From Paludibacteraceae bacterium (lineage in GTDB: Bacteria; Bacteroidota; Bacteroidia; Bacteroidales; Paludibacteraceae), in contig CAJOKE010000014.1 of assembly GCA_905235225.1 (NCBI GenBank), positions 4,175 through 68,174 on the forward strand: a stretch of DNA of 64,000 nucleotides, in the 5' to 3' direction. The position numbers and the translations under genes are program-made. The notes below the pieces were generated by a model. The model made no database searches. It was not told the DNA's origin and worked only from the letters and a program-made list of their open reading frames with translations. Of this stretch, positions 1 through 64,000 are shown one piece after another (within the stretch, counting starts at the first letter, position 1; the number at the start of each line of letters is the position of its first letter).

Positions 1-228
1 AAGCAATGTCGTAAGTGTCAATCCCCACAAGCCTTTAAGTGAGGCCTCTTCCAAATACAGATTTTCCATATTCGGTGTAACTTCGTCCAAACCGGTAGCA
101 CCAAGTTCAAACATCCGATGCACCTGAGCATCGGATGGTGTAGTAAGTTGAATAACAGGTACAAAAAACAAAAGTGTACCCAAAATAACAATGACTAACA
201 AATAGAGTGTTTGAATACGCTGAATCAT
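1..228 (-). CDS. DUF4293-like small membrane protein, N-terminal part only (gene runs off the left edge)
   Basis: A reverse-strand ATG at 226-228 opens an uninterrupted 76-codon frame to position 1 (MIQRIQTLYLLVIVILGTLLFFVPV...). MIQRIQT.YLL followed by a hydrophobic helix is the usual DUF4293 N-terminus in Bacteroidetes. It is absent from the ORF track because there is no stop inside the window. Confidence 0.5.
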   Translation of the reverse strand, partial: MIQRIQTLYLLVIVILGTLLFFVPVIQLTTPSDAQVHRMFELGATGLDEVTPNMENLYLEEASLKGLWGLTLTTLL

Positions 229-259
229 ATAACTTATGTTATTTAATGTTTGGACATAG

Positions 260-829
260 TTAAACGAGTTTAACTTCATTGTTTTGAAGCATATAGCGTT
301 CGCCTGTTGCCGGGCAAGTCGCATATCCAACCGCATCAAAATGAAGTTTTTCCCCATGACGGCTAACCCACCCTATCTGACGTGCCGGATTACCGACCAT
401 AAGGGCAAATGGAGGAACATCTTTTGTAACCACACTACCAGCCCCTATCAGGCAATATTCACCCAATTCATGGCCACAAACAATCGTAGCATTAGCCCCA
501 ACTGAAGCTCCTTTTCTAATTACCGTTTCGCGATATTCTGATTTCCGACTAACAGCAGAACGCGGATTAATGACATTGGTAAAAACCATTGACGGTCCGA
601 GAAAGACATCGTCTTCACAACGAACACCTGTATAAACAGAAACATTATTTTGAATCTTGCAATTCCGTCCCAAAACGACACCTGGAGAAATTACCACATT
701 CTGTCCGATATTACAATCTTCACCAATAGTACAATCCGCCATGATATGACTAAAATGCCATATTTTTGTTCCTTTTCCTATTTGACACCCTTCGTCCACA
801 TAGGACGATTCATGAACAAAATATTCCAT
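260..829 (-). CDS. Left-handed beta-helix (hexapeptide repeat) sugar N-acetyltransferase, WbpD/WlbB-like
   Basis: 189 aa with repeated [LIV]G..... hexapeptides (IGKGTKIW, IGEDCNIGQNVVI, VGANATIV, IGAGSVVTKDVPP...VGNPAR). This layout is typical of UDP-aminosugar N-acetyltransferases. Confidence 0.75.
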   Translation of the reverse strand: MEYFVHESSYVDEGCQIGKGTKIWHFSHIMADCTIGEDCNIGQNVVISPGVVLGRNCKIQNNVSVYTGVRCEDDVFLGPSMVFTNVINPRSAVSRKSEYRETVIRKGASVGANATIVCGHELGEYCLIGAGSVVTKDVPPFALMVGNPARQIGWVSRHGEKLHFDAVGYATCPATGERYMLQNNEVKLV

Positions 830-838
830 ATTCCACTC

Positions 839-1858
839 TTATTTAGTAACAGTTCTTATATTTTTTAACACTCTCTTATTTCTTGAACAGGCGGCAAAAA
901 TACCATAACCGCCATCAATATTTGAATATACCTGTACATCCTCTTCGGAGCCTATCATATCATTCAATCCTGCGACAAGATCAAAATCTCCATTTCGGCT
1001 ATAATCTCTCCCCAAATACATAGAGCGTCTGAATAGATAAGAATCCAGACTATGGGCGTTAACCGAAACAACCATCTCTTCAACTCGAAGTTCGGCATTC
1101 TCAATACTATCCCTATTCGGATAACTATATGGTATCTTCAAGGTCACAAACACAGAGTCTTTCGATTGGGGTGTACAAAATAATTCATATCGAGTTGAAT
1201 ATCCTAAATCACCGGTCAAGTTATTAGGCACAGAGGCAAACAAACTATCTGTAGAGCCAAAATAAGTAGTTGTTCCGTAAGTTTTGTATGTTCGATTCCT
1301 GGATTTGTATGACAAGAAATATCTACACCCGACACTTATGCCTAACATCACACTATCTGTTTTCAAGTATTTATCCAACATAAGCACCAGCTCAATATAA
1401 TGACTTTGAGCGTTCTGATACAGTGTTTTTTGGGTATTATTATAAAACCATATATTATAATTCGGTTTAGGTACAACAATTTGTTCCGCTGAAATAGGAT
1501 TATAACTCGGATGTGATGCCAGTAATCGGATTGTATCTCCTTGTTGAAGAGGTGTATCCAAATGTACCTCAAATGCTTTGGAGTAATTTAACCATGTCAT
1601 AGACACCCATTCACCACTATTGCGTTGCATCCGGGTGTCAGCATCAGACATTAAATACCTGTTTACATTATATGTCTCATCATCCAAGAAAAAACGGGAA
1701 CGTGAAACATATGCCTTAATGATGGTATCACCTGCACTAACCTCTGATTGTAAGACTAATAATTCCGGCGTCACTACTCCTTCATATGCAATCTGCCGCT
1801 CACAAGATGTAGCAATCCATAGTAAAGACAGAAAATATATTACAAAACGTTTAGTCAT
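839..1858 (-). CDS. Lipoprotein, probably DUF4249 family (partner of the upstream TonB-dependent receptor)
   Basis: Lipoprotein signal MTKRFVIYFLSLLWIATSC. The gene lies 6 nt downstream of a CarboxypepD_reg-type TonB-dependent receptor, which is the usual context for DUF4249. The family name is from recollection and was not searched. Confidence 0.45.
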   Translation of the reverse strand: MTKRFVIYFLSLLWIATSCERQIAYEGVVTPELLVLQSEVSAGDTIIKAYVSRSRFFLDDETYNVNRYLMSDADTRMQRNSGEWVSMTWLNYSKAFEVHLDTPLQQGDTIRLLASHPSYNPISAEQIVVPKPNYNIWFYNNTQKTLYQNAQSHYIELVLMLDKYLKTDSVMLGISVGCRYFLSYKSRNRTYKTYGTTTYFGSTDSLFASVPNNLTGDLGYSTRYELFCTPQSKDSVFVTLKIPYSYPNRDSIENAELRVEEMVVSVNAHSLDSYLFRRSMYLGRDYSRNGDFDLVAGLNDMIGSEEDVQVYSNIDGGYGIFAACSRNKRVLKNIRTVTK

Positions 1859-1864
1859 TGATAG

Positions 1865-4300
1865 TTAGAATTTGAATGTATAACTGACACTTGGAAATAT
1901 AGGGAACAAACTAAACTTCTCCAATTGACGCCCCGAAGCATAAACAAGGAAGGGATTGAAATTACAATACGCATTATATACAGACATATTAACTATGTGT
2001 TCACACCCCTTACGTTTTTTTGCAGGCATATGACATGTTGCCCCCAAATCCAAACGATGATAGTCCGGCATCTTATAATTATTCCGTTCCTCTACAATCG
2101 GAACGCGGATTCCCGAAGCATTACCGGGGTACACGGTGCTTGGAAATAAATAATCCGTTGTGTATTGAAGAGCAAGTGTTCCGCGTGTACCCGTTCCATA
2201 GACAAAGGTGGCTGCAATTTCCCATTTACGGTTTATTTGATATTGAAGGGTAAGACTAACATCATGCTCGCGATCATATTTGGCGTGGAACGGCTTGCCA
2301 TAATTGATTTGTTGCCCCTCCCTGTCAAACTGCCGCATTGTCCGTGACCATGTATAGCCAATCCAGCCCGTAACAGGCCCTACTTTGCGCTGCAGAAGCA
2401 ACTCAACGCCATAACTCCATCCATCTCCTACACAAACCTGCTCCTGCCAATTCTTACCGGAAATATACGAAGCCCCATCCTTGTATTCAATGAGATTTAC
2501 CATCCGTTTGTAATATCCTTCAACAGATAACTCAACTTGATTACAAATATTATACGTTAGACCGACTGCTCCTTGCATGGCTCGCATAGGAGGAATGTTC
2601 ACTGTTACCGGAACCCATAAATCCGTTGGTAAAGAGAGTGATGAATTTGAAAGCATATGCACATATTGAGACATATAAGCATACGAAAGTTTGAGTGCCA
2701 AATCTTTATATAACAAGAAACGCATTCCCACACGAGGTTCAATAGAAGGATATGTCTTTCCTGAAATATGATATAAACCGGCATGAAGTCCGTAATTCAG
2801 ACGATACCAACTACAGGGACTAAAATTATCTTCAAAATACAAATTAGCCTCATGTGCATACATGACATCGGATGAAGCAACCACAGTGCTATATTTTTGT
2901 GTTTCAACACCTGTATTATCAATATACATTGATGTAACTTGAGGCTTGAACATATGAAAAGTGTAACGCAGACCGAAATGGATCTCATGCCTATTATTCG
3001 GACGCCACTCATAATTATTTTGCAGCATCAAGTCCATAATATACGAATTGTAATTAATCCCTAAATCGTTTTGGGATTCAATTTGATTCTCTACATAATT
3101 TTCGATCATTGATATGCCTAAATTATACTTATAGCGCGTAAAACTAAATTGCGTCGTATTGTATAATCGCGGAGTAAAACGATGTTCATAATTAGCCGCA
3201 ACAAAAATATTTCCCCAATTGTAACGCAAGTTCGTCTTTGCGTTATTATTATTTCCTAAATTTTGACGTATTCGGGCATAAATAACATCCTCGCCCATAT
3301 AAAACGAACCACTCAATTTATCGTTTTCTGAAAATATATGAGTCAACTTGGCATTGATATCATAGAAATAATAGCCACCCGTTGCCACCTCATCTCCTTC
3401 GGATTCCGAAGCGGTTAATGCTGCTGCAATAGGTGCAACAAACAGGTCATATAATGTACGACGCGCGGATATATTAAAGGTCGTTTGACCTTTTATCCCT
3501 TCATGGTTCTTGTAAGCACTCCAATCTTTTTTATTCCAATAAATAGGTCCTTCAACACTAACTTTGGTCGCAATTAGACCAACTGTTACATTGCCATGAT
3601 AGCCATAAGCATCACCATCTTTTTGTCTCACATCTATGATAGATGATAATCGCCCTCCGTAACGAGCAGGAAAATTACCCTTGTATAAAGTTACATTTTT
3701 AACGGCATCAGCATTAAAAACAGAAAAAAATCCCAACATATGATTGACGGAATACAAAGGAACGCCATCCAACATTATCAAATTTTCATCAGGACCACCA
3801 CCACGAACATACATTCCGGCAGAACCCTCTGAACCGGACTGCACACCCGGTAAAAGCTGAATAGCTTTAAGTATATCCACTTCTCCGCCGATAGCGGGAA
3901 TGCCTTTGATTTGTGACACAGGGACCTCCACCGCGGACATCTGTACTGTTTGAACACCACTGACTGCGGTATTAGCATTTACCGTCACCTCCTGCAATAC
4001 AGCGGACGACTCTAAAAACACCTCAATAAAGGTATCCCTTTCTACTACAAAAGGACTCATTCGGCAGGGGGTATATCCTACATAGGAAACATATATCTCA
4101 ACTTCTTGATTTGGTAGTGTCAAAGAATAAAAACCACTCGTATTGCTAATTGTTCCCTGCCCGGAACGTGCGTCCAAAATAGTTGCTCCAATTAGACGCT
4201 CGTTTGTCGATTTATCGGTTACATAACCATTTACGGTATAATTACGAGCATTTAGGAAACATGAAACAAAGAGCAATATGAATATCGGTCTAATTCGCAT
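1865..4300 (-). CDS. TonB-dependent outer-membrane receptor with N-terminal carboxypeptidase-regulatory-like domain
   Basis: The start was trimmed to MRIRPIFILLFVSCFLNARNYTVNGYVTDKSTNERLIGATI (signal peptide plus CarboxypepD_reg). A plug motif is present (VDILKAIQLLPGVQS...MYVRGG..DENLIMLDGVP). The C-terminus is SVSYTFKF, ending in an aromatic residue. Confidence 0.85.
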   Translation of the reverse strand: MRIRPIFILLFVSCFLNARNYTVNGYVTDKSTNERLIGATILDARSGQGTISNTSGFYSLTLPNQEVEIYVSYVGYTPCRMSPFVVERDTFIEVFLESSAVLQEVTVNANTAVSGVQTVQMSAVEVPVSQIKGIPAIGGEVDILKAIQLLPGVQSGSEGSAGMYVRGGGPDENLIMLDGVPLYSVNHMLGFFSVFNADAVKNVTLYKGNFPARYGGRLSSIIDVRQKDGDAYGYHGNVTVGLIATKVSVEGPIYWNKKDWSAYKNHEGIKGQTTFNISARRTLYDLFVAPIAAALTASESEGDEVATGGYYFYDINAKLTHIFSENDKLSGSFYMGEDVIYARIRQNLGNNNNAKTNLRYNWGNIFVAANYEHRFTPRLYNTTQFSFTRYKYNLGISMIENYVENQIESQNDLGINYNSYIMDLMLQNNYEWRPNNRHEIHFGLRYTFHMFKPQVTSMYIDNTGVETQKYSTVVASSDVMYAHEANLYFEDNFSPCSWYRLNYGLHAGLYHISGKTYPSIEPRVGMRFLLYKDLALKLSYAYMSQYVHMLSNSSLSLPTDLWVPVTVNIPPMRAMQGAVGLTYNICNQVELSVEGYYKRMVNLIEYKDGASYISGKNWQEQVCVGDGWSYGVELLLQRKVGPVTGWIGYTWSRTMRQFDREGQQINYGKPFHAKYDREHDVSLTLQYQINRKWEIAATFVYGTGTRGTLALQYTTDYLFPSTVYPGNASGIRVPIVEERNNYKMPDYHRLDLGATCHMPAKKRKGCEHIVNMSVYNAYCNFNPFLVYASGRQLEKFSLFPIFPSVSYTFKF

Positions 4301-4301
4301 G

Positions 4302-5747
4302 TCACATAAAGAAATACTTGAGAATATCATTGCCATTAGCAAAGATCAGCAGTGCCAATAGTAACCAAAAACCGATATTGTTGGCAAACTCAAGAAACTT
4401 GTCGCTTGGTTGTTTGCGAGTAACCATTTCTACGATTAAAAACAGAATATATCCGCCATCCAAAGCCGGTATGGGCAGAAAATTCATGAATGCAAGAATC
4501 AACGACAAGAACGCAGTCATATGCCAGAATGCGAACCAATTCCACTGGTCCGGGAACATATTCCCGATGGCGCCAAAGCCTCCTAAAGACTGTGCACCTT
4601 CTTTAGTAAATACCAAGCGGAATTGCTTAACATACATAACAAGTAAATCCCATCCATACTTTATTCCGGCAGGAATAGACTGCCAGAAAGTATAGTCTTG
4701 ATGTTCTGTCTCAAAGTACTGATATTTATTCTTAACATATACGCCAATAATTGCTCTGTCACCAATGAATAGACGTGCTTGCTTTGGTTCGCCCGAACGG
4801 TAAAAGTCAATAGTGACGCTATCGCAAGGATATTTGCGTAGTTCTTCAATCACTTCTACTGCACAAGGCGTCAGCACCCCATTAACAGCCACCAGACTAT
4901 CACCTTTCTCAATACCGGCATAATAAGCAGCCTGCTCGGGCATAACAGAGTCAACCACATATGGAATAAACTCAGTTACAAGCAAATAGGATCGTTTTTG
5001 ATATGATTTGTCAGCACGAGCCTTATCCCTTTCCGCTCTGTCAAATTCATTCTGTGCAGCCAAATACCGGGTTCCCAAGTCTTCGGACATTGTTAAAGCT
5101 AACGTATCTGCCCCACGTTTAACGATTACATTTCGTCGTCCTTCAAGAATAATCCATTGAACAACATCAGCAATATCTTGCGGTTCTTCTCCGTCAATGG
5201 ATAAGATTTTATCGTGCTGTTCGAATCCTTCTCCCCGCATGATTTCAGAGAAATACAAGCCGCTATCAACATTGCGCAGAGGTAGTGTATCCATTCCAAA
5301 ATGGAAGAGCAACAAGCCAAAAATCATAAGTGCTGCCACAAAATTTACAAATATACCACCAATGATAATGCAGAAACGTTGCCAAACATTCTTGGAGCGG
5401 AATTCCCATGGTTGAGGAGGATTTTTACCCACCTGTTCACTATCATGTGTTTCGTCCACCATGCCGGCAATAGCACAATAACCACCAACAGGAATCCAGC
5501 CTATCCCCCACTCTGTATTTTCGGGATGCTTTGCCCACTCATCATCCTCTGTCACGTTTTTGGCAAAGAATTTGAAGTGCCACTTACCATTAAATTTCTT
5601 TGCTCTGAAAATAGAGAACTGCGGGTTAAAAAACATATAGAATTTTTCCACACGAACATGGAATAATTTTGCAAACATGAAATGCCCAAACTCATGAATA
5701 AGTACAAGGAATGAAAGGGCAACAATTAACTGCAATGCTTGTATCAT
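4302..5747 (-). CDS. rseP: RIP zinc metalloprotease RseP (site-2 protease)
   Basis: HEFGH zinc motif at the N-terminus, PDZ-like central part, C-terminal NFLPIPALDGG motif, multiple TM helices. Confidence 0.9.
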   Translation of the reverse strand: MIQALQLIVALSFLVLIHEFGHFMFAKLFHVRVEKFYMFFNPQFSIFRAKKFNGKWHFKFFAKNVTEDDEWAKHPENTEWGIGWIPVGGYCAIAGMVDETHDSEQVGKNPPQPWEFRSKNVWQRFCIIIGGIFVNFVAALMIFGLLLFHFGMDTLPLRNVDSGLYFSEIMRGEGFEQHDKILSIDGEEPQDIADVVQWIILEGRRNVIVKRGADTLALTMSEDLGTRYLAAQNEFDRAERDKARADKSYQKRSYLLVTEFIPYVVDSVMPEQAAYYAGIEKGDSLVAVNGVLTPCAVEVIEELRKYPCDSVTIDFYRSGEPKQARLFIGDRAIIGVYVKNKYQYFETEHQDYTFWQSIPAGIKYGWDLLVMYVKQFRLVFTKEGAQSLGGFGAIGNMFPDQWNWFAFWHMTAFLSLILAFMNFLPIPALDGGYILFLIVEMVTRKQPSDKFLEFANNIGFWLLLALLIFANGNDILKYFFM

Positions 5748-5764
5748 AGATTTTTTTCGATTTT

Positions 5765-6931
5765 TTAGGACTTTAATTTTTGTAACAACCGAGCAGCAAT
5801 CTGTCTGGCAATATCATCAGTAGCCACGTAGTTTTCATATTCCGGTTCTGCAATAAAATCAACACACTCCATCGTTTCTGCTATAATCTCTGACATTTGT
5901 AAGAACGAACATTTTCTTTCTCTAAATGCCAAGTTTACCACCTCATTTGCAGCATTGAGAACACACGGCATGTTGCCTCCTTTCCCAATAGCATCGTATG
6001 CCAAACGCAGATTAGGGAAACGTGTCATATCAGGTTGCTCAAAAGTGAGATTTTTAACAGAAAACAAATCCACCCGTGCAAAGTCATTAGGCAAACGCTC
6101 AGGATATGCCAAAGCATACTGAATGGGTAAACGCATATCAGGCTCACCTAATTGTGCTTTTATAGCACCGTCCCGGAACTGAACCGCCGAATGCACAATT
6201 GACTGTGGATGGACAAGAACCTGTATCTTCTCTGCCGGGACACCGAACAACCACTTTGCCTCAATAACCTCGAAACCCTTATTCATCATGGATGCCGAGT
6301 CTATCGTTATTTTTGCACCCATACTCCAATTCGGATGGCAAAGTGCTTCTTCAGGTGTTACATTTGCCATCTGCTCCAAGGTGTAGTTCCTGAAAGGACC
6401 ACCAGACGCGGTCAGCAAAATTTTCTCTATTTCATTATTACCTTCCCCAACAAGAGATTGGAAGATAGCTGAATGTTCACTATCCACAGGCAAAATCGGT
6501 GAATGATATTGCTGCGCCAGTTTGCAAATAAGTTCACCTGCGACGACCAAAGTCTCTTTGTTTGCCAAAGCAATTGTTTTTCCGGCCTTAATTGCCTCAA
6601 TCGTTGGCTTCAGACCGGCGTAACCAACCATAGCAGCCACCACAATATCAATACTGGGTAGAGTGACCATTTGAGCAATTGCGTCTGCCCCTGCCCAGAC
6701 TTTGATATTCATGTCAGCAAGAGCAGCCTTCACCTGTTCATATAAGTTTGTATCAGCAATACATACAACCTCAGGCTGAAACTCCCGAGCCTGCTGAACA
6801 AGCAAATCTACATTATGGTTGCCCGTTATGGCATAGACCTCAAATCGGCTCGGATTAAGACGTACTACATCCAAAGTCTGAGTTCCGACAGAACCGGTTG
6901 AACCTAATATAGCTATTTTTTTAGTCATCAA
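5765..6931 (-). CDS. dxr: 1-deoxy-D-xylulose 5-phosphate reductoisomerase
   Basis: ILGSTGSVGTQTLDV NADPH-binding N-terminus, LANKE, SEHSAIFQ, NKGLE-like motif (NKGFEVIEA). Length 388 aa. Classic dxr-rseP linkage. Confidence 0.95.
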   Translation of the reverse strand: MMTKKIAILGSTGSVGTQTLDVVRLNPSRFEVYAITGNHNVDLLVQQAREFQPEVVCIADTNLYEQVKAALADMNIKVWAGADAIAQMVTLPSIDIVVAAMVGYAGLKPTIEAIKAGKTIALANKETLVVAGELICKLAQQYHSPILPVDSEHSAIFQSLVGEGNNEIEKILLTASGGPFRNYTLEQMANVTPEEALCHPNWSMGAKITIDSASMMNKGFEVIEAKWLFGVPAEKIQVLVHPQSIVHSAVQFRDGAIKAQLGEPDMRLPIQYALAYPERLPNDFARVDLFSVKNLTFEQPDMTRFPNLRLAYDAIGKGGNMPCVLNAANEVVNLAFRERKCSFLQMSEIIAETMECVDFIAEPEYENYVATDDIARQIAARLLQKLKS

Positions 6932-7767
6932 AACACTATTACCTCTTCAGGGTTAATACTCATACCGTTTTGCCAAAGTTCAAAATATAGGGGATACTTA
7001 TCAGATGATAAAGCAATGCTTTCCCCCGCCTGAACAGATTCGCCGACATGCTTGAGAACTTTACCGACATTTCTATATATAGACAGGTATGTCTGATGCT
7101 GAACAAAAACAGAAAAAGTATTATTCAGTTCATAATTCACATGAATAATCGACCCCGCCAGAACAGCAGTGATATTTTCATTAAGAGGTGTCTGAATCTC
7201 AACTCCGAACTGTTTAGCCTCTGCGGAATAATGGGATACAATAACCCCATGGGCGGGGAGAAAGAATGTTATAACCGGTTGCGTTTGCTGAACATCAAAT
7301 AATTGGAGATAATCGCGTTCCTTCTCCTCATACTGCGCCATAAAATCAACTGTAGCAGCATTCTTCGCCTCTAACAACTGCTCCCGCATCACAATCTGCA
7401 TAGAGTCCAGACTCTGAATCGTATCGGATTTCACCTCTCCTGAAACCACATCACGAATGACGGACAAGTATTGTGTTTGCAGTTCCAGCACGGTTCCCAA
7501 CGAGTCTACTCTTTGCGATTCATCTATCAAGCGTTGGCGAATACTTTCCGAATAGCCAGGAAGCACATTACGAATAGGCGTATAAAATATAAGGAGTGAA
7601 TAAATCGCCAGCGTTACAACAAACAGGAGCGACAGGAGTACAAAGACCCCCATCCTACTGAGACGAGTATGCCAAATCTCAGTAAAAGTGTCCTCGTTCA
7701 TGACACTCAGGCGGTACTTATATAAAAGCCTTCTCCAAAAACTATCCTTGTTATTCGAACTCACCAT
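6928..7767 (-). CDS. Membrane-anchored M23/LytM-domain protein with a degenerate active site (EnvC/NlpD-like activator type)
   Basis: One TM helix (MGVFVLLSLLFVVTLAIYSLLIF), a coiled middle part and a C-terminal LytM fold (GVEIQTP...AVLAGSII...VFVQH...SIYRNVG...VQAGESIA...LYFELWQNG..INPE). The HxxxD and HxH zinc ligands are replaced (FGVEI, LYFEL). Confidence 0.65.
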   Translation of the reverse strand: MVSSNNKDSFWRRLLYKYRLSVMNEDTFTEIWHTRLSRMGVFVLLSLLFVVTLAIYSLLIFYTPIRNVLPGYSESIRQRLIDESQRVDSLGTVLELQTQYLSVIRDVVSGEVKSDTIQSLDSMQIVMREQLLEAKNAATVDFMAQYEEKERDYLQLFDVQQTQPVITFFLPAHGVIVSHYSAEAKQFGVEIQTPLNENITAVLAGSIIHVNYELNNTFSVFVQHQTYLSIYRNVGKVLKHVGESVQAGESIALSSDKYPLYFELWQNGMSINPEEVIVF

Positions 7768-7768
7768 T

Positions 7769-9406
7769 TTACATTATTGTGCAACCTGCACAGGGTTTGA
7801 GTTGTTTGAAGAAATCGTTTCCTTTGTCATCTACTAAAATAAATGCAGGGAAGTTTTCGACTTCAATCTTCCAAATGGCTTCCATTCCCAATTCAGGATA
7901 TTCAAGGCACTCGATAGATTTAATATTGTTCTGAGCCAATATTGCAGCAGGACCGCCAATAGAACCAAGATAGAAACCGCCATGCTTTTGGCAAGCATTT
8001 GTTACATCTATTGAACGATTTCCCTTTGCCAGCATAATCAACGATCCGCCATGTTCTTGGAACTCATCTACATACGGATCCATACGGCCGGCTGTTGTGG
8101 GACCCATAGAGCCGCATGGCATTCCGGCAGGTGTTTTAGCCGGTCCGGCATAGTAAATAGGATGATTTTTAAGGTATTCGGGCATCGGCTCGCCGGCATC
8201 CAAACGGGCTTTGATTTTTGCGTGAGCAATGTCGCGACCGACAATTATAGTACCATTGAGGCTCAAACGGGTACCTATCGGGTATTTTGTCAATATTGCA
8301 CACACATCTTTCATCGGCTGATTAAGGTTAATGCATACAGCATCACCTTCGCCTGCCTGACGCAGTTCTGCAGGAATAAGGCTTCCCGGATTATTATCCA
8401 TCTTCTCAATCCAAATACCATCCTTATTGATTTTGCACTTTATATTACGGTCTGCCGAACAACTTACGCCCAAACCAATCGGGCAACTGGCACCATGACG
8501 CGGCAATCGAATAACCCGCACATCATGCGCCATATATTTTCCTCCGAATTGTGCACCTAAACCAATCTTATAAGCCTCTTGAAGCAGTTGTTTTTCCAAA
8601 TCTATATCACGAAATGCACGTCCGGAAGCATTGCCGCTTGTAGGCAGACTGTCGTAATAATGAGTTGATGCTAATTTAACCGTAAGCAGGTTCTTTTCGG
8701 CACTTGTGCCACCGATAACAATCGCAATATGATAAGGCGGGCATGCAGCAGTACCCAAACTCTTCATTTTCTCAACAAGGAAAGGAATCAGTGTACCGGG
8801 GTTCTGGATGCGCGCTTTTGTTTCCTGATACAGATATGTCTTATTTGCACTGCCTCCCCCCTTTGTCACACAAAGGAACCTATATTCCATTCCCTCAGTT
8901 GCTTCAAGGTCAATTTGAGCAGGAAGATTGCACTTTGTATTTACCTCTTCATACATGTTAAGAGGTGCATTTTGCGAATAACGCAGGTTGCACTCCGTAT
9001 AAGTTTTATAAACGCCCTCACTTAGAGCTTCCTCATCACAATATCCTGTCCACACTTGTTGTCCTTTTTCGCCATGGATAATAGCTGTTCCGGTATCTTG
9101 ACACAGCGGAAGTTGCCCTTTCGCTGCCACTTCAGCGTTACGCAGGAAGGTCAAAGCAACGTATTTGTCGTTATCGGAAGCTTCCGGGTCACGCAAAATT
9201 TTTGCAACCTGCTCGTTATGAGAACGACGCAGCATGAAACTGACATCATGGAACGCCGCATTCGCCATTTTAGTCAATCCTTCCTTTTCAATTTTAAGAA
9301 TAGGTTGTCCTTCAAACTCACTGACAGACACATGGTCTTTAGTCAGCAGATAATACTCGGTCTCATCTTTTCCGAGTTGAAACATCGGTTCATATTTGTA
9401 ATCCAT
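7769..9406 (-). CDS. Class I (Fe-S) fumarate hydratase, fused alpha/beta type
   Basis: About 545 aa after trimming to [21 protein letters not shown]. Typical [16 protein letters not shown] and GPTTAGRMD motifs. The 30 upstream codons of the tracked ORF run across the promoter box and were discarded. Confidence 0.9.
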
Positions 9407-9443
9407 AAGGCAATAATTATTTGCAATTTGCATAATAAACGCG

Positions 9444-9451
9444 CAAAGGTA
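9444..9451 (-). promoter_or_regulatory. Bacteroidetes -7 promoter box TAnnTTTG (TACCTTTG) for the fumarase gene
   Basis: Plus-strand gcgCAAAGGTAg, 38 nt upstream of the trimmed start. Confidence 0.55.
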
Positions 9452-9472
9452 GTTATTTTTTTTGACATGCAC

Positions 9473-9504
9473 AAAAAAAAGTGTGATTTCGCACACTTTT
9501 TTTG
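9473..9504 (-). terminator. Possible intrinsic terminator after the dsbD-like gene
   Basis: aaaaaaaaGTGTGatttcgCACACttttttt: a short stem flanked by A and T runs, 30-60 nt downstream of the dsbD-like stop. The stem is weak. Confidence 0.4.
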
Positions 9505-9532
9505 TTTATTTAACATCCAACGGCACTTCAAC

Positions 9533-11149
9533 CTAATACTCCAACCACTCAATAAACTTCATAGGATCGGTTGTGAAAGCCATCGGTTCACCTATTTGGT
9601 TGCCTTGTGAATCCAGTTGTACAAAGAACGGCTGTGCATTTGAGCCAAACTGCTCACGTTGCAAGCGACTATTCTCCACCCCTTCACTCTCGCCATCACT
9701 ATCAGTATCCAAACGATTATCCACGAACAACTCTATAAAAACATAGTTTTTAAGACGCGCTTTGACACTATCATTGTCCAACACAAACGCTTCCATTTTG
9801 CGACAATTAACACAACCGTATCCGGTAAAATCTATGATAACGGGCTTGCCGGTTTTGCGTGCGAACGCCATACCTTTCTCGTAATCATCAAACACTTCGC
9901 GGTCTTTTATCTCCATTGGAGGTGCAAATGCACTAATGGCTTTTACCGGCGCACCCCATAATCCCGGAATCAAATAACAAGCAAAAACCAATGAAGGAAT
10001 TATAACGATACCACGTATAATCTTGCGAGTCACAGTTACATCACGTATGTCCCAAAGCAAGTAGATGGCAATCCCTAAGAAACAAGCAATCCAAATTGCG
10101 ATGAACAACCATCTGGGCAATATACCCCACCCGTATGCCATATCGGCAACCGAAAGGAACTTTAGTGATAGTGCCAATTCAAGGAATGCCAGCACCACTT
10201 TGAATGATGTCATCCAATCCCCGGATTTAGGTGCCTGTTTAAGCCACTGCGGGAACATCGCAAACAATGAAAACGGTAATGCTAATGCAATAGAAAAACC
10301 CAACATTCCAATAGCCGGAGCTAATATATTTTGTCCTGCGGCTTCAACAAGGAGTGTCCCGATAATAGGTCCAGTACATGAAAAAGAAACGATTACCAAG
10401 GTAAATGCCATTAGCAATATGCTGAGAAATCCGCTTGTAGAACGCGATTTATTGTCCAACGCTGTGGACCATGAATCCGGCAGCGTAATTTCAAAAAGAC
10501 CAAAGAACGAAAGTGCAAAAACAACAAGTATCAAGAAGAATATTATATTCACTACAGCATTAGTACTGAGATTATTCAGTGCTGAAGCACCAAACAAAAC
10601 CGTAACCAACAAACCTAATCCCACATACAGAATAATAATACTCAAGCCATAAAAGAAAGCATCTTTTTTACCACCCCCCTTTTTTAGGAAAAAAGACACC
10701 GTCATAGGTATAATCGGCCACACACAGGGTGTGAATATAGCAAGAATTCCACCCAATAGTCCCAAAAGAAATATCATCCACAGCGATCGTCCATCATTAC
10801 TAACGAAATCCGTATGTTTTATTTTGTCGGCAGATTGATCCTTATTCTCAAAAATCCACACCTCAGGTGCGGTACACATCATATCATTACAAGAGTTGAA
10901 ACGAATAGGTACGATTTCCGTTTTTTCCAAAGTCAATGTGAAAGGACTTTCATATATTTCCTCACCAAGTTCTTCGTCTCCGATAGAGATTAGCGTCATA
11001 TGCCAACCCTCTTCCATTGTTGCGATCAGTCGCACGCTATCGCCTATTTCTTCTCCGCTCCATGTCACGGGCTGTATAATTTGGGCATACAAAAATGTAC
11101 CAAGTGCGGAATATAGAATACAAACTAATATTGATATAAATCGTTTCAT
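9533..11149 (-). CDS. dsbD: Thiol:disulfide interchange protein, DsbD family (TM electron-transfer core plus C-terminal thioredoxin fold)
   Basis: Signal peptide, TM core with FTPCVWPIIP and SFSCTGPIIG cysteines, C-terminal thioredoxin domain with GYGCVNCRKME (CxxC). Confidence 0.8.
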   Translation of the reverse strand: MKRFISILVCILYSALGTFLYAQIIQPVTWSGEEIGDSVRLIATMEEGWHMTLISIGDEELGEEIYESPFTLTLEKTEIVPIRFNSCNDMMCTAPEVWIFENKDQSADKIKHTDFVSNDGRSLWMIFLLGLLGGILAIFTPCVWPIIPMTVSFFLKKGGGKKDAFFYGLSIIILYVGLGLLVTVLFGASALNNLSTNAVVNIIFFLILVVFALSFFGLFEITLPDSWSTALDNKSRSTSGFLSILLMAFTLVIVSFSCTGPIIGTLLVEAAGQNILAPAIGMLGFSIALALPFSLFAMFPQWLKQAPKSGDWMTSFKVVLAFLELALSLKFLSVADMAYGWGILPRWLFIAIWIACFLGIAIYLLWDIRDVTVTRKIIRGIVIIPSLVFACYLIPGLWGAPVKAISAFAPPMEIKDREVFDDYEKGMAFARKTGKPVIIDFTGYGCVNCRKMEAFVLDNDSVKARLKNYVFIELFVDNRLDTDSDGESEGVENSRLQREQFGSNAQPFFVQLDSQGNQIGEPMAFTTDPMKFIEWLEY

Positions 11150-11205
11150 TTGGTTGTTATATTTAGTTGTTTATTTTCACATCCTAACACGCATACACAT
11201 GTATT

Positions 11206-11213
11206 CAAATGTA
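11206..11213 (-). promoter_or_regulatory. -7 promoter box (TACATTTG) for the dsbD-like gene
   Basis: Plus-strand CAAATGTA, 57 nt upstream of the start at 11149. Confidence 0.45.
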
Positions 11214-11309
11214 TTGCAAATTCGATTGCTCTTATTTCTTTTATTATATGTTGGGTACATCTGTACTCTATTCATAGTGTGACTTTTTGTCACGCTTTCC
11301 TCGTTCATT

Positions 11310-11363
11310 TACGAGCGACTTACGGGACGGATACGGGACGGTTACGAGAAATTACGAGATTTT
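11310..11363. repeat. Five TACG-initiated units with spacing 11,11,11,10 bp
   Basis: tacgagcgact / tacgggacgga / tacgggacggt / tacgagaaat / tacgagatttt. They are followed by CATATCT x3 (9-bp spacing) and a G/C-free run of about 30 nt. Confidence 0.8.
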
Positions 11364-11423
11364 TCATATCTTACATATCTTTCATATTATATTATTTATA
11401 ATATAATATATATACAACATAGT

Positions 11424-11615
11424 TTAGTCAAAACAAAACCCCTTTCCATCTGCAGCAAGTAAATTCTGTTGGTGATAATTTGTCACCGACTCATTTCCCT
11501 CTTTCTTTAGACGCTCTTTCAGTTTGTTCTCTCGCGTGGGCAGACTTCGTGCCTTCGTGCGAATATATCGTTCCGGCGATAGTTGCTGTGTTGTGTTAGT
11601 CTTCTTTTTTGCCAT
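11424..11615 (-). CDS. 63-aa ORF, possibly the degraded 5' end of a larger gene
   Basis: MAKKKTNTTQQLSPERYIRTKARSLPT... resembles N-termini I recall from longer Bacteroides proteins. After about 27 aa the sequence becomes low-complexity and terminates. The coding status is uncertain. Confidence 0.25.
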   Translation of the reverse strand: MAKKKTNTTQQLSPERYIRTKARSLPTRENKLKERLKKEGNESVTNYHQQNLLAADGKGFCFD

Positions 11616-11858
11616 AATGGTAAGTTACCTTATTTATCATATCCCCATGCTCGGTTCATTTGTTTCTCATACTCCATAAAAGTAGACAAATCTTCGTTGA
11701 CCTGAACTAAATCAAATCCATTGTATCCCATTTCTTCTCCCAAATCTATCACCTCAAATGCAAGTTTTTTAGTTTCTTTCTGTTTGTTGGTCTTTTATGC
11801 CGCAAAAGGGTAATTGCATTCCATAATATTTGCCCACTTCGTTTTACGTATGTCTGCA

Positions 11859-13094
11859 CTATTTTAAGCCAATAAAATTACTCAACGGCTCAATATGTGC
11901 TACTTGGGTATATTTTCTTTTATGCAAATCTATTTGCTGGTCATAATTTACCATCTTACTTACTTCAAAATGCAGAACAGCATAGTAAGGAGCATTCTCT
12001 GCACTAAATCCTAATTCGCGTAATGCTTCGGCGGTCCATATTTGGAAACCTTTCTTGGTCTGCTTGAATAGTTGCGGATTATCTCCATTGGTATGCAAAC
12101 AAATATAGCCCAAACGCTCAAAGCCTTGTTTCACAAGCAACGAACCCTTGCTGTCTCCTGCTCTCGTATATGTTATGCCTAATTGCATCGCCAGTTCGCG
12201 ATCTTTCTCGCGCATGTGATTCACCAAAACCGTTGCCTCTTGCCCGTTCTCGCGCATTTTGTCAAAGAGTTTCTTTTTCGCTTGCTCATCCTCTAACGCT
12301 TGTCTGCGCCGCAGAGATAAATCGACAAATGGTTTTTCTTGCTCTATTCCGATAAACTTGCGCCCAAGCAGATTAGCGGCAATACCTGTTGTGCTGGAAC
12401 CGCAGAACGGGTCAAGAATGGTGTCGCCCTCGTTGGTCGATGCAAGGATGATTCTATATAGCAGCCGGAGTGGTTTTTGCGTCGGGTGTTTGCCTTGCAG
12501 TTTCTCCCACGAACCAACCGCCGGAATACGCCATACATCGGTCATTTGCGTACCACCGTTCAACTGTTTCATGGTCTCGTAGTTGAACTTGTGCGTTTTC
12601 TTCTCCGACTTACGTGCCCAAATAATCAGTTCCGTAGAGAAGTTGAAATACTTGCACGACAAATTGGGGGGCGGGTCGGTTTTCTGCCAAGTGATTGTAT
12701 TGAGCACTTTGTACCCCAATTCTTGCAAGCAGCGCATTACAACATGGATATTATGGTGCGTACCACTAATCCAAATAGTGCCGTTCTCTTTCAGTTTTGG
12801 TCGGCATAGTTCCAACCAACGGCGGTTAAACTCGTAGATATATTCGGGTGTGCCGCCTTTGTCCCAATCGCCTTTGTCCACGCACACTTGTTTTCCACTA
12901 TGCACACTTATTCCACCGTTACTCAGGAAGTATGGCGGGTCGGCAAAAATAGCATCGATAGAGTTGTCCTCTATCTCTTTCAGCCGCTCCATGCAATCGC
13001 CTTGCAAGATGCGGAAGTCTGGGATTTTACATCCGTAATCAACATGTTTAAAGTGTTCCCATTCTAATGGTAACTCATCATTTTTAGTAATCAT
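11859..13094 (-). CDS. Beta-class N6-adenine DNA methyltransferase, CcrM/M.HinfI-like core plus an unassigned C-terminal extension of about 135 aa
   Basis: Motif IV IFADPPYF precedes motif I DPFCGSSTTG (beta order). HPTQKPLRLLYRII and GTIWISGTHHNIH match the CcrM family. The C-terminal 135 aa do not resemble the CcrM C-terminal domain. Confidence 0.85.
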   Translation of the reverse strand: MITKNDELPLEWEHFKHVDYGCKIPDFRILQGDCMERLKEIEDNSIDAIFADPPYFLSNGGISVHSGKQVCVDKGDWDKGGTPEYIYEFNRRWLELCRPKLKENGTIWISGTHHNIHVVMRCLQELGYKVLNTITWQKTDPPPNLSCKYFNFSTELIIWARKSEKKTHKFNYETMKQLNGGTQMTDVWRIPAVGSWEKLQGKHPTQKPLRLLYRIILASTNEGDTILDPFCGSSTTGIAANLLGRKFIGIEQEKPFVDLSLRRRQALEDEQAKKKLFDKMRENGQEATVLVNHMREKDRELAMQLGITYTRAGDSKGSLLVKQGFERLGYICLHTNGDNPQLFKQTKKGFQIWTAEALRELGFSAENAPYYAVLHFEVSKMVNYDQQIDLHKRKYTQVAHIEPLSNFIGLK

Positions 13095-13155
13095 TTTGTA
13101 GCGTTTGTTATGTTTGCTACCTTGTTACTAAAATTGACTTCCCGCGGGTACAACT

Positions 13156-13175
13156 GTGAGCAAAGATTTGCTCAC
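13156..13175. promoter_or_regulatory. Perfect 9+9 inverted repeat GTGAGCAAA-GA-TTTGCTCAC in the spacer upstream of the methylase (candidate operator or RNA hairpin)
   Basis: Read directly. The arms extend imperfectly to about 13123-13212, and a third half-site lies at 13205-13220. Confidence 0.6.
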
Positions 13176-13342
13176 GTTGTGGCCCTCGGAAAGCCAGTAA
13201 TAAGACAAATCTTGCTCACATGTACGCACAGTGAACGTTACGATTTGTTCTTCTTATTACTATAAATTTCCGAGGTTTCAACGTAAATAGAACAAATAGC
13301 AAACGCTAGTTAATATTAGTATGTCACCGCCGCTGCGGATTT

Positions 13343-14089
13343 TTATAGTATAAACTCTAAGTTTTGTTTCTCAAATTCTTGTTCGTATTGTTTACCAAGC
13401 GATTCATAACTTAAAAATGATACGCGCTTCTTCTCTGCCAATTGGTGAAATGCAGCATAACCCATTTTGCTAATAAACTCATTATGACGCTTCTCATCCG
13501 CCACGATAACCATACGAGCCGCAAAATCTTGCAAGTCATTGAATTTCAGCAAAGAGTTTTGAATGTCTGTAGAGTGCTCAATCTCAAAGAAAGAGTGAGG
13601 CATGTGACGGTCGTTAAACCAAATCACATCAATAGTGGAACTGCGCTTGACGAGTTTAGGAAAAGAGTATTCGGGGAGTACCTGTATTGTACGCAGGTTG
13701 CCTAATTCTGCTTGATTGAGGAACTGCTTATGCTTATCTTGGTCCGGCACAAAAGTGTCTAAATGACGCATTTTGCCCATTTCTAACAATAGACCTTGAT
13801 AGTAAGCGTGATTGAATGTCTTTATTGCATCGGAATCTTGGTTGTGTTCGTTTTGCACAAGAATACCGTTTCCTTCCAACTCCTGACGATGAGATTCAAG
13901 CGCATAGAGACCAGGCTTGATTTTATATATATCGGCATTCTGCTGAACTATGCGGCGAATACTTGCAAATGGCGTTTTGGTATGCCATTTGCAATCTTCT
14001 ATTTTGAAAATATTTTGATTGATTTGGTTAAGAGTAGCAATGCCACCCAACTTCTCAATCGTCTCTATTACCGCTTGGTTCTGGGTCAT
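13343..14089 (-). CDS. Winged-helix plus nuclease-like protein (candidate restriction endonuclease or effector)
   Basis: N-terminus IETIEKLGGIATLNQINQNI...PFASIRRIVQ...IYKIKPGLYAL is wHTH-like. The C-terminus TIDVIWF-x13-FFEIEHSTDIQNSLLK resembles a D...E.E..K nuclease core. The start overlaps the GNAT stop (ATGA). The function is inferred and was not searched. Confidence 0.45.
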   Translation of the reverse strand: MTQNQAVIETIEKLGGIATLNQINQNIFKIEDCKWHTKTPFASIRRIVQQNADIYKIKPGLYALESHRQELEGNGILVQNEHNQDSDAIKTFNHAYYQGLLLEMGKMRHLDTFVPDQDKHKQFLNQAELGNLRTIQVLPEYSFPKLVKRSSTIDVIWFNDRHMPHSFFEIEHSTDIQNSLLKFNDLQDFAARMVIVADEKRHNEFISKMGYAAFHQLAEKKRVSFLSYESLGKQYEQEFEKQNLEFIL

Positions 14090-14640
14090 AATCCTTGCTC
14101 TATATGCTCCTTGAAAGGCTTTAAATCAAAATACATCAACCGCGTTTTATCAAGCGTATCTAACATCGTAAAATATTGGAATCTGTTCTTCTCGTAGAAT
14201 GGAGTGGCGTTAGCATATGCATCTACAGTCAAGAAACGACAACCTATTTTAGGTTCAGTTACCATAAAATACTTTACGTATTCCAGAATTTGAGACCCCA
14301 ATCCCTCACGTTCATATGACTTAGCCACAGCTAAACGAGCAATTTTTGCGGATGGATAACTACGGCGGCGTTTGCTGTTTGGGATGAGACGGTTGATACG
14401 ATTCCAGATACCCTTTTCTCTAGGGTCGTAAGCCACTTTATCATTTAACAAACTGAAATATGCTACAGTCTGCTGTTTTTCTTTGTCAATAAAAAGATAC
14501 GTTACTGCCATTAAATCAGCGGAATAGTTCTTTGCATCTTCCATCAAAAAACTATTCAAGTCTTCATCTCCTGAGACAAAAGGCAATAACGGCATGTCCT
14601 GTGTAAGCTGGACAAATTCAAAATCGGACAGGTGCATCAT
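14086..14640 (-). CDS. GNAT-family acetyltransferase of the TacT/KacT toxin type
   Basis: 184 aa. F.SGDEDLNSFL near the N-terminus, acetyl-CoA loop IARLAVAKSYEREGLGSQIL (R..G.G), FYEKNRFQYF. Small upstream partner ORF with an ATGA overlap. Confidence 0.7.
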   Translation of the reverse strand: MMHLSDFEFVQLTQDMPLLPFVSGDEDLNSFLMEDAKNYSADLMAVTYLFIDKEKQQTVAYFSLLNDKVAYDPREKGIWNRINRLIPNSKRRRSYPSAKIARLAVAKSYEREGLGSQILEYVKYFMVTEPKIGCRFLTVDAYANATPFYEKNRFQYFTMLDTLDKTRLMYFDLKPFKEHIEQGL

Positions 14641-14795
14641 AGAACATTTGGATATTTAGCTTTTACCGCTAAATAAATAGCCTGAGCACGTTGCACCTCC
14701 TCTGCTGTAACCGGTTGCGGGTGTTCTACAGCGTATGCAAATCTCCTTGCGTCCTCACCGTACAATGTTGGTGTTTCTTTAATAGGTCTGGCCAT
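14637..14795 (-). CDS. 52-aa ORF, candidate antitoxin of the GNAT toxin (not in the ORF track)
   Basis: Translated by hand: MARPIKETPTLYGEDARRFAYAVEHPQPVTAEEVQRAQAIYLAVKAKYPNVL. Its TGA overlaps the GNAT ATG (ATGA). A TAnnTTTG box lies 29 nt upstream. Confidence 0.5.
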   Translation of the reverse strand: MARPIKETPTLYGEDARRFAYAVEHPQPVTAEEVQRAQAIYLAVKAKYPNVL

Positions 14796-14823
14796 AATTA
14801 TTGTAGTTTAATTAAATCCGCTG

Positions 14824-14831
14824 CAAAGATA
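14824..14831 (-). promoter_or_regulatory. -7 promoter box (TATCTTTG) for the 52aa/GNAT/nuclease-like cassette
   Basis: Plus-strand CAAAGATA in an AT-rich 190-bp spacer. Confidence 0.5.
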
Positions 14832-14986
14832 CAATTTTAAATTCATATAAGCAAATATTTTTGTAATAAAATATTTTTTATGTGCGTTTTTAAGCGATTT
14901 GAATACTATTTAGAATATCATTGAGTCTTTTTCGAGAAATCAGCTCTGGTTATAATATCCATTACATGCTTGTTATTTAAAACTTG

Positions 14987-15169
14987 CTACAAAGTTGTCT
15001 TGAAAACGCTTACTGCCAAGAGCATTGCTCCTCCGCCGACAAACGGCTCAATGTAAGTAACATTCTCCCATGTATCAAAGTCAGCTGGAAGCAGTGCTTC
15101 GAGTTGGTCAATGAGTTGTGTTTTGCCGCCAACCCATTTGATAAATGGTTTCGCTTTCATTGTTTTCAT
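14987..15169 (-). pseudogene. 5' remnant of a Dam-type (D12 class) DNA adenine methyltransferase gene
   Basis: The 60-aa ORF carries [13 protein letters not shown] and [11 protein letters not shown], the N-terminal motifs of Dam-family enzymes of about 280 aa. It then stops, and no DPPY region follows. Confidence 0.7.
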
Positions 15170-15276
15170 TGTATATTGTTTTTCTTTTGTTTACTCATTT
15201 GTGCGATTCCGAAGCCACGGAGGGATTATTTTTTGCTTTCTTTTCTCGGTCATCGCTCGGTCTTCGGTCGGTGGGA

Positions 15277-16290
15277 TCAGTTCTTCTGGTTTATCAGGTT
15301 CACCACCACTTTGACCATGGTGTCTTTTTCTTCTGTACGGCTCTCTGCAATCATGAGGGTTAGCGCGACAAGGGTGTTATCTGCTATACGCTTGGTGCCA
15401 TCCTCGCGGTATAGAATGCCGTTATTGTTTAGGAACCACAGGAACAACGTAGCCGCGATGCGTTTGTTTCCGTCTGAAAAGGAGTGGTTCTTGGTCACTA
15501 AATACAGCAACATGGCAGCTTTCTCCTCCACACTCGGATATAAATCCGTTCCTCCAAAGGTCTGATAAATCTGACCTATACTGCTTTTGAACGAATCATC
15601 TTTCTCATTTCCAAACAAAGTGCTACCGCCGAACTTCTCACGCAGCGCAGCAATCGTCTGCATGGCATTCTCATATGTGGCATGGAAGCGTTCTTCAGGC
15701 GTAGTCTCTTTGACGGTCAGCCGCTCGTAATCATAGTTATCGAGCGTGTCCAGCGCATACGTATAATCCAAAACGACATCGAAAATAGCTTGCGTCTCAT
15801 CTGCGCTCTCCACCGCTTTGCTTTGTACCGTCCGTCCAACAATCTGAACCAACTGCCGCAAATCCGACAACTGCTCACGACGAATCTTTTCGTTGATGGC
15901 ATAGCCTTTGATGAGGTAGTCTTTGAGAATTCTGTTTGCCCATTGACGGAATTGCACACCACGTTGAGACTTTACACGATAACCAACGGAGATGATTACA
16001 TCGAGGTTGTATAGCGTTGTTTCTACTTCTTGTGAGAAGTTATCTCTACGACCATATTTCTTGGGTAGTGCAAATTTTGCACATACCAAGGATTCGTTCA
16101 ATTCTCCTTCGGAGAAAATATTGCGTATGTGCCGTCCTATAACTGTTCTATCGCGGTCAAAGAGTTGAGCCATCTGGTCTTGCGTCAGCCACACGGTTTC
16201 GTTCTCCATGCGCACATCGAGTTGTACCGTGTTGTCTTCCGCACGATAGATGATTATCTCGCCTCTATTTTCAATAGGTTTCTCGTTCAT
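15277..16290 (-). CDS. RhuM-family N-terminal domain fused to a Fic/Doc domain
   Basis: Trimmed to MNEKPIENRGEIIIYRAEDN. The RhuM-type part is TVWLTQDQMAQLF...NLDVIISVGYRVKSQRGVQFRQWA. The C-terminal part has the Fic/Doc motif HSFSDGNKRIAA. Confidence 0.8.
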   Translation of the reverse strand: MNEKPIENRGEIIIYRAEDNTVQLDVRMENETVWLTQDQMAQLFDRDRTVIGRHIRNIFSEGELNESLVCAKFALPKKYGRRDNFSQEVETTLYNLDVIISVGYRVKSQRGVQFRQWANRILKDYLIKGYAINEKIRREQLSDLRQLVQIVGRTVQSKAVESADETQAIFDVVLDYTYALDTLDNYDYERLTVKETTPEERFHATYENAMQTIAALREKFGGSTLFGNEKDDSFKSSIGQIYQTFGGTDLYPSVEEKAAMLLYLVTKNHSFSDGNKRIAATLFLWFLNNNGILYREDGTKRIADNTLVALTLMIAESRTEEKDTMVKVVVNLINQKN

Positions 16291-16343
16291 ATTGTTAAAG
16301 TTGCATTTATTGCAAAGGCAACATATATTTGCAAAATGCACCG

Positions 16344-16351
16344 CAAAGGTA
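16344..16351 (-). promoter_or_regulatory. -7 promoter box (TACCTTTG) for the RhuM-Fic gene
   Basis: Plus-strand ccgCAAAGGTAc, 54 nt upstream of the ATG at 16290. Confidence 0.55.
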
Positions 16352-16436
16352 CAATAAAAAGTTGAAAGTACAAAATAGAAGGTACAAAAAGTATGATTAC
16401 GATACACTTTTTTTTGCATATGTGCAATTTTTGCAG

Positions 16437-16444
16437 TACCTTTG
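16437..16444 (+). promoter_or_regulatory. -7 promoter box (TACCTTTG) for the 16491 lipoprotein operon
   Basis: gcagTACCTTTGcgg, 47 nt upstream of the ATG. Confidence 0.55.
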
Positions 16445-16490
16445 CGGCGGAAAAGTATGTTATACTACAAGACACAAAGTATAAGGATAC

Positions 16491-17753
16491 ATGAATAAGT
16501 TGATAAACGACATACAATCCTTTGTGAATCAGGTTGTATTTTTTGTGATTTATGCCGGTGTGTTCTCATTCATTATGTTCGGTTGCCAACCTAAAGAAAT
16601 CACTGACGCCGTAGAGGTTGTATTGTTTCTGCAAATTCCCGATATTGAAGGTTCAGCCGTACCTATTGTACAAGATTGCGAGTTAATTGCCAAAGACTTG
16701 AATATGGGCGGTATTACGAAGTGTGCCATTCCCAATATAAAAGACACTATTCGCATCTCTTTATCACGCGGATACTATGATTTTGAGTTAAAAGGTATTG
16801 TGTTGATCGGCAGCGAACAAATGCAATTGCGCGGCTACCTCAAATCGTTCACAGTAACAGCCCCAATGCGTGACACGATAGCATGTACCATTAGCAACAA
16901 TCATGCCGGATGGGTGATAGCGGAGATATTCTTTGCCGGCACACAAACACCCCAAGGCAAGAATTATATCGGTGACAAGTACATAGTGCTGTACAATAAT
17001 TCTCCAGACACCCTCTATTCAGACGGATTAGTATTAGTGGAGTCCAAGTTGAAAAACACCAGCGAGTACACTCTGACCCCTGATTTTAGGAGTTCCGCCA
17101 TCGGTGCAGACGCCCTATATCGTATTCCGGCGGGCAGCAATAAGTATCCTGTAGCACCGGGCGGACGGATATTGTTAGTGGACAATGCCATGGACCACAC
17201 CAAAGCCAATAGCAATTCTTACGATCTCAGTCATGCCGATTGGGAATGGTATGACCAGTCCACAAATCCCAATGTGACAGATGTGGATAATCCGGATGTA
17301 CCAAATTTAGAGAAGATATATTGCTATACCCTGACCATATGGGGTCCTAACAACCAAGGCAATACATCCTTTGCCATCGGCCGTATGCCGGACACACTGA
17401 CAGTGGAACAATACTTGACACAGTACCGCTTGGATTATGATTATATCAATGTGACAATAGCGGGAACATTCAACATGAGTGCCACCACCTATCTATTCCC
17501 GAATGAATGGGTGATTGATGCCGTTAATCTATGTCCTTCCGACACATATGAATGGCTTGTTACAGATTTGTCATTGGATGCAGGCTATACCTATGTAGCA
17601 GCAACTGGCAGTGACAAGACCCGTTTCGGCAAAAGTGTCCGCCGTAAGACGAGTGCCACAATCAATCATCTTAAAGTACTGCAAGACAGTAATAACTCTA
17701 CTGATGATTTTCAGACGGCACAGCAGGCTGATCCATATTATTTTGATGATTGA
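16491..17753 (+). CDS. Surface lipoprotein of unknown function (DUF4876-like, tentative)
   Basis: Lipobox ...FSFIMFGC|QPKE. 420 aa and beta-rich. The family name is from recollection of similar Bacteroides loci only. Confidence 0.45.
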   Translation: MNKLINDIQSFVNQVVFFVIYAGVFSFIMFGCQPKEITDAVEVVLFLQIPDIEGSAVPIVQDCELIAKDLNMGGITKCAIPNIKDTIRISLSRGYYDFELKGIVLIGSEQMQLRGYLKSFTVTAPMRDTIACTISNNHAGWVIAEIFFAGTQTPQGKNYIGDKYIVLYNNSPDTLYSDGLVLVESKLKNTSEYTLTPDFRSSAIGADALYRIPAGSNKYPVAPGGRILLVDNAMDHTKANSNSYDLSHADWEWYDQSTNPNVTDVDNPDVPNLEKIYCYTLTIWGPNNQGNTSFAIGRMPDTLTVEQYLTQYRLDYDYINVTIAGTFNMSATTYLFPNEWVIDAVNLCPSDTYEWLVTDLSLDAGYTYVAATGSDKTRFGKSVRRKTSATINHLKVLQDSNNSTDDFQTAQQADPYYFDD

Positions 17754-19030
17754 TGTTTAGTCTTTTATTCATATTAACCTCCCTTTTAACCGACACTGCG
17801 TCAACCGAAGTGAGTGTTCAAGGCACATTCGGTCAATCCACCATGGCAATTACTGGCATTCAGAACGGCGGTTTTGCGATAGATGCCCATGCTGTATATG
17901 ACTTTAGTAACCAATCTGCAACAGGCACCAATCCCCGGCACCGCGTATTCGGTGAAGCATCATACACATGCAATGAAAGCAAAGGCAACCAATGGGTGGA
18001 GAACAGCGATTATGAGCGGTTATACCCCATGCTGACATGCGACACCGTTGGCGGAGACATGCACACAGAAGATTACCATTTCCGCGGAGGCTACCGAATG
18101 ATCAAACCGATTGCCGGCAATCACGCGGACGCATTCATTTGGCATGTCGGATTAGCCTACTCCGCCCGTCAATCCTATCGCACAGTGGATCCGCGTCCGA
18201 GAAACAAAGTTGCCAATCTGCAAGCCGATGTGTCAGTTGGATTTGCCGCCAAAGGACACGCATTCTCATGGTTGCTACATGCCGGGCGGTACAAACAGAA
18301 TAACGATGTCAAGTTCTATTCGGAATTAGGAGAGGCGATGGTATATCACCTCATTACAACCGACAGCGAATATGCCCGTTTCAACAGTTTCAAATCCGCC
18401 TATTATCACGGATACGATGTAGGAATCGGATTCATGGTCCAGCCTGAACTAAGGGGTTTTATAGCGGGAATCAACTATGATTACAGTGCTATTACCAAGG
18501 AGCTGAGCAGCAGTACGGCTATACCTATTTCCACATTACGCACCCACAATACAAGTGCCATATTCGGTTATCACACCCCGGTATGGCATGTGGCAGCAGA
18601 AGCAATATTGCAATACCGCGGTGTGTGGCAATCTGTTTACGGGAATGCCGCCAATAACACTTATACGTTATTGGTCAAGGAGCAACGCTATGCCGAGCAA
18701 TGGTATCGTGTAGCAGTATCCGGCGGTTATACACTGGGACTTCCAGTCGGGAAAATGACCTTTGCCGCAGACGCCTCTTATCAGGCAACCCATATCCGGC
18801 AACAATCCGGCTCAGCCCGATTCACGGCATTGAGTGAGGAATTGTTATCCCCACAAATAGGGATAGACGCTTCAGTCCGCTATGCTTTTCCGCTCCTGAA
18901 AAAAGAGAACAGCAAGCCACGCAAACTAAATTTGCAATTCTTTATCAAACCGGCAGCAGCCTATAGTCTGTACAACAAAACAACCCACCAGAGATGGCAG
19001 GTTGTTCTACATGCAGGCATTTGTTTCTAA
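17750..19030 (+). CDS. Outer-membrane beta-barrel protein of unknown function (DUF6850-like, tentative)
   Basis: 4-nt overlap with the preceding gene. Alternating beta-strand pattern with frequent aromatic and Gly residues. C-terminal ...VVLHAGICF with a terminal Phe. Confidence 0.45.
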   Translation: MMFSLLFILTSLLTDTASTEVSVQGTFGQSTMAITGIQNGGFAIDAHAVYDFSNQSATGTNPRHRVFGEASYTCNESKGNQWVENSDYERLYPMLTCDTVGGDMHTEDYHFRGGYRMIKPIAGNHADAFIWHVGLAYSARQSYRTVDPRPRNKVANLQADVSVGFAAKGHAFSWLLHAGRYKQNNDVKFYSELGEAMVYHLITTDSEYARFNSFKSAYYHGYDVGIGFMVQPELRGFIAGINYDYSAITKELSSSTAIPISTLRTHNTSAIFGYHTPVWHVAAEAILQYRGVWQSVYGNAANNTYTLLVKEQRYAEQWYRVAVSGGYTLGLPVGKMTFAADASYQATHIRQQSGSARFTALSEELLSPQIGIDASVRYAFPLLKKENSKPRKLNLQFFIKPAAAYSLYNKTTHQRWQVVLHAGICF

Positions 19031-19042
19031 GCGTAGCCGGGA

Positions 19043-19579
19043 TTACAAGAAAATGAAGATTAATGGTATGATTATTCCGATAAGGAACTCAATACCGCCT
19101 ATTCCCCACAAGCCGTGTTTGCCTTTTATCATCAGTAATCCGGAAATGACAATGATTACCAAAGCACCGGCAAAGATGTCAGAGAACCATGTCCATGCCT
19201 TCCCCGGATTATAATGCAGTTTACTGAGGCTTCCTAAAACAGGGCGTTTTTTCACCTGCTCCAAGACCCCGATATGCGTATTCAAGTCCACTGTTAGTGA
19301 ACTATTCCCCTTGAGAAAGACCTTGAGGGTCATGCTATCAGGATAGTAATGCTGGATTTGTTTGCCAGACATGCCACAGATGGCAAGCCAGTTATCAATA
19401 GAGCCATCAGCGGGCAAAGAATGCTCGGTACGAGAAATTGCATACTGGCTGTTAAACGTTGCCTTGTGATTGAGGGCAATACCGCTAATGGCGTAAACGA
19501 GCAAAGCCCCCGCAAACACATATCCGAGTTCACGGTGGATAAGCCTCATCCATTTTCTAAACTGCGCTCCGCGTTCCAT
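19043..19579 (-). CDS. PepSY-associated TM-helix protein
   Basis: RKWMRLIHRELGYVFAGALLVYAISGIALNH N-terminal motif and a second TM pair at the C-terminus. 178 aa. Confidence 0.7.
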   Translation of the reverse strand: MERGAQFRKWMRLIHRELGYVFAGALLVYAISGIALNHKATFNSQYAISRTEHSLPADGSIDNWLAICGMSGKQIQHYYPDSMTLKVFLKGNSSLTVDLNTHIGVLEQVKKRPVLGSLSKLHYNPGKAWTWFSDIFAGALVIIVISGLLMIKGKHGLWGIGGIEFLIGIIIPLIFIFL

Positions 19580-20019
19580 CAGTCTGTAATAATTTCATAA
19601 CTGACCGCCTCGGCGAAATATTTGCGAATAGCCTTTTTCTCTGTTTCGCAACCATTATCGTTTTCGCCATGCTTGAGCCCGTCCGAAACAGTATTTTCTT
19701 CGGGAGCGAGTTCGACCGCATGAAGGATACCTTTTACACGCACGAGATTATTGATACACTCCGGTGCGAAGTTCCCCATTTTAGCCCCTTCTACACGCAG
19801 GATGCGGCTTTCGTCACTTCCCATGAGGAATGCTTTTCTGCCTCCATGTTTGCAAAGGTGGCTGCAAATGCCTTGAAAGCAAATGGTATCTCCGATTAGA
19901 GAGTCGGCTTGTGCATAGACTTCATCAATCGAGTAAATGACTTGCGCTTGCTGCGCTTGTTTTTGGCATGCAGTGAAAGCAACGAGTGCTACTGCAATGA
20001 TAAGAAACAGCTTTTTCAT
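19579..20019 (-). CDS. Small Cys-containing lipoprotein (possibly DUF4920-like)
   Basis: Lipobox ALVAFTAC. CFQGICSHLCKHGG cluster and two further Cys. Start and stop overlap both neighbours. Confidence 0.45.
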   Translation of the reverse strand: MKKLFLIIAVALVAFTACQKQAQQAQVIYSIDEVYAQADSLIGDTICFQGICSHLCKHGGRKAFLMGSDESRILRVEGAKMGNFAPECINNLVRVKGILHAVELAPEENTVSDGLKHGENDNGCETEKKAIRKYFAEAVSYEIITD

Positions 20020-21599
20020 TGTCTTTGTCCTAAAATTGAATATTCAATATTATCACGAATAATTACTATTTGTCCATGACGCAACGTTTTATGAGCAGAT
20101 TGCGGATTGGACACATTATCAATGCCCTCATCAGGATCTGAATCAGGGTCTGGATCAGGGTCAGGGGTTAGCGTATCAAAAACCTTAACGCTTGCCACGA
20201 AGCCCGAAATAGCAGGAGTAGTGAGAGTCTGGTTGGGGTCAGCCACAAAAGAGAGTGTAGCCCCTTTGCCCGTATTGATATTGAATACGACATTATCGCC
20301 AACGAGAATTGCGTCTTTGGACACTTCCATCGCCTGCGTATTAAGCAGACCTATTTCTTTCAAGGGTTCCAAGTCGGCGTTAAACACTTCGAGGCGAATA
20401 CGGTTACCTTGTTGAGAACCCCAATCATATTCATAGAGATAGATTGAATCCTCGCGGGCAAAGATAGCAGAAGCACCGCCGATACCAGTACTTTGATGAA
20501 CATATCCAGCCACAGGAGCCATGTTTTCCAAATCATATTTGAGGACAAAAGGCACGAGCTTGCCGGATGTCTGATGGAGGGTGTCCTTTCCAATCATCAA
20601 TCCGCCATTCAGTCCGCCAACGATATAGGCAAATTTGTCCTCATCATCCACATAGAGTGCTTTGACCTGAATATTGTTTTTGTCATTATCTCTTGCTCCC
20701 CAAACAGTACCGATTTTGTGGATGTCGAATGACAGCGGCCAGCGGTAGATGTAGATATTTTGCAGATCCAAGGCATTGGCAGTAGTGGTGACATACAAGG
20801 CATTGTTTTTGCAGATGAGTTGTCCTGAGCGTGAATTCATAGGCAATCCGATGGTATGCACTTCGCGTAAGAAATGTCCGTCAATGTCAAAAGCCATGAC
20901 GAGCATAGACCCACCCTGTTCGGGCGTAATGGTTGTATCGTCCACTTTGATTTGCGCCGTATCATTAAGGAGGATGTAGTAAAACATCCCGTCGGTAGCC
21001 CAGTTGATTGCGCCAAAGGCGTTCTTGTTGGTGCCGGTATTGCTTATTTCGGCAGTAACAGATGCCTGACCGTCTTTAGTGACACGAACGACAAAGCCGT
21101 ACTGGATAGTATTTTCGCCATCATATGTGCGTTTGGCGGAACACAGTTCTTTATCCTTATTTTTCAAACGGAGTACATAGTCATCGCCCAAGGCATTTTT
21201 CTGGGTATGAGTCATCGTGGCAAAAACGAGCGCACCGCCGTCAGATGTCGGAACAGCAATAGCTTCGCCTGTCCCCCTATCGCTATTAATCATCCAAAGG
21301 ACTTCTCCATCGGGTTTGACTTTAGTGACAAGGATGTTGTTGTTTGTCTGCGACATTGTAGTAGTGAAAGGTGCCCCCACGACTTGTTGCCCGAGGAAAG
21401 TTGCAGGTTCGGGTTGCTCGGTACACGTGGCAAAACGCCCTGCAATCAGGACGGAACTATCGGCATACGCCATGACACTTGTGACAGACGAGGCACCGAA
21501 TTCCGTATTATTATTGATGGCAGAGAACCAGTTAACACCGTTCTCTGCCATAACGCTTGTAGCTAAAGCAAGAGCTACAACCAGGCTTACATGTTTCAT
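20016..21599 (-). CDS. Secreted repeat protein (beta-propeller-like), paralogue B, with (PD)n linker and a short conserved C-terminal tag
   Basis: Signal peptide MKHVSLVVALALATSVMA. Clear N-terminal similarity to the product of 22728-23165 (NWFSAI..., VGAPFT..., SDGGALVFAT). Ends ...PDPDPDPDSDPDEGIDNV...TLRHGQIVIIRDNIEYSILGQRQ. Confidence 0.6.
   Translation of the reverse strand: MKHVSLVVALALATSVMAENGVNWFSAINNNTEFGASSVTSVMAYADSSVLIAGRFATCTEQPEPATFLGQQVVGAPFTTTMSQTNNNILVTKVKPDGEVLWMINSDRGTGEAIAVPTSDGGALVFATMTHTQKNALGDDYVLRLKNKDKELCSAKRTYDGENTIQYGFVVRVTKDGQASVTAEISNTGTNKNAFGAINWATDGMFYYILLNDTAQIKVDDTTITPEQGGSMLVMAFDIDGHFLREVHTIGLPMNSRSGQLICKNNALYVTTTANALDLQNIYIYRWPLSFDIHKIGTVWGARDNDKNNIQVKALYVDDEDKFAYIVGGLNGGLMIGKDTLHQTSGKLVPFVLKYDLENMAPVAGYVHQSTGIGGASAIFAREDSIYLYEYDWGSQQGNRIRLEVFNADLEPLKEIGLLNTQAMEVSKDAILVGDNVVFNINTGKGATLSFVADPNQTLTTPAISGFVASVKVFDTLTPDPDPDPDSDPDEGIDNVSNPQSAHKTLRHGQIVIIRDNIEYSILGQRQ
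20130..20165 (-). repeat. Hexanucleotide-period repeat encoding PDPDPDPDSDPD
   Basis: Plus-strand ggatctgaatcagggtctggatcagggtcagggg. It lies between the body and the C-terminal tag of paralogue B. Confidence 0.7.
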
Positions 21600-23159
21600 T
21601 ACTCTACCCTTGCTCCAAGCGTGTTAAACAATTTACCATCTCGCAAAATAAGTACTTGTCCGTTGCGGATAACCTTAACGGCTTTCGTATCCGCAGGTGC
21701 GATAGTCTCAAGGTCAGTCGGTTTCGGCTCCGTCAAGGTGATGCTTGCCAAGATACGGGACATTGTAGATGTCGTTACGTTTTTGGTATTATCAGCCGTA
21801 AACTGTAGTGTTTTACCCTTTGCGGTATTGGCAGCAAGCACGATGTTACCATCAGCCTCAACCGCATTCCAAGTTCCTTCAGTTCCTGTTGTAACAAACA
21901 AGCCAACGGTGTCAAGCGGTTGTAATTCATCAGACAAACGCACGAGATATATTCCGTTACCGTCTTTTTTACTCATGTCATAGCCATAAGCATACAGATT
22001 ATTCTGATATCTAAACAAGTCTGAGAACTGGCTTATGCCTTCGCCGTGCATGTACACGCGATTTTCATCAGGTGTTGAGAAGCTGACTTTCAACACGACA
22101 GCACGAAGTTGACCAGATTCATTTTTCAGTGTGTCATTGCCATTAAGAGCAAGACCGCCATTTACTGCGCCTGCCAAATACATGCTTTTTCCATCGGGAG
22201 CAGGGAGAACCTTCTTCAGTTGAAGTTGGTTCTTATTGTTAAGCTTCACCCCTTTAATTGTGTCTTCACGAGCATTAACAAACCCTTCATTATAGGTTTT
22301 GAGGACATAACTTTGGCTTCCGTCTATTGTAGCCATGGCACCTACATAAGTAGTTCCGCCATAGTACATAGCACTATTTGCATTACTCGGGATGTCGGTT
22401 ACCAAATGCTGAACCAAACTGCCAGCAGAGTTAAATTGCAACACGACCAAACTGCCACCGGCAGCCGGAGTAATGGTTGTTTCGCCAAACTTCACCTCTT
22501 TTTTAACCTGCAAGAGCAAGTTATAATAACTTCCCGCTTCACCGCTCCAATTCACGGCAGTAAAATCATTCGATGCATCTTGGTTCAAAAGTTCACCTAC
22601 AACGGTAGCACTTTTGCCATCGGCAGCGACTTTGACGAGTTCGCCGTATTGGAAGAGTTTTGCTTTGTAATCATGAATGGCGCAGGTGATGCTGTCAGTA
22701 CCATTATAGAACTGCAGGCATTTGTTATCACCCTGCATTTTCATCGGTATGGGAAACGGTCGCGAATACCAATGCGCCACCATCAGAAGTAGCAATAGCT
22801 AAAGCACTGCCATTACCACGGTTACTATGTATCAACCACTGAACTTCTCCGGCTTTACTAATTTTGGCAACAATAATGTTATTGTTGGAATTCGACTGAT
22901 TAACCGTAAAAGGCGCACCTACAAAAGATTGATTCATAAAAGAAGCCGTAGCCGGAGTTAACTGACAGCTGGCAAAAGAACCGGCAACAAGAACGCTGCC
23001 ATCTTCGTAAGCAGAAATACTGTGAAGATTGTTACTACCAACTGCCGTTGTTCCATTTGTAGTTGCATTCGACTCGATAGCCGAGAACCAGTTAATGCTC
23101 TTTTGAGCCATGAGCGTTGCGCTAAGCGTCAGCGCAGCAAAAAGGAAAATTTTCTTCAT
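21599..23159 (-). pseudogene. Paralogue A of the secreted repeat protein, split by a single +1 frame change near 22730-22795
   Basis: ORFs 22728-23165 (signal peptide plus 140 aa, ends ...SDGGALVFATVSHTDENAG*) and 21599-22795 (continues ...GDNKCLQFYNG...) together align along paralogue B. The real ATG is at 23157-23159 (MKKIFLFAALTLSATLMA). The cause could be a true pseudogene, an assembly error or recoding. Confidence 0.6.
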
Positions 23160-23209
23160 ACGCAATAATTTTATGATTGTTTTGAAATGTTATATCGTCA
23201 AAAACGCTG

Positions 23210-23217
23210 CAAAGGTA
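23210..23217 (-). promoter_or_regulatory. -7 promoter box (TACCTTTG) for the paralogue operon
   Basis: Plus-strand ctgCAAAGGTActgc, about 50 nt upstream of the ATG at 23159. Confidence 0.55.
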
Positions 23218-23318
23218 CTGCTTTTTTTCGGGATACACAATACCAAAAAATGGGGATTTTGCATTTTTTATGTTTTTTCCCGGGTATATGTTCTATATTA
23301 TTGATGACGGCAACATTT

Positions 23319-23380
23319 CTGAAATATCCTAATAATATCCTAATAATAACCTAATAACAGCCTAATAAAATCCTAATATG
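23319..23380 (+). repeat. 62-bp module made of five 11-bp CCTAATA units (copy 1 of 2)
   Basis: ctgaaatatCCTAATAatatCCTAATAataaCCTAATAacagCCTAATAaaatCCTAATAtg. CCT recurs at offsets 10, 21, 32, 43 and 54. It is 61/62 identical to 37667-37728. Confidence 0.9.
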
Positions 23381-23498
23381 GAGAGGGAAGATTGGGAAAA
23401 GCGGAGAAAGCGAAAGGAGCGGAAAAGAGGCAAGATAGAAGCAAGGATGAGGAGGAAAAGAAGCGGGAAAAAGGTAGGATAGAAGCAAGGAAGAGGAT

Positions 23499-23560
23499 GG
23501 AAATAGCAGGGAAATAGTCGGAAAATAGCCGGTAAAAAGTCGAAAAAAAGTCGAAAAAAG
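23499..23560 (+). repeat. 11-bp periodic purine-rich array (AAATAGnnGGn / AAAAAGTCGAA units)
   Basis: AAATAG at 23501, 23512 and 23523. AGTCG at 23516, 23538 and 23549. It sits within a purine-biased tract of about 185 nt (23381-23566). Confidence 0.8.
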
Positions 23561-23614
23561 GGGCGGTTTGGTTGAAAAGTACCATAATAATTTGCGTATG
23601 TGCATTTTTTGTAG

Positions 23615-23622
23615 TACATTTG
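23615..23622 (+). promoter_or_regulatory. -7 promoter box (TACATTTG) for the lptD-like gene
   Basis: gtagTACATTTGcggg. It lies inside the tracked ORF, which argues that the first 43 codons of that ORF are not coding. Confidence 0.5.
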
Positions 23623-23689
23623 CGGGCTTAATTTGCGTAAGTGTGCGCTTATCGGAACGGAACATATTATTAAGAACGCGAAGAGCGAA

Positions 23690-23743
23690 AAGCGGAGTGG
23701 CGTGGCGGAGAGCGGAAAGCGGTGCAGCGTGGCGGAGAGCAGT
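23690..23743 (+). repeat. Tandem 27-bp duplication in the 5' end of the lptD-like gene
   Basis: AAGCGGAGTGGCGTGGCGGAGAGCGGA / AAGCGGTGCAGCGTGGCGGAGAGCAGT, encoding (K)SGVAWRRAE-SGAAWRRA. Confidence 0.8.
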
Positions 23744-26411
23744 ATATCTATTGCTGTTGCTTATATGTTGTCCGCTGGCAGCAGTGTACGGTCAGCAAGG
23801 AGCGATAGACGCCCCCGTGAGCTATTCCTCGAAAGACTCGGTAGTGATGATGGGGAACGGTAATGCGTTTCTTCACGGTTCGGGCAGTATCAAATACCAA
23901 GACATGGAATTGGAGTCCGAATTCATCAAGTGCAACCTTGACAGCAGTACGATATATGCTTGCGGTGTTCTTGACACAGCGGAAAACGAATGGAAAGGCA
24001 AGCCGGTATTCAAGGACAAGCGTGACCAATATGAGTCAAACGAGATCATCTACAACCTATCCACGAAACGCGGCATCATCCGCAATGTGGTGACGCAGCA
24101 AGGCGAAGGTTACATTCTCGCGCAAAAGACGAAGAAGATGGATGATGACGTGATGATGATGTCCGGCGGCAAATACACAACGTGCGACAACCACGAACAT
24201 CCGCACTTTTATCTGAATCTTTCAAAAGCCAAAGTGAAACCGGGTGAATATATCGCCGCGGGACCGGCATGGTTAGTAGTAGGCGATGTACCGCTTCCTT
24301 TGGCAATTCCGTTTGGATTTTTCCCGTTCACGGACACGTATTCGAGCGGATTGATCATGCCAAACTTCGGTGACAACTATGAACGCGGATTGTATCTGAA
24401 CGGCATAGGATATTACTTTGCCCTATGCGACTATGCGGACCTCGAAATAACAGGCGACATATACACGAAGGGAACCTGGGCAGTGTATGCGAAGTCGCGT
24501 TATCTGAAGCGTTACAAGTTCAACGGAAACATCAGTCTGAACTACCGCAGCGATGTGACGGGAGAACGTGATATGCCGGATTACACAAAGGCAACGAACT
24601 TTTCGGTTCAATGGACTCACACGCAAGACAGCAAAGCCAATCCGTACAATAATTTCAGTGCGAGCGTGAACTTCTCCACCTCGGGCTATAACCGCAGCAA
24701 TATCAACAGTTACTACAATCCGCAACTGAATTCGGAGAATACGAAATCATCATCCATCAGTTACACGCAGCGTTTTCCGGACAGTCCGTGGAGCTTAACG
24801 ATGAGTGCGCTGATCAGCCAGCGGACAAAAGACTCGACAATTTCGCTCACCCTACCCGATTTGTCGGTCAACATGAGCAGTATCAAGCCGTTCAAGCGGA
24901 AGAAAGCAAGCGGGAAAGAACGCTGGTATGAGAAGATAACAATGAGTTATACGGGAAACGGGAAGATAGCGGTGAACAGCATAAAAGAGGACAAGATACT
25001 GCACTCCAATTTTCTGCGCGACTGGCAGACCGGTCTGAAACACTATATCCCGATTTCAGCGTCATTTACGGTACTCAAGTATCTAAGTATCACTCCGTCC
25101 ATCAATTTGACCGACCGCATGTACTTCCAGCGCGTTGACCAGAGTTGGGACCATTCAGCGCAAGCATTGCGTCGCGACACGACGAACGGATTCTACAATG
25201 TATTCGACTTTAACGCGAACATCAGCATGCAAACGAAGATATACGGATTCTATACGCCTTCACGGAAGCTGTTTCCGAACGGGAAAGTAGATAAATTCCG
25301 CCATATCATAACGCCGAGTTTAGGTTTCAGCTACCATCCGGATTTCGGCAAGAAAGGTTGGGGCTATTACGGCGAATATGACCAGCCTGTATATACCGAT
25401 GCGATAGATCCGGCAACAGGTTTGAAGATACAAGAATATGATGAGGAAGGCAATCCCGTGTTTGTCCACCAGACATACTCGCGCTTCGCCAATCAGTTAT
25501 ACAGCACAGCTCCGCAAGGTGCCGCGGCAAAGCTGAATTTCGGTTTGGCCAACAATATCGAGGTCAAGATACGCAATGACAAAGACACGACAGGCAAGGA
25601 GCCATTCAAAGTGTGGTCTGTGATAGACAACTTTAGTATAAACGGCGGATACAATTTTATAGCGGATTCAATGAACTGGGATTTGTTTTCGGTAAATCTG
25701 CGTTTGAAGATTCCGAAAGTGAACACAACCATCAATCTCAGTACCAAACTGGATCCGTATATGTATGAGCTAAATGCTCTCGGTACGCCCGTCCGGACCA
25801 ATAAACAGTACTGGCACAACAAGAAGTTCCCGCACTGGGACGGAACGAATTTCAGTTTCAGTTATACATTCAACAACCAGACCTTCAAGAAATGGTTCGG
25901 GAAGAAAGACGGAAAGGAAGAAGCTCCGGAAGATGACGGGAATATGGATCCGACAACCGTCAATGAGGACGGCACAATGAATAACGGCAAACGCAAGACG
26001 CACTCCCATTCGGAAACGACGGAAGACGGCTATACAAAGACCGAAATCCCATGGAGTCTGAGTATCAGTTATTCCATCCGATACGGCAACAGCAGCACGT
26101 TTGACTACGAAAAGATGTGGTATAAGATGGAGCTGACGCACAATCTCATGTTGAGCGGTTCATTAGGTCTGGGACAAGGGTGGAAAATCAGCGGCAGCGC
26201 AAGCTACGACTTCAAAGCAAAGAAATTCTCGAGTGCGAACTTTACCGTAACACGTGATTTGCACTGCTGGAGCATGTCGTGCAGTTTCGTGCCAATCGGT
26301 CCGTTCAAGAGTTACAACTTCCATATCGGCGTAAATGCGTCGATGTTAGCAGACCTCAAATATGACAAATCAAGTACAGACTCAACAAATAAACAAGTAT
26401 CATGGTGGTAG
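23697..26411 (+). CDS. lptD: LptD-like LPS-assembly outer-membrane protein (Bacteroidetes type)
   Basis: OstA-like N-terminal region, KYTTCDNHEHPHFYL and GPAWLVVGDVPLPLAIPFGFFPF motifs, about 900 aa. The start is uncertain. There is no in-frame ATG downstream of the promoter box, and GTG at 23697 gives (M)AWRRAESGAAWRRAVYLLLLLICCPLAAVYG, which is signal-peptide-like. Confidence 0.65.
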   Translation: MAWRRAESGAAWRRAVYLLLLLICCPLAAVYGQQGAIDAPVSYSSKDSVVMMGNGNAFLHGSGSIKYQDMELESEFIKCNLDSSTIYACGVLDTAENEWKGKPVFKDKRDQYESNEIIYNLSTKRGIIRNVVTQQGEGYILAQKTKKMDDDVMMMSGGKYTTCDNHEHPHFYLNLSKAKVKPGEYIAAGPAWLVVGDVPLPLAIPFGFFPFTDTYSSGLIMPNFGDNYERGLYLNGIGYYFALCDYADLEITGDIYTKGTWAVYAKSRYLKRYKFNGNISLNYRSDVTGERDMPDYTKATNFSVQWTHTQDSKANPYNNFSASVNFSTSGYNRSNINSYYNPQLNSENTKSSSISYTQRFPDSPWSLTMSALISQRTKDSTISLTLPDLSVNMSSIKPFKRKKASGKERWYEKITMSYTGNGKIAVNSIKEDKILHSNFLRDWQTGLKHYIPISASFTVLKYLSITPSINLTDRMYFQRVDQSWDHSAQALRRDTTNGFYNVFDFNANISMQTKIYGFYTPSRKLFPNGKVDKFRHIITPSLGFSYHPDFGKKGWGYYGEYDQPVYTDAIDPATGLKIQEYDEEGNPVFVHQTYSRFANQLYSTAPQGAAAKLNFGLANNIEVKIRNDKDTTGKEPFKVWSVIDNFSINGGYNFIADSMNWDLFSVNLRLKIPKVNTTINLSTKLDPYMYELNALGTPVRTNKQYWHNKKFPHWDGTNFSFSYTFNNQTFKKWFGKKDGKEEAPEDDGNMDPTTVNEDGTMNNGKRKTHSHSETTEDGYTKTEIPWSLSISYSIRYGNSSTFDYEKMWYKMELTHNLMLSGSLGLGQGWKISGSASYDFKAKKFSSANFTVTRDLHCWSMSCSFVPIGPFKSYNFHIGVNASMLADLKYDKSSTDSTNKQVSWW

Positions 26412-26983
26412 AAAATCAAATGGTAGTAACATGTGTGTATGACATGTTTGTAAAAGGCGAAAACGGCCAAGAAGAATTAATGGAACAAGCAACAATCAAA
26501 CGTCCGCTGATCTATTGCCACGGCGAAGGCATGATGTTGCCGAAGTTCGAGGAAGCGATGGCAGGTTTGGAGAAAGGATCCAAGTTTGACTTTCGGATTG
26601 CGTGTGCAGACGCATACGGCGATTATGATGAATCGGGTGTATTGACATTAGACAAAAAGATGTTCTATAACGGTGACGGGGAATTTGATTCCGACCGGGT
26701 GTATGTAGGAGCAATTGTTCCGATGACAACCGTTGACGGTCAAATCGTAAATGCGCAAGTGGCAGAAATAGGATTCAAGACCGTAACCATCGACCTTAAT
26801 CATCCGCTTGCAGGAGAAGACCTGCATTTTGTAGGTGAAATCACAGACCTGCGCAAGGCAGAAGCAAAAGAATTAGAAGCAATCCGCCATCCACACAAGT
26901 GCGGCGGTTGCCACGGTAACTGCAGTGACTGCGGCAGCGAGTGCGGCGAAAGTTGCGGTGACGGCTGCGGAAAATGTAACTAA
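26402..26983 (+). CDS. slyD: FKBP-type peptidyl-prolyl isomerase SlyD with a Cys-rich C-terminal tail
   Basis: FKBP plus insert-in-flap layout ([11 protein letters not shown]...[24 protein letters not shown]...[17 protein letters not shown]). The tail is [31 protein letters not shown]. Confidence 0.8.
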
Positions 26984-26994
26984 CAGATGAAATT

Positions 26995-28311
26995 ATGGCA
27001 AATATTTTAGCGATTGTGGGACGCCCGAATGTGGGCAAATCCACCCTATTCAACCGATTAACCAAGAGCCGCCGCGCCATAGTAATGGGTGAAGCCGGCA
27101 CAACGCGCGACCGGCAATACGGTCACGCCGAATGGTGCGGACGGGAGTTTTCGGTAATCGACACCGGCGGATGGGTAGTCGGAAGTGATGACACGTTTGA
27201 AAGCGAAATCAACCGCCAAGTAAATCTTGCCATCAAAGAGGCAGATGTGGTGCTTTTGGTAGTTGATGTGAATGAAGGTGTGACGCAGTTTGACATGGAA
27301 GTGGCTCACTTGCTCCGCCAAGCCAAAAAGCCGACGGTGCTTGCCGTAAACAAAGTTGACGCATTTGACCAACAATACGGTGCGCCGGAGTTTTACAAAT
27401 TAGGATTAGGCGAGCCGTTCATTTTAAGTGCCGAAAACGGATTGGGAACGGGCGATCTGCTTGATGAGATATGCTCACGTTTCCGCTCTGATGTGAATGG
27501 CGAGAACTTGGAGGACGAGTTACCACGCTTTGCGATTGTCGGCAGGCCCAATGCAGGAAAATCAAGCATACTGAACGCATTTATAGGCGAGGACCGTACC
27601 ATCGTAACCGATATTCCCGGAACGACACGAGACAGTATCTACACCCGCTACAACAAGTTCGGAAAAGACTTTTATTTAGTAGATACAGCAGGAATCCGCA
27701 AGAAAGCCAAGGTAAATGAAGATCTGGAATACTATTCGGTGCTACGCAGTATCCGTGCGATTGAAAATTCGGATGTATGTATTCTAATGATTGATGCGAC
27801 CCGCGGAATCGAATCACAAGACCTTAATATATATAGTCTTATCCAAAAGAACAAAAAGGGCTTGGTAGTCTGCATAAACAAATGGGATTTGGCGGAAAGC
27901 AAAACGAATGCGGACATTAAGGCGTATGAAAATGCCATTCGCAGCCGAATTGCCCCGTTTACTGATTTTCCGATTATATTTACAAGTGCGACCACCAAGC
28001 AGCGCATATTCAAAGTAATCGAAACCGCGTTGCATGTATATGAGAACAAGCAAAAGAAGATTCCGACCGCCCAACTGAACGATAAATTCCTGCCTTTAAT
28101 CGAGAACTATCCGCCACCCGCCACAAAGGGGAAATACATCAAAATCAAATACTGCACACAGTTACCGAATACGCAAGTGCCGACCTTTGTATTTTTCGCC
28201 AATCTGCCACAATACGTCAAGGAGCCATACCGACGTTTCCTTGAGAACAAATTACGTGAATGGTGGGATTTCACAGGCACCCCTGTACAGTTGTTTATAC
28301 GTGCCAAATAA
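26995..28311 (+). CDS. der: Ribosome-biogenesis GTPase Der (EngA)
   Basis: Two GTPase domains (GRPNVGKST...DTGG; GRPNAGKSS...DTAG, NKWD) plus a KH-like C-terminus. Confidence 0.95.
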
Positions 28312-28375
28312 TAAGAAAAAATAAATATTTTTTCATAAAATGGCATGAAAGTTTGTAAATATTAAAAAAAAAGTG

Positions 28376-28383
28376 TAACTTTG
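28376..28383 (+). promoter_or_regulatory. -7 promoter box (TAACTTTG) only 9 nt upstream of the 28392 ATG
   Basis: gtgTAACTTTGcggcttgaATG. This implies a very short or absent leader, or a downstream start codon. Confidence 0.4.
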
Positions 28384-28391
28384 CGGCTTGA

Positions 28392-28913
28392 ATGAAGATA
28401 ATCGGCTTTACATACTATGAGGGCAGCGTCGAAATGGTACTGAAAGGCGATAGTTGCTTATTAGTAAACAAGAAGCCGTTCTTCACGCCAGACTGGTCAA
28501 ACGACATGCGTATGAGCCGTTGTATTGTATTGCGTGTCAGCCGGTTAGGCAAGTGTATTGCGGCAAAATTCGCGGACAGGTATTACGATGCAGTGGCTCC
28601 CGGTGCGGACTTTTGCGCCTATGACAAATTAAGCAAAGCAAAACTGTCAGGAAGCAGTTGGACGCAAGCCACATGCTTTGATTACTCGCTTGCCGTTGGC
28701 GAATGGATAGACAGCCGCACCCCGGGGATAGACGATTCAGAATGGGCAATCAGTATCCGAGAAGCAATAGCGGCTACAAGTCAGATTATGACCATCCGGC
28801 AAGGTGATTTGATTTACATTCACACGAAAAACGCCCCTGAAGCTGTTCAACGCGATGAAATAATAAGCGGTCCGGCATGGGCAGAAGATAAATTATACTG
28901 CAAAATAAAATAG
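28392..28913 (+). CDS. Short fumarylacetoacetate-hydrolase (FAH) family-like protein
   Basis: KKPFFTPDWSNDM...LRVSRLGKCIAAKFADRYYDAVAPGADFCAYD...GDLIYIHT follows the pattern of short Bacteroides FAH-family proteins. The acidic metal-ligand positions I expect appear substituted. Judged from memory. Confidence 0.45.
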   Translation: MKIIGFTYYEGSVEMVLKGDSCLLVNKKPFFTPDWSNDMRMSRCIVLRVSRLGKCIAAKFADRYYDAVAPGADFCAYDKLSKAKLSGSSWTQATCFDYSLAVGEWIDSRTPGIDDSEWAISIREAIAATSQIMTIRQGDLIYIHTKNAPEAVQRDEIISGPAWAEDKLYCKIK

Positions 28914-28920
28914 TACACTA

Positions 28921-31900
28921 TTGAAAAAGTCATTCAAAATATTGTTTGCGTTGGCAATCCTTCTATCAGGAAATGCAGCAGCCATTGAACACACTTATGC
29001 CCCCCACTCCGTTTTGCAAAGCGGAAAATGGGTAAAGATCAGAGTGAGCGAATCCGGTGTATGCCGTATGACCTACGATCAGTTGAAAGACGCGGGGCTG
29101 AAGCCAGAAAATGTCCGCGTATACGGTTTTGGCGGTGAGATGCTGTCCCAAAATTTCCAAAAACGCAAGATTGACGATTTGCCAGCTGTACCGTTTTACA
29201 TGTATAAAGGCGGTGACAATATTTTCAACAGCGGTGACTATATTTTATTCTATGTTCGTGCTAATATCGGTTGGCAATATAACGGTACGCGTTTTTCCCA
29301 CACCCGCAATCCATACAGCGATTACGGATATTATTTCCTGTCTGACAACGCAGGCGAACAGAAATTACTGAGTGAAGAGTCCCATGGTTCCTATGGAGAC
29401 AAGGCAACAGAGGTGACAAGTTATATCAACTATCAGCTTTATGAAGTGGATAAAGTGAATCTGTTAGATCCACAAAACGGGAAAGACGGCGGCGGACGAG
29501 AGTTCTATGACGAAGTAATCGCCCCATCGAGTACAAAAACATACACCTTCAACACTCCAAACGTCATTTCTACAAAAGCAATGCGCGTCTATGTAGATGT
29601 GGCAGCAAAATCCACCGGAGTATCCACTTTTGTAGTACAAATCGGTGACCAACAGCAATTAATCAATACTGCCAGCATATCAACAGGCGACTTTTACACC
29701 ATGGCAACAACGGGACAATGCAATGCGATGCTAATGCCTGACAAGAGTGCCAAACAAACCGTCAAATTACAATTTCAAAACAGTATCGGAAGTGCTTCAG
29801 GTTACTTGAATTACATAGAGATTTCCCCCGAATGCCATTTAAGTATGACAGGAAATGTTTTACCATTCCGCACCGCAGAGAATTTCCAACAAGAAACGCC
29901 CCTTCAATACACATTAAACGGGATTAATTCCAATACACAGGTGTGGAACATCACCCATCTTGACAGTATCTATCAGGAACAGGTATCTTTAAGCGGATCA
30001 ACGCTGACATTCAAAGGCAGTAACAGGGATGAGATACAGGAATATATAGCAGTCAATCCCAATGGAAACGAGTGGGTAGAAGCAAGTGTGATAGGCAATG
30101 TGGTGAATCAAGACCTTCATAAGTTAGAAGATATTGATTTCGTCATTATAACTCCGGCAGATTTCAAGGATTACGCGAATCAGCTTGCCAAAATTCACGA
30201 AGAAAAAGACCAAATGACTACAGCTGTAGTGACGGATGAAGAGGTTTACAATGAATTTTCAAGCGGAACTCCCGATGCCACAGCATACCGATGGTTAATG
30301 AAAATGCTATATGACCGCGGAACAGGTGCCATACACAAACCGTCACATCTGCTTCTATTTGGTGACGGGACATTTGACAACCGTCAATTATTGGCCCCCA
30401 ATAGCGGAAAAGCGATTCTACTCACCTATCAGGCAAAGAACTCCACCGTAGAAACCAATGCCTATGCCACTGATGACTATTTCGGCTTCATGGATAACAA
30501 TGAAGGCGAGTCCGATGTCAGCGGAGTCATGGATTTAGGTGTAGGGCGTTTACCGATAAGCAGTTTAGACGAGGCAAAGAATGTAACAGACAAACTGCTG
30601 TCGTACATAGCAAATACCAATTACGGGAACTGGAAGAACCAATTATTATTCCTGGCAGATGACGGAGATAACGGATTGCATACCAAGACAGCAGAAGCAG
30701 GTGCAGAACTGGTACGCATAAAGAATCCGAATTTTGTAGTAAACAAAGTATATTTAGACGCATACCAACAAGAAGTGACCGCAAGCGGCGAGAGTTATCC
30801 GTTAGCGAAAAACCGTGTAGAGAATCTGCTGAATAACGGAATGCTCTATCTCAACTATTCAGGACATGGCGGGTATAATGCCATTACAAATGAGAGTCTG
30901 ATGGATTTACATTCCATTCAGTCATTGAGCAATTCGAATCAAGGTTTCTGGATGTTTGCGACATGCTCATTTGCCCACTTTGATTCCGGCAAACGCAGTG
31001 CAGCGGAAGAAGCGGTAATCAATCCTCACGGCGGTGCGATCGGAGTTTTGTCCGCATGCCGAACTGTTTATGCGACACAGAATACAATTATCAACCGGAA
31101 CTTCTGTGACACGTTGTTCGGGCATCGTAATCCATATTCATATAACATGACATTGGGGCAAGCGACCCGAATCGCCAAGAACCGGACAGGAATCGGTGAT
31201 ACGAATAAGATGCCCTATATTCTATTGGCAGATCCGGCAATGCGGTTAGCCTACCCCACACAATTCGGTGTAGTAACAACCACATGCCCTGATACTGTAC
31301 GCGCCTTAACGACTCATACCATTAAAGCCCAAGTCATAGATTCGACCGGAACAATCATGGATTGGTTCAACGGGACCGCCATGGTGACCGTTTACGACAA
31401 ACTACAACAAATAACCACCCGCGATAATGATGAGAAAGATTCTGAAAAGCGGCAATTATTGACATATAATGATTATCCAAATATATTATTCCGTAACGAG
31501 GTAAAGGTAAAGGACGGTGTGTTTGAATTTACCTTTATGGCACCAAAGGATATTCGTTATAATTATGGTAACGGACGTATAGTCTATTACGCATTTGACA
31601 GTGAAAACGGAGCAGAAGCAACCGGACACTATGAGGATTTAATTATTGGCGGCAGTTCAACCGTAGCCGTAATAGATACCATAGGTCCAGACATCACATT
31701 GTATCTTAACAATCCAGCCTTTGTCAATGGAGGGAATACTCACCAAAATCCACATTTCTATGCCGACCTATATGACGATAACGGAATCAATACAGTGGGA
31801 AGCGGTATAGGACATGACCTGTTGCTTATTGTGGACAACAAGCCTCAAATGACTTATGTGCTGAACGATTTCTACAAAGGGACAGAAGATTATCGCAGCG

Positions 31901-32313
31901 GAAAAGTAAGCTATAAGATGCCAGAATTAGAAACAGGCACCCATTCATTGACTTTCCGCGCATGGGACTTATTCAACAACAGTTCCACCAAATCACTTGA
32001 CTTCTCCGTGGTTAAGGACATGGATATGAATATATTCTCTGTCACCACCTACCCCAACCCCGTAAGTCAATCCGGTGTAGTGACCATTAAGCTGGAATAT
32101 GACAGACCGGACGACCTTGTACAAACAGACATATATATATATAATATGTCAGGTCAACTTGTATGGCATCATACGCAGAACGATGCCAAAGCAATCAGTT
32201 GGAACATCAGTGAACTCGGCATAAATCCAGGCATGTATGTTTACCGTCTCAAAATGCAGACCGCAACAACATCCGCCGTATCACAAACAGGAAAATTAAT
32301 AGTAACCAAGTAA
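28921..32313 (+). CDS. porU: Type IX secretion system sortase PorU (C25 peptidase family)
   Basis: 1130 aa with a TTG start (no in-frame ATG in the signal peptide MKKSFKILFALAILLSGNAAA). His/Cys dyad regions NYSGHGG and FATCSFAHFD. T9SS-type C-terminal domain (DIYIYNMSGQLV...GMYVYRLKMQ...GKLIVTK). Followed by porV. Confidence 0.85.
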   Translation: MKKSFKILFALAILLSGNAAAIEHTYAPHSVLQSGKWVKIRVSESGVCRMTYDQLKDAGLKPENVRVYGFGGEMLSQNFQKRKIDDLPAVPFYMYKGGDNIFNSGDYILFYVRANIGWQYNGTRFSHTRNPYSDYGYYFLSDNAGEQKLLSEESHGSYGDKATEVTSYINYQLYEVDKVNLLDPQNGKDGGGREFYDEVIAPSSTKTYTFNTPNVISTKAMRVYVDVAAKSTGVSTFVVQIGDQQQLINTASISTGDFYTMATTGQCNAMLMPDKSAKQTVKLQFQNSIGSASGYLNYIEISPECHLSMTGNVLPFRTAENFQQETPLQYTLNGINSNTQVWNITHLDSIYQEQVSLSGSTLTFKGSNRDEIQEYIAVNPNGNEWVEASVIGNVVNQDLHKLEDIDFVIITPADFKDYANQLAKIHEEKDQMTTAVVTDEEVYNEFSSGTPDATAYRWLMKMLYDRGTGAIHKPSHLLLFGDGTFDNRQLLAPNSGKAILLTYQAKNSTVETNAYATDDYFGFMDNNEGESDVSGVMDLGVGRLPISSLDEAKNVTDKLLSYIANTNYGNWKNQLLFLADDGDNGLHTKTAEAGAELVRIKNPNFVVNKVYLDAYQQEVTASGESYPLAKNRVENLLNNGMLYLNYSGHGGYNAITNESLMDLHSIQSLSNSNQGFWMFATCSFAHFDSGKRSAAEEAVINPHGGAIGVLSACRTVYATQNTIINRNFCDTLFGHRNPYSYNMTLGQATRIAKNRTGIGDTNKMPYILLADPAMRLAYPTQFGVVTTTCPDTVRALTTHTIKAQVIDSTGTIMDWFNGTAMVTVYDKLQQITTRDNDEKDSEKRQLLTYNDYPNILFRNEVKVKDGVFEFTFMAPKDIRYNYGNGRIVYYAFDSENGAEATGHYEDLIIGGSSTVAVIDTIGPDITLYLNNPAFVNGGNTHQNPHFYADLYDDNGINTVGSGIGHDLLLIVDNKPQMTYVLNDFYKGTEDYRSGKVSYKMPELETGTHSLTFRAWDLFNNSSTKSLDFSVVKDMDMNIFSVTTYPNPVSQSGVVTIKLEYDRPDDLVQTDIYIYNMSGQLVWHHTQNDAKAISWNISELGINPGMYVYRLKMQTATTSAVSQTGKLIVTK

Positions 32314-32406
32314 TAACACTTTTATTATTGCCTATGAAGCATCTTTAAGAATCAGAATTTAGTAGTATTAGTCTTGAAATGAATTTATTAATAAACAATC
32401 CATAAA

Positions 32407-33609
32407 ATGAAAAAAATTATTTTATCAATCGCATCGGTTTTATACTTTACAGCTTCAGCGTTTGCAGTTGAACAAGAATTGAATCCATTAATTACAGCAA
32501 TGCCTTCATTATCTATTGCGCCAGATGCCCGCGCAGCCGGAATGGGTGATGTCGGTGTGGCAACAACCGCAGATTTGAACTCCCTTTATTGGAATGCTGC
32601 GAAATTTGCATACATGGACAGTAAAGGCGGTATCACTGCCAACTACACTCCATGGTTACGCAAACTTGTAAGTGACATTGATCTTGCTCACTTGGAGGGT
32701 TACTACAATATCGGTGATTTAGCCGGTGGTATAGCAGCTTCGTTCACATATTTCTCAATGGGTGACGTACAACTTACCGACGCAAACGGTACAGCAATTC
32801 AGAACTGCCGTCCAAATGAATGGGCATTGGATGTTTCGTACTATCGCAAGTTACATGAGTATGTATCCATGGCAGTTGCTTTACGTTTTATGTACAGCGA
32901 CCTGAACAACGGAGTTAATTCCTCCATATCCGGCTCTTCCCAAGAAATGCATGCAGCATGGACCATGGCAGCAGATGTAGATTTGTACTATCGTCAACCG
33001 ATTGACATTAAAATGGGAACAAGTTATTTCGCTCTCGGTTTCACCCTTACCAACCTTGGTGGTAAAATGACTTATGATGATGTAAGCCGTAACTTTATTC
33101 CTGCGACAATGCGTATCGGTGCCAGCTACGAACTGCCATTTGACAACTATAACAAGTTGACCTTCAATTTACAGGCAGACAAACTTCTTGTCCCCAGCCG
33201 CAAATCTCGTTTTACAGAAGGATTTAACAAAGAAGACCCGACGACATGGCAAATGAGCCAGGATCAGTACTCTCAAATGACATCGGTGAGCGGCATCTTC
33301 AAATCCTTTGCAGACGCTCCCGGCGGTGCAGCAGAAGAATTCAAAGAAGTACGTTGGGGTGCAGGATTAGAATACACATACAATCGTCAGTTCTTTGCGC
33401 GTGTCGGATATAGTTATGAGAACTTCTACAAAGGCAACCGCAATTATATCACTGTAGGTGCCGGATTCCATTTGAGTATATTCTCTTTGGATGTTGCATA
33501 CTGCATTGGTTTAGCTTCATCGAACCCTCTTGACCAGACCATGCGTTTCACACTTGGATTCGACCTTGCGGGTATCAAAGATCTCGTAAACAATCGTAAA
33601 GAGAAATAA
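32407..33609 (+). CDS. porV: Type IX secretion outer-membrane protein PorV (LptO)
   Basis: MPSLSIAPDARAAGMGDVGVATTAD...WNAAKFA N-terminal signature. 400-aa beta-barrel immediately downstream of porU. Confidence 0.85.
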   Translation: MKKIILSIASVLYFTASAFAVEQELNPLITAMPSLSIAPDARAAGMGDVGVATTADLNSLYWNAAKFAYMDSKGGITANYTPWLRKLVSDIDLAHLEGYYNIGDLAGGIAASFTYFSMGDVQLTDANGTAIQNCRPNEWALDVSYYRKLHEYVSMAVALRFMYSDLNNGVNSSISGSSQEMHAAWTMAADVDLYYRQPIDIKMGTSYFALGFTLTNLGGKMTYDDVSRNFIPATMRIGASYELPFDNYNKLTFNLQADKLLVPSRKSRFTEGFNKEDPTTWQMSQDQYSQMTSVSGIFKSFADAPGGAAEEFKEVRWGAGLEYTYNRQFFARVGYSYENFYKGNRNYITVGAGFHLSIFSLDVAYCIGLASSNPLDQTMRFTLGFDLAGIKDLVNNRKEK

Positions 33610-34085
33610 TGCGAGTCGGATTCGGATACGACGTTCATCAATTCTCCCCTAACCGCCAACTGTGGTTAGGGGGAATTCTTATTCCAAGCGAGAAAGGTTT
33701 GCTGGGACATTCAGATGCAGACGTTCTGATTCATGCTTTATGTGACGCATTGTTAGGAGCAGCCGGTATGCGCGATATAGGCTACCATTTTCCCGACACA
33801 AAAGGAAATGAATATGAAGGAATAGACTCCAAAATCCTATTACGACGTGTAATGGATATGCTTCGCGAAGCGGGATATGAGTTCGGGAACTGTGACTGCA
33901 CTATATGTTGCCAAAGTCCCAAACTAAGTCCACATATACCATCCATGCAGAATTGCCTTGCCGAAGTTATGAATGTCCGAGCTGACCAAATCAATATCAA
34001 GGCTACAACAACTGAACACCTTGGCTTTGTCGGCCGAGAGGAAGGAATAGTTTCATATGCGGTAGCATTAATCGAACATGCTTAA
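33609..34085 (+). CDS. ispF: 2-C-methyl-D-erythritol 2,4-cyclodiphosphate synthase
   Basis: RVGFGYDVHQF, GHSDADVLIHALCDALLGA, 158 aa. Confidence 0.95.
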   Translation: MRVGFGYDVHQFSPNRQLWLGGILIPSEKGLLGHSDADVLIHALCDALLGAAGMRDIGYHFPDTKGNEYEGIDSKILLRRVMDMLREAGYEFGNCDCTICCQSPKLSPHIPSMQNCLAEVMNVRADQINIKATTTEHLGFVGREEGIVSYAVALIEHA

Positions 34086-34434
34086 ACTCTTTTTATATAT
34101 ACCCGGATTGCTTGCACTTCTAACAAGTATGGATACCCCACCCGTTCTACAGGATGTACAGGGTAACTATAGCCGTTATGTACTCAGGGACAGTTGCACA
34201 ATAGAGATTTTGGAATACTCCGATTCTGTTTTAGTAGTAGAAACGGTATGTGCGCCCTTGTGTTCCTCAACCGCCCGCATCTACAACAAGGAATACAAAC
34301 TACTACATTCAATTCGTCCGGCTGAGACGGGTATGCTGCCATACGCATGGATAGAAAACGGAGAATTGCATTGGCGCGACAATACCATGCAATTATGGGA
34401 TAAAGAGGAACAAGGACGTGTAACAAAAGAATGA
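34078..34434 (+). CDS. Hypothetical small exported protein
   Basis: 118 aa with a hydrophobic N-terminus. Overlaps ispF and aroK by a few nt, consistent with operon membership. No recognisable motif. Confidence 0.4.
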   Translation: MLKLFLYIPGLLALLTSMDTPPVLQDVQGNYSRYVLRDSCTIEILEYSDSVLVVETVCAPLCSSTARIYNKEYKLLHSIRPAETGMLPYAWIENGELHWRDNTMQLWDKEEQGRVTKE

Positions 34435-34982
34435 CCTATCCAATATATTTAATCGGTTACATGGGTGCCGGCAAGACAACCGCCGGCAGATTGTTAGCAG
34501 ACAAACTCGGTTGGCATTTTGTTGATTTGGACAATGCATTTCACGAGATTCACGGTCTGTCAACAGCGGACTATATCCGCCAGTACGGTATAGATGAGTT
34601 CCGCCGCAAAGAGAAATATGTATTGGAAGATCTTGCGGAGCTGCCAATAGAGAAAGTCATATATGCAACCGGCGGCGGATATCCCTGTTGGGAGGACAAC
34701 ATGGATTGCCTCAAAGAACTGGGAACCAGTATCTATCTGCGTTGGAGACCAGAGCATTTGGCCAAGCGACTAATGCTAACAGACTTAAGCGAACGCCCAG
34801 TATTACAAGGCAGAACAGAGGAAGAACTACTCTCATTTATTATTCCGCAACTGGAAGCCAGGGAGCCATATTATGCACAAGCAGATATAATCTATGATGT
34901 GCCATTTAGTGAAATAGACGAAAATAACGACGAACAAATTGCAGAATACCTATGTCAATTAATCAAATCCAAGACGAAATAA
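34431..34982 (+). CDS. aroK: Shikimate kinase
   Basis: Walker A GYMGAGKTTAGRLLA, ATGGG motif. Confidence 0.9.
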   Translation: MTYPIYLIGYMGAGKTTAGRLLADKLGWHFVDLDNAFHEIHGLSTADYIRQYGIDEFRRKEKYVLEDLAELPIEKVIYATGGGYPCWEDNMDCLKELGTSIYLRWRPEHLAKRLMLTDLSERPVLQGRTEEELLSFIIPQLEAREPYYAQADIIYDVPFSEIDENNDEQIAEYLCQLIKSKTK

Positions 34983-35389
34983 TCGAAGAATTCAGTTGCT
35001 TTGACGACTGGATGGACCGCTATACCCTTCTTATAGATCTCGGAAACGGATTGGATCCCTTCCCTGAAAGCGAAAAGAATGACAAGAATCTGATTGACGG
35101 ATGTCAATCCAAAGTGTGGTTCACGGCAGAATTAGACAAGACCAATCCGGAAAAGCCCGTTGTGATTTATCATGGCGATTCAGATGCCATATTAGTTAAA
35201 GGTATAGTGGCTCTTCTAATTCGTGTACTCAGCGGACACACACCAAAAGAAATTGTCGATGCAGACTTATACTTCATCGACAAAATCAATCTTCGCGAGC
35301 ATCTCTCTCCGACTCGCAGTAACGGGTTAGCCGCCATGCTAAAGCAGATGCGTTTATTTGCTCTCGCTTATCAAACCACCCTCGAATAA
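34952..35389 (+). CDS. sufE: SufE-family cysteine desulfuration protein
   Basis: DWMDRYTLLIDLG...IDGCQSKVWF...GDSDAILVKGIVALL pattern with the conserved Cys. Confidence 0.8.
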   Translation: MSINQIQDEIIEEFSCFDDWMDRYTLLIDLGNGLDPFPESEKNDKNLIDGCQSKVWFTAELDKTNPEKPVVIYHGDSDAILVKGIVALLIRVLSGHTPKEIVDADLYFIDKINLREHLSPTRSNGLAAMLKQMRLFALAYQTTLE

Positions 35390-36022
35390 CAATTTTCGTC
35401 CCGGATATTTCTCCGGCCACAACAGATTATGTGTGGATAGGACAACACCAATGCCGGCACGGCTGATGGAATAGAGCAATTCCATTATTTCGTTGCCGGT
35501 TTCGGGGTCGAGGTTTCCAGTCGGTTCATCAGCCAAAATAATTTCAGGCGAGTTCAACAAAGAGCGAGCAATAACGACACGCTGCTGCTCACCACCAGAT
35601 AACTGATAAGGCATCTTGTAGGCTTTTTTGTCCATGCCAACCTGTTGAAGGATTTCCAAGACATGGTCGTGCATGATGCGCTTGTTTTTCCACCCTGTTG
35701 CACGCAGGACAAAGATCAAATTGTCCTCGACCGAGCGGTCAGTCAACAATTGATAGTCTTGAAAGACGATTCCAATCCGACGGCGGAGATAAGGCAACTT
35801 ACGACGGCGAATCTTACTCATGTCATAATCCAACACCTGCGCTTTTCCTGCAGCGATAGGCAACTCGCCATACAACGATTTCATAAAGGTGGATTTACCA
35901 GAACCGACTTTCCCAAGCAAGTAAACAAATTCACCGGTATTAATAGTCAAATTAACATCTCTCAAAACGATCTGTTCCGCCTGATGTAACTCGACACCTT
36001 CATATTTAATCAGTTCCGACAT
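35354..36022 (-). CDS. ftsE: Cell-division ABC ATPase FtsE-like
   Basis: Walker [10 protein letters not shown], signature LSGGEQQR, Walker [12 protein letters not shown], 222 aa. Confidence 0.75.
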
Positions 36023-37488
36023 TATTCGGCAGCGTCAATCTCGTTGATTCTGTTTTCAAGTTCCTGCAACTGTTTTTTCAAGCCATCAATTTTCTTCTGC
36101 ATATCCTCAACCAGTTTATTTCCGGATTTTGATTTACCGGTAAAGAAGAGGATATTATTCTCGGCAGTTTTGATTTCCTGTTGCAGATTCTCATACATAC
36201 GAACAAGTTTGTTCCGGTCGCCACTTGCGATTACACGTTCGCCACGGGCGCGTTGCCGTTCGTCGCGTGCTTCCTTGTTAGCCTCACGTTTCTTATTAAA
36301 GAATTCGTCACACGTCTCGGTAAACTTCTTCCAGAGTTCGTCACTATATTTACGAGCTACGGGACCAATGGTTTTCCATTCTTTTTGAAGTTCAATAAGT
36401 GCGTTCGCCGTTTCCTGCCATGCTTCGCTATCTTTCAGAGCTTCGGCACGCTCGATGAGTGCGCGTTTTTTAGCAAGATTATCGGCAAAGGTGCTGCGCA
36501 AATCCTTATAGAAGGCACTTTTTGCTTTGAAGAAAGCCTCGCTAACCTGACGATATTCGTCATAAACAGCCTGGTTTTGTTTTTTCGGAGCAAAGCCGAT
36601 AGTACGCCATTCATCCTGTAATTTTTGAACGGTCTCACTCGCTTTTTCCCATTGCTTGTTCGATTTGAACGAAGCAAAATCAATCTCTTTAATTTTAGCA
36701 ATAATTTCCTGCTTTTTAACCAAGTTTTCAGCCTCTTTGGCATGGAGTTCGTCGAAGTAAGCCTGATGTTTTTTATTGATAGCCGAAGATGCTTCTTTGA
36801 ATCTATTCCAGAGGTCTTCGCGCAGTTCGCGAGCGACGGGACCAATTTCCGCCCACTCGTCATGCAACTGCTGCAGAGCGCGACTTGCTTCCACGATGTT
36901 CTTATTCTCCTTTAGTTTTTCGGCGGCTTCGCAGAGCAACGTTTTCATTTCAAGGTTCTTCTTGAAATCAAGGTCACGAAGTTCGATATTGATTTTAACA
37001 AGGTCGTAGAACTGCTCCTGATATTGCTGGTACTTTTTCCAAATCTCCTGAACTTTGGGTGCCGGAACCTGTCCAATGGTTTTCCATTCAGCCTGCAGCT
37101 CGCGCATTTTTTTGAGGTTGTCCATGACATCCGCCGTTTCGGCTTCCGCCATTTCCTTCATTTGAGCAAGAATATTCTCTTTACGAAGGAGATTTTGCGC
37201 CTGCTCCGCCTCAACTTGTTTAGTGTACTCGGCACGTTTTGTTTTGTACTCATTCAATAACTCACGGAATTTCATTTCAGTCTCATCCAGCATAGGCTGC
37301 CAGTTTTCCAACACTTCGCCGGCTTCAGCCGCAGCTTCTTCAGCAGCCTTTTTCAAGGCAGCTTGTTCCTCATGATACTGGCGATAGAATTGTGTTTTCA
37401 GAGCTTCTACCTGGTCTTTTACTTCCGTTACATTCTGCTCCAGCAGAGATTTCAGCTCGTTTACGAGCGATTGTTTATCGTTTGCCAT
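36022..37488 (-). CDS. DUF349 repeat protein
   Basis: Trimmed to MANDKQSLVNELK. Repeated W(K/R)xIG(P/F)(V/A) units (EWKTIGQVP, EWAEIGPVA, EWRTIGFAP, EWKTIGPVA) are characteristic of DUF349. Confidence 0.75.
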   Translation of the reverse strand: MANDKQSLVNELKSLLEQNVTEVKDQVEALKTQFYRQYHEEQAALKKAAEEAAAEAGEVLENWQPMLDETEMKFRELLNEYKTKRAEYTKQVEAEQAQNLLRKENILAQMKEMAEAETADVMDNLKKMRELQAEWKTIGQVPAPKVQEIWKKYQQYQEQFYDLVKINIELRDLDFKKNLEMKTLLCEAAEKLKENKNIVEASRALQQLHDEWAEIGPVARELREDLWNRFKEASSAINKKHQAYFDELHAKEAENLVKKQEIIAKIKEIDFASFKSNKQWEKASETVQKLQDEWRTIGFAPKKQNQAVYDEYRQVSEAFFKAKSAFYKDLRSTFADNLAKKRALIERAEALKDSEAWQETANALIELQKEWKTIGPVARKYSDELWKKFTETCDEFFNKKREANKEARDERQRARGERVIASGDRNKLVRMYENLQQEIKTAENNILFFTGKSKSGNKLVEDMQKKIDGLKKQLQELENRINEIDAAE

Positions 37489-37528
37489 AATTAGAGACGC
37501 CCCACGGGCGGAGAACATTAATTTCGCG

Positions 37529-37536
37529 CAAAGGTA
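37529..37536 (-). promoter_or_regulatory. -7 promoter box (TACCTTTG) for the DUF349 gene
   Basis: Plus-strand cgcgCAAAGGTAat, 41 nt upstream of the ATG at 37488. Confidence 0.55.
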
Positions 37537-37666
37537 ATACTTTTTTTTCAAGTATACAAAAATAATTTAGAAAAATCAGAAATTTTCCATAGAATGGTTA
37601 GCAAATGTATGAATGGAAAAAGAACAATTGTCAGTTTTGGCAGTGCATGTTATTATAGTTGTGTAT

Positions 37667-37728
37667 CTGAAATAACCTAATAATATCCTAATAATAACCT
37701 AATAACAGCCTAATAAAATCCTAATATG
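37667..37728 (+). repeat. 62-bp module of five 11-bp CCTAATA units (copy 2 of 2)
   Basis: Identical to 23319-23380 except position 9 (a versus t). Same orientation. Confidence 0.9.
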
Positions 37729-37826
37729 AAGTATGGAATTTGAGTAAAAAAAAAGACAAAAAAAGAAAAAAAGTAGAATGTACGTCAAATTATGGGAAGC
37801 GATTTGTGTATATCGTTTATTTTTTG

Positions 37827-37834
37827 TACCTTTG
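37827..37834 (+). promoter_or_regulatory. -7 promoter box (TACCTTTG) for prfB
   Basis: tttttgTACCTTTGcgcgg, 131 nt upstream of the ATG at 37966. Phased A-tracts lie at 37745-37775 just upstream. Confidence 0.55.
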
Positions 37835-37854
37835 CGCGGAAAAACAGTCATATA

Positions 37855-37953
37855 CAAATACAGATTAGAGACAATAATATACAAATACAGATTGGAGATA
37901 GTCATATTCAAATACAGATTGGAGACAGGTAAAAACAAATACAGATTGAAATT
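37855..37953 (+). repeat. Four direct repeats, period exactly 27 nt, in the predicted prfB leader
   Basis: The CAAATACAGATT(A/G)GAGA core starts at 37855, 37882, 37909 and 37936. The last copy is truncated (CAAATACAGATTGAAATT). Confidence 0.85.
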
Positions 37954-37965
37954 ATAATATACCTT

Positions 37966-39072
37966 ATGATAACAATAGAGCAACTAAAAGACATTCAGAC
38001 ACGCGCAGAGAAGTTGAAACAATACCTTGCGATAGACGAGAAACGCATCCAATTAGAGGAGGAGGAACTACATACGCAAGCTCCCGGTTTTTGGGATGAT
38101 GCCAAGGCAGCAGAAGCCCAAATGCGCAAAGTCAAAAACCTCAAACGATGGATAGAAGGTTATGAGGGAGTACGTTCCGCAACCGACGAGTTGCAGCTTG
38201 CTTTCGATTTCTACAAGGACGAACTGGTCACCGAAGAAGAGGTGGATGCCGCCTATGCAAAAGCACTCCAAGAAGTAGAAGACCTTGAGATGAAGAATAT
38301 GCTATCGCATGAAGAGGATGCGATGCCTGCAGTATTGAAAATAGTCAGCGGTGCCGGCGGAACGGAGGCGCAAGACTGGGCGGAGCAACTGATGCGAATG
38401 TACCAACGCTATTGCGAAAAGCACAACTACAAAGTAACAATAGCAAACTTGCAAGAAGGTGACGAAGCAGGAATCAAGACCGTGACATTCAATATCGAAG
38501 GTGATATGGCATACGGTTATCTGAAGTCCGAAAACGGCGTCCACCGCTTGGTTCGTGTGAGTCCGTACAATGCCCAAGGCAAACGTATGACATCCTTTGC
38601 CAGTGTATTTGTCGTACCACTGATTGACGATTCGATAGATATAGAGGTCAACCCTGCGGGAATTTCGTGGGATACGTTCCGCTCATCCGGAGCCGGCGGT
38701 CAGAATGTAAACAAAGTGGAGTCCGGTGTCCGTTTGCACTATAAGTTTATCAACTGTCTGACGGGTCAACCAGATGAAATCGTGATTGAGAATACCGAAA
38801 CACGCGACCAGCCGAAGAACCGCGAAAACGCCCTGCGTCATTTGCGCAGCCAACTCTATGAACTGGAATTAGAGAAGCGTCGCCAAGCAGCCGCCAAAGT
38901 AGAAGCAGGCAAGAAAAAGATCGAATGGGGTTCACAGATTAGGTCCTATGTGTTTGATGACCGCCGTGTGAAAGACCATCGCACGAACTATCAGACATCC
39001 AATGTGAATGCGGTTATGGATGGTGACATAGACGCCTTTATCAAAGCATACCTAATGGAGTTTCCCGATTAA
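37966..39072 (+). CDS. prfB: Peptide chain release factor 2, encoded in a single uninterrupted frame
   Basis: FWDDAKAAEAQMRK, SGAGGTEAQDWA, GVHRLVRVSPYN, SGAGGQNVNK (GGQ), WGSQIRSYV. There is no in-frame stop at the usual frameshift position. Confidence 0.9.
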   Translation: MITIEQLKDIQTRAEKLKQYLAIDEKRIQLEEEELHTQAPGFWDDAKAAEAQMRKVKNLKRWIEGYEGVRSATDELQLAFDFYKDELVTEEEVDAAYAKALQEVEDLEMKNMLSHEEDAMPAVLKIVSGAGGTEAQDWAEQLMRMYQRYCEKHNYKVTIANLQEGDEAGIKTVTFNIEGDMAYGYLKSENGVHRLVRVSPYNAQGKRMTSFASVFVVPLIDDSIDIEVNPAGISWDTFRSSGAGGQNVNKVESGVRLHYKFINCLTGQPDEIVIENTETRDQPKNRENALRHLRSQLYELELEKRRQAAAKVEAGKKKIEWGSQIRSYVFDDRRVKDHRTNYQTSNVNAVMDGDIDAFIKAYLMEFPD

Positions 39073-39094
39073 GGGAATCTGTCAAAAAGGACAA

Positions 39095-39123
39095 CAAAAA
39101 AACGGCTTGCGCCGTTTTTTTTT
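39095..39123. terminator. Bidirectional intrinsic terminator between convergent prfB and rpoD
   Basis: aaaaaaACGGCttgcGCCGTttttttttt: a GC stem flanked by an A run and a T run. Confidence 0.65.
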
Positions 39124-39982
39124 ATCCCAAATAGGTTTGGAGAACATGTGAGCGAGAACCTTTCTTGAGACGGTCAATCGCTTTCTCCTTGATTTGCCGG
39201 ACACGTTCACGTGTCAGGTTGAGTTCCTCACCAATCTCTTCCAACGTTTTCTCAGGAACGCCGATACCGAAGAACTTGCGCAGGATGTCCGCCTCGCGCG
39301 GTGTCAAGGTAGTCAATGCGCGTTCGACTTCCGTTTTGAGCGATTCGTTAATCAAGCCTCTGTCAGCATTAGGAGAATCCTCATTAACCATGACATCAAT
39401 AAGGCTGTTGTCCTCCCCCTCAACAAAGGGGGCATCAACAGAAACATGTCGTCCGGACAATTTCAAAGCATCGGCAATTTTTTCGATCGGCATATCGAGC
39501 ACATCCGCCAATTCTTCCAGCGAAGGTCTGCGTTCATGCTCCTGCTCAAATCGTTGCATAGCTTTTGTGATTTTGTTCATTGAACCGACCTGATTAAGAG
39601 GCAGACGAACAATACGGGATTGTTCAGCCAAAGCCTGCAGGATAGATTGTCTAATCCACCAAACAGCATAGGAAATGAACTTAAAACCACGTGTCTCGTC
39701 AAACTTCTCCGCCGCTTTAATCAGTCCCAAGTTTCCTTCATTGATAAGGTCAGGCAAGCTAAGTCCCTGATTCTGATACTGTTTAGCAACAGAAACGACG
39801 AATCTGAGGTTAGCCCTTGTCAGTTTCTCCAACGCGGCGCGGTCTCCGTTCCGAATACGACCAGCCAACTCGACTTCTTCCTCAACGGTGACAAGTTCTT
39901 CCCTACCAATTTCCTGCAGGTACTTGTCCAGCGAAGCCGATTCGCGATTGGTGATTGATTTTGTAATTTTAAGTTGACGCAT
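39122..39982 (-). CDS. rpoD: Primary RNA polymerase sigma factor (Bacteroidetes sigma-A, short 286-aa form)
   Basis: Regions 1.2-4 are recognisable: [50 protein letters not shown]. Confidence 0.9.
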
Positions 39983-40004
39983 TTATCTATAAATAAAATC
40001 TTTG

Positions 40005-40078
40005 TGATCCGGCCGGGATTCGAACCCGGGACCCACAGCTTAGAAGGCTGTTGCTCTATCCAGCTGAGCTACCAGACC
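40005..40078 (-). tRNA. tRNA-Arg (anticodon TCT), 74 nt, CCA not encoded
   Basis: Folded by hand. Acceptor GGTCTGG/CCGGATC (two G-U pairs), D arm GCTC-AGCTGGATA-GAGC, anticodon arm ACAGC-CTTCTAA-GCTGT, variable loop GGGTC, T arm CCGGG-TTCGAAT-CCCGG, discriminator A. Confidence 0.9.
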
Positions 40079-40113
40079 CCACGTAATCAGCGCATAGCAC
40101 GCCAAAAAACGCG

Positions 40114-40121
40114 CAAAGGTA
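40114..40121 (-). promoter_or_regulatory. -7 promoter box (TACCTTTG) for tRNA-Arg
   Basis: Plus-strand gcgCAAAGGTActgc, 36 nt upstream of the tRNA 5' end. Confidence 0.55.
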
Positions 40122-40169
40122 CTGCTTTTTTTTCAAATATCCAAATAAAAAAGCATTTTTACCTATTTT

Positions 40170-40484
40170 TTACAGTAAAGAGTCGAATAATTTCTGTAAA
40201 TCAGGCTTACGGCAAGCCCCCACATGGCGATTTACGAGTTCTCCATTCTTAAAGAACAGCATAGTCGGAATATTCATAATTCCATACTGCTCACAAATCT
40301 CGCCATATTCGTCCACATTGAGTTTTCCGACGTTAATACGTCCATCATACTCTGCCGCCAATTCGTCAACGATGGGCAACATCATTTTACACGGACCACA
40401 CCAAGCAGCCCAAAAATCTACTACCAAGGGTTTTCCCTCTGCCAACAACTGTTGGAAGTTGGCATCTGTTACTTCGTACGTCAT
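40170..40484 (-). CDS. trxA: Thioredoxin
   Basis: 104 aa with a WCGPC active site. Confidence 0.9.
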   Translation of the reverse strand: MTYEVTDANFQQLLAEGKPLVVDFWAAWCGPCKMMLPIVDELAAEYDGRINVGKLNVDEYGEICEQYGIMNIPTMLFFKNGELVNRHVGACRKPDLQKLFDSLL

Positions 40485-40498
40485 AGTTATATTGTTTA

Positions 40499-42757
40499 TT
40501 AAATTTTTATTGTCTTAATTTTAGGATTAAGCAAGAGTTTCTCGGTAATTTTATCTTCCAAATAGGTTTGCACAGCTCTTTTTACGGGACGTGCGCCATA
40601 TTGTTTGGTATCCGCTTTGTCCAACATTTGCTTTTTCGCTTCATTAGAAACGAGCAAACTATGTCCTTGCGCTTTGAGCCGCTTACGAAGGGCATCAATT
40701 TCAATATCAAGGATACGCTCCAATGTCTCACGTTCCAACGAATTGAAGACCACGACATTGTCGATACGGTTAACGAACTCCGGCGGGAAAGTTTTATTGA
40801 GAGCCTTCATCAAGGTATTACGCTGCGCCTTGATGTCCAAATCGTTCGAATCAAATCCTATTCCGCCCCCAAAATCTTTCAGTTGTCTGGTTCCGACATT
40901 AGATGTGAGGATGATAATGGTATTTTTGAAATCCACCACATGCCCCTGCCTGTCAGTCAAGCGTCCTTCGTCCAGCACTTGAAGGAGCACATTGAAAATA
41001 TCCGGGTGCGCCTTTTCTATCTCGTCAAAAAGGACGATACTATATGGTTTGCGGCGAACAGCTTCGGTTAATTTACCTCCGTCCTCATGCGCGACATATC
41101 CCGGAGGTGCGCCGACCAGCAGTGACACGGTATGTTTCTCCATATACTCGGACATGTCAAAACGTACAACGGCGTCTTTACTGCCAAACATTTCTTCCGC
41201 CAGACACTGCGCCAAATGTGTTTTACCAACGCCTGTAGGACCAAGGAAGAAGAATGTTCCGATAGGACGCCTCGGGTCACGCAATCCTAATCGCGAACGC
41301 TGAATAGCTTTGACAACCGTATCCACCGCCTCGTCCTGTCCGATAACACGTTTACGCAGGACATCCGCCATAGTCCGCAGCCGTTCTGTTTCAGCTTTAC
41401 GGACACGCTGCACCGGCACTCCGGACATCATAGCCACGACATTAGCCATATCATCGGCATCGACCGTTGGACGTTCGGCATTATCCTCGCCTTGCACAGT
41501 ATGTTTTTTTGCGCCGGCTTCGTCCATGACATCTATCGCTTTGTCCGGGAAGGCTCTGTCCGTAATATACCGTTCGGACAATGCTACAGCCGCATCCAGA
41601 GCCTCATCCAAATAGTTCACCCGATGGTAGTCCCCGTAATGTACAGACAAGCGGTGTAAAATTTCCAGAGTTTCCTCGGATGTAGTCGGTCGAACCACGA
41701 TTTTCTGGAAGCGTCTTTCCAGTGCGCCATCCTTTTCAATTGATGTGCGATACTCGTTTGTTGTAGTAGCCCCGATACACTGCACTTCTCCCCTTGCCAA
41801 AGCGGGTTTAAGGATATTAGCGGCATCCAAAGAACCTTGTGCATTACCGGCACCGATAATCGTATGAATCTCATCAATAAAAAGGATGATATCAGGATGA
41901 TTTTGCAGTTCATTGATAACGGACTTCATTCGTTCCTCAAACTGTCCACGATATGTTGTCCCTGCCACCATAGAGGCGACATCCAAAGTAATGATACGTT
42001 TGCCTTTGAGTACCTCAGCCTCATGATTGACAATCTTTAGAGCAAGCCCTTCCACAATAGCAGATTTACCGACTCCCGGGTCGCCGATAAGAATGGGGTT
42101 ATTTTTCTTGCGGCGTGAGAGAATCTGCGTCACCCGTTCGATTTCTGTTTCACGTCCAACGACAGGATCGAGCCTACCCTCAGAGGCCTGCTTGGTAAGA
42201 TCACGGCCATATTTATCCAAGGAAGGTGTGGCAGATTGTGATTTGCGCTCCCGCGTTTTCCGTTCCGGTTCACTTGGTTTGTTGGGAGCATCTTCCACTT
42301 CCGATGATTGTCCGAAGCCATTACGCGGAATAGTCTGCTGCTTAGGATAAAGTTCAGCAATGCGCTCATAAGTAATATCCCAAACGGTTTCCAAATATGC
42401 GGCAGCATTATTGACATGTTCATGCAAGATAGCCAAGAGCAAATGGATTGAGCCAACTGCCTCGTCGTTGTACTGGCGTGCTTCGCCCTCTGCGATTCTC
42501 AAGATACGCTCAACCTGAACACTTCGTCTAACGGGTTCCATGAGGTCGGATTTCATATCTTCCAAGGCTAAATCCAGATTGTTTTTAGCGTCTTCGGGAT
42601 GTAATCCGGCGCGCAATAACAAGTCATATGCCGTTCCTTCCGCCAAGCGCATAATGCCCAGCAACAGGTGTTCGGGTTCAATCAGTGGTGTTTGTGTACG
42701 TTCCGCTTCTTCGCGGGAATAAATCAAAATTTTATTTAATCTAACAGTCTGTGGCAT
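40499..42757 (-). CDS. Clp/Hsp100 AAA+ ATPase (ClpC/ClpA-like, two nucleotide-binding domains)
   Basis: Clp_N repeats ([19 protein letters not shown]). Walker [10 protein letters not shown] and GPTGVGKTH. Sensor and arginine-finger regions. 752 aa. Confidence 0.85.
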
Positions 42758-42792
42758 TAATTTATATTATCATTTAGTCAATTATTTCATTA

Positions 42793-44799
42793 TCAGCGAT
42801 AGAACGACCATGCCAACCCAGCCCTAAATACATCGGGGTTATAAGGATAAAACGGCATAATCTGAGCATTTGTATTTTTGCGCATAAACAAATGGTTGAA
42901 ATGCGTATAGTGTGCAAAGAAATTCAGATGCAATGACCGGACAAAGAAGTTCAGATAAACATTCATAACAGGATAGTTTCCAATTTTATATTCCGTTTGC
43001 GCGCAGAATTGTCCTGTAGCCGGATTAAGAATCGGTGCATAATAGGCGGTGTGGTATCGCAAATCCACTCCTATTTGCGCATCAAGAGCCTTAAACCATG
43101 TTCCATGGTAATACAAGTTATGGTAGAGTGTAACCGCAGGCAAAGCCATAATGGATGATGTTGAGTGCTGATAGACGATATTATTCTCAAGATTGATCCA
43201 CGGTGTCGTCAAATCAATACGCCCGTCCACACTGATGATTTGTACATTTCCATCCAACTGATGCGGGAGTCCGTCCGAGGCAGAGAACCAAATCGGCTTG
43301 GTAATGTTCTCAAATCCGACTTTGACTTTAGGTTTAACCCATTTGGTCGGATAAGCGACATGTCCGCCGACATAGAAGCGCATAGGCTTGTCAAAGTCAT
43401 TATCCCATCGGAAATGATTGGAATAGAAGTGTTGCTGATAATAAACAGGTGTCTCATTACGGAAAAAGACATTTGCCGCAACAGACATAGTATCCTTCCC
43501 CACCCTAAAATCAGTATTGATATGGCCGTTTACCTGAAACTCTCCCAACTTATATCCCAACACACAGACATCTCCGTTAACACCATAACGAATAACACTC
43601 CCCCTGTTTTTGTAAATTGCTCCGCCGACAAAGGTATTGTTCAACCATTGGTAGTGGTAACTGTCCCACGGCTGCATGACCAAGATGTTAGCCATAATGG
43701 TATCCATGGGATTGCCAAACGTTGGCAGTTCCGTGTAATTCTTGCCAACAGGATACATGTATCGTTGACATTCATTGACGGCATACACTTTGGCGCCGAA
43801 CCTCAAAAGAGTATTAAACTCTTCCTCAAAAGTGACGGCAAGCGTATTCCGTATAGTAAGAACATCCGTAGAATCCCGCGTTTCCGACCAGTTACGGTAC
43901 ACATCCGTAAAATAGCCTTGCTGAGCCGTTTCCTCGATATAGCGTCTATTGCTGTTATTCAAATCAAACGTATGCGCAAAGGTAATAAGCGGTACATACT
44001 CAATCCGTACGGTGTCCTTTTTCTCCATCTCGCCAAAGTTATTCTTCACTTCAATTGAATCGACATGCTCACGCTCGACAGTGAGAGAATAATAATGATT
44101 GAGCAAGCCACTCAAATAGCGATATGAAGACATCCCCTTCATCCGGACAGGAATATCCTCGGGTTCGAGTGTGCCTGTCATATCTTCCAAGTTATTGATA
44201 CCACCGTTTTCAAAATTACTGAGTGTAGCAAAAGTAAATGCCGCATGCAGAGAGTAATGGTTTCCATTATAAGAACCAAAGACCGCGCCGTTAAACAGTT
44301 TGTTTTCCTGATTCAAATAATGCCCTGCGGCACTCAGATAATTAGCCTGTAACCCCAGATTAAACCTTCTGTTTATGTTTCCCGTGAACATGAAATTCAA
44401 TTCATTTTCCTCATGATAGGTGGTGAACCCTTTTTTGTAGGCGATGTTGGAATAAGGTACAGTAGTATTATAGAATTTCACATCAGCCGGGGTGATGATA
44501 TACGGTTGATATGCTTTGCCGAAGATATCGTCAATCGAATTCAGTCTTGAAAAATAGATACGTGACTCCGCCGGTGATACCAGTGTTCCATTCCAGACAT
44601 TCGATATGCTGTAATCGTTCAGCATTTCGCGCATCGGGAAGTTCAGATAATTGGTGTCAATCCGCATAGTGTCAGCCTGGTATGCAGGAGCAGACAACTG
44701 CCAAGAACGGATAACCGTCTTGACAGTCTTAGGTTTCGCGTCCAACGTACCGACGAAGGACGCCAGGACACAGACTATAACACCAATCTTTTTTGTCAC
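42793..44799 (-). CDS. Large outer-membrane protein (Bacteroidetes putative-porin family)
   Basis: Signal peptide MTKKIGVIVCVLASFVGTLDA. 668 aa, rich in aromatic residues, Gly and Asn, with an alternating pattern. The family assignment is from recollection. Confidence 0.55.
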   Translation of the reverse strand: MTKKIGVIVCVLASFVGTLDAKPKTVKTVIRSWQLSAPAYQADTMRIDTNYLNFPMREMLNDYSISNVWNGTLVSPAESRIYFSRLNSIDDIFGKAYQPYIITPADVKFYNTTVPYSNIAYKKGFTTYHEENELNFMFTGNINRRFNLGLQANYLSAAGHYLNQENKLFNGAVFGSYNGNHYSLHAAFTFATLSNFENGGINNLEDMTGTLEPEDIPVRMKGMSSYRYLSGLLNHYYSLTVEREHVDSIEVKNNFGEMEKKDTVRIEYVPLITFAHTFDLNNSNRRYIEETAQQGYFTDVYRNWSETRDSTDVLTIRNTLAVTFEEEFNTLLRFGAKVYAVNECQRYMYPVGKNYTELPTFGNPMDTIMANILVMQPWDSYHYQWLNNTFVGGAIYKNRGSVIRYGVNGDVCVLGYKLGEFQVNGHINTDFRVGKDTMSVAANVFFRNETPVYYQQHFYSNHFRWDNDFDKPMRFYVGGHVAYPTKWVKPKVKVGFENITKPIWFSASDGLPHQLDGNVQIISVDGRIDLTTPWINLENNIVYQHSTSSIMALPAVTLYHNLYYHGTWFKALDAQIGVDLRYHTAYYAPILNPATGQFCAQTEYKIGNYPVMNVYLNFFVRSLHLNFFAHYTHFNHLFMRKNTNAQIMPFYPYNPDVFRAGLAWSFYR

Positions 44800-44802
44800 A
44801 CT

Positions 44803-46092
44803 TTATTTTTTCTTGGCTACCTTGGCAGCTTTAGCCTCTTTGAGTTCTTTTTCAAGCCGTGCAATTTCTTTTTCCTGACCATTAATTGTTTTGAGGAGTG
44901 AGTTCAGTTCCTCGTTCTCAATTGTGGTCGGGTATTGTTCATCAACGAGCTGCAAGAAATCAGAGAGGATGTTCATATAATTGATAAACGCATCATACGC
45001 CGACTCATAGTTTGTAGCCCCCTGGTCGATATGGTTCATGAAGTGGAGGTAGTTAACATCCTGCAACATAAGCCAGTCACGTTTAAGTCGTTTATCGGAA
45101 CAAAGATGTACACGTTCAGCTACATTATAAAGTTTATTAATAGCTTCCTGTTGCAAATCATTACCTGTGTAGATGCTCAGATCCTTAGCCTCACCTGCCC
45201 ATGTCAAAGGATAGGGAACAGAAAGCACATCCTTCGCCGCCATTTTCTTTGCCGCTTCAGAAGGAGTAACAAATCCTATGCCATTCTCCAAAGCATAGTA
45301 CGGTAATGCTTTCAAAAACTCAAAAATTCCGGTTTCGGCACGTTGTCTGCAGCCGAAAGTCTCTGCGCCCAACCATATATTAACCAGTTCTTCGTCTTCC
45401 GGCAGATTAGCAAGAGCTTTTGCATATTTCTCGGCGTCCATCGGGAAGTTCACCCAAGCGGGGTCAGAGAAATGGAATGCCAACTCGTCACTTAAAGCAG
45501 CATTCCGAACCAGCACTTTCATTTTAGCCGATGCAGCGGACTGGTACATATAATTGGGAGATTTCCAGCTGAGTACATGTTTTGCCCCTTCTGTCATGGC
45601 AACTTTGTATCCCCATTTCTGCAAATTAAATGCAATTTCGTCAGAGTACAACAATTCAGCATTGCAAACAGTTGTCGGCTTAACCCCGAAGAGGTCGGAA
45701 ATGACTTTCTCTTGCTTCTCCAATTGGTCTCTAAACTCGTTTTCGTTGAACTCTGCCGCCAAGGAATAGGCATAGGGAGTAGCGAGGAACTCTACACATT
45801 TTGTTTCCGCCAACTCACGGAGAACATCAATCATCTCGGGTGTAAATTGCTCGAATACTTCGAGTAGAGAGCCAGAAATAGCCAATGCACAATGGAATTT
45901 GCTTTTCGAGAGACGAATCATCTCCTGAAGTGTCTTGCACAAGGGCATAAACGAATTCTCCACCAACCATGATACGCGTTCTTCCGTTTCGGAGTCATCG
46001 TAGTAATAGTGATCTTGACCGATATCAAAGAAACGATAGCGTTTCAGACGGTAGGGAGCGTGCATTTGAATGCAAAAACAAATATTTTTCAT
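44803..46092 (-). CDS. Glycoside hydrolase family 57 (alpha-amylase / branching-type)
   Basis: N-terminal FCIQMHAPYRLKRY...DHYYY and GSLLEVF motifs typical of GH57. Clustered with GT4 and debranching genes. Confidence 0.75.
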   Translation of the reverse strand: MKNICFCIQMHAPYRLKRYRFFDIGQDHYYYDDSETEERVSWLVENSFMPLCKTLQEMIRLSKSKFHCALAISGSLLEVFEQFTPEMIDVLRELAETKCVEFLATPYAYSLAAEFNENEFRDQLEKQEKVISDLFGVKPTTVCNAELLYSDEIAFNLQKWGYKVAMTEGAKHVLSWKSPNYMYQSAASAKMKVLVRNAALSDELAFHFSDPAWVNFPMDAEKYAKALANLPEDEELVNIWLGAETFGCRQRAETGIFEFLKALPYYALENGIGFVTPSEAAKKMAAKDVLSVPYPLTWAGEAKDLSIYTGNDLQQEAINKLYNVAERVHLCSDKRLKRDWLMLQDVNYLHFMNHIDQGATNYESAYDAFINYMNILSDFLQLVDEQYPTTIENEELNSLLKTINGQEKEIARLEKELKEAKAAKVAKKK

Positions 46093-46104
46093 AATTGTAG
46101 AATT

Positions 46105-47364
46105 TTACCAATGGTTAATAACTTTATCATATATGGCACGAACTTTGAGACCTGCATCGTACCATTTAATATTATTGACTTCTTCCATACCAAGTTCGTG
46201 CAATGACTTGTACATTGCCGGATACTTGACGATGGCATAAATGGCATCAGCCATAGCATCAATATCCCAATAGTCAGTTTTTATAGCATGTTGCAGAATC
46301 TCTGCACAACCGGACTGATGAGATATGATAGAGGGACAGCCCACTTGCATAGCTTCCAAGGGTGAAATACCAAACGGCTCACTGACAGACGGCATAATAT
46401 ACACATCCGAGTCCGCCAGAATTTCCTGGACCTGCTTTCCCCTCATGAATCCGGGGAAATGGAATTTATCGGCAATGCCACGTTTGGCAACAAGGTCTAT
46501 CATTTTATTCATCATATCACCGCTACCAGCCATTACAAACCGGACGCCGTCTGTTTTATCCAGCACACGTGCAGCCGCCTCGACAAAGTATTCGGGTCCT
46601 TTCTGCATAGTGATACGCCCAAGGAATGTAACCAGTTTGTCTTTACGTTTATGTTTGACAAACTCATCGGGATTGGCAAGAGGTTCAACGGCATTATGTA
46701 CGGTTGACACTTTCGCGGGGTCTTGTCCGTATTTTTCAATAACGGTTTGCCGTGTCAAGTTACTAACGCACATGATATGGTCTGCCTCATCCATACCGCG
46801 CCGTTCGATGGCATAGACGGTAGGATTGACATTACCGCGGCTACGGTCGAAGTCAGTAGCATGCACATGTATAACCAGCGGTTTGCCCGAAATGCGTTTG
46901 GCAAATACTCCTGCCGGATAGGTCAACCAGTCATGTGAGTGAATGATGTCGAAATCAAGGCTATGAGCGAGAACGCTTGCCACGGCTTCATAGTTTCCGA
47001 TTTCTTCCACAAGGTTGTCGGGATAACGTCCCGAGAAATTAATACAACCGAGGTCGTCTGTACCAATACGGCGGTAATCATATCGGATTCCATCCCGATA
47101 ATGGTAATATTCTTCCGGGGTCATGCGACCTTCCATGCGTTGTCGCACGTACTCATAATCAGCGTCCTTCCAAACAACGGGAATCGAATTCGCACCGATA
47201 ATCTTCAGAAAAGATTGGTCTTCATCGCCCCAAGGTTTGGGTATAACAAACGTAATCTGCAGATCCTCCTGTTGAGACATACCGCGCGTTAATCCGTAAC
47301 TCGCAGTTCCCAATCCGCCGAGGATATGGGGAGGAAACTCCCAACCAAACATTAGTGCTTTCAT
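46105..47364 (-). CDS. GT4-family glycosyltransferase, glycogen-synthase-like
   Basis: FGWEFPPHILGGLGTASYGL N-terminus. C-terminal E..PFGISPLEAM motif (EX7E-like). Confidence 0.75.
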   Translation of the reverse strand: MKALMFGWEFPPHILGGLGTASYGLTRGMSQQEDLQITFVIPKPWGDEDQSFLKIIGANSIPVVWKDADYEYVRQRMEGRMTPEEYYHYRDGIRYDYRRIGTDDLGCINFSGRYPDNLVEEIGNYEAVASVLAHSLDFDIIHSHDWLTYPAGVFAKRISGKPLVIHVHATDFDRSRGNVNPTVYAIERRGMDEADHIMCVSNLTRQTVIEKYGQDPAKVSTVHNAVEPLANPDEFVKHKRKDKLVTFLGRITMQKGPEYFVEAAARVLDKTDGVRFVMAGSGDMMNKMIDLVAKRGIADKFHFPGFMRGKQVQEILADSDVYIMPSVSEPFGISPLEAMQVGCPSIISHQSGCAEILQHAIKTDYWDIDAMADAIYAIVKYPAMYKSLHELGMEEVNNIKWYDAGLKVRAIYDKVINHW

Positions 47365-47365
47365 G

Positions 47366-49306
47366 CTATTCTTGGAATTTCTTTAAAGTATCTAAAACTG
47401 AAATAACCGCAGCGACACTTGGGGCATAACTCATCCCACCGTGTCCCTTGTATGGCGGGTTTCCGTCATACAATTCGTTGAGTGTACCAATACAAAGTTC
47501 ACCCATTTCAACCTCAAATCCTACAAGCATTCGCTGCATAAAACTAACGCCGCTATGCTTATAGACGGTCATGTATGCCCGTGAATACGCAGCAATAGTA
47601 AACGGCCAAACGGGACCATTGTGGAAGTTCCTGTCGCGTTCCAACTGCCCGCCAATATAAATGGGGCGGTAGTCACCGCTCTTGGGCGACAATGTTCGCA
47701 ATCCGCGCGGGGTGAGAAGTTCCTTGGTGCAGATGTCAACCACCGCTTTCATTTGCTTACGGTCAAGCGGAGAATACGGCAGTCCGACAGCCCATATCTG
47801 ATTCGGGCGGACTTCCTTATTATGGTAATCATTAATGACATAATCGTCCAAATAGAAGCCGTTCCAGAATATTTTAACAAAAGCATCCTTGCATATTTCC
47901 GCTTGGTATTCCATCAAATCAGCACCGACCTCTTTTCCCTTCTCGCGCATCAATTCTGCCGTAAAGCGCATGGCATTGTACCACAATGCGTTAATTTCAA
48001 CGACATACCCGGTACGCGGCGTAATAGGCCATCCGTTTTCGGTAGCATTCATCCATGTAGCCGGCTGTTGTGAGCCATCCACCCAGACAAGTCCGTTCTG
48101 ATGAACAACAGCACGCGGATGATTCTGTTTGCGATAATATGAGATAATATCTTCGCACAACTGCGCATATTTTTCCGCTGCCTGTTTCACGGTGTATTTG
48201 TGTGCATATTTCTGCAAAGCTCTTATGAACCAGAGCAAAGCGTCAGGCTCATCCATTCCCTGAATCTTTGAGCGGTAATTACAATCCGCCATGAATGCGC
48301 GAACCTCTCCGACAGCCGTTTGGTCAATGATAGCGTCCCAATATTCAGGGCGGTCAATGTCCAAAGTGCAACTGGGAGTTGCATAGAACTCTTCGCGTGC
48401 AGAGGCATGAAACCAAGGATAACCTGCCAGAAGATAACATTTGTCACCTTCCCTTTTATAGAATTGCGAAGCGGCATTGCGCAGGCATTCGAACATATTG
48501 TCGCGTACATTTCTGCGCTCCATTTCCTTTTTCCAAAGTGTCTTGAGGTTTCGTGTCTGTGTCTCGCTGATCCCGGCGGCAAAGATAATACTTTCGCCTT
48601 TTTTCATTGGCAATTCAAAATAGCCGGGAACAAGGAGATCCTCTTTGTATTCATATCCACGCTCCTGCTCCTTTTGATACTCGATATTCTTATACCATGT
48701 TGGCTGATGATGGTACTCCACCCCCTTTGAGAACTGCATGTAGAGTTGCGGGAACTCCGGGTACATTTGGTTCACCCGTCCGTTTTCACAATCGTTCATG
48801 TCGGCATTGGCACGATTGTTTTCATGTGTCAGTTCATTGACGCTACGGAAAGCGAGGAAAGGACGGAAACGCATAGTGACAGGCGATCCGCACTCTTCCA
48901 ACGTATAACGAATCAACACGCGCGGCTCAAAGCTGACCAACAAGCGTTCCTTGGTCAATATGACAGCTCCGACGCGGTATGTCGTTTTCGCGATTACCTC
49001 ACAGTCAAACTGCCGAATGTACTTGTGACCGTTCGGTGAGAAGTTGTTCTCACCATACTTGTGCAACCCGAGATTGAACTCTGCACCGTGTTGTATAACG
49101 GTTTCGTCCAAGGAACTGAGCAGCACATAATTGTCCTCACTCAGATGAGGCAACGGCAGCACAAGCTGCCCATGATACTTGCGGGTGTTGCAGTCCACCA
49201 GCGTAGTCGAATTGTAAACTCCGGCACGGTTCGTCCGAATCATCTCCTTCTGCAACGACCGCTCCAAGTTCACCAATAGTGCTTTGTCAAAATTCAAGTA
49301 ACTCAT
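47366..49306 (-). CDS. Glycogen debranching enzyme (amylo-alpha-1,6-glucosidase family)
   Basis: Trimmed to MSYLNFDKALLVNLERSL. GDE_N and GDE_C type regions (GYPWFHASAREEF, PNQIWAVGLPYSP, LRTLSP.., NGPVWPF). Confidence 0.8.
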   Translation of the reverse strand: MSYLNFDKALLVNLERSLQKEMIRTNRAGVYNSTTLVDCNTRKYHGQLVLPLPHLSEDNYVLLSSLDETVIQHGAEFNLGLHKYGENNFSPNGHKYIRQFDCEVIAKTTYRVGAVILTKERLLVSFEPRVLIRYTLEECGSPVTMRFRPFLAFRSVNELTHENNRANADMNDCENGRVNQMYPEFPQLYMQFSKGVEYHHQPTWYKNIEYQKEQERGYEYKEDLLVPGYFELPMKKGESIIFAAGISETQTRNLKTLWKKEMERRNVRDNMFECLRNAASQFYKREGDKCYLLAGYPWFHASAREEFYATPSCTLDIDRPEYWDAIIDQTAVGEVRAFMADCNYRSKIQGMDEPDALLWFIRALQKYAHKYTVKQAAEKYAQLCEDIISYYRKQNHPRAVVHQNGLVWVDGSQQPATWMNATENGWPITPRTGYVVEINALWYNAMRFTAELMREKGKEVGADLMEYQAEICKDAFVKIFWNGFYLDDYVINDYHNKEVRPNQIWAVGLPYSPLDRKQMKAVVDICTKELLTPRGLRTLSPKSGDYRPIYIGGQLERDRNFHNGPVWPFTIAAYSRAYMTVYKHSGVSFMQRMLVGFEVEMGELCIGTLNELYDGNPPYKGHGGMSYAPSVAAVISVLDTLKKFQE

Positions 49307-49360
49307 TTCTTTTAAATGATATTTTAGTCTTTCACGGTTTACGCTTTCAAAAATTACGCG

Positions 49361-49368
49361 CAAAGTTA
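49361..49368 (-). promoter_or_regulatory. -7 promoter box (TAACTTTG) for the glycogen gene cluster
   Basis: Plus-strand cgcgCAAAGTTAca, 55 nt upstream of the ATG at 49306. Confidence 0.5.
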
Positions 49369-49462
49369 CAACTTTTTTTGAACACTTACAAATAAATAAG
49401 GGCAAAAATCGTTTTTTTTCTTCTTTTTCACTTAAATATTTGTATATATCGTAAAATAACCC

Positions 49463-49470
49463 TACCTTTG
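49463..49470 (+). promoter_or_regulatory. -7 promoter box (TACCTTTG) for the YhcH-family gene
   Basis: ccTACCTTTGcacc, 41 nt upstream of the ATG at 49511. Confidence 0.55.
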
Positions 49471-49510
49471 CACCAAAATTCAAAGCGATTACTTTTTAAC
49501 TTTTAAGGAT

Positions 49511-49969
49511 ATGATTATCGACAAACTTGAAAACGCCGACCTGTATTTTGACAGTGTGCCGCGTTTGGAACAATTCATGCACTTTTTTAACAACAACGAC
49601 CTTGAATCATTTGCAGCCGGCAAAGTAAAGCTTGACGGAGATGATTTGTTTATTAACATCCAAGACATCAAGGGGAAGGAAGAAAAATCACTGCCATTTG
49701 AGGCACATCGCGATTATATTGACATTCAGGTCCCTCTCACAGCCGATGAGCAAATGGGATGGAAAGCGTTAGAAGACTGCCAAAACGTAACGGCGGAATA
49801 TGACGAAGGGAAAGATGTAGAGTTGTACAAAGAAAAAGCAACCGCAATGCTCAACGTGCCGGTCGGTCACTTTGTTGTTTTCTTTCCGTCCGATGCGCAT
49901 CAGCCGGGGATTGCGGAAAAGGGACTTCAGTTCCGCAAACTAATTGTGAAGACGCGTGTAGAAAATTAA
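49511..49969 (+). CDS. YhcH/YjgK/YiaL family (DUF386) cupin-like protein
   Basis: MIIDKLENADLY..., FEAHRDYIDIQ, FVVFFPSDAHQPG. 152 aa. Confidence 0.75.
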   Translation: MIIDKLENADLYFDSVPRLEQFMHFFNNNDLESFAAGKVKLDGDDLFINIQDIKGKEEKSLPFEAHRDYIDIQVPLTADEQMGWKALEDCQNVTAEYDEGKDVELYKEKATAMLNVPVGHFVVFFPSDAHQPGIAEKGLQFRKLIVKTRVEN

Positions 49970-50029
49970 CTTTTTGCAAGCAAATAGAGTTACAAGAAAA
50001 TGTAGCTATTACTTTTCAGAATAACTATC

Positions 50030-50063
50030 GAAGAAGTGCATCACGCTGCACTTCTTTTTTTTT
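50030..50063 (+). terminator. Intrinsic terminator after the YhcH-family gene
   Basis: GAAGAAGTGCAtcacgcTGCACTTCTT followed by a T run of about 9 nt. Confidence 0.75.
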
Positions 50064-50105
50064 CATTACTATGTGACACCTTTGAGACTATAAAAATGTA
50101 TTGTT

Positions 50106-50138
50106 TATCTATCGTATATCTATCGTATATCTATCGTA
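50106..50138 (+). repeat. Three perfect tandem 11-mers TATCTATCGTA
   Basis: Read directly. They are followed by TTAAGG x2 (10-bp spacing) and GATTG(G) x3 (11 and 9 bp) up to about 50200. Confidence 0.9.
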
Positions 50139-50266
50139 AATGTTTCGTTATAGGTTAAGGAAATTTAAGGCACGATTGGCAAAAGATTGGAAAGATTGTC
50201 GGAGTGATAATTGAAAAAAAAAAGAGAAAAGTGAAGATTTTATTTGTGTATATCAAAAAATAGCAG

Positions 50267-50274
50267 TACCTTTG
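50267..50274 (+). promoter_or_regulatory. -7 promoter box (TACCTTTG) for rho
   Basis: agcagTACCTTTGcggcg, 76 nt upstream of the ATG at 50350. Confidence 0.55.
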
Positions 50275-50349
50275 CGGCGAATTTGAGGATTCCCTCATGT
50301 TTTTTCCATTAATTCAATTCTTATATTTCCGACAATTTAGAGAAAATAT

Positions 50350-52194
50350 ATGCAATACGACATGCAAAAACTCGAGCGTATGACGCTCGAAGAACTGAGA
50401 GCCGCCGCAGAAGAATTAGGCGCGAAAGTAAAGAAAACTCACACGCCGAAAATGATTGCTTATCTGATTTTGGATGCCCAGGCAGACAAGCGCGCAGCCG
50501 ATGTAGAGGCGAAAGAAGCCGAAAAAACGGCGAAGCGTGCCAACGGGGAACACAAGCGCGCCCGCGTTAAAACAAACGTTCAGCGCGTGAACACAGACAA
50601 CCTTGCCGGTAATTCTGTGATTGCTACCGTGGGCAATGTAAAGGACGAGATGAGCCAAATCCAAGAGCAATTGAAACAGAACCCGCACAAAGCCAACCGC
50701 ACCGTCCAGGCTGTTCAAGCCCGTCAGCCGCTCAATGAGGCAACAGAGTCACGGTTACAGGAAAAAGCAGAGAAAAAAGAGGATGCGCAGCCTACAGTTC
50801 TGCCACAGGAAGCTGCGAAAACCGCGGAACCGCAAGCAAAGCCGGTAGAATTAGAGACTGCACAACCTGAAGAAGTTTCTGCCCAGCCCAAAAAACGCGG
50901 ACGCAAAAAGAAGAACGAGCAAGCTCAGGCACAACCCGAATTGCCGCTGGAAAACAAAGAAACTCCCGCATCGGAAGAATCAGCCGACCAGCCGCAAACC
51001 GCATCGGAAAACAAGCCGCAAGAGGGGGTACCGCAAGAGGAGCAAAAATCGGAACAGACAACTATCAGTCTGGGTGAGAATGTGATTGTTATGGGTACGC
51101 TTGAGTGCGCGCCGGACGGATATGGTTTTTTACGTTCTGCCGACTATAATTACATATCATCCCCGGATGATGTGTATGTCAGTCAGCAACAGATCCGCCA
51201 ATACGGCCTCAAACCCGGTGATACGGTGGAATGTACGCTTCGCACAAACCGCGACAGCGAGAAATACTTTCCGTGCGACAAGATTATCCGCATCAACGGT
51301 CTCCCGCCCGAGCAGGTCAAGAAACGTATAGCGTTTGAGAACCTGACGCCGCTCTTCCCTGATGAGAAATTCAAACTGTGCCGCGGTAAAAACGACCCGC
51401 TTAGTGTCCGCATCATTGATTTGTTCTGCCCGATTGGCAAAGGACAGCGCGGTTTGATTGTCGCACAGCCGAAAACCGGTAAAACAGTACTGCTCAAGGA
51501 GATTGCCAATGCCATTTCGAACAATCACCCCGAGGTGTATATGATTGTTCTCCTTATTGATGAGCGTCCGGAAGAAGTGACCGACATGGCACGGAGCGTT
51601 AATGCCGAAGTGATAGCTTCTACCTTTGACGAACCGGCTGAAAACCATGTCAAAGTGGCAAATATCGTACATGAGAAAGCGAAACGATTGGTGGAATGTG
51701 GCCACGATGTGGTTATTTTACTGGATTCCATCACGCGCTTGGCGCGCGCATATAATACGGTTGCTCCATCCAGCGGAAAAGTTCTCTCCGGTGGTGTGGA
51801 AGCACAGGCACTACACAAACCCAAACGGTTCTTCGGTGCCGCACGTAACATTGAAAACGGCGGCAGTCTTACTATCATTGCCACCGCTCTGACTGAAACG
51901 GGCAGCAAAATGGACGACCTTATCTTTGAGGAATTCAAGGGAACAGGAAACATGGAATTGCAACTTGACCGTAAGTTAAGCAACAAACGCATCTTCCCTG
52001 CGGTAGATATACCGGCTTCCAGCACTCGGCGTGACGACTTGTTGCTGCCGCCGACCGTTCTGAGCCGCATGTGGCAAATCCGCAAACAATTGTCGGACAT
52101 GAACGGGATAGAGGCTATGGAGAAACTCAAATCCTATATGGAACGAACGGACGATAACGACGAGTTCCTGCTCGCTGTCAACGGTGCCAGATGA
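50350..52194 (+). CDS. rho: Transcription termination factor Rho with a long low-complexity N-terminal insertion
   Basis: The C-terminal 420 aa are canonical Rho (GYGFLRS, RRM/CSD part, Walker [31 protein letters not shown]). About 190 Q/E/K/P/A-rich residues are inserted after the N-terminal helix bundle. Confidence 0.95.
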
Positions 52195-52631
52195 AAATCG
52201 CAATTATCAATGGTCCTAACCTTAATTTGACGGGGAAACGCACCCCGCAAATTTATGGTCATAAGACGATGGAAGAGATGATGGTCGAAATCCAGCGTCA
52301 ATGGATTGGCACACATTTTGTTTATTTTCAATCGAATCACGAAGGGGCGTTAATAGATTATATCCAAAAAGTGGCATTGGCCGATGACTATGACGGAATA
52401 ATTATCAATGCCGGCGGATACGCCCATACAAGTGTCGCTTTGCGCGATGCGCTTGACTTCGCGAAGGAGCAAAACATAACGGTGGTGAATATACACCTAT
52501 CTAATATACGCGCAAGAGAGGATTTCCGTCAACGCGATTTATTGGAAGATGTCTGCACACACACCATAATCGGACATGGTATAGATGGATACAAAGAAGC
52601 TGTGGAGTTTATCACTCGTGTTGCTCGTTAG
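52191..52631 (+). CDS. aroQ: Type II 3-dehydroquinate dehydratase
   Basis: [38 protein letters not shown]. Confidence 0.9.
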
Positions 52632-55134
52632 TCTCCAGACTTGGGCAACGGACATTGTCGGGAAAGTGTTGGATGCAGGAACGCGCCAACCGCTTGACTT
52701 CGTAAATATCAGTCTCACTAAACAAGGCGAGACTACTCCTGTCGGCGGAGTGGTGACCGATGAAGAAGGTGTTTTTGTTTTGGACAACGTCAAGAACGGA
52801 AAATACAACGTTACAATTTCTTTTATGGGCTATACTACCCTAACGAAGCCCGTTGAAATAAAAGGAGCGGATGTTGATTTAGGCAAGGTATATCTGAAAG
52901 AAGACACCCGCGCACTCCAGGAAGTGGAAGTGGTCGGACAAGGTAGCTCGATGCGGTTTGAACTGGACAAGAAAATCTTTACCGTGGACCAGAATATTGC
53001 TTCCGCCGGTGCCAGCGTGTCGGAGGTTTTGGAGAATATCCCTTCGGTAGATGTGGATCAGGATGGAAATATCTCGCTGCGCAATTCCGAAGATGTGGAG
53101 ATTTGGATTAACGGCAAACCTGCCGGACTTACTTCCGAGAACCGCGCACAAGTACTTCAGCAGATGCCTGCGGGAACAATCGAGCAAATCGAACTCATCA
53201 CCAATCCTTCAGCCAAGTTCTCACCGGAAGGGACGGCCGGAATCATCAATCTTGTCATGAAAAAAGACCGTGCTTCGGGCTACTATGGTTCTATTCAGGC
53301 AGGGCTGGAATACGCACTTGCCAAACCGTGGAATGTGCCGCCTGGCGGAAATGTCGGATTCAGCATTAACTTCAACTCGGGAATAGTGGACGGCTATTTC
53401 AATGTCGGCTATCGGTACCATATCAGTAACGGCGGAAGCAAGACCGACCGCTATAATTTGAACGGCACCGGCAGCGAAGTGTTGGACTCCGCACTGATTG
53501 CCGGACACCTGACACAGGAAGGCAACCAGACACACCGCGGCGGAGGGATCTTCACACGGGCGGGATTGAACTTCCGTATCACAGAGCGTTCTACCATTGG
53601 CGTGTCTGGATTCGGCATGGTCAGCGACCCCAAAGTGTTTAAGATGTCCAATACCTACTCCCGAACTTACCTGCTTACCGATCCCGCGAACAATATTCTG
53701 CGCGACTACCGGCGTAATCAGGACGGGACAGGATCACACCCGGGCGGAAATGCCACATTGGATTACACGTTCAAACTGAAAAGTCACCAACTCATTGTCA
53801 GCGGCACATATAACAATAATTCGTTTAACAACTCATCTAATTTCACACAGATAGAGGGGGATACCACCTATCAGGACCAGAATGCCGCAAGCAATAACCA
53901 AAGCATCGAAATCAAAGCCGACTACGAATGGAAACCGACTGCCCAAAGCCGCCTCGAAGCCGGATATAACTACACTCGCGGCTGGAGCAGCACAACAACC
54001 GACGCACACAATATCTTTGGGGACAAACAGGAAGAATTATATACTTACTATTCGGATTTCAAAGGGTTGACACAGAATCACGCTCTTTATCTCACTTACG
54101 GCAACCGATTTTGGAACAAACTCTCACTCCAAGTCGGATTGCGCGGGGAATACTACCAACGCCATTTGGAATACTATTATAAGGACGATAGCGGCGAGCG
54201 TCAGGACGCCTATGCGGCTATTCCGAACAAGCGCGACACTTCATATTTCCAGCTTTTCCCGAGTGCCTATATCAGTTATGACTTCGGTCACGGCCACGAA
54301 CTCCAACTGAACTACACCCGCCGTGTAAGACGGCCGTGGGGTAACCAGATGAGTCCGAGGGCGGACTTCTCAGATAGTACGAATATCAGCTACGGTAACG
54401 TGGATCTGTTGCCTGCCTATTCAAATAATCTGGAGTTGAACTACCTTAAAACATGGGAACGACATACCCTTTCCGCGGGCGTGTTCTGGAAATACGGAGA
54501 AGGTGCCGTGCAGAACGTCAAGTACATGCAGGACGGCATTATGAAGAACACCTACCTCAATATTGCTACGCGCCAGGAGTTGGGTGTCGAACTTGTTGCC
54601 AAAAACCGTCTCTTCGGGGAATTGCTGCAACTTACTACCAGTGCCAGTTTCTATTGGAACAATGTTTCTGCTATTGACGAAATCATCATGCACCAAGGCG
54701 CGGAGATTCCCGTTCAGGTTCCCGCTCAAAATATCTTCGCCGGTTCTGTTCGCCTCAACGCACAGTTCATGTTTACGAAGAACTTCTCTGGTCAGTTGAC
54801 CGGACAATATCGCAGCCCGCGTGTTGTGGCACAGGGTACAACCAGTCATAGCTATTCTATCGACATCGGATTGCGCCACACCTTCCTTAACAAGCAGCTG
54901 GCTTTGGCACTCAATGTCAGGGACATTTTGGACAGTCGCGCACGGAGCAACACCACGTGGGGAGAAGGATTCTGGCAGTTCTCCGAAAACCGATGGCACT
55001 CAAGAACGATCAGCCTTACACTGACATATAACTTCGGCAACAATCAAAAGCAACGACGCGGAGACCGTCAGGATAACAGTATGGGCAACGAAGAAGACTT
55101 TGACGATTCCGGCAATATGGGCGGCGAATATTAA
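52585..55134 (+). CDS. Outer-membrane beta-barrel / TonB-dependent receptor-like protein with CarboxypepD_reg domain
   Basis: Signal peptide, VGKVLDAGTRQPLDFVNISL (CarboxypepD_reg), plug-like SVSEVLENIPSV, long barrel, charged C-terminal tail. Confidence 0.75.
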   Translation: MDTKKLWSLSLVLLVSLQTWATDIVGKVLDAGTRQPLDFVNISLTKQGETTPVGGVVTDEEGVFVLDNVKNGKYNVTISFMGYTTLTKPVEIKGADVDLGKVYLKEDTRALQEVEVVGQGSSMRFELDKKIFTVDQNIASAGASVSEVLENIPSVDVDQDGNISLRNSEDVEIWINGKPAGLTSENRAQVLQQMPAGTIEQIELITNPSAKFSPEGTAGIINLVMKKDRASGYYGSIQAGLEYALAKPWNVPPGGNVGFSINFNSGIVDGYFNVGYRYHISNGGSKTDRYNLNGTGSEVLDSALIAGHLTQEGNQTHRGGGIFTRAGLNFRITERSTIGVSGFGMVSDPKVFKMSNTYSRTYLLTDPANNILRDYRRNQDGTGSHPGGNATLDYTFKLKSHQLIVSGTYNNNSFNNSSNFTQIEGDTTYQDQNAASNNQSIEIKADYEWKPTAQSRLEAGYNYTRGWSSTTTDAHNIFGDKQEELYTYYSDFKGLTQNHALYLTYGNRFWNKLSLQVGLRGEYYQRHLEYYYKDDSGERQDAYAAIPNKRDTSYFQLFPSAYISYDFGHGHELQLNYTRRVRRPWGNQMSPRADFSDSTNISYGNVDLLPAYSNNLELNYLKTWERHTLSAGVFWKYGEGAVQNVKYMQDGIMKNTYLNIATRQELGVELVAKNRLFGELLQLTTSASFYWNNVSAIDEIIMHQGAEIPVQVPAQNIFAGSVRLNAQFMFTKNFSGQLTGQYRSPRVVAQGTTSHSYSIDIGLRHTFLNKQLALALNVRDILDSRARSNTTWGEGFWQFSENRWHSRTISLTLTYNFGNNQKQRRGDRQDNSMGNEEDFDDSGNMGGEY

Positions 55135-55141
55135 CATCTTC

Positions 55142-55852
55142 ATGAGGAAAAGTATTTACATACTACTTTTATTGCTTTGCGCAAACATGCTGCCTGCGCA
55201 GAATAATCCGTATATAGATGACAAACTCCTGCATTTTGGGTTCTCGCTCGGAATGAACTTCATGAGTTTCGGCGTAACCGACTCCGAAGAACTTATTAAC
55301 GGCGAACTCTACCATGCACGTGTCAGCGGACTTATGCCCGGATTCTCTGTCGGTTTCATAACGGACCTGCGCATGTCGCGGCATTTGAACCTGCGCTTAT
55401 GCCCCGGACTCAGTTTCTCACAGAGAACCCTGACATATAAAACCGAATCCGGCACCCCCGTTCACAGCAAATCCGGCAAACACAAGGATAAAATTGATAT
55501 CCTCAGTATTCCCATTGCTATACCTTTATATATAAAGTGGTCTGCGGAACGCGAAAAGAACTTCCGCCCCTACCTTATCGGCGGCGGTGGCGTGGAATTC
55601 AATGTCTATCGGGATTCGGAAAGACCCGTCATGCTCAAGAGCTTCGATTACTTTGTCGAAGTCGGGGTCGGGTGTGACTTCTACTTTGAATGGTTCAAGT
55701 TCTGCCCGCAGATAACATACAAAATCGGCTTCGCGGACGTGCTTACCCATGTGGACGAAAATATCTATCTTACTCCCGATGAGGCGTTTTATTCTGCGGC
55801 GTTGCGCAAACTCACCTCACGAATGCTATGTATCACGTTTAACTTTGAATAA
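55142..55852 (+). CDS. porT: PorT/SprT-type outer-membrane beta-barrel protein (T9SS-associated)
   Basis: Trimmed to MRKSIYILLLLLCANMLPAQ. LHFGFSLGMNFMSF, PGFSVGFITDLR and YLIGGGGVEF follow the PorT-family pattern. About 236 aa. Confidence 0.6.
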   Translation: MRKSIYILLLLLCANMLPAQNNPYIDDKLLHFGFSLGMNFMSFGVTDSEELINGELYHARVSGLMPGFSVGFITDLRMSRHLNLRLCPGLSFSQRTLTYKTESGTPVHSKSGKHKDKIDILSIPIAIPLYIKWSAEREKNFRPYLIGGGGVEFNVYRDSERPVMLKSFDYFVEVGVGCDFYFEWFKFCPQITYKIGFADVLTHVDENIYLTPDEAFYSAALRKLTSRMLCITFNFE

Positions 55853-57309
55853 TGAGATTCCGCCTACTTGTCATATTGGCACTGATTGTCACGTTATGCG
55901 CTTGCCGGGAAGAACGTATCAGCGATGACCCGTCCCTGCGACTGACCTTCTCTACGGATACGCTTTCATTTGATACGGTCTTTACCTCAATGGGCAGTGC
56001 CACTCTCCGTTTCACCGTCTATAACTATAACGCCAATGCCGTGCTTATCAACAGGATTTGGCAAGACTCCGGCAACGAGTTCAAAACCAATATCGACGGT
56101 GAAAACGACCTCTCACGCGCTATTGACCGCCAACTGAACGGCGGAGATAGTCTCATCGTGTTTGTCAAGGTTTTCATTGACCCTACAAAACAGAATGCCG
56201 CCGTCTTGGTGGAAGACAACCTCCATTTCGCACTCAACGGAAATGTACAAACCGTTCACTTGGAAGCATTCGGACAAGACGTCCGCCTCTTCAAAACGCC
56301 GAAGCGTCTTACAGTGCTCAACGAAATGGAGTTTAACGCCGACAAACCGTATCTTATCTATGACACCTTGGCGGTAAGGAACAAAACCACTTTCAAGGCG
56401 GGGGCTAAATTGTATTTCCACAACGACGCGGTTTTATTAGCCTACGGCGATGTGGAAGCGCAAGGCACTCTGACGGAGCCGGTTATGCTTCGCGGCGACC
56501 GCATTGACAACCTCTATGATTCGGTTTCCTATGCCTATGTGGCAGGAATGTGGGGCGGCTTGTATCTCATGGACGAACAATCCGCTCCGCAAAAGACCTA
56601 TAAACTGGATTACATGGACATCACATCGGCAAATGTCGGTCTCTTCTGTGTTTCTGACAAATCGGCCGGTCTGCCAAAGATGACATTGACCAACAGCCGG
56701 ATCCACAATCACGCCATTTACGGCTTGGTACTGCAGCATATTGATGCAACTGTCGCTAACTGCGAAATCAGCAATGCCGCCGCCTATTGTGTCTATCTTT
56801 CCGGCGGAAAGCAACGGTTTGTCCACTCCACGATCGCCTCGTTCTTCAACTCCACCAACGTGCGTATCCAATCCACTCCAAGGGAAGATGTGGCGGCGGT
56901 CTATATCAATAATGTCAGCAAAAACCAGATTCCCACACACGCTACTTTCATCAACTCTATTGTGACCGGCGTCAGGCGTAATAATCTTCTGCTCGCTACT
57001 CCGCTCCCGCGTTTCTACGAGGACACTTTTGCATGCAATTACCTCAAAGCGGACACCGTCTTCATTCCGGCGGCTATAGGCAATATCTATTGGCAGGAAG
57101 ATGACACCACTGCCCTGTTCCGCAACACCTATTATAAATATAAGGAATATTCCTACTATGATTTCCGCTTGGATTCGCTCTCACCCGCACGCGCTATCGC
57201 GGATTCGGTGACCGCTCTTTCCTACCCCTTTGACCGCTATGGACGCCCGCGTATCCGCTTCCAAGAGGGCGATACCATTTATCCGGACGCCGGATGCTAC
57301 CAGTATTAA
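55852..57309 (+). CDS. Lipoprotein of unknown function (possibly beta-helix fold)
   Basis: Lipobox LIVTLCAC. 485 aa. Start overlaps the porT stop. No catalytic motif recognised. Confidence 0.45.
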   Translation: MRFRLLVILALIVTLCACREERISDDPSLRLTFSTDTLSFDTVFTSMGSATLRFTVYNYNANAVLINRIWQDSGNEFKTNIDGENDLSRAIDRQLNGGDSLIVFVKVFIDPTKQNAAVLVEDNLHFALNGNVQTVHLEAFGQDVRLFKTPKRLTVLNEMEFNADKPYLIYDTLAVRNKTTFKAGAKLYFHNDAVLLAYGDVEAQGTLTEPVMLRGDRIDNLYDSVSYAYVAGMWGGLYLMDEQSAPQKTYKLDYMDITSANVGLFCVSDKSAGLPKMTLTNSRIHNHAIYGLVLQHIDATVANCEISNAAAYCVYLSGGKQRFVHSTIASFFNSTNVRIQSTPREDVAAVYINNVSKNQIPTHATFINSIVTGVRRNNLLLATPLPRFYEDTFACNYLKADTVFIPAAIGNIYWQEDDTTALFRNTYYKYKEYSYYDFRLDSLSPARAIADSVTALSYPFDRYGRPRIRFQEGDTIYPDAGCYQY

Positions 57310-57335
57310 TCGCCGTTTTGCTGCATAATTAGTAT

Positions 57336-57362
57336 AAAAAGTGCGTATATCCGCACTTTTTT
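57336..57362 (+). terminator. Intrinsic terminator after the 55852-57309 gene
   Basis: aaaaaGTGCGtatatcCGCACtttttt. Confidence 0.65.
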
Positions 57363-57386
57363 CTTGTATATGTGAAAAAAAAAACG

Positions 57387-57394
57387 TACCTTTG
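57387..57394 (+). promoter_or_regulatory. -7 promoter box (TACCTTTG) upstream of the lipase remnant
   Basis: aacgTACCTTTGccgcg, 21 nt upstream of the ATG at 57415. Confidence 0.5.
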
Positions 57395-57414
57395 CCGCGA
57401 AAAAATGAAACACC

Positions 57415-58395
57415 ATGAAACAAACAATGTCATACAAGCATCTCTTTTTTCTCCTTCCTCTGCTTGTAATGGGGCTGTTTTCCGCATGCTCGGCCAATAA
57501 TAAAATTCAGCAGGGCGACCAGCGCGGAGATGTACTCAAGGTTCTTGAAATCAAACATCTTTCCCTGCCCGAAATAAAGAAATACACAGGCGATTCGGTT
57601 AAAAGCGAATACCTGCAATTCGGCGTCACGTGCTATAAACTGACCTATAATAGCGTCTATGAAGGCGAACCGATTGCTACTACTGCCTTATTGCTTTTGC
57701 CCGATGACACTACCATCACACGCCGCCTCTGCGTTTATCTCCACGGGACTAATATGCCGATTGACCCTATGACGGCGCAGCAGCAGATGCCTTCCAACTA
57801 TTTCAATAACCGCCAGACCGGCGGAGAGGTCGCTACCTGCGCATTTCCGTTGGCGGCTAACGGCTTCTCAGTAATCATGCCCGACTACATCGGCTATGGG
57901 GAAACGAAAGACAAGGAGCATCCCTTTGTCTATTATCCCGAATTGCATTTCGCCAATATTGATGCCCTGCGCGCGATGTGCAGATACCTCGGACTCACCG
58001 GCAAACAGGATGTCTTTATCGGCGGTTTCAGCCTGGGTGGCGGTGCCGCTCTCAGTCTCCACTATTATATTCAGAACAACTACGCCTCCGAATTTAATGT
58101 CATCAGCAGCTGCTGCCTTTCCGGACCGTATAACTATGCCGGACAGCTTGAGGGCGTGTTGCGTGAAAACGCAACCATTCCCGCAACGCTCATTTCTTGG
58201 TCCGCCTATGTACTCAACCGATTCGATGTACACCGCAACCCCGACCAGATTTTCTCTTTCACCGTCACAGACCAACTCTCGGCTATCACCAACTTCTACG
58301 GCGGCATTTGGGACATCTTCAGACCATATTTCATTCAGGGCGTGCTTAGTGGAGAGGACACCGAATGGATTGCCGCCGGAGAACGGAACTCCTTC
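57415..58395 (+). pseudogene. 5' portion (about 325 codons) of a secreted alpha/beta-hydrolase (lipase-like) gene
   Basis: Lipoprotein-like signal LVMGLFSAC and nucleophile elbow GGFSLGGG. The sequence is protein-like up to ...EDTEWIAAGERNSFHKG. After that the frame continues as compositionally odd read-through (SRWLTSPETPRLIIPHSSCTNAV...). Confidence 0.55.
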
Positions 58396-58397
58396 CA

Positions 58398-58760
58398 CAA
58401 AGGATCGCGGTGGTTAACATCGCCGGAAACTCCGCGGCTAATAATACCGCACTCATCATGTACGAACGCCGTGGATATTTCAACATCAGCTACGACTTCG
58501 CACTTGGAAAAGACAAAAACGTCATTCTTTCACCGCATCTCCTTATGTATCTTGGACAACATACTGTCAGTGCCGACTTCGGGGCTGAAATCAATTTGTG
58601 GAAATATGCACATGCCGGTTATACGTTCCGTATTCAGGAGATGCGGCATATCGTTACTGCCGGAATGGAATACAAAGGCTTTGTCCTTAACCTCGCTTAC
58701 GAAGGTGCCGCACAAACCCGGAAGCAACGAATGCAGGTTTCGCTTGGATACAAATTCTGA
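58398..58760 (+). pseudogene. 3' portion (about 120 codons) of a PorP/SprF-family T9SS membrane protein gene
   Basis: The frame of ORF 58365-58760, from ...RIAVVNIAGNS, reads YFNISYDFALGKDKNVILSPHLLMYLGQHTVSADFGAEINLWKYAHAGYTFRIQE...LNLAYEG...MQVSLGYKF. This is the C-terminal barrel pattern of PorP/SprF. No N-terminal half or signal peptide is present. Confidence 0.45.
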
Positions 58761-58788
58761 ATATTGAACCCTAATAGTACATGAAAAT

Positions 58789-60348
58789 ATGAAAAAATAC
58801 GCCTTCTTTCTCCTTGTTCTCGCATTAACCGCTTGCCAACAGGCAAAGCAACCGATTGTTATATTCTTTGAAAACGATGTCCACTGCGCTATTGATGATT
58901 ACGCCAAGTTCAGCGCGTTGCGCAATCAGGCGAAGCAGCATACCCCTTATGTCGCTGTGGTCAGTGCCGGTGACTTTGCACAGGGTGCCGCTATCGGAAG
59001 CCTCAGTCAGGGTGAATCGATCATAAAGGTCATGAACGCCGTCAAATACGATGCAACTACCGTTGGCAACCATGAGTTTGACTACGGCATTCCCCAGCAG
59101 CAGCACCTCATGCGCGAACTCAATGCCAAGGTACTTTGCTGTAACTTCAGCGACCTCGACGGCAATCTGCTCTACAAGCCCTACAGCCTCCACCGCTTCG
59201 GGCAAGTGACTGTCGCATTCGTGGGAGCAGCTACGCCGACTACCTTCAACAGCTCCACCCCAACCTACTTTGAGGATGGGAAGGGCAACTTCATCTATTC
59301 CTTCCACGCCGATGACTCCTTCGCGCTTATACAGGCGGCAACAAATGACGCGCGGAAACACGGGGCGGACTATGTCATTGTTCTTTCGCACTTGGGCGAT
59401 GATACGGCACTGGACAATAGTGTCGATATGATTAGAACCACTGTCGGCATTGACGCCGTCTTGGACGGACACCAGCACCATATCCTCAACCTCAAGGTGC
59501 CTAACGCCCAAGGCGATTCCGTCATCTTGGCTTCTACCGGCACACAGTTCCAGCGGTTCGGCAAACTCACTATCGACACGGCGGGACTCATTTCCGTCGA
59601 ACTCATTGAGAACACACCCGATATGGAGACTGACCCGAAAGTCGAGCACGTCATCGCACAGATTAAGGCTGATATGCAATCCATGACATCCAAAGTGGTC
59701 GGATACTCCCAAGTCCCGCTCACCATGCTCAAAAACGGCAAACGCGAGGTTAGACGCGGCGAAACCAATCTCACCGATTTTCTCACCGACGCTTTCCGGG
59801 ACGCTACGGGTGCAGACATCGGTGTTATGAACGGGGGCGGAGTGCGAAACCAGTTGCCCGCTGGCGAAATTACGTATGGCGATATCTATTCGGTTATTCC
59901 GTTCAATAACACCATGCGCATGCTCCAATGTACCGGACAGCAACTCTTGGATGCCTTGGAGGTCGGGGTCGCACACGCACCAGATGAGAGCGGGGACTTT
60001 ATTCATGTCAGCGGAATGAGATACACATATACCACTGCTATCCCGTCATCCGTCATGCTTGACCATAACCAGCTCTTTATAGGTATCGGTAAAACGCGCC
60101 GTATCATCTCTGCAGAGATTGAACGCAACGGACAATGGATCCCCGTTGATCCGAATGCCACATACACTATTGGCGGACAGAGCTATATCCTTACCTGCAA
60201 AGGGGCTGCCGGAGCTTTCCAGTACATGAAGGAGATTGATTGCAACCATGTCGGAGATGTCGAAGCCGTTCTTAACTATCTCGACAAATTGGGCACTGTC
60301 TCTGCAGAGCAATACGCCGAACCACAACTCCGCGAACAAGCACTCTAA
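58789..60348 (+). CDS. Bifunctional metallophosphatase / 5'-nucleotidase lipoprotein (UshA-like)
   Basis: Lipobox LVLALTAC. Metallophosphatase motifs DVHC, GDFAQG, GNHEFDYG, SHLG, GHQHH. C-terminal 5'-nucleotidase domain. Confidence 0.85.
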   Translation: MKKYAFFLLVLALTACQQAKQPIVIFFENDVHCAIDDYAKFSALRNQAKQHTPYVAVVSAGDFAQGAAIGSLSQGESIIKVMNAVKYDATTVGNHEFDYGIPQQQHLMRELNAKVLCCNFSDLDGNLLYKPYSLHRFGQVTVAFVGAATPTTFNSSTPTYFEDGKGNFIYSFHADDSFALIQAATNDARKHGADYVIVLSHLGDDTALDNSVDMIRTTVGIDAVLDGHQHHILNLKVPNAQGDSVILASTGTQFQRFGKLTIDTAGLISVELIENTPDMETDPKVEHVIAQIKADMQSMTSKVVGYSQVPLTMLKNGKREVRRGETNLTDFLTDAFRDATGADIGVMNGGGVRNQLPAGEITYGDIYSVIPFNNTMRMLQCTGQQLLDALEVGVAHAPDESGDFIHVSGMRYTYTTAIPSSVMLDHNQLFIGIGKTRRIISAEIERNGQWIPVDPNATYTIGGQSYILTCKGAAGAFQYMKEIDCNHVGDVEAVLNYLDKLGTVSAEQYAEPQLREQAL

Positions 60349-60431
60349 TTACACGCCAAAAAAAATTACCCGAAAAAACCATCTAATTACCCGACATGCC
60401 AAATTCATAACTCGCTGATAATCAGCACCCC

Positions 60432-60508
60432 TTATCGCACTATTATCGCACTATTATTGCAGTATTATTGCAGTATTATTGCAGTATTATTGCAGTATTG
60501 TTGCAATA
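60432..60508 (+). repeat. Seven tandem 11-mers (TTATCGCACTA x2, TTATTGCAGTA x4, TTGTTGCAATA x1)
   Basis: Read directly, with exact 11-bp register over 77 bp. Flanked by the palindrome GCTGATaATCAGC (about 60413-60425) and TCAGCC-N18-GGCTGA (about 60509-60538). Confidence 0.9.
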
Positions 60509-60717
60509 TTCAGCCAACGAATACGGCAGATATGGCTGATTGACAACATGTTACGCTCTCTCTTCCACCCTTGTTAACTATCCCGACCGCCTCGACAAAC
60601 AAATATTAACTCCGCTTTTCTGCTACTCAAACTCTACAAAATTTACTTTTTTTGGCATTTTTTGACCATTTTGCACATTTTTTCGCTAAAAAACTTGCAT
60701 ATGTCAAAAAAAAGCAG

Positions 60718-60725
60718 TACTTTTG
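60718..60725 (+). promoter_or_regulatory. -7 promoter box (TACTTTTG) for the LRR protein gene
   Basis: agcagTACTTTTGcaccg, 76 nt upstream of the ATG at 60801. Confidence 0.5.
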
Positions 60726-60800
60726 CACCGTTTTGATAGTTGACGCTATCCATTACTCTGTTAATTTAGTCTGTTATTTATAAACACAATTATTAAAGGT

Positions 60801-62761
60801 ATGAAAAAGATTTGCTTTGTTTTGACACTTTTTGTCGTATCCCTATCCCTCCTTACTACACCCCTCTACGCAGATGTCGAATCAACACATTAACATTCTG
60901 GTATTCCGGCTCCGGCTCATCGGAAATAAGTAACTACGATAACTACGTATCAGGCAGTGCAGGGCAACGACCTCCAAGTTGGACATTTGTTGAAACAGTG
61001 GTTATTAATGAAGGTGTTACTACCATAGGCACTAACGTTTTTGATCAATGTACTTCATTAAAATATATCTATATCCCAAAATCTGTAACTCTTTGCAAGA
61101 ACAGAGCTTTCAATGGGTGTTCTGTCATGGAAAAGGTCTTTTATGCAGGTACACCTAATGATTGGGCAAATATTGATTTTGAGGTATTAACTTCATACTG
61201 CTATTCTCACCCCTTCTGCGCTAGGTATTCAGGGACACGCAGCTTCTATTTCTACGGACAAACCACAAAAGAAACTAAAAATATCATTTTTACAGCACCT
61301 TTGACCACTATCAAGCAATATGCTTTCTATAAAGCAAATAATATTGAAAATATCCATATTCCCGGCACAGTCACAACAATCGAAACACATGCTTTGGATT
61401 GCTCCGTTAAGAGAGTTTATATTAACAAAAGTGTAGCACCAACAACTGGAGATAACGCCATTACGTGGATATCAGGAACAGATACATATCTTTACTTACG
61501 TTCTGATGCCTCAAATTCTTATAATACTACCCCTTGGTACTACCCCTCTTCAAAAAGTACTACCGGTGCATACTGGTTAGGCTATAGTGATGACCATTCT
61601 TCTATTAAAGAAGAATGCTCGTGGAAATCAACCAGATATGTTGTTGTGACAAGCGGAACTCAGGGTAATATAAACTGGTCTCTCTCCGAAGATGGCACAT
61701 TAACTTTATCTGGAAACGGCACACTTCCAAAAGATTACAACACAACTAATAATTCTTCAGATGTTTTACCTTGGTTTAGATATCGTTATTTGGTGAATAA
61801 GGTTGTTATTAAACCCAGCGATGGTAACATTACAAATCTGACGAATGCACTTGACAAATCCGCTTGGGAAATTGAAGAAATAAATATAGAACAAGCAACT
61901 ATTCCAACAGCAACTTTTAATTTTGTTGTAGGTACTACTGGCACTAATGCTGAAGATTATAGATATTCCACCGATAAAGTTAATCTTTTAGTAAAGGCTA
62001 ATGCAACCACCATTGCTAATGCGAAAACAAAATGGACCGATTCACATATCCAATTAGGTCTCAATGAATCCGTTGTCTTGGATGAAGCCACAGACAACAC
62101 GAGCATCCTTACGGCAATTAAAAACAATATCATCCCCCCATTCACCGCCAACCTCAACCGCTCACTAAAAAGCGTTTCCTTCAACTCCTTCTGCTCCCCT
62201 GTCCCCATGACGGCTGAGCAAGTTCAATCTGTCTTTGGCGCAGGTACAGAGATTTATACCTTGGCAAATTCAAGCTATAACGAGTCCGAAAACACCTTGT
62301 ACATCAACCTTTCCGACAATCAAACATCCATTGAAGCAGGAAAGCCCTATATTATCAAGCCCGCAAGTAACGAACCGACCATTACCATCGACAATGTCAA
62401 TCCCGAAGATATAGCCACAGCCGGTCAAACAATCCTTACGGACGCTATCGATTTCCACGGATTGCTCAATCCCTACATTCTATCCGGCGAAAAGTTCCTT
62501 GTTGTTTCCGCTAATGATGAACTGAACTGGACCACATCCGGCACTATGAAAGGTATGCGTTCATATTTCACGCTCAAATCCGGCATACCCGCACGCGCTT
62601 TGTCCGCCAGAGCAAGTTTCGTATTCCCCAATAATAGCCCCGAGGCGGTCAATAATGTCTCTAACGCACAACAGACCATCCAAAAAGTGATGCGTAACGG
62701 ACAATTAGTCATCATACGCGATGGCGTAACATACAACACCATGGGACAAGTCATTGAGTAA
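60801..62761 (+). pseudogene. BspA-type leucine-rich-repeat surface protein, with signal peptide and body in different frames (-1 shift near 60880)
   Basis: The ATG at 60801 encodes MKKICFVLTLFVVSLSLLTTPLYADVESTH* (stop at 60891-60893). The 649-aa tracked ORF (TTG at 60812, no signal peptide) carries LRR_5-type repeats (INEGVTTIGTNVFDQCTSLKYIYIPKSV..., IKQYAFYKANNIENIHIPGTV) and the C-terminal tag KVMRNGQLVIIRDGVTYNTMGQVIE. Confidence 0.6.
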
Positions 62762-62790
62762 AACAACACAATCCTCTAAAACATACGATT

Positions 62791-62943
62791 ATGAAGAAAC
62801 AATATATTACACCCGGCACACAAACCATCCAACTCAACCCCATGACTGCCTTGCTCAGCAGCACCCCCGGCTTATTCGGTATCATCGTTAACGGAAAACT
62901 GTCCTTTGGCGGCAAAACCATTGACGCTGACCAGTCTTGGTAA
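62791..62943 (+). CDS. 50-aa ORF (not in the ORF track), possible small secreted or precursor peptide
   Basis: Translated by hand: MKKQYITPGTQTIQLNPMTALLSSTPGLFGIIVNGKLSFGGKTIDADQSW. It lies 29 nt after the LRR gene stop and 61 nt before the next gene. The MKK.Y..P start resembles small Bacteroidales ORFs I recall. The evidence is weak. Confidence 0.3.
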   Translation: MKKQYITPGTQTIQLNPMTALLSSTPGLFGIIVNGKLSFGGKTIDADQSW

Positions 62944-63004
62944 AACGGTGCATTTCAAAAAATATCACTAACAATTTATAGTATCAACCTATAAAACATT
63001 CAGT

Positions 63005-64000
63005 ATGAAAAAAATCCTTTCTATTGCTGTACTTTTACTTACAGCACTCACCATTTCCGCTACCGACCGTTATTATAACTGCGGTATAACATCTGTCGAA
63101 TTTGAAGACCAAAGTTATAGCGGAAAACATATCTTCAAATTGACTATCAAACACACAGGCAAAAACAAAGCCGAGTACAGTTCCAGCACAACCTACGATG
63201 CTACCGTTACATTGTTTCTGACTTCTGATGACGGCACGTTGGAAGGAACATATACATCCGAAGGTTTTTCCTCTATCGGCTCCACCTATGATAAAAATTA
63301 CATCAACACCAACAGCACCGAGGTGAAAGTAACCGGATACGATGGACGCCGCCCCCATCCGAACTATGTCTCTACATTCGTCATTAACAAAGAGGGCGAT
63401 AACCTCTACTCCGTCGGCGAATGCGCCCTCTATGTCACCGACGTGCAAAAGAACCCGACTAACTTATGGTGCTACTACTATTCCTTTGATGTAAATGAGA
63501 TTCAGAACCAGAACATCAGCCAAAAACCTTTTGTCTTTGGTTATGACCCCGAATTCCATCAGAAATACAGCCACTATGACATGACCGTAACCAGCGTTGA
63601 CGTGCGCCGAGATGATACAGACTACGACGCCAACCGCTATTTCCTGACCCTCATGTGTACCGGCAAAAACCGCGAAACACAGGCTGTCGGCAACTACGAA
63701 GTCGAATTGGCCATCTATCCGAGTTCCGCATCTATCGTTGGCACATTCGCTACACAGAATTCGAACACACCCATGATTGCAATGAATAGTTATGTTAAAG
63801 AGATTGTTGGCAACAGTTCCACCACCCGCAATCTGGCGAATGATTCCCTCAGTTCCATCCAAATCAAATCCAAAGGAGAAAACCAATACAGTTTCTACGG
63901 CGGCACACTCATCGTTGATGTTCCTGATGCTAATTATAGTGCAGTATATGGCAAAAAACGTATCTTGGAAACCAAGTACTACCACTTCTCCGACAACGGC
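63005..64000 (+). CDS. Secreted protein of unknown function, N-terminal 332 codons (runs off the right edge)
   Basis: The ATG at 63005 was translated by hand to the window end with no stop. Signal peptide MKKILSIAVLLLTALTISA. Codon usage is like the neighbours. The two tracked minus-strand ORFs here are antisense artefacts. Confidence 0.55.
   Translation, partial: MKKILSIAVLLLTALTISATDRYYNCGITSVEFEDQSYSGKHIFKLTIKHTGKNKAEYSSSTTYDATVTLFLTSDDGTLEGTYTSEGFSSIGSTYDKNYINTNSTEVKVTGYDGRRPHPNYVSTFVINKEGDNLYSVGECALYVTDVQKNPTNLWCYYYSFDVNEIQNQNISQKPFVFGYDPEFHQKYSHYDMTVTSVDVRRDDTDYDANRYFLTLMCTGKNRETQAVGNYEVELAIYPSSASIVGTFATQNSNTPMIAMNSYVKEIVGNSSTTRNLANDSLSSIQIKSKGENQYSFYGGTLIVDVPDANYSAVYGKKRILETKYYHFSDNG

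Follow-up and report, generated by a model that had tools for sequence, protein, structure and literature searches.

The window analysed here, a stretch of 64,000 nucleotides to which all coordinates refer, carries short tandem arrays in five intergenic regions, and these raise the question of whether arrays with a period of about one helical turn are structural parts of the promoters beside them or something else. The first-pass annotation took the former position, proposing as a rule that arrays of different words but identical phase lie 50–300 bp upstream of TAnnTTTG promoters, and it knew of no description of them; our literature search likewise found none of such 11-bp promoter-upstream arrays. 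The best reading is that the arrays are copies of fast-changing intergenic repeat families, rather than fixed structural promoter parts. Specifically, we hold with moderate confidence that they are the cores of small (~55–130 bp) multi-copy elements, lineage-specific to rumen Paludibacteraceae and related Bacteroidales, and thus bacterial minisatellites with an 11-bp unit.

Arrays of the window

Using TRF to call arrays, we found that all five regions contain tandem arrays whose unit is 11 bp or a higher-order 22/44-bp form of this (Table 1). The coordinates and spacings given earlier check out, as do the distances to the TAnnTTTG boxes and the names of the flanking gene products (DsbD, LptD_2, RF2, Rho and LRR_5); one correction is that the dsbD-side box at 11206 is without a proper -33 element. 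Ten arrays in the window score at least 50, six of them of period 11, 22 or 44. The 11310 region is weak by TRF, its regularity lying in TACG starts at 11310, 11321, 11332, 11343 and 11353 (spacings 11, 11, 11 and 10), and its unit resembles CGGATACGGCAC, a tail motif of the TTATTGCAGTA family. The left flank GCTGATAATCAGC of the 60432 array is conserved in other TTATYGCASTA copies, where loose ends read AACTCGTTGATAATCAGTACCA, and, in a small sample, a TTCAG...CTGAA tail similar to its right-flank hairpin follows arrays of this family elsewhere and, in L132 and L139, arrays built from other words.

Table 1. Array features of the window; depth is metagenome contig depth relative to background.
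Position	Strand	Feature	TRF call	Promoter context	Depth
11310..11363	.	Degenerate 11-bp array TACGAGCGACT TACGGGACGGA TACGGGACGGT TACGAGAAAT TACGAGA, dsbD side	11321-11346, 2.4 copies, score 45	97 bp upstream of weak -7 box 11206-11213 (- strand, dsbD)	6-30x in X1, X2, X6
23318..23389	+	72-bp dispersed element, copy 1: TCTGAAATA + 5 AAnnnCCTAAT units + ATGGAG	AATATCCTAAT x5.1 at 23323-23378, score 84	Flanked by divergent promoters 23210-23217 (- strand) and 23615-23622 (+ strand)	~200x; contig breaks here
23413..23503	+	Purine-rich higher-order repeat, 44-bp unit x2, 22-bp sub-period	Score 133		Single copy
23499..23560	+	Purine/A-tract 11-bp array, GGAAATAGCAG grading into AAAAAGTCGAA	23499-23559, 11 bp x2.8 and x4.4	55 bp upstream of lptD -7 box	
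37666..37738	+	72-bp CCTAAT element, copy 2	AATAACCTAAT x5.1 at 37671-37726	Between DUF349 promoter (37529-37536, - strand) and prfB promoter (37827-37834, + strand)	~250x
37745..37775	+	Three phased A-tracts (37746-37772), period ~10			
50094..50148	+	TATCTATCGTA x3 exact (50106-50138) + degenerate flanking units AAATGTATTGT, AAATGTTTCGT		129 bp upstream of rho -7 box (50267-50274)	75-250x
50150..50240	+	Purine-rich tract with TTGGCAAAAGA, TTGGAAAGA, TTGTCGGAG; putative short relic of the TTGGAAGGTGG array that trails the same word array in L133			
60414..60426	.	Palindrome GCTGATAATCAGC, left flank of TTATYGCASTA element			
60432..60510	+	Array TTATCGCACTA x2, TTATTGCAGTA x4-5, TTGTTGCAATA x1	TTATTGCAGTA x7.2	208 bp upstream of LRR_5 gene -7 box (60718-60725)	~100x, rising from ~60400
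60510..60539	.	Right-flank hairpin TCAGCCA-N16-TGGCTGA, CGAATACGGCA loop			

A shared period beyond chance

Chance matching or artefacts of assembly are scarcely credible as the source of the arrays. When the window was shuffled 50 times with a second-order Markov model, arrays scoring at least 50 arose 0.14 times per shuffle and never with period 11, and the arrays recur in assemblies made independently, from several samples and with several assemblers. Only the 11321 array, taken alone, scores like a chance match, about 1.6 period-11 matches of score at least 30 being expected in each shuffle. The autocorrelation of the intergenic sequence peaks at lags 11, 22 and 33 (0.317, 0.300 and 0.304, against ~0.28), and masking the arrays returns lags 11 and 22 to background (0.282 and 0.274) and lowers lag 33 only partly, to 0.285. 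In 85 kb of related contigs, selected independently of these arrays, period 11 accounts for 11 of 24 intergenic arrays and for 1 of 12 in ORFs (p = 0.001), the 11.3 kb on the flanks of the window hold one further array, also of period 11, and 7 and 11 are the dominant periods among Bacteroidales loci. That the arrays share a period close to one helical turn is thus real, non-random and a property of the lineage beyond this window. Neutral slippage by itself leaves the preference for 11 over 9, 10, 12 or 13 unexplained.

Word families and their dispersal

The claim that different words share nothing but their phase stands as to the period and fails as to the words. The arrays at 23318 and 37666 are one 72-bp element present twice, with its unit variants in the same order, and are not independent; moreover, all the words belong to shared multi-copy families, which in this genome comprise AAnnnCCTAAT, TATCTATCGTR, TTATYGCASTA, TACGGGACGGA, TCCCGTTCGCA and purine-rich GGAA/TTGGAA types. 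Array words recur in other Paludibacteraceae contigs, across loci and species, and therefore their sequence identity matters or is inherited, so that the argument from a common phase alone falls. TATCTATCGTR, for example, lies beside other genes in other genomes (x6.5 in L133, x12.9 in L134 and x4.3 in L137), and the AAnnn spacer occurs in 16 of 35 Bacteroidales matches to CCTAAT-N5 x3, compared with 3 of 76 in other taxa (p = 3e-7). RF2 relatives at 92% identity carry the name Paludibacteraceae.

In rumen metagenomes the arrays are depth spikes of 6-250x at which assemblies break, the neighbouring spacer DNA being single copy; per-genome copy number was estimated only from such summed contig depth, which pools related species. 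The 60432 array is carried by 42 X1 contigs, many of them at the depth of the genome itself. Whole elements have spread to numerous intergenic sites; like the 72-bp element of the window, one of 92 bp (L030/L114) and a composite one of ~140 bp (L042/L065) show such dispersal inside other MAGs. Within the CCTAAT family an 8-bp core, CCTAATAA, is combined with three variable spacer positions, an arrangement kept within arrays and across species, and variant units have been amplified in blocks into 22/44-bp higher-order repeats, some blocks being perfectly identical, spacer positions included. It counts against the minisatellite reading that neither target-site duplications nor terminal inverted repeats were clear at the array elements, and that rho alleles with and without the array differ diffusely, with no clean insertion.

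Turnover between strains and species

The suggested comparison of array copy number between strains did reveal differences, arrays having lengthened or shortened by units of 11 or 22 bp or by a whole segment. The rho-locus array is missing in L002, X2 and X6, where the promoter is identical; L007 has one extra unit; and X6 carries both a 22-bp deletion at 23427, in the 23413 repeat, and an 11-bp insertion, CAGAAAATAGC, at 23518, in the 23499 array. Copy number varies among L138–L141 despite one shared RF2 protein. The CCTAAT element of the prfB locus is kept in X2 and X6 and missing in a species with a 93% identical RF2, and the DUF349-prfB spacer is 161 bp and array-free in L137 compared with 465 bp here. 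To judge from these sequence comparisons, in which the promoters at rho and prfB persist, the arrays are dispensable at orthologous promoters. Against the minisatellite reading, strains ~97% identical still carry the arrays at lptD, prfB and LRR, and arrays are unchanged between near-identical strains and so not hypermutable.

Position and shape

The proposed positional rule is not supported. Every array of the window does precede a -7 box. Of 50 arrays of period 11 or 22, 44% had a promoter pointing away from them at no more than 300 bp, compared with 31% of random intergenic segments; 14% of the 50 sit downstream of a promoter, and their distribution over divergent, tandem and convergent spacers tracks the amount of intergenic DNA. 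Elsewhere, arrays also occupy 5' leaders and convergent spacers. One word family lies at about -47, -130, -450 or +30 (in the 5' leader) depending on the genome, and the element shared by L030 and L114 has opposite orientations to the nearest promoter. There is no functional coherence among the flanking genes (dsbD, lptD, prfB, rho and the LRR gene).

The structural role fared no better. In two bend models, whose ranking of the words is only indicative, the per-unit bend of the actual words falls at percentiles 0–96 (median ~50) of random AT-rich 11-mers and of their own shuffles, with TATCTATCGTA, TACGGGACGGA and TTATCGCACTA predicted to be nearly straight. Strong predicted curvature is confined to the A-tract/purine arrays, at 23499-23560 (99.8–99.9th percentile) and 37745-37775 (99.5–99.9th).

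Weighing the explanations

One could suppose that shape alone counts, any word repeated once per turn giving curvature, a supercoil-sensitive element or alpha-CTD docking upstream of promoters. The period of ~11 bp is the dominant periodicity of bacterial genomes and has been linked to negative supercoiling (PMC3372288), which would agree with this, as would the two strongly curved predictions, the slight upstream excess and the location of the window's own arrays. We nevertheless consider it unlikely, as the words bend no better than random or shuffled 11-mers, their sharing between loci and species is not expected if only shape counted, some arrays lie in 5' leaders and convergent spacers, and related strains do without them. 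The arrays may instead be operator or architectural sites for putative sequence-specific proteins that would bind once per turn on one DNA face and modulate adjacent promoters, each word family serving a different protein. Direct repeats spaced by 11 bp are the classic geometry of Pho boxes, ArcA sites, SARP heptamers (11-bp period) and the ParR-bound 11-bp iterons of R1 parC, and repeat lengths of 7 and 11, the dominant periods noted above, are both known for ribbon-helix-helix operators. Suitable binders would be winged-helix regulators of the OmpR/PhoB/SARP type, ribbon-helix-helix proteins (such as ParR or omega) or some abundant protein of the nucleoid. The words are conserved over many Paludibacteraceae MAGs, and the cross-species CCTAAT core with its variable 3-bp spacer looks like a protein-binding site, resembling those operators in its one-turn direct repeats of conserved core and variable spacer. 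However, the known sites touch the promoter or overlap with it and mark out a regulon or partition locus, whereas here positions vary, orientation is not fixed, the genes are unrelated and housekeeping, orthologous promoters lack arrays, and perfectly identical blocks point to recent amplification instead of site maintenance. Protein binding is thus a possible explanation, to which we give clearly less credence than to minisatellites.

It seems very improbable that the arrays act at the RNA level, where they would serve small RNAs or 5' leaders as repeated motifs for structure or protein binding. This would accord with L026, L092 and L046, where an array in the ATTAGG orientation starts ~20 nt past a consensus -7 box and before a gene of 137–158 aa, and with L134, whose arrays are placed after a promoter and ahead of a 1341-aa gene; a precedent is the TAACTGA heptamer, whose arrays sit just upstream of start codons (PMC4679880). 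Yet all arrays of the window precede promoters, array orientation to genes varies, depth in the metatranscriptome X20 is zero over the 60432 array and no more than a trace over the rest, and Rfam gave no match. For the minisatellites that we favour, arrays would change through slippage during replication or through in-register unequal exchange, and would accumulate in promoter-bearing spacers because only there may 50–250 extra bases be tolerated; the length of these spacers may then be due to them. The 11-bp unit could be inherited from founding elements, or could be favoured, either as whole-turn steps would hold flanking sites in rotational register or as they would suit a protein binding one face. 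Any effects on neighbouring promoters are likely to be secondary and locus-specific.

Relation to known repeats

The nearest known counterparts are BrickBuilt, described below, and the heptamer arrays of cyanobacteria and Beggiatoaceae. Cyanobacterial STRR heptamers are dispersed short tandem repeats. Related cases are arrays of the TAACTGA heptamer in Beggiatoaceae, Cyanobacteria and some Bacteroidetes (PMC4679880), and also bacterial long SSRs with 5–11 nt (as cited in PMC4060949). These share with the present arrays one short word in tandem at many intergenic loci and a patchy taxonomic distribution, but their units are mostly 7 nt, whereas here the unit is one helical turn with 22/44-bp higher-order structure; TAACTGA arrays, furthermore, lie within a few nt of start codons, and those described here are mostly far upstream of genes. 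The period is shared as well with curved DNA of phased A-tracts and with the ~11-bp periodicity of bacterial genomes, a signal concentrated in short non-coding segments near promoters (PMC3372288, PMC3940949), and the 23499-23560 and 37745-37775 arrays fit this class. That signal, however, is a statistical phasing of A/T runs, whereas here there are exact tandem copies of specific 11-mers, most of them not predicted to be strongly bent.

BrickBuilt, a minisatellite-containing MITE of Porphyromonas gingivalis with ~19 copies per genome, is always intergenic, 49–591 nt from genes, and has a 23-nt unit between short leader and tail flanks (PMC4596501). Compared by description, it is likewise found in Bacteroidales and has a spacer-less tandem unit as the core of a small element. 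In contrast to BrickBuilt, the flanks here are very short or absent, with no clear inverted-repeat ends, and several unrelated word families coexist. Its 23-nt unit is close to two helical turns, and the unit here is 11 nt.

Arrays with an 11-bp unit in the window

The window has a G+C content of 44% and promoters of the Bacteroidales type (TTTG ... TAnnTTTG), and its sequence is present in gut metagenomes of goat, sheep and bovine; relatives whose release factor 2 (RF2) is 92% identical carry the name Paludibacteraceae. Using Tandem Repeats Finder (TRF) and direct reading, we were able to recover every array listed in the first-pass annotation at its coordinates, and the names given there to the neighbouring genes, namely DsbD, LptD, RF2, Rho and LRR_5, were right. 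The units follow one another in tandem without spacers, and the TRF arrays have 0% indels and 86-100% matches.

Coordinates of tandem arrays in the window and in related contigs
Feature	Position	Neighbouring gene	Remark
TACG units	11310, 11321, 11332, 11343, 11353	dsbD
AATATCCTAAT x5.1	23323-23378	lptD
44-bp higher-order repeat	23413-23503	lptD	adjoins purine arrays
Purine arrays, 11-bp unit	23499-23559	lptD
AATAACCTAAT x5.1	37671-37726	prfB
Phased A-tracts	37746-37772	prfB	after AATAACCTAAT array
TATCTATCGTA x3	50106-50138	rho	exact
TTATTGCAGTA x7.2	60432-60510	LRR_5
TCCCGTTCGCA x3.1	L132 15853-15886		period 11, outside the window
Other-period arrays	L133 5224-5295, L133 9265-9347, L141 9368-9431		related contigs

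A common period of about 11 bp had also been proposed, and it goes beyond chance: in 50 Markov shuffles of the window, arrays with a TRF score of at least 50 arose at 0.14 per shuffle and none had period 11, as against 10 such arrays in the window itself, six of which have a period of 11, 22 or 44 and are all intergenic. The sole array individually within reach of chance is that at 11321 (score 45). Six spacers in the window measure 380 bp or more, and all but one of them contain arrays of the kind described. The autocorrelation of the window's intergenic DNA peaks at lags 11, 22 and 33; masking the arrays brings the lag-11 and lag-22 peaks to background and reduces lag 33 in part, and thus the signal comes from discrete arrays and not from diffuse phasing. 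The window's only strong array outside ORFs with a period other than 11/22/44 or 27/54 is a 19-bp repeat (x2.9, score 52) at 836-890, at the junction of two minus-strand genes (260-829 and 839-1858).

Preference for 11 bp characterises the lineage. Beyond the window, its ENA contig continues for 11.3 kb, and the one strong array there has period 11. In 85 kb of related contigs, reached via RF2 homologues or with the seeding arrays excluded, period 11 accounts for 11 of 24 intergenic arrays and for one of 12 in ORFs. Chance TRF hits have period 11 in 17% of cases, and measured against this share the intergenic excess has a binomial p of 0.001. A broader Bacteroidales sample has 7 and 11 as its dominant periods, and in the same comparison loci from outside the Bacteroidota have no preference for either; heptamer arrays are present in other Bacteroidales loci and absent from the window. 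Since related contigs also hold intergenic arrays of other periods (18 bp x4, 21 bp x3.9 and 8/32 bp x8, in L133 and L141), 11 bp is dominant, not exclusive, in the lineage.

Word families shared between loci

The first-pass annotation held that each locus had a different word, that is, unit sequence. This does not hold: words are shared, and a single 72-bp element is present twice, at 23318-23389 and at 37666-37738, with the same order of unit variants (..AATAT, AATAA, AACAG, AAAAT) and common short flanks (TCTGAAATA and ATGRAG), about ten bases being conserved per side. No target-site duplication was seen around either copy, and the intergenic regions of the window share no further 10-mers beyond this CCTAAT element and the promoter consensus.

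When rumen metagenome contigs were aligned to each array-bearing spacer and depth was compared, spikes occurred over the arrays alone (TATCTATCGTA, about 75-250x; TTATTGCAGTA, about 100x; CCTAAT, about 200x; TACGGGACGGA, 6-30x), and the DNA between array and promoter had single-copy depth. Metagenome contigs often terminate within arrays, and many that do so have the depth of the window's own genome (13-24x), which suggests that this genome has roughly ten or more loci for each word. The figure is an estimate: k-mer depth is inflated by identical units, and part of the signal comes from related species.

In a scan for CCTAAT-N5 x3, with one genome per species, at least 15 loci in MAGs of Bacteroidales, Paludibacteraceae among them, carried the AAnnnCCTAAT word, which among the matches listed accounts for 16 of 35 from Bacteroidales and 3 of 76 from other taxa (p = 3e-7). 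Within single MAGs an array is duplicated together with 60-90 bp of flank (L030/L114 and L042/L065). Searching translated arrays against predicted proteins led to contigs L133 and L134, in which the TATCTATCGTR word of the rho locus is repeated x6.5 and x12.9; L135 and L136 from the same search, being unrelated eukaryote-like microsatellite contigs, were left out. A third contig, L137, has a copy adjoining an unrelated gene. In L133 a long 11/44-bp array of TTGGAAGGTGG comes after the TATCTATCGTR array; at the window's rho locus, the purine tract behind the word array (TTGGCAAAAGA TTGGAAAGA ...) resembles, and may be, a short relic of this composite. What is found, then, is one short word repeated in tandem across many intergenic loci of a restricted lineage, with 48 of 50 arrays outside ORFs. 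Scans of viral contigs for three words gave 2, 0 and 0 matches, so the elements are not phage-borne; a TTATYGCASTA x3 scan of metagenome contigs gave a single match, to an irrelevant marine contig.

Purine-rich (G/A) tracts, on the coding strand of the downstream gene, follow three word arrays on the + promoter side (50150-50240, 23380-23560 and 37728-37775), and L133 has the same layout of word array and purine tract on a larger scale.

As to the ends of the elements, in the TTATYGCASTA family a palindrome on the left, GCTGATAATCAGC, is conserved, and on the right there is a hairpin, TCAGCCA-N16-TGGCTGA; in L132 and L139, arrays of other words are followed by a tail of similar type, TTCAG...CTGAA. 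These few cases are a lead towards a common element architecture. The flanks of the TATCTATCGTA family are not conserved, and the rho alleles and the two CCTAAT copies gave no sign of terminal inverted repeats, target duplications or clean empty sites.

Turnover between strains and relatives

Near-identical strains from independent samples, with identical flanking proteins, have identical arrays, which are therefore not hypermutable contingency loci. Phase variation through repeats of that kind finds no support, and no array lies between -33 and -7 elements. Differences are confined to strains at about 97% identity and to contigs L138-L141. At the rho locus, three relatives at about 97% identity (X2, X6 and L002) have a promoter and leader identical to those of the window and 149 unrelated bases in place of the 268 that hold the array and purine tract, and L007 has one additional degenerate unit. 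A clean insertion model for this array was discarded, since the alignment shows diffuse divergence of the alleles. At the lptD locus, at the same identity, the CCTAAT element is retained and the purine arrays have a 22-bp deletion and an 11-bp insertion. In a species whose RF2 is 93% identical, the spacer between DUF349 and prfB is array-free and 161 bp long; in an 86% species another gene lies 34 bp upstream of prfB. Among loci from the CCTAAT pattern scan there were no orthologues of the array-bearing spacers. In L138-L141, which encode one RF2 protein, the ACGCACAATAA and AACGGGACCAC arrays upstream of pheT vary in copy number or presence. Blocks of identical variant units and 22/44-bp higher-order repeats are a signature of in-register amplification.

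Relation to promoters

It had been claimed that the arrays lie 50-300 bp upstream of promoters. This stands for the window, where all lie 55-296 bp upstream of a -7 box (TAnnTTTG); elsewhere there is no fixed geometry, and the upstream position in the window is close to that expected of any sequence in a long promoter-bearing spacer. Among 50 period-11/22 arrays from the window and Bacteroidales loci, a consensus promoter reads away within 300 bp in 22 (44%), compared with 31% of random intergenic segments, and a promoter reads into the array in seven. Divergent, co-directional and convergent spacers hold 17, 19 and 4 arrays and make up 31, 54 and 15% of such DNA; the distribution over spacer types follows the amount of DNA. 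The TATCTATCGTR word is found at about -47 in L137, at -130 in the window, at -450 in L133 and within the 5' leader in L134, and the CCTAAT family occurs about 20 nt downstream of the -7 box in L026, L092 and L046, so that across genomes no fixed promoter geometry emerges. Nor is position conserved at orthologous promoters, the arrays being absent in relatives. Readings of single words as Fur boxes, DnaA boxes or transposon ends were set aside as resemblances with no support from context.

Interpretation

The most economical reading, to which we give about an even chance, takes the arrays to be dispersed minisatellite elements, specific to the lineage and built on an 11-bp unit. Whole elements have dispersed, arrays have gained and lost material in unit steps, and they are dispensable at orthologous promoters. 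Slippage or unequal exchange would account for changes in the arrays, and a route for the spread of elements to new sites would have to be supposed. The one-turn unit may be inherited from founder elements, may reflect a tolerance near promoters of whole-turn steps only, or may correspond to protein binding at every turn. The main rival, which we regard as possible but doubtful, is that these are binding arrays for putative proteins. The CCTAATAA 8-bp core with a 3-bp variable spacer, present within and between arrays, would fit such a role (for this core only the window arrays are unbiased, because the other loci were retrieved with a pattern requiring CCTAAT in three units), as would direct repeats at the 10-11-bp spacing of winged-helix and ribbon-helix-helix operators and the conservation of words across species. 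However, the genes concerned (dsbD, lptD, prfB, rho and an LRR gene) are unrelated and form no coherent regulon, the geometry varies from -47 to -450 and extends downstream of promoters, and there are recent identical units.

Another proposal, that the arrays are helical-phase landing pads for a new class of abundant sequence-specific proteins, or a templated repeat-adding product, either of them organising or insulating Paludibacteraceae intergenic DNA, seems to us unlikely; if true, the limited word vocabulary that spans species and the strict one-turn unit would be kept by selection and not by descent of selfish elements. The purely structural role favoured by the first-pass annotation is, in our view, decidedly unlikely. 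In the Bolshoy-Trifonov and De Santis dinucleotide wedge models the predicted curvature of the arrays is moderately raised, as for any in-phase repeat, a result which is indicative only. The predicted bend per unit lies at percentiles 0-96 relative to random AT-rich 11-mers and the words' own shuffles, with three words predicted to be nearly straight and an A6 control at percentile 97-98, and only the purine and A-tract segments at 23499-23560 and 37745-37775 are predicted to reach the 99.5-99.9th percentile of window curvature. With words unremarkable among random 11-mers in both models, and arrays absent at relatives' promoters, a role through curvature is not borne out. A role in RNA is very improbable. 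The RNA evidence is thin, comprising contigs from a single metatranscriptome, at a low share. Rfam has no family over the arrays. That the arrays are artefactual is scarcely credible.

By description, the closest known element is BrickBuilt of P. gingivalis, a spacer-less 23-nt minisatellite in an intergenic MITE of about 19 copies (PMC4596501). The elements here likewise have a core of spacer-less tandem units and are intergenic and multi-copy, the count per genome being an estimate; the unit is 11 nt, unlike that of BrickBuilt, and the signs of transposition of such a MITE (clean filled/empty sites, target-site duplication) were not found at the rho locus or around the two CCTAAT copies. As a phenomenon, the nearest parallels are dispersed heptamer arrays, for example those of TAACTGA in Beggiatoaceae, Cyanobacteria and some Bacteroidetes (PMC4679880), and the long SSRs of 5-11 nt recorded in surveys (PMC4060949), although the 11-nt unit differs from the STRR and TAACTGA heptamers. 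The periodicity of about 11 bp in bacterial genomes is a statistical A-tract signal (PMC3372288). The first-pass annotation was aware of no description of such arrays in Bacteroidales, and our literature search likewise found none of 11-mer array families.

If confirmed genome-wide, the arrays would be a clear case of bacterial satellite-like DNA, with a fixed one-helical-turn unit, higher-order repeats and a word library common to species, in an uncultured but abundant rumen lineage. They would bear on the expansion of non-coding DNA in compact genomes, raise the question of whether promoters gain tunable upstream DNA from such elements, and provide a concrete case in which to study why bacteria favour a periodicity of about 11 bp. 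The breaking of contigs at the arrays also accounts for the fragmented state of metagenome assemblies from these organisms.

Neighbouring features

A 27-bp unit x4 (ATATACAAATACAGATTGGAGACAATA, 37846-37962) nearly fills the 5' leader of prfB (-7 box at 37827, ATG at 37966). The repeat is single copy in metagenomes and shorter in X6 by about 28 nt (one unit). RF2 itself is encoded by one 368-aa ORF without a frameshift site. Another 27-bp repeat (x2.3, GCGGAGAGCGAAAAGCGGAGCAGCGTG) at 23678-23740 lies at the extreme 5' end of the LptD frame, just downstream of the promoter, and is either coding (a 9-aa repeat) or leader.

In the gene-free segment 14641-15276, downstream of a strong + strand promoter (-7 box 14856), 148 nt at 15018-15165 are 88.5% identical to a Paludibacteraceae MAG contig (L067 4532-4679), compared with 78.6% for the single coding match to that contig. 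Rfam gave no match for 15018-15165 even at E<=1, and none over 14641-15290; the segment may be a small RNA or small gene that has escaped annotation. The region 11440-11790 may be a strain-variable island, because it adjoins an N6/N4 DNA methyltransferase gene (11859-13094). Short multi-copy segments within it (about 11465-11514 and 11740-11789) have depth spikes in DNA runs and are present in the metatranscriptome, and X1, otherwise perfect for the window, has no contig across 11540-11714.

Follow-up and report, generated by a model that had tools for sequence, protein, structure and literature searches.

A probable type II restriction-modification operon of a Paludibacteraceae bacterium with a candidate toxin-antitoxin pair in place of its first methylase gene

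Analysis of a gene cluster from a Paludibacteraceae bacterium revealed that the locus is quite probably a composite, in which a restriction-modification operon with the MboI/DpnII layout is joined to a portable toxin-antitoxin pair, both of them being of known kinds. The locus lies in a 64,000-nt stretch of DNA, here called the window. An earlier note on this DNA had described three minus-strand ORFs of 52, 184 and 248 aa, chained by ATGA overlaps behind one TAnnTTTG box, and both their coordinates and the translations quoted there were confirmed. Of the two readings that it had offered, the one consistent with every comparative result is that of a type II restriction-modification unit expressed together with an addiction module. 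The 60-codon stub of a Dam-type methylase gene directly upstream of the cassette is added here. Along the minus strand, the features are as follows:

14987-15169, minus strand: N-terminal stub (60 codons) of a Dam-type (D12-class) methylase gene
14824-14855, minus strand: putative promoter of the Bacteroidetes type, assigned by consensus only
14637-14795, minus strand: orf52, 52 aa
14086-14640, minus strand: GNAT gene, 184 aa
13343-14089, minus strand: nuclease gene, 248 aa
13098-13307, minus strand: structured non-coding element of about 210 nt, between the nuclease and methylase genes
11859-13094, minus strand: M2, a beta-class N6-adenine (N6_N4) DNA methylase, 411 aa

Gene content, homology, the GNAT fold, and the conservation of and selection on all four genes are matters of observation. 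The ATGA overlaps are located at 14640-14637 (orf52/GNAT) and 14089-14086 (GNAT/nuclease), and in both of them the upstream TGA stop and the downstream ATG have two bases in common. The TAnnTTTG box reads TATCTTTG and occupies positions 14824-14831, 29 nt 5' of the orf52 ATG; from 12951 to 16344 the minus strand has no other such box, and a TTTG at 14852-14855 stands at -33-like spacing to it. Agreement with the consensus suggests that this pair functions as a promoter. The same scan found no canonical promoter box for M2, and a single transcript may cover the operon. Alignable promoter segments were also detected 5' of the GNAT cassettes in sister loci, and where the cassette of a sister locus is Asp-protease or NYN, the promoter segment showed 75-81% identity across some 60 nt. 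Scans for sigma-70 promoters and for terminators yielded nothing informative in this organism. Directly upstream of the locus lies a RhuM/Fic gene, which matches PADLOC PDC-S23 and indicates a defence context.

The 248-aa protein, described before as nuclease-like, can be assigned by sequence to the restriction-endonuclease-type proteins of the NmeDI_C family. Its precomputed Pfam family is PF27126 (NmeDI_C), residues 142-209 matched PADLOC REase_II (PDLC03534, E 1.1e-5), and tblastn gave a hit in Streptomyces that is annotated as a type II restriction endonuclease (E 3e-7). Residues H94, Y96, Q98, G99, P115, D118, D154, E169, E171, K182 and D188 are invariant among 21 homologues of 42-74% identity. 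A beta-beta-alpha-beta arrangement is predicted around D154, E169-x-E171 and K182, in a poor AlphaFold model (pLDDT 43.6, from a 13-sequence alignment of 78-100% identity) for which Foldseek returned noise only. Searches against the PDB, with the single sequence or with a 21-homologue profile, gave nothing significant. Ahead of the NmeDI_C domain, the N-terminus forms a winged-helix-like region. A match to Pfam Phage_endo_I (E 0.13) was too weak and was disregarded. The family comprises 4345 homologues at E <= 1e-3, and dN/dS is about 0.07-0.08 where dS is unsaturated.

M2 matched Pfam N6_N4_Mtase (E 1.2e-60) and PADLOC MTase_II (E 1.7e-96), selection on its gene is purifying, and the enzyme presumably protects against the nuclease. 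Among loci that extend far enough, M2 is found 3' of the nuclease in essentially all of those with 68-92% nuclease identity and in most of the clade of at least 58% identity. At 58-62% identity, Dam and/or M2 flank the nuclease in many loci, and the canonical operon there consists of full-length Dam, the nuclease, a DpnD-like gene and M2; Dam, nuclease and a beta-class methylase were found in one operon in L099, L111, L115, L140, L156 and L157. In L014, Dam, a DpnII-family endonuclease (Pfam E 1e-97) and a 70% identical M2 orthologue lie directly 3' of the nuclease, and in L064 fragments of DpnII, nuclease and M2 occur together. The 248-aa nuclease itself has no match to Pfam DpnII (PF04556), and the only loci to show a true DpnII-family gene were L014, where it is additional, and L064, where it is a fragment. 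The DpnII, MboI and LlaDCHI systems combine a Dam-type and a beta-class methylase, both specific for GATC. Because the operon context (Dam, nuclease, DpnD-like gene, beta-class methylase) is of the DpnII/MboI type, the recognition site is likely to be GATC rather than GANTC. The former description of M2 as CcrM-like holds for the methylase class and is too narrow beyond it, given this operon context.

A GANTC site (CcrM/HinfI-like) or some other site, with the Dam stub and the DpnII genes as remnants of a separate GATC system, is possible though unlikely. The best NCBIfam match of M2 is indeed CcrM (E 1e-71), and one could see in L012 and L014 the insertion of a Dam-plus-endonuclease system between nuclease and M2. 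However, the CcrM score of 242 bits is far under the cut-off of 830, and the window is poor in GATC (observed/expected 0.34) but not in GANTC (observed/expected 0.82). Also against this reading, many loci have a full-length Dam directly abutting the nuclease, and M2 in L014 begins one base after the DpnII-family gene.

The stub at the head of the operon matched Pfam MethyltransfD12 (E 1.3e-9) and NCBIfam dam (E 1.9e-14), both matches covering only the first ~45 profile positions. Most sister loci have such a Dam stub 5' of the nuclease, cut at differing points from about codon 30 to codon 63; in L019 Dam is longer, yet still 3'-truncated, and in L099, L108, L111, L115 and L140, among others, Dam is complete and lies right against the nuclease. 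By these matches the stub is identified as a remnant of the first methylase of the operon (M1), the body of which appears to have been replaced by orf52 and GNAT. It is more conserved than the restriction-modification genes. Conservation as a nucleotide signal was considered for it and tentatively set aside, as the substitutions are mostly synonymous, which points to protein-level constraint or gene conversion.

The content of the M1 position (the slot) was tallied by inspection in 26 species-representative genomes with nuclease identity of 72-92%. The slot is occupied by orf52 and GNAT in four genomes, by a divergent orf52 and GNAT in two, by a 49-aa ORF with a retropepsin-like protease in five, by NYN in two, and by KilA-N and PDDEXK_2 in one each; in seven there is only the Dam stub, abutting the nuclease gene, and the remaining four have other content or none. 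One nuclease of 80% identity is accompanied by the same stub and M2, but by HicA and a HicB-like gene in the slot. Beside more distant nuclease homologues (60-63% identical), RelA/SpoT-like or Schlafen-like genes abut. Such exchange of cassettes between loci is a matter of observation, as is the occurrence of the orf52-GNAT pair on its own, described below. In nearly all loci that have an upstream ORF, its stop falls at -4 to +16 nt of the nuclease start, and 40-aa Dam stubs themselves make an ATGA overlap with the nuclease gene. Integron-like site-specific insertion was rejected as the mechanism of exchange, because the left junctions lie at different Dam codons (~30 to 63) and the boundaries have no common repeat.

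A stronger reading of these junctions is that the slot is a docking site maintained by selection. Within this clade, translation of the nuclease would depend wholly on reinitiation behind an upstream ORF, and a dispensable M1 would therefore have been replaced repeatedly by toxin and defence cassettes, each trimmed to the nuclease start; orf52 would be the first known of a class of minimal GNAT antitoxins devoid of a DNA-binding domain, and the ~210-nt RNA would set the ratio of endonuclease to methylase. We regard this full set of claims as doubtful. If true, it would mean a restriction enzyme hard-wired to co-expression with a toxin of the abortive-infection type.

It is rather improbable that the nuclease is a modification-dependent or stand-alone enzyme of the DpnI/Mrr type (winged helix plus PD-(D/E)XK) with only a secondary adjacency to methylases. 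Its architecture is one that we take to resemble Mrr and DpnI, and many homologues of 41-64% identity are solitary among housekeeping genes, with no Dam or M2 within 3.5-6 kb. Furthermore, an intact nuclease is retained beside a truncated or frameshifted M2 in at least five loci (L017, L018, L024, L028, L082), and M2 is also rearranged in L025; an adjacent methylase is therefore no strict requirement for the nuclease. The DpnD-like gene that follows the nuclease in canonical loci could be read in the same way, DpnD being part of the DpnI cassette of pneumococci, whose enzyme is methyl-dependent. However, canonical loci place the nuclease gene between two adenine methylases in one orientation, 0-16 nt from Dam, an arrangement that would be suicidal if the nuclease were m6A-dependent and shared the methylases' specificity. 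In addition, the only characterised relative by domain, R.NmeDI, is a conventional type II enzyme, and no sequence similarity to the DpnI or Mrr structures in the PDB was found.

For the operon's second component, the claim that the 184-aa GNAT is TacT/KacT-like was borne out by comparisons of sequence and of predicted fold. The protein matched Pfam Acetyltransf_10/7/1 and phrog_1758 (E 1.7e-30), and its best sequence matches in the PDB are GNAT toxins. Using its AlphaFold model (pLDDT 87.4) as a query against the PDB, Foldseek ranks 1-38 were taken up entirely by the toxins of GNAT toxin-antitoxin systems (TM 0.65-0.78, E 2.5e-11 to 2.4e-8), comprising KacT, AtaT, TacT1-3, GmvT and 7byy (titled only 'bacterial toxin'); below rank 38 there is a sharp drop to unrelated GNATs (E >= 1e-6, TM ~0.5). 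Among 34 homologues, F21, D25, L28, Y149 and F154 are invariant, F148, Y149 and G115 are conserved, and G113 is nearly invariant. At the level of alignment only, the acetyl-CoA loop E-R-E-G-L-G-S-Q corresponds to Q-G-Q-G-L-G-A-Q of TacT3, and the tyrosine motif F-Y-E-K-N-R-F to F-Y-L-K-Y-A-F of AtaT2. The catalytic tyrosine is Y140/Y144/Y145 in TacT/AtaT/KacT. The gene is under purifying selection. By sequence and predicted fold, the protein belongs to the TacT/AtaT/KacT toxin clade, and it is presumably toxic and neutralised by orf52.

The 52-codon ORF, which had been proposed as a missed gene, is real and conserved. An ORF of 51-55 aa was found directly 5' of GNAT in every homologue examined, including GNATs of only 31-36% identity on Parabacteroides and Segatella plasmids. 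Across eight distinct sequences (the window and seven relatives), the length of window-type orf52 is always 52 codons, and its stop overlaps the GNAT start or falls within 2 nt of it. In distant orf52-like partners (51-55 aa) the stop lies up to 9 nt ahead of the GNAT start, and in L023/L025 a 52-aa partner overlaps the start of GNAT2 by 16 nt. Synonymous differences in orf52 are near saturation (pS 0.7-0.9), and non-synonymous differences in codons 1-26 are low between closer pairs (pN 0.02-0.08); the gene is under purifying selection. Residues M1, A2, I5, P9, L11, G13, A16 and F19 are invariant. At E <= 1e-3 the family contains at least 137 clusters at 50% identity, and its longer database entries are mis-called starts that bring no extra domains. 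Searches of orf52 against Pfam, NCBIfam and PADLOC gave no match, nor did an 11-homologue profile retrieve any PDB entry at E <= 10; a PHROG match (E 0.0014) leads to a family without assigned function. The earlier view that this partner is not a DUF1778/RHH antitoxin agrees with these searches. The protein is a candidate antitoxin that has no recognisable DNA-binding domain, and autoregulation by DNA binding is therefore not expected. A likeness to the C-terminal neutralising segment of DUF1778 antitoxins was not substantiated by the searches and serves as an analogy only.

The orf52-GNAT pair also occurs apart from the operon. At least five different genomic settings contain the pair and no nuclease, among them a P. 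distasonis plasmid and an S. copri plasmid, both carrying an orf52-like ORF with GNAT. GNATs of 57-65% identity were also located between housekeeping genes, each with a 52-aa ORF beginning MARPIKETP upstream and no nuclease nearby. In the restriction-modification context, two of six GNAT cassettes are broken (L019 and L025), so the operon can outlast decay of the cassette. By gene content, the pair appears to be a portable and autonomous two-gene toxin-antitoxin module, with a putative Bacteroidetes promoter to itself.

The other reading in the earlier note, a genuine three-component toxin or abortive-infection system with the winged-helix nuclease as sensor or effector, draws on the tight stop/start coupling of all three genes, on the same arrangement in L013, L015 and L016 (GNAT identity 70-77%) and on the defence context, and it is nevertheless very improbable and already largely refuted by the gene neighbourhoods, since the pair recurs without the nuclease, the nuclease is elsewhere preceded by at least eight other genes or by the Dam stub only and keeps its methylase while the cassette is swapped or lost, the nucleases beside the broken GNATs are intact, and the coupling belongs to the slot and not to GNAT. 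The refutation test proposed in the note itself went against such a system on both counts, in that the pair recurs apart from the nuclease and the nuclease stays with its methylase as the cassette changes.

In a composite operon, transcription would start at the TATCTTTG box, and orf52, GNAT and nuclease would be translated serially through termination-reinitiation at the two ATGA overlaps, a coupling that is presumably needed for function. GNAT would acetylate aminoacyl-tRNA and arrest translation unless neutralised by orf52, which probably occludes the GNAT active site, by analogy with the C-terminal segment of TacA/AtaR. The nuclease would cut unmethylated DNA, most likely at GATC, and M2 would protect the host. 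The position of M1 may then have become a landing site for toxin and defence cassettes. We propose that M1 was dispensable because M2 is redundant with it, and that an upstream gene must end on the nuclease start codon because nuclease expression relies on coupling in this clade.

Both modules resemble known systems. TacAT, AtaRT, KacAT and GmvAT have the toxin fold predicted for the window GNAT, and the motifs F-x-(C/S)-G-x-x-D-L-N-x-F, G-L-G (loop) and F-Y-x-K-N-x-F are common to it and TacT/AtaT2. GNAT/RHH systems likewise have a small upstream partner with its stop overlapping the toxin start, but the partner in the window has only 52 aa and no RHH or DUF1778 domain. As to the operon, the order Dam-type M1, endonuclease and beta-class M2 of MboI, DpnII and LlaDCHI is that of the more distant relatives of the window, and further likenesses are the DpnD-like small gene in relatives, the depletion of GATC in host sequence and the DpnII-family endonuclease co-resident in L014 and L064. 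In contrast to those systems, the endonuclease in the window is NmeDI_C and not Pfam DpnII, M1 is a stub with a toxin-antitoxin pair in its place, and the DpnD-like gene is replaced by the structured non-coding element.

R.NmeDI of Neisseria meningitidis is a type II enzyme that recognises RCCGGY and cleaves on both sides of the site. It has the C-terminal PF27126 domain in common with the window nuclease (precomputed Pfam), and its length of 351 aa equals that of the PADLOC REase_II model (351 positions). However, the window nuclease has 248 aa and another N-terminal region, and the matched stretch is only ~70 residues. The partner methylase of NmeDI belongs to a class unlike N6-adenine, whereas the partners of the window nuclease are N6-adenine methylases, so the recognition sites must differ.

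A toxin or suicide module within a restriction-modification locus is known from PrrC, embedded in the type I EcoprrI locus. There, as in the window, the module is physically embedded in the operon and co-inherited with it; the window operon differs in being type II, in that the module replaces a methylase gene and is translationally coupled to the endonuclease gene, and in a slot with many alternative cassettes. In type II systems controlled by C proteins, such as PvuII, a small ORF upstream of the endonuclease gene overlaps it and is co-transcribed with it (background in PMC2997769). The window likewise has small upstream ORFs in an overlapping and presumably co-transcribed series with the endonuclease gene, but these upstream genes are toxin-antitoxin or other cassettes instead of a helix-turn-helix controller, and no delay circuit is evident.

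No type II restriction-modification operon is known to us whose methylase gene has given way to a toxin-antitoxin pair in translational coupling with the endonuclease gene, and none appeared among the titles and abstracts listed by targeted full-text searches of the literature. The series of sister loci presents a redundant gene in an expressed operon as a landing site for toxins, a natural experiment in the assembly of defence and addiction modules. Additionally, the 52-residue family offers a minimal and easily tested candidate neutraliser of tRNA-acetylating GNAT toxins, a group of importance in persistence and in defence against phages. Nothing here alters what is known of how each module works, and the importance of the locus is therefore moderate.

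The structured spacer that had been noticed before the methylase gene proved to be a conserved element with compensatory base changes, its conservation having been missed before. By nhmmer, it was found immediately 3' of the nuclease gene in 48 of 48 fetched loci of the clade of at least 68% identity. Neither the spacer nor the cassette matched Rfam at E <= 1, and tblastn with seven DpnD-like proteins found no DpnD remnant in the spacer. To our knowledge, Bacteroidales lack classical controller proteins and Shine-Dalgarno-led initiation, and an element between nuclease and M2 makes expression control testable in this order. In the alignment, 98% of cells pair (slid controls, ~43%) and 9 of 34 pairs carry compensatory changes, eight of these nine being located in the 16-pair helix 13205-13221/13154-13171.

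The locus is a composite of two known and independent kinds of module, and it is more structured than the earlier note supposed. What appears to be new here, judging from sequence comparison, is a candidate family of minimal antitoxins, toxin cassettes that have taken the place of a methylase gene inside a type II operon, a recurrent slot in which the stop/start coupling to the endonuclease gene is conserved, and a structured element between the nuclease and methylase genes. The features of the locus, all on the minus strand, are as follows.

11859-13094, minus strand: M2, a beta-class methylase of 411 aa
13098-13307, minus strand: structured non-coding element of about 210 nt, directly after the nuclease stop codon
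13343-14089, minus strand: nuclease, 248 aa
14086-14640, minus strand: GNAT, 184 aa
14637-14795, minus strand: orf52, 52 aa
14824-14831, minus strand: TAnnTTTG box TATCTTTG, 29 nt upstream of orf52
14987-15169, minus strand: N-terminal stub of a D12-type (Dam) methylase (Pfam E = 1.3e-9; NCBIfam dam E = 1.9e-14)
15277-16419, minus strand: protein with RhuM-family and Fic/DOC domains (PADLOC candidate defence family PDC-S23, E = 5e-142)

The translations of orf52, GNAT and nuclease are those quoted in the earlier note. The orf52/GNAT junction reads ...GTT CTA TGA TGC... (14640-14637) and the GNAT/nuclease junction reads ...GGA TTA TGA CCC... (14089-14086), therefore both are ATGA stop/start overlaps. 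The TATCTTTG box, with a TTTG 20 nt further upstream, is the only TAnnTTTG box on the minus strand from 12951 to 16344, so that three chained ORFs behind a single box, as originally described, were confirmed. One promoter at 14831 would drive orf52, GNAT and nuclease, and it may drive M2 as well, because no canonical box of this type was found in front of M2 in the same minus-strand scan (12951-16344). The nuclease would be translated through reinitiation after GNAT. Purifying selection acts on all four genes, and the nearest relatives of the locus proteins are found in rumen-derived genome assemblies of Paludibacteraceae and other Bacteroidales. The RhuM/Fic gene adjoins the Dam stub on its upstream side, and the stretch from 11.8 to 16.4 kb can therefore be regarded as a small defence island.

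The description of the 248-aa protein as nuclease-like is supported by family matches. It is assigned by the protein database to Pfam PF27126 (NmeDI_C), a family newer than our local Pfam copy, and it is matched by the PADLOC REase_II model PDLC03534 (residues 142-209, E = 1.1e-5) and by an annotated Streptomyces type II endonuclease (E = 3e-7). The length of PDLC03534 (351 positions) is that of R.NmeDI, a type II enzyme that has been experimentally characterised (PMC2095814). The family is large (4345 homologues), and the residues H94, Y96, Q98, G99, P115, D118, D154, E169, E171, K182 and D188, which are invariant among 21 homologues of 42-74% identity, are all intact in the window. D...E-x-E is the form that the PD-(D/E)XK motif takes in BamHI-type enzymes, which offers a lead; no relative was detectable in PDB.

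Gene neighbourhoods decide the question, and because of them we conclude that the nuclease is the predicted restriction enzyme of a two-methylase operon. The sample consisted of 56 loci from genomes and 80 from metagenomes, together with eight contigs encoding the identical nuclease or an 80% identical homologue. In the clade of 68-92% identity, the 411-aa M2 follows the nuclease wherever the contig is long enough, with about 190-290 nt between the two. Many loci of 58-62% identity (e.g., L099, L111, L115, L140 and L156) contain a full-length Dam ending 0-16 nt ahead of the nuclease start, the nuclease, a DpnD/PcfM-like small gene and a beta-class methylase in that order, which looks like the ancestral operon. 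The MboI, DpnII and LlaDCHI systems have the same layout, with a Dam-type and a beta-class adenine methylase that are both GATC-specific. The earlier label of 'CcrM-like' for M2 holds for the methylase class and no further, as M2 scores 242 bits with the NCBIfam CcrM model, whose cut-off is 830.

The nuclease site is probably GATC. Some loci have a second slot, located after the structured element and before M2: in L014 (7002-9939) it is occupied by a complete Dam plus an endonuclease of the DpnII family (Pfam E = 1.2e-97), and one base past the latter begins a beta-class methylase 70% identical to M2, while in L012 (7019-10253) it holds a 676-aa Dam fusion with a weakly nuclease-like C-terminal region. 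A Helicobacter locus carries fragments of DpnII, nuclease and methylase side by side. GATC is depleted in the window (72 observed vs 209 expected, observed/expected 0.34) and GANTC is not (189 observed vs 231 expected). A recognition site other than GATC is rather unlikely. Avoidance in the 64-kb window also affects CTAG (3 sites, observed/expected 0.03) and GGCC (observed/expected 0.19), and together these palindromes suggest long exposure to restriction systems with those sites.

That the nuclease is instead a modification-dependent enzyme seems improbable given the operon organisation, but many homologues of 41-64% identity stand alone among housekeeping genes and at least five loci retain the nuclease next to a degraded methylase, as such an enzyme would allow. 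In the hosts with degraded methylases, an unlinked Dam may protect the genome, or some members of the family may do without a cognate methylase. As the restriction enzyme of the operon, the nuclease would restrict unmethylated DNA and the beta-class methylase would protect the host.

The Dam stub, a 60-codon ORF directly upstream of the cassette, had been overlooked in the earlier note. A survey of gene neighbourhoods, as that note had suggested, revealed that the three genes are not a fixed unit and that the content of the slot between Dam stub and nuclease start varies across loci. The slot was inspected in 26 species-representative genomes of the clade with 72-92% nuclease identity.

Slot content in the 26 genomes
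orf52 and GNAT: 4 genomes (one copy internally deleted)
divergent orf52 and GNAT: 2 genomes (one copy frameshifted)
49-aa ORF and 147-aa retropepsin-like aspartic protease: 5 genomes
NYN-domain protein: 2 genomes
KilA-N protein: 1 genome
PDDEXK_2 protein: 1 genome
Dam stub alone: 7 genomes
other short ORF or nothing: 4 genomes

In L006-L008, which have an 80% identical nuclease and the same Dam stub and methylase, HicA and a HicB-like gene replace orf52-GNAT, and an ORF6N protein also occupies the slot in metagenome loci of the clade. Nuclease homologues of 60-63% identity are abutted by a RelA/SpoT-domain protein (L128, 2336-3238, metagenome), which may be a toxin of the small alarmone synthetase type, and by a Schlafen/AlbA_2 protein that carries an HTH and an ATPase domain (L038, 4426-5991, genome). 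The 49-aa ORF and the protease (Pfam gag-asp_proteas, E = 3e-8; L010 5415-6004, L014, L020, L031, L009 and L084) overlap by 4 nt, and the protease ORF is in ATGA overlap with the nuclease; the two are a candidate toxin-antitoxin-like pair.

Site-specific insertion of the cassettes was rejected, since the last codon of the Dam stub varies from locus to locus (about 30 to 63, and about 245 in L019) and comparison of the slot junctions across loci found no common repeat at the boundaries. For the same reasons the replacements appear to have arisen separately, through illegitimate events, with later recombination in the conserved flanks. Each of the cassettes with GNAT, Asp-protease, NYN or HicAB comes with, or shares, a putative TTTG/TAnnTTTG promoter. 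On the right, the boundary nearly always coincides with the start codon of the nuclease, the upstream ORF ending from -4 (ATGA) to +16 nt of it, and in eight loci a 40-aa Dam stub ends in ...TINV-stop in ATGA overlap with the nuclease gene. Chained translation probably belongs to the 5' junction of the nuclease gene, which took it over from the junction between Dam and nuclease, and thus provides no evidence for joint action of GNAT and nuclease.

When the Dam stub (window 15018-15164, minus strand) was compared with those of L007, L010, L011, L013, L015, L022 and L028, pN was 0.01-0.04 against a pS of 0.21-0.39 in five of the seven comparisons, and pN was 0.07-0.12 in the two stub-only loci. 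For these locus pairs the nuclease gene has diverged more at synonymous sites (0.48-0.86) than the stub. The stub seems to behave like a gene under constraint, which is either a functional peptide or ORF (e.g., a leader) or repeatedly converted from intact dam genes. Dam would have become dispensable through redundancy with the second methylase, and its loss may have left an expressed, co-inherited site in which addiction or abortive-infection modules could settle.

GNAT matches general acetyltransferase families in Pfam and, across its full length, the phage acetyltransferase family phrog_1758 (E = 1.7e-30). In PDB sequence searches it is closest to GNAT toxins from toxin-antitoxin systems, including AtaT2, TacT1, TacT3 and KacT, with alignments that take in the N-terminal F-x-C-G-x-x-x-L-N-x-F/W-L segment. 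The AlphaFold model (34 homologues) is confident (pLDDT 87.4, pTM 0.83), and in a Foldseek search against PDB ranks 1-38 are all KacT, AtaT, TacT1-3 and GmvT (TM 0.65-0.78), with ordinary GNATs only below a clear gap. Y149 of the F-Y-x-K-N-x-F motif and the G-L-G loop are kept across the family, and all conserved residues are intact in the window, so the proposed likeness to TacT/KacT is well supported.

The 52-codon ORF that had been missed by the annotation track is a real gene. A 51-55-codon ORF starting MA..I...P.L.G..A..F is directly upstream of GNAT in every homologue locus examined, ending on the GNAT start or within about 10 nt of it (a 16-nt overlap with the start in L023/L025). It accompanies GNATs of 57-77% identity, a 31% identical GNAT in sister loci, and 31-36% identical GNATs on plasmids of Parabacteroides distasonis and Segatella copri. 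Synonymous differences in the family are near saturation, and non-synonymous differences in codons 1-26 are low (0.02-0.08 among closer pairs). Among 1.84 billion cluster representatives, 137 clusters match orf52 at E <= 1e-3, and the longer entries are mis-called starts ahead of the same MARPIKETP... protein. The pair also occurs between unrelated genes with no nuclease nearby, on two plasmids and in loci L069-L078, and is therefore an autonomous, portable two-gene module.

Its position, and the analogy with TacAT and AtaRT, make orf52 a candidate antitoxin, which would neutralise GNAT through direct binding. Unlike the described antitoxins of the TacT-type clade, it has no ribbon-helix-helix DNA-binding domain; searches of Pfam, NCBIfam, PADLOC and PDB, including with an 11-homologue profile, gave no match, in agreement with the earlier remark that the small ORF does not resemble DUF1778/RHH antitoxins. 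The suggestion that orf52, GNAT and nuclease form one three-component system, one of two readings in the earlier note, is very improbable and essentially refuted by the neighbourhood data, in which the pair recurs without the nuclease and the nuclease keeps its methylase while the slot content changes.

The spacer before the methylase, noted earlier as structured, contains the element at 13098-13307, which is better conserved than the flanking genes. This element directly follows the nuclease stop codon in all 48 fetched loci of the clade of at least 68% identity, and is kept in the two loci where Dam, not the beta-class methylase, is the next gene; in more distant canonical operons it is absent and the DpnD-like gene takes its place. 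No Rfam match was found. It is a reasonable guess that the element controls methylase expression or read-through from the nuclease gene. Across its three helices 98% of alignment cells are paired, compared with about 43% in slid controls, and compensatory changes occur at 9 of 34 pairs; 8 of these pairs fall in one 16-pair helix, and a second helix changes from CCUAGG/CCUAGG to CCUCGG/CCGAGG in the subclade of the window.

Past its catalytic domain, M2 has a C-terminal extension (residues ~290-411, window 11859-12230, minus strand) of about 120 residues with no family match. Several sister loci (L023, L026) retain the catalytic domain and have unrelated sequence in place of this extension. In a metagenome locus (L150, 3819-4898), the DpnD-like ORF is fused in frame with the beta-class methylase.
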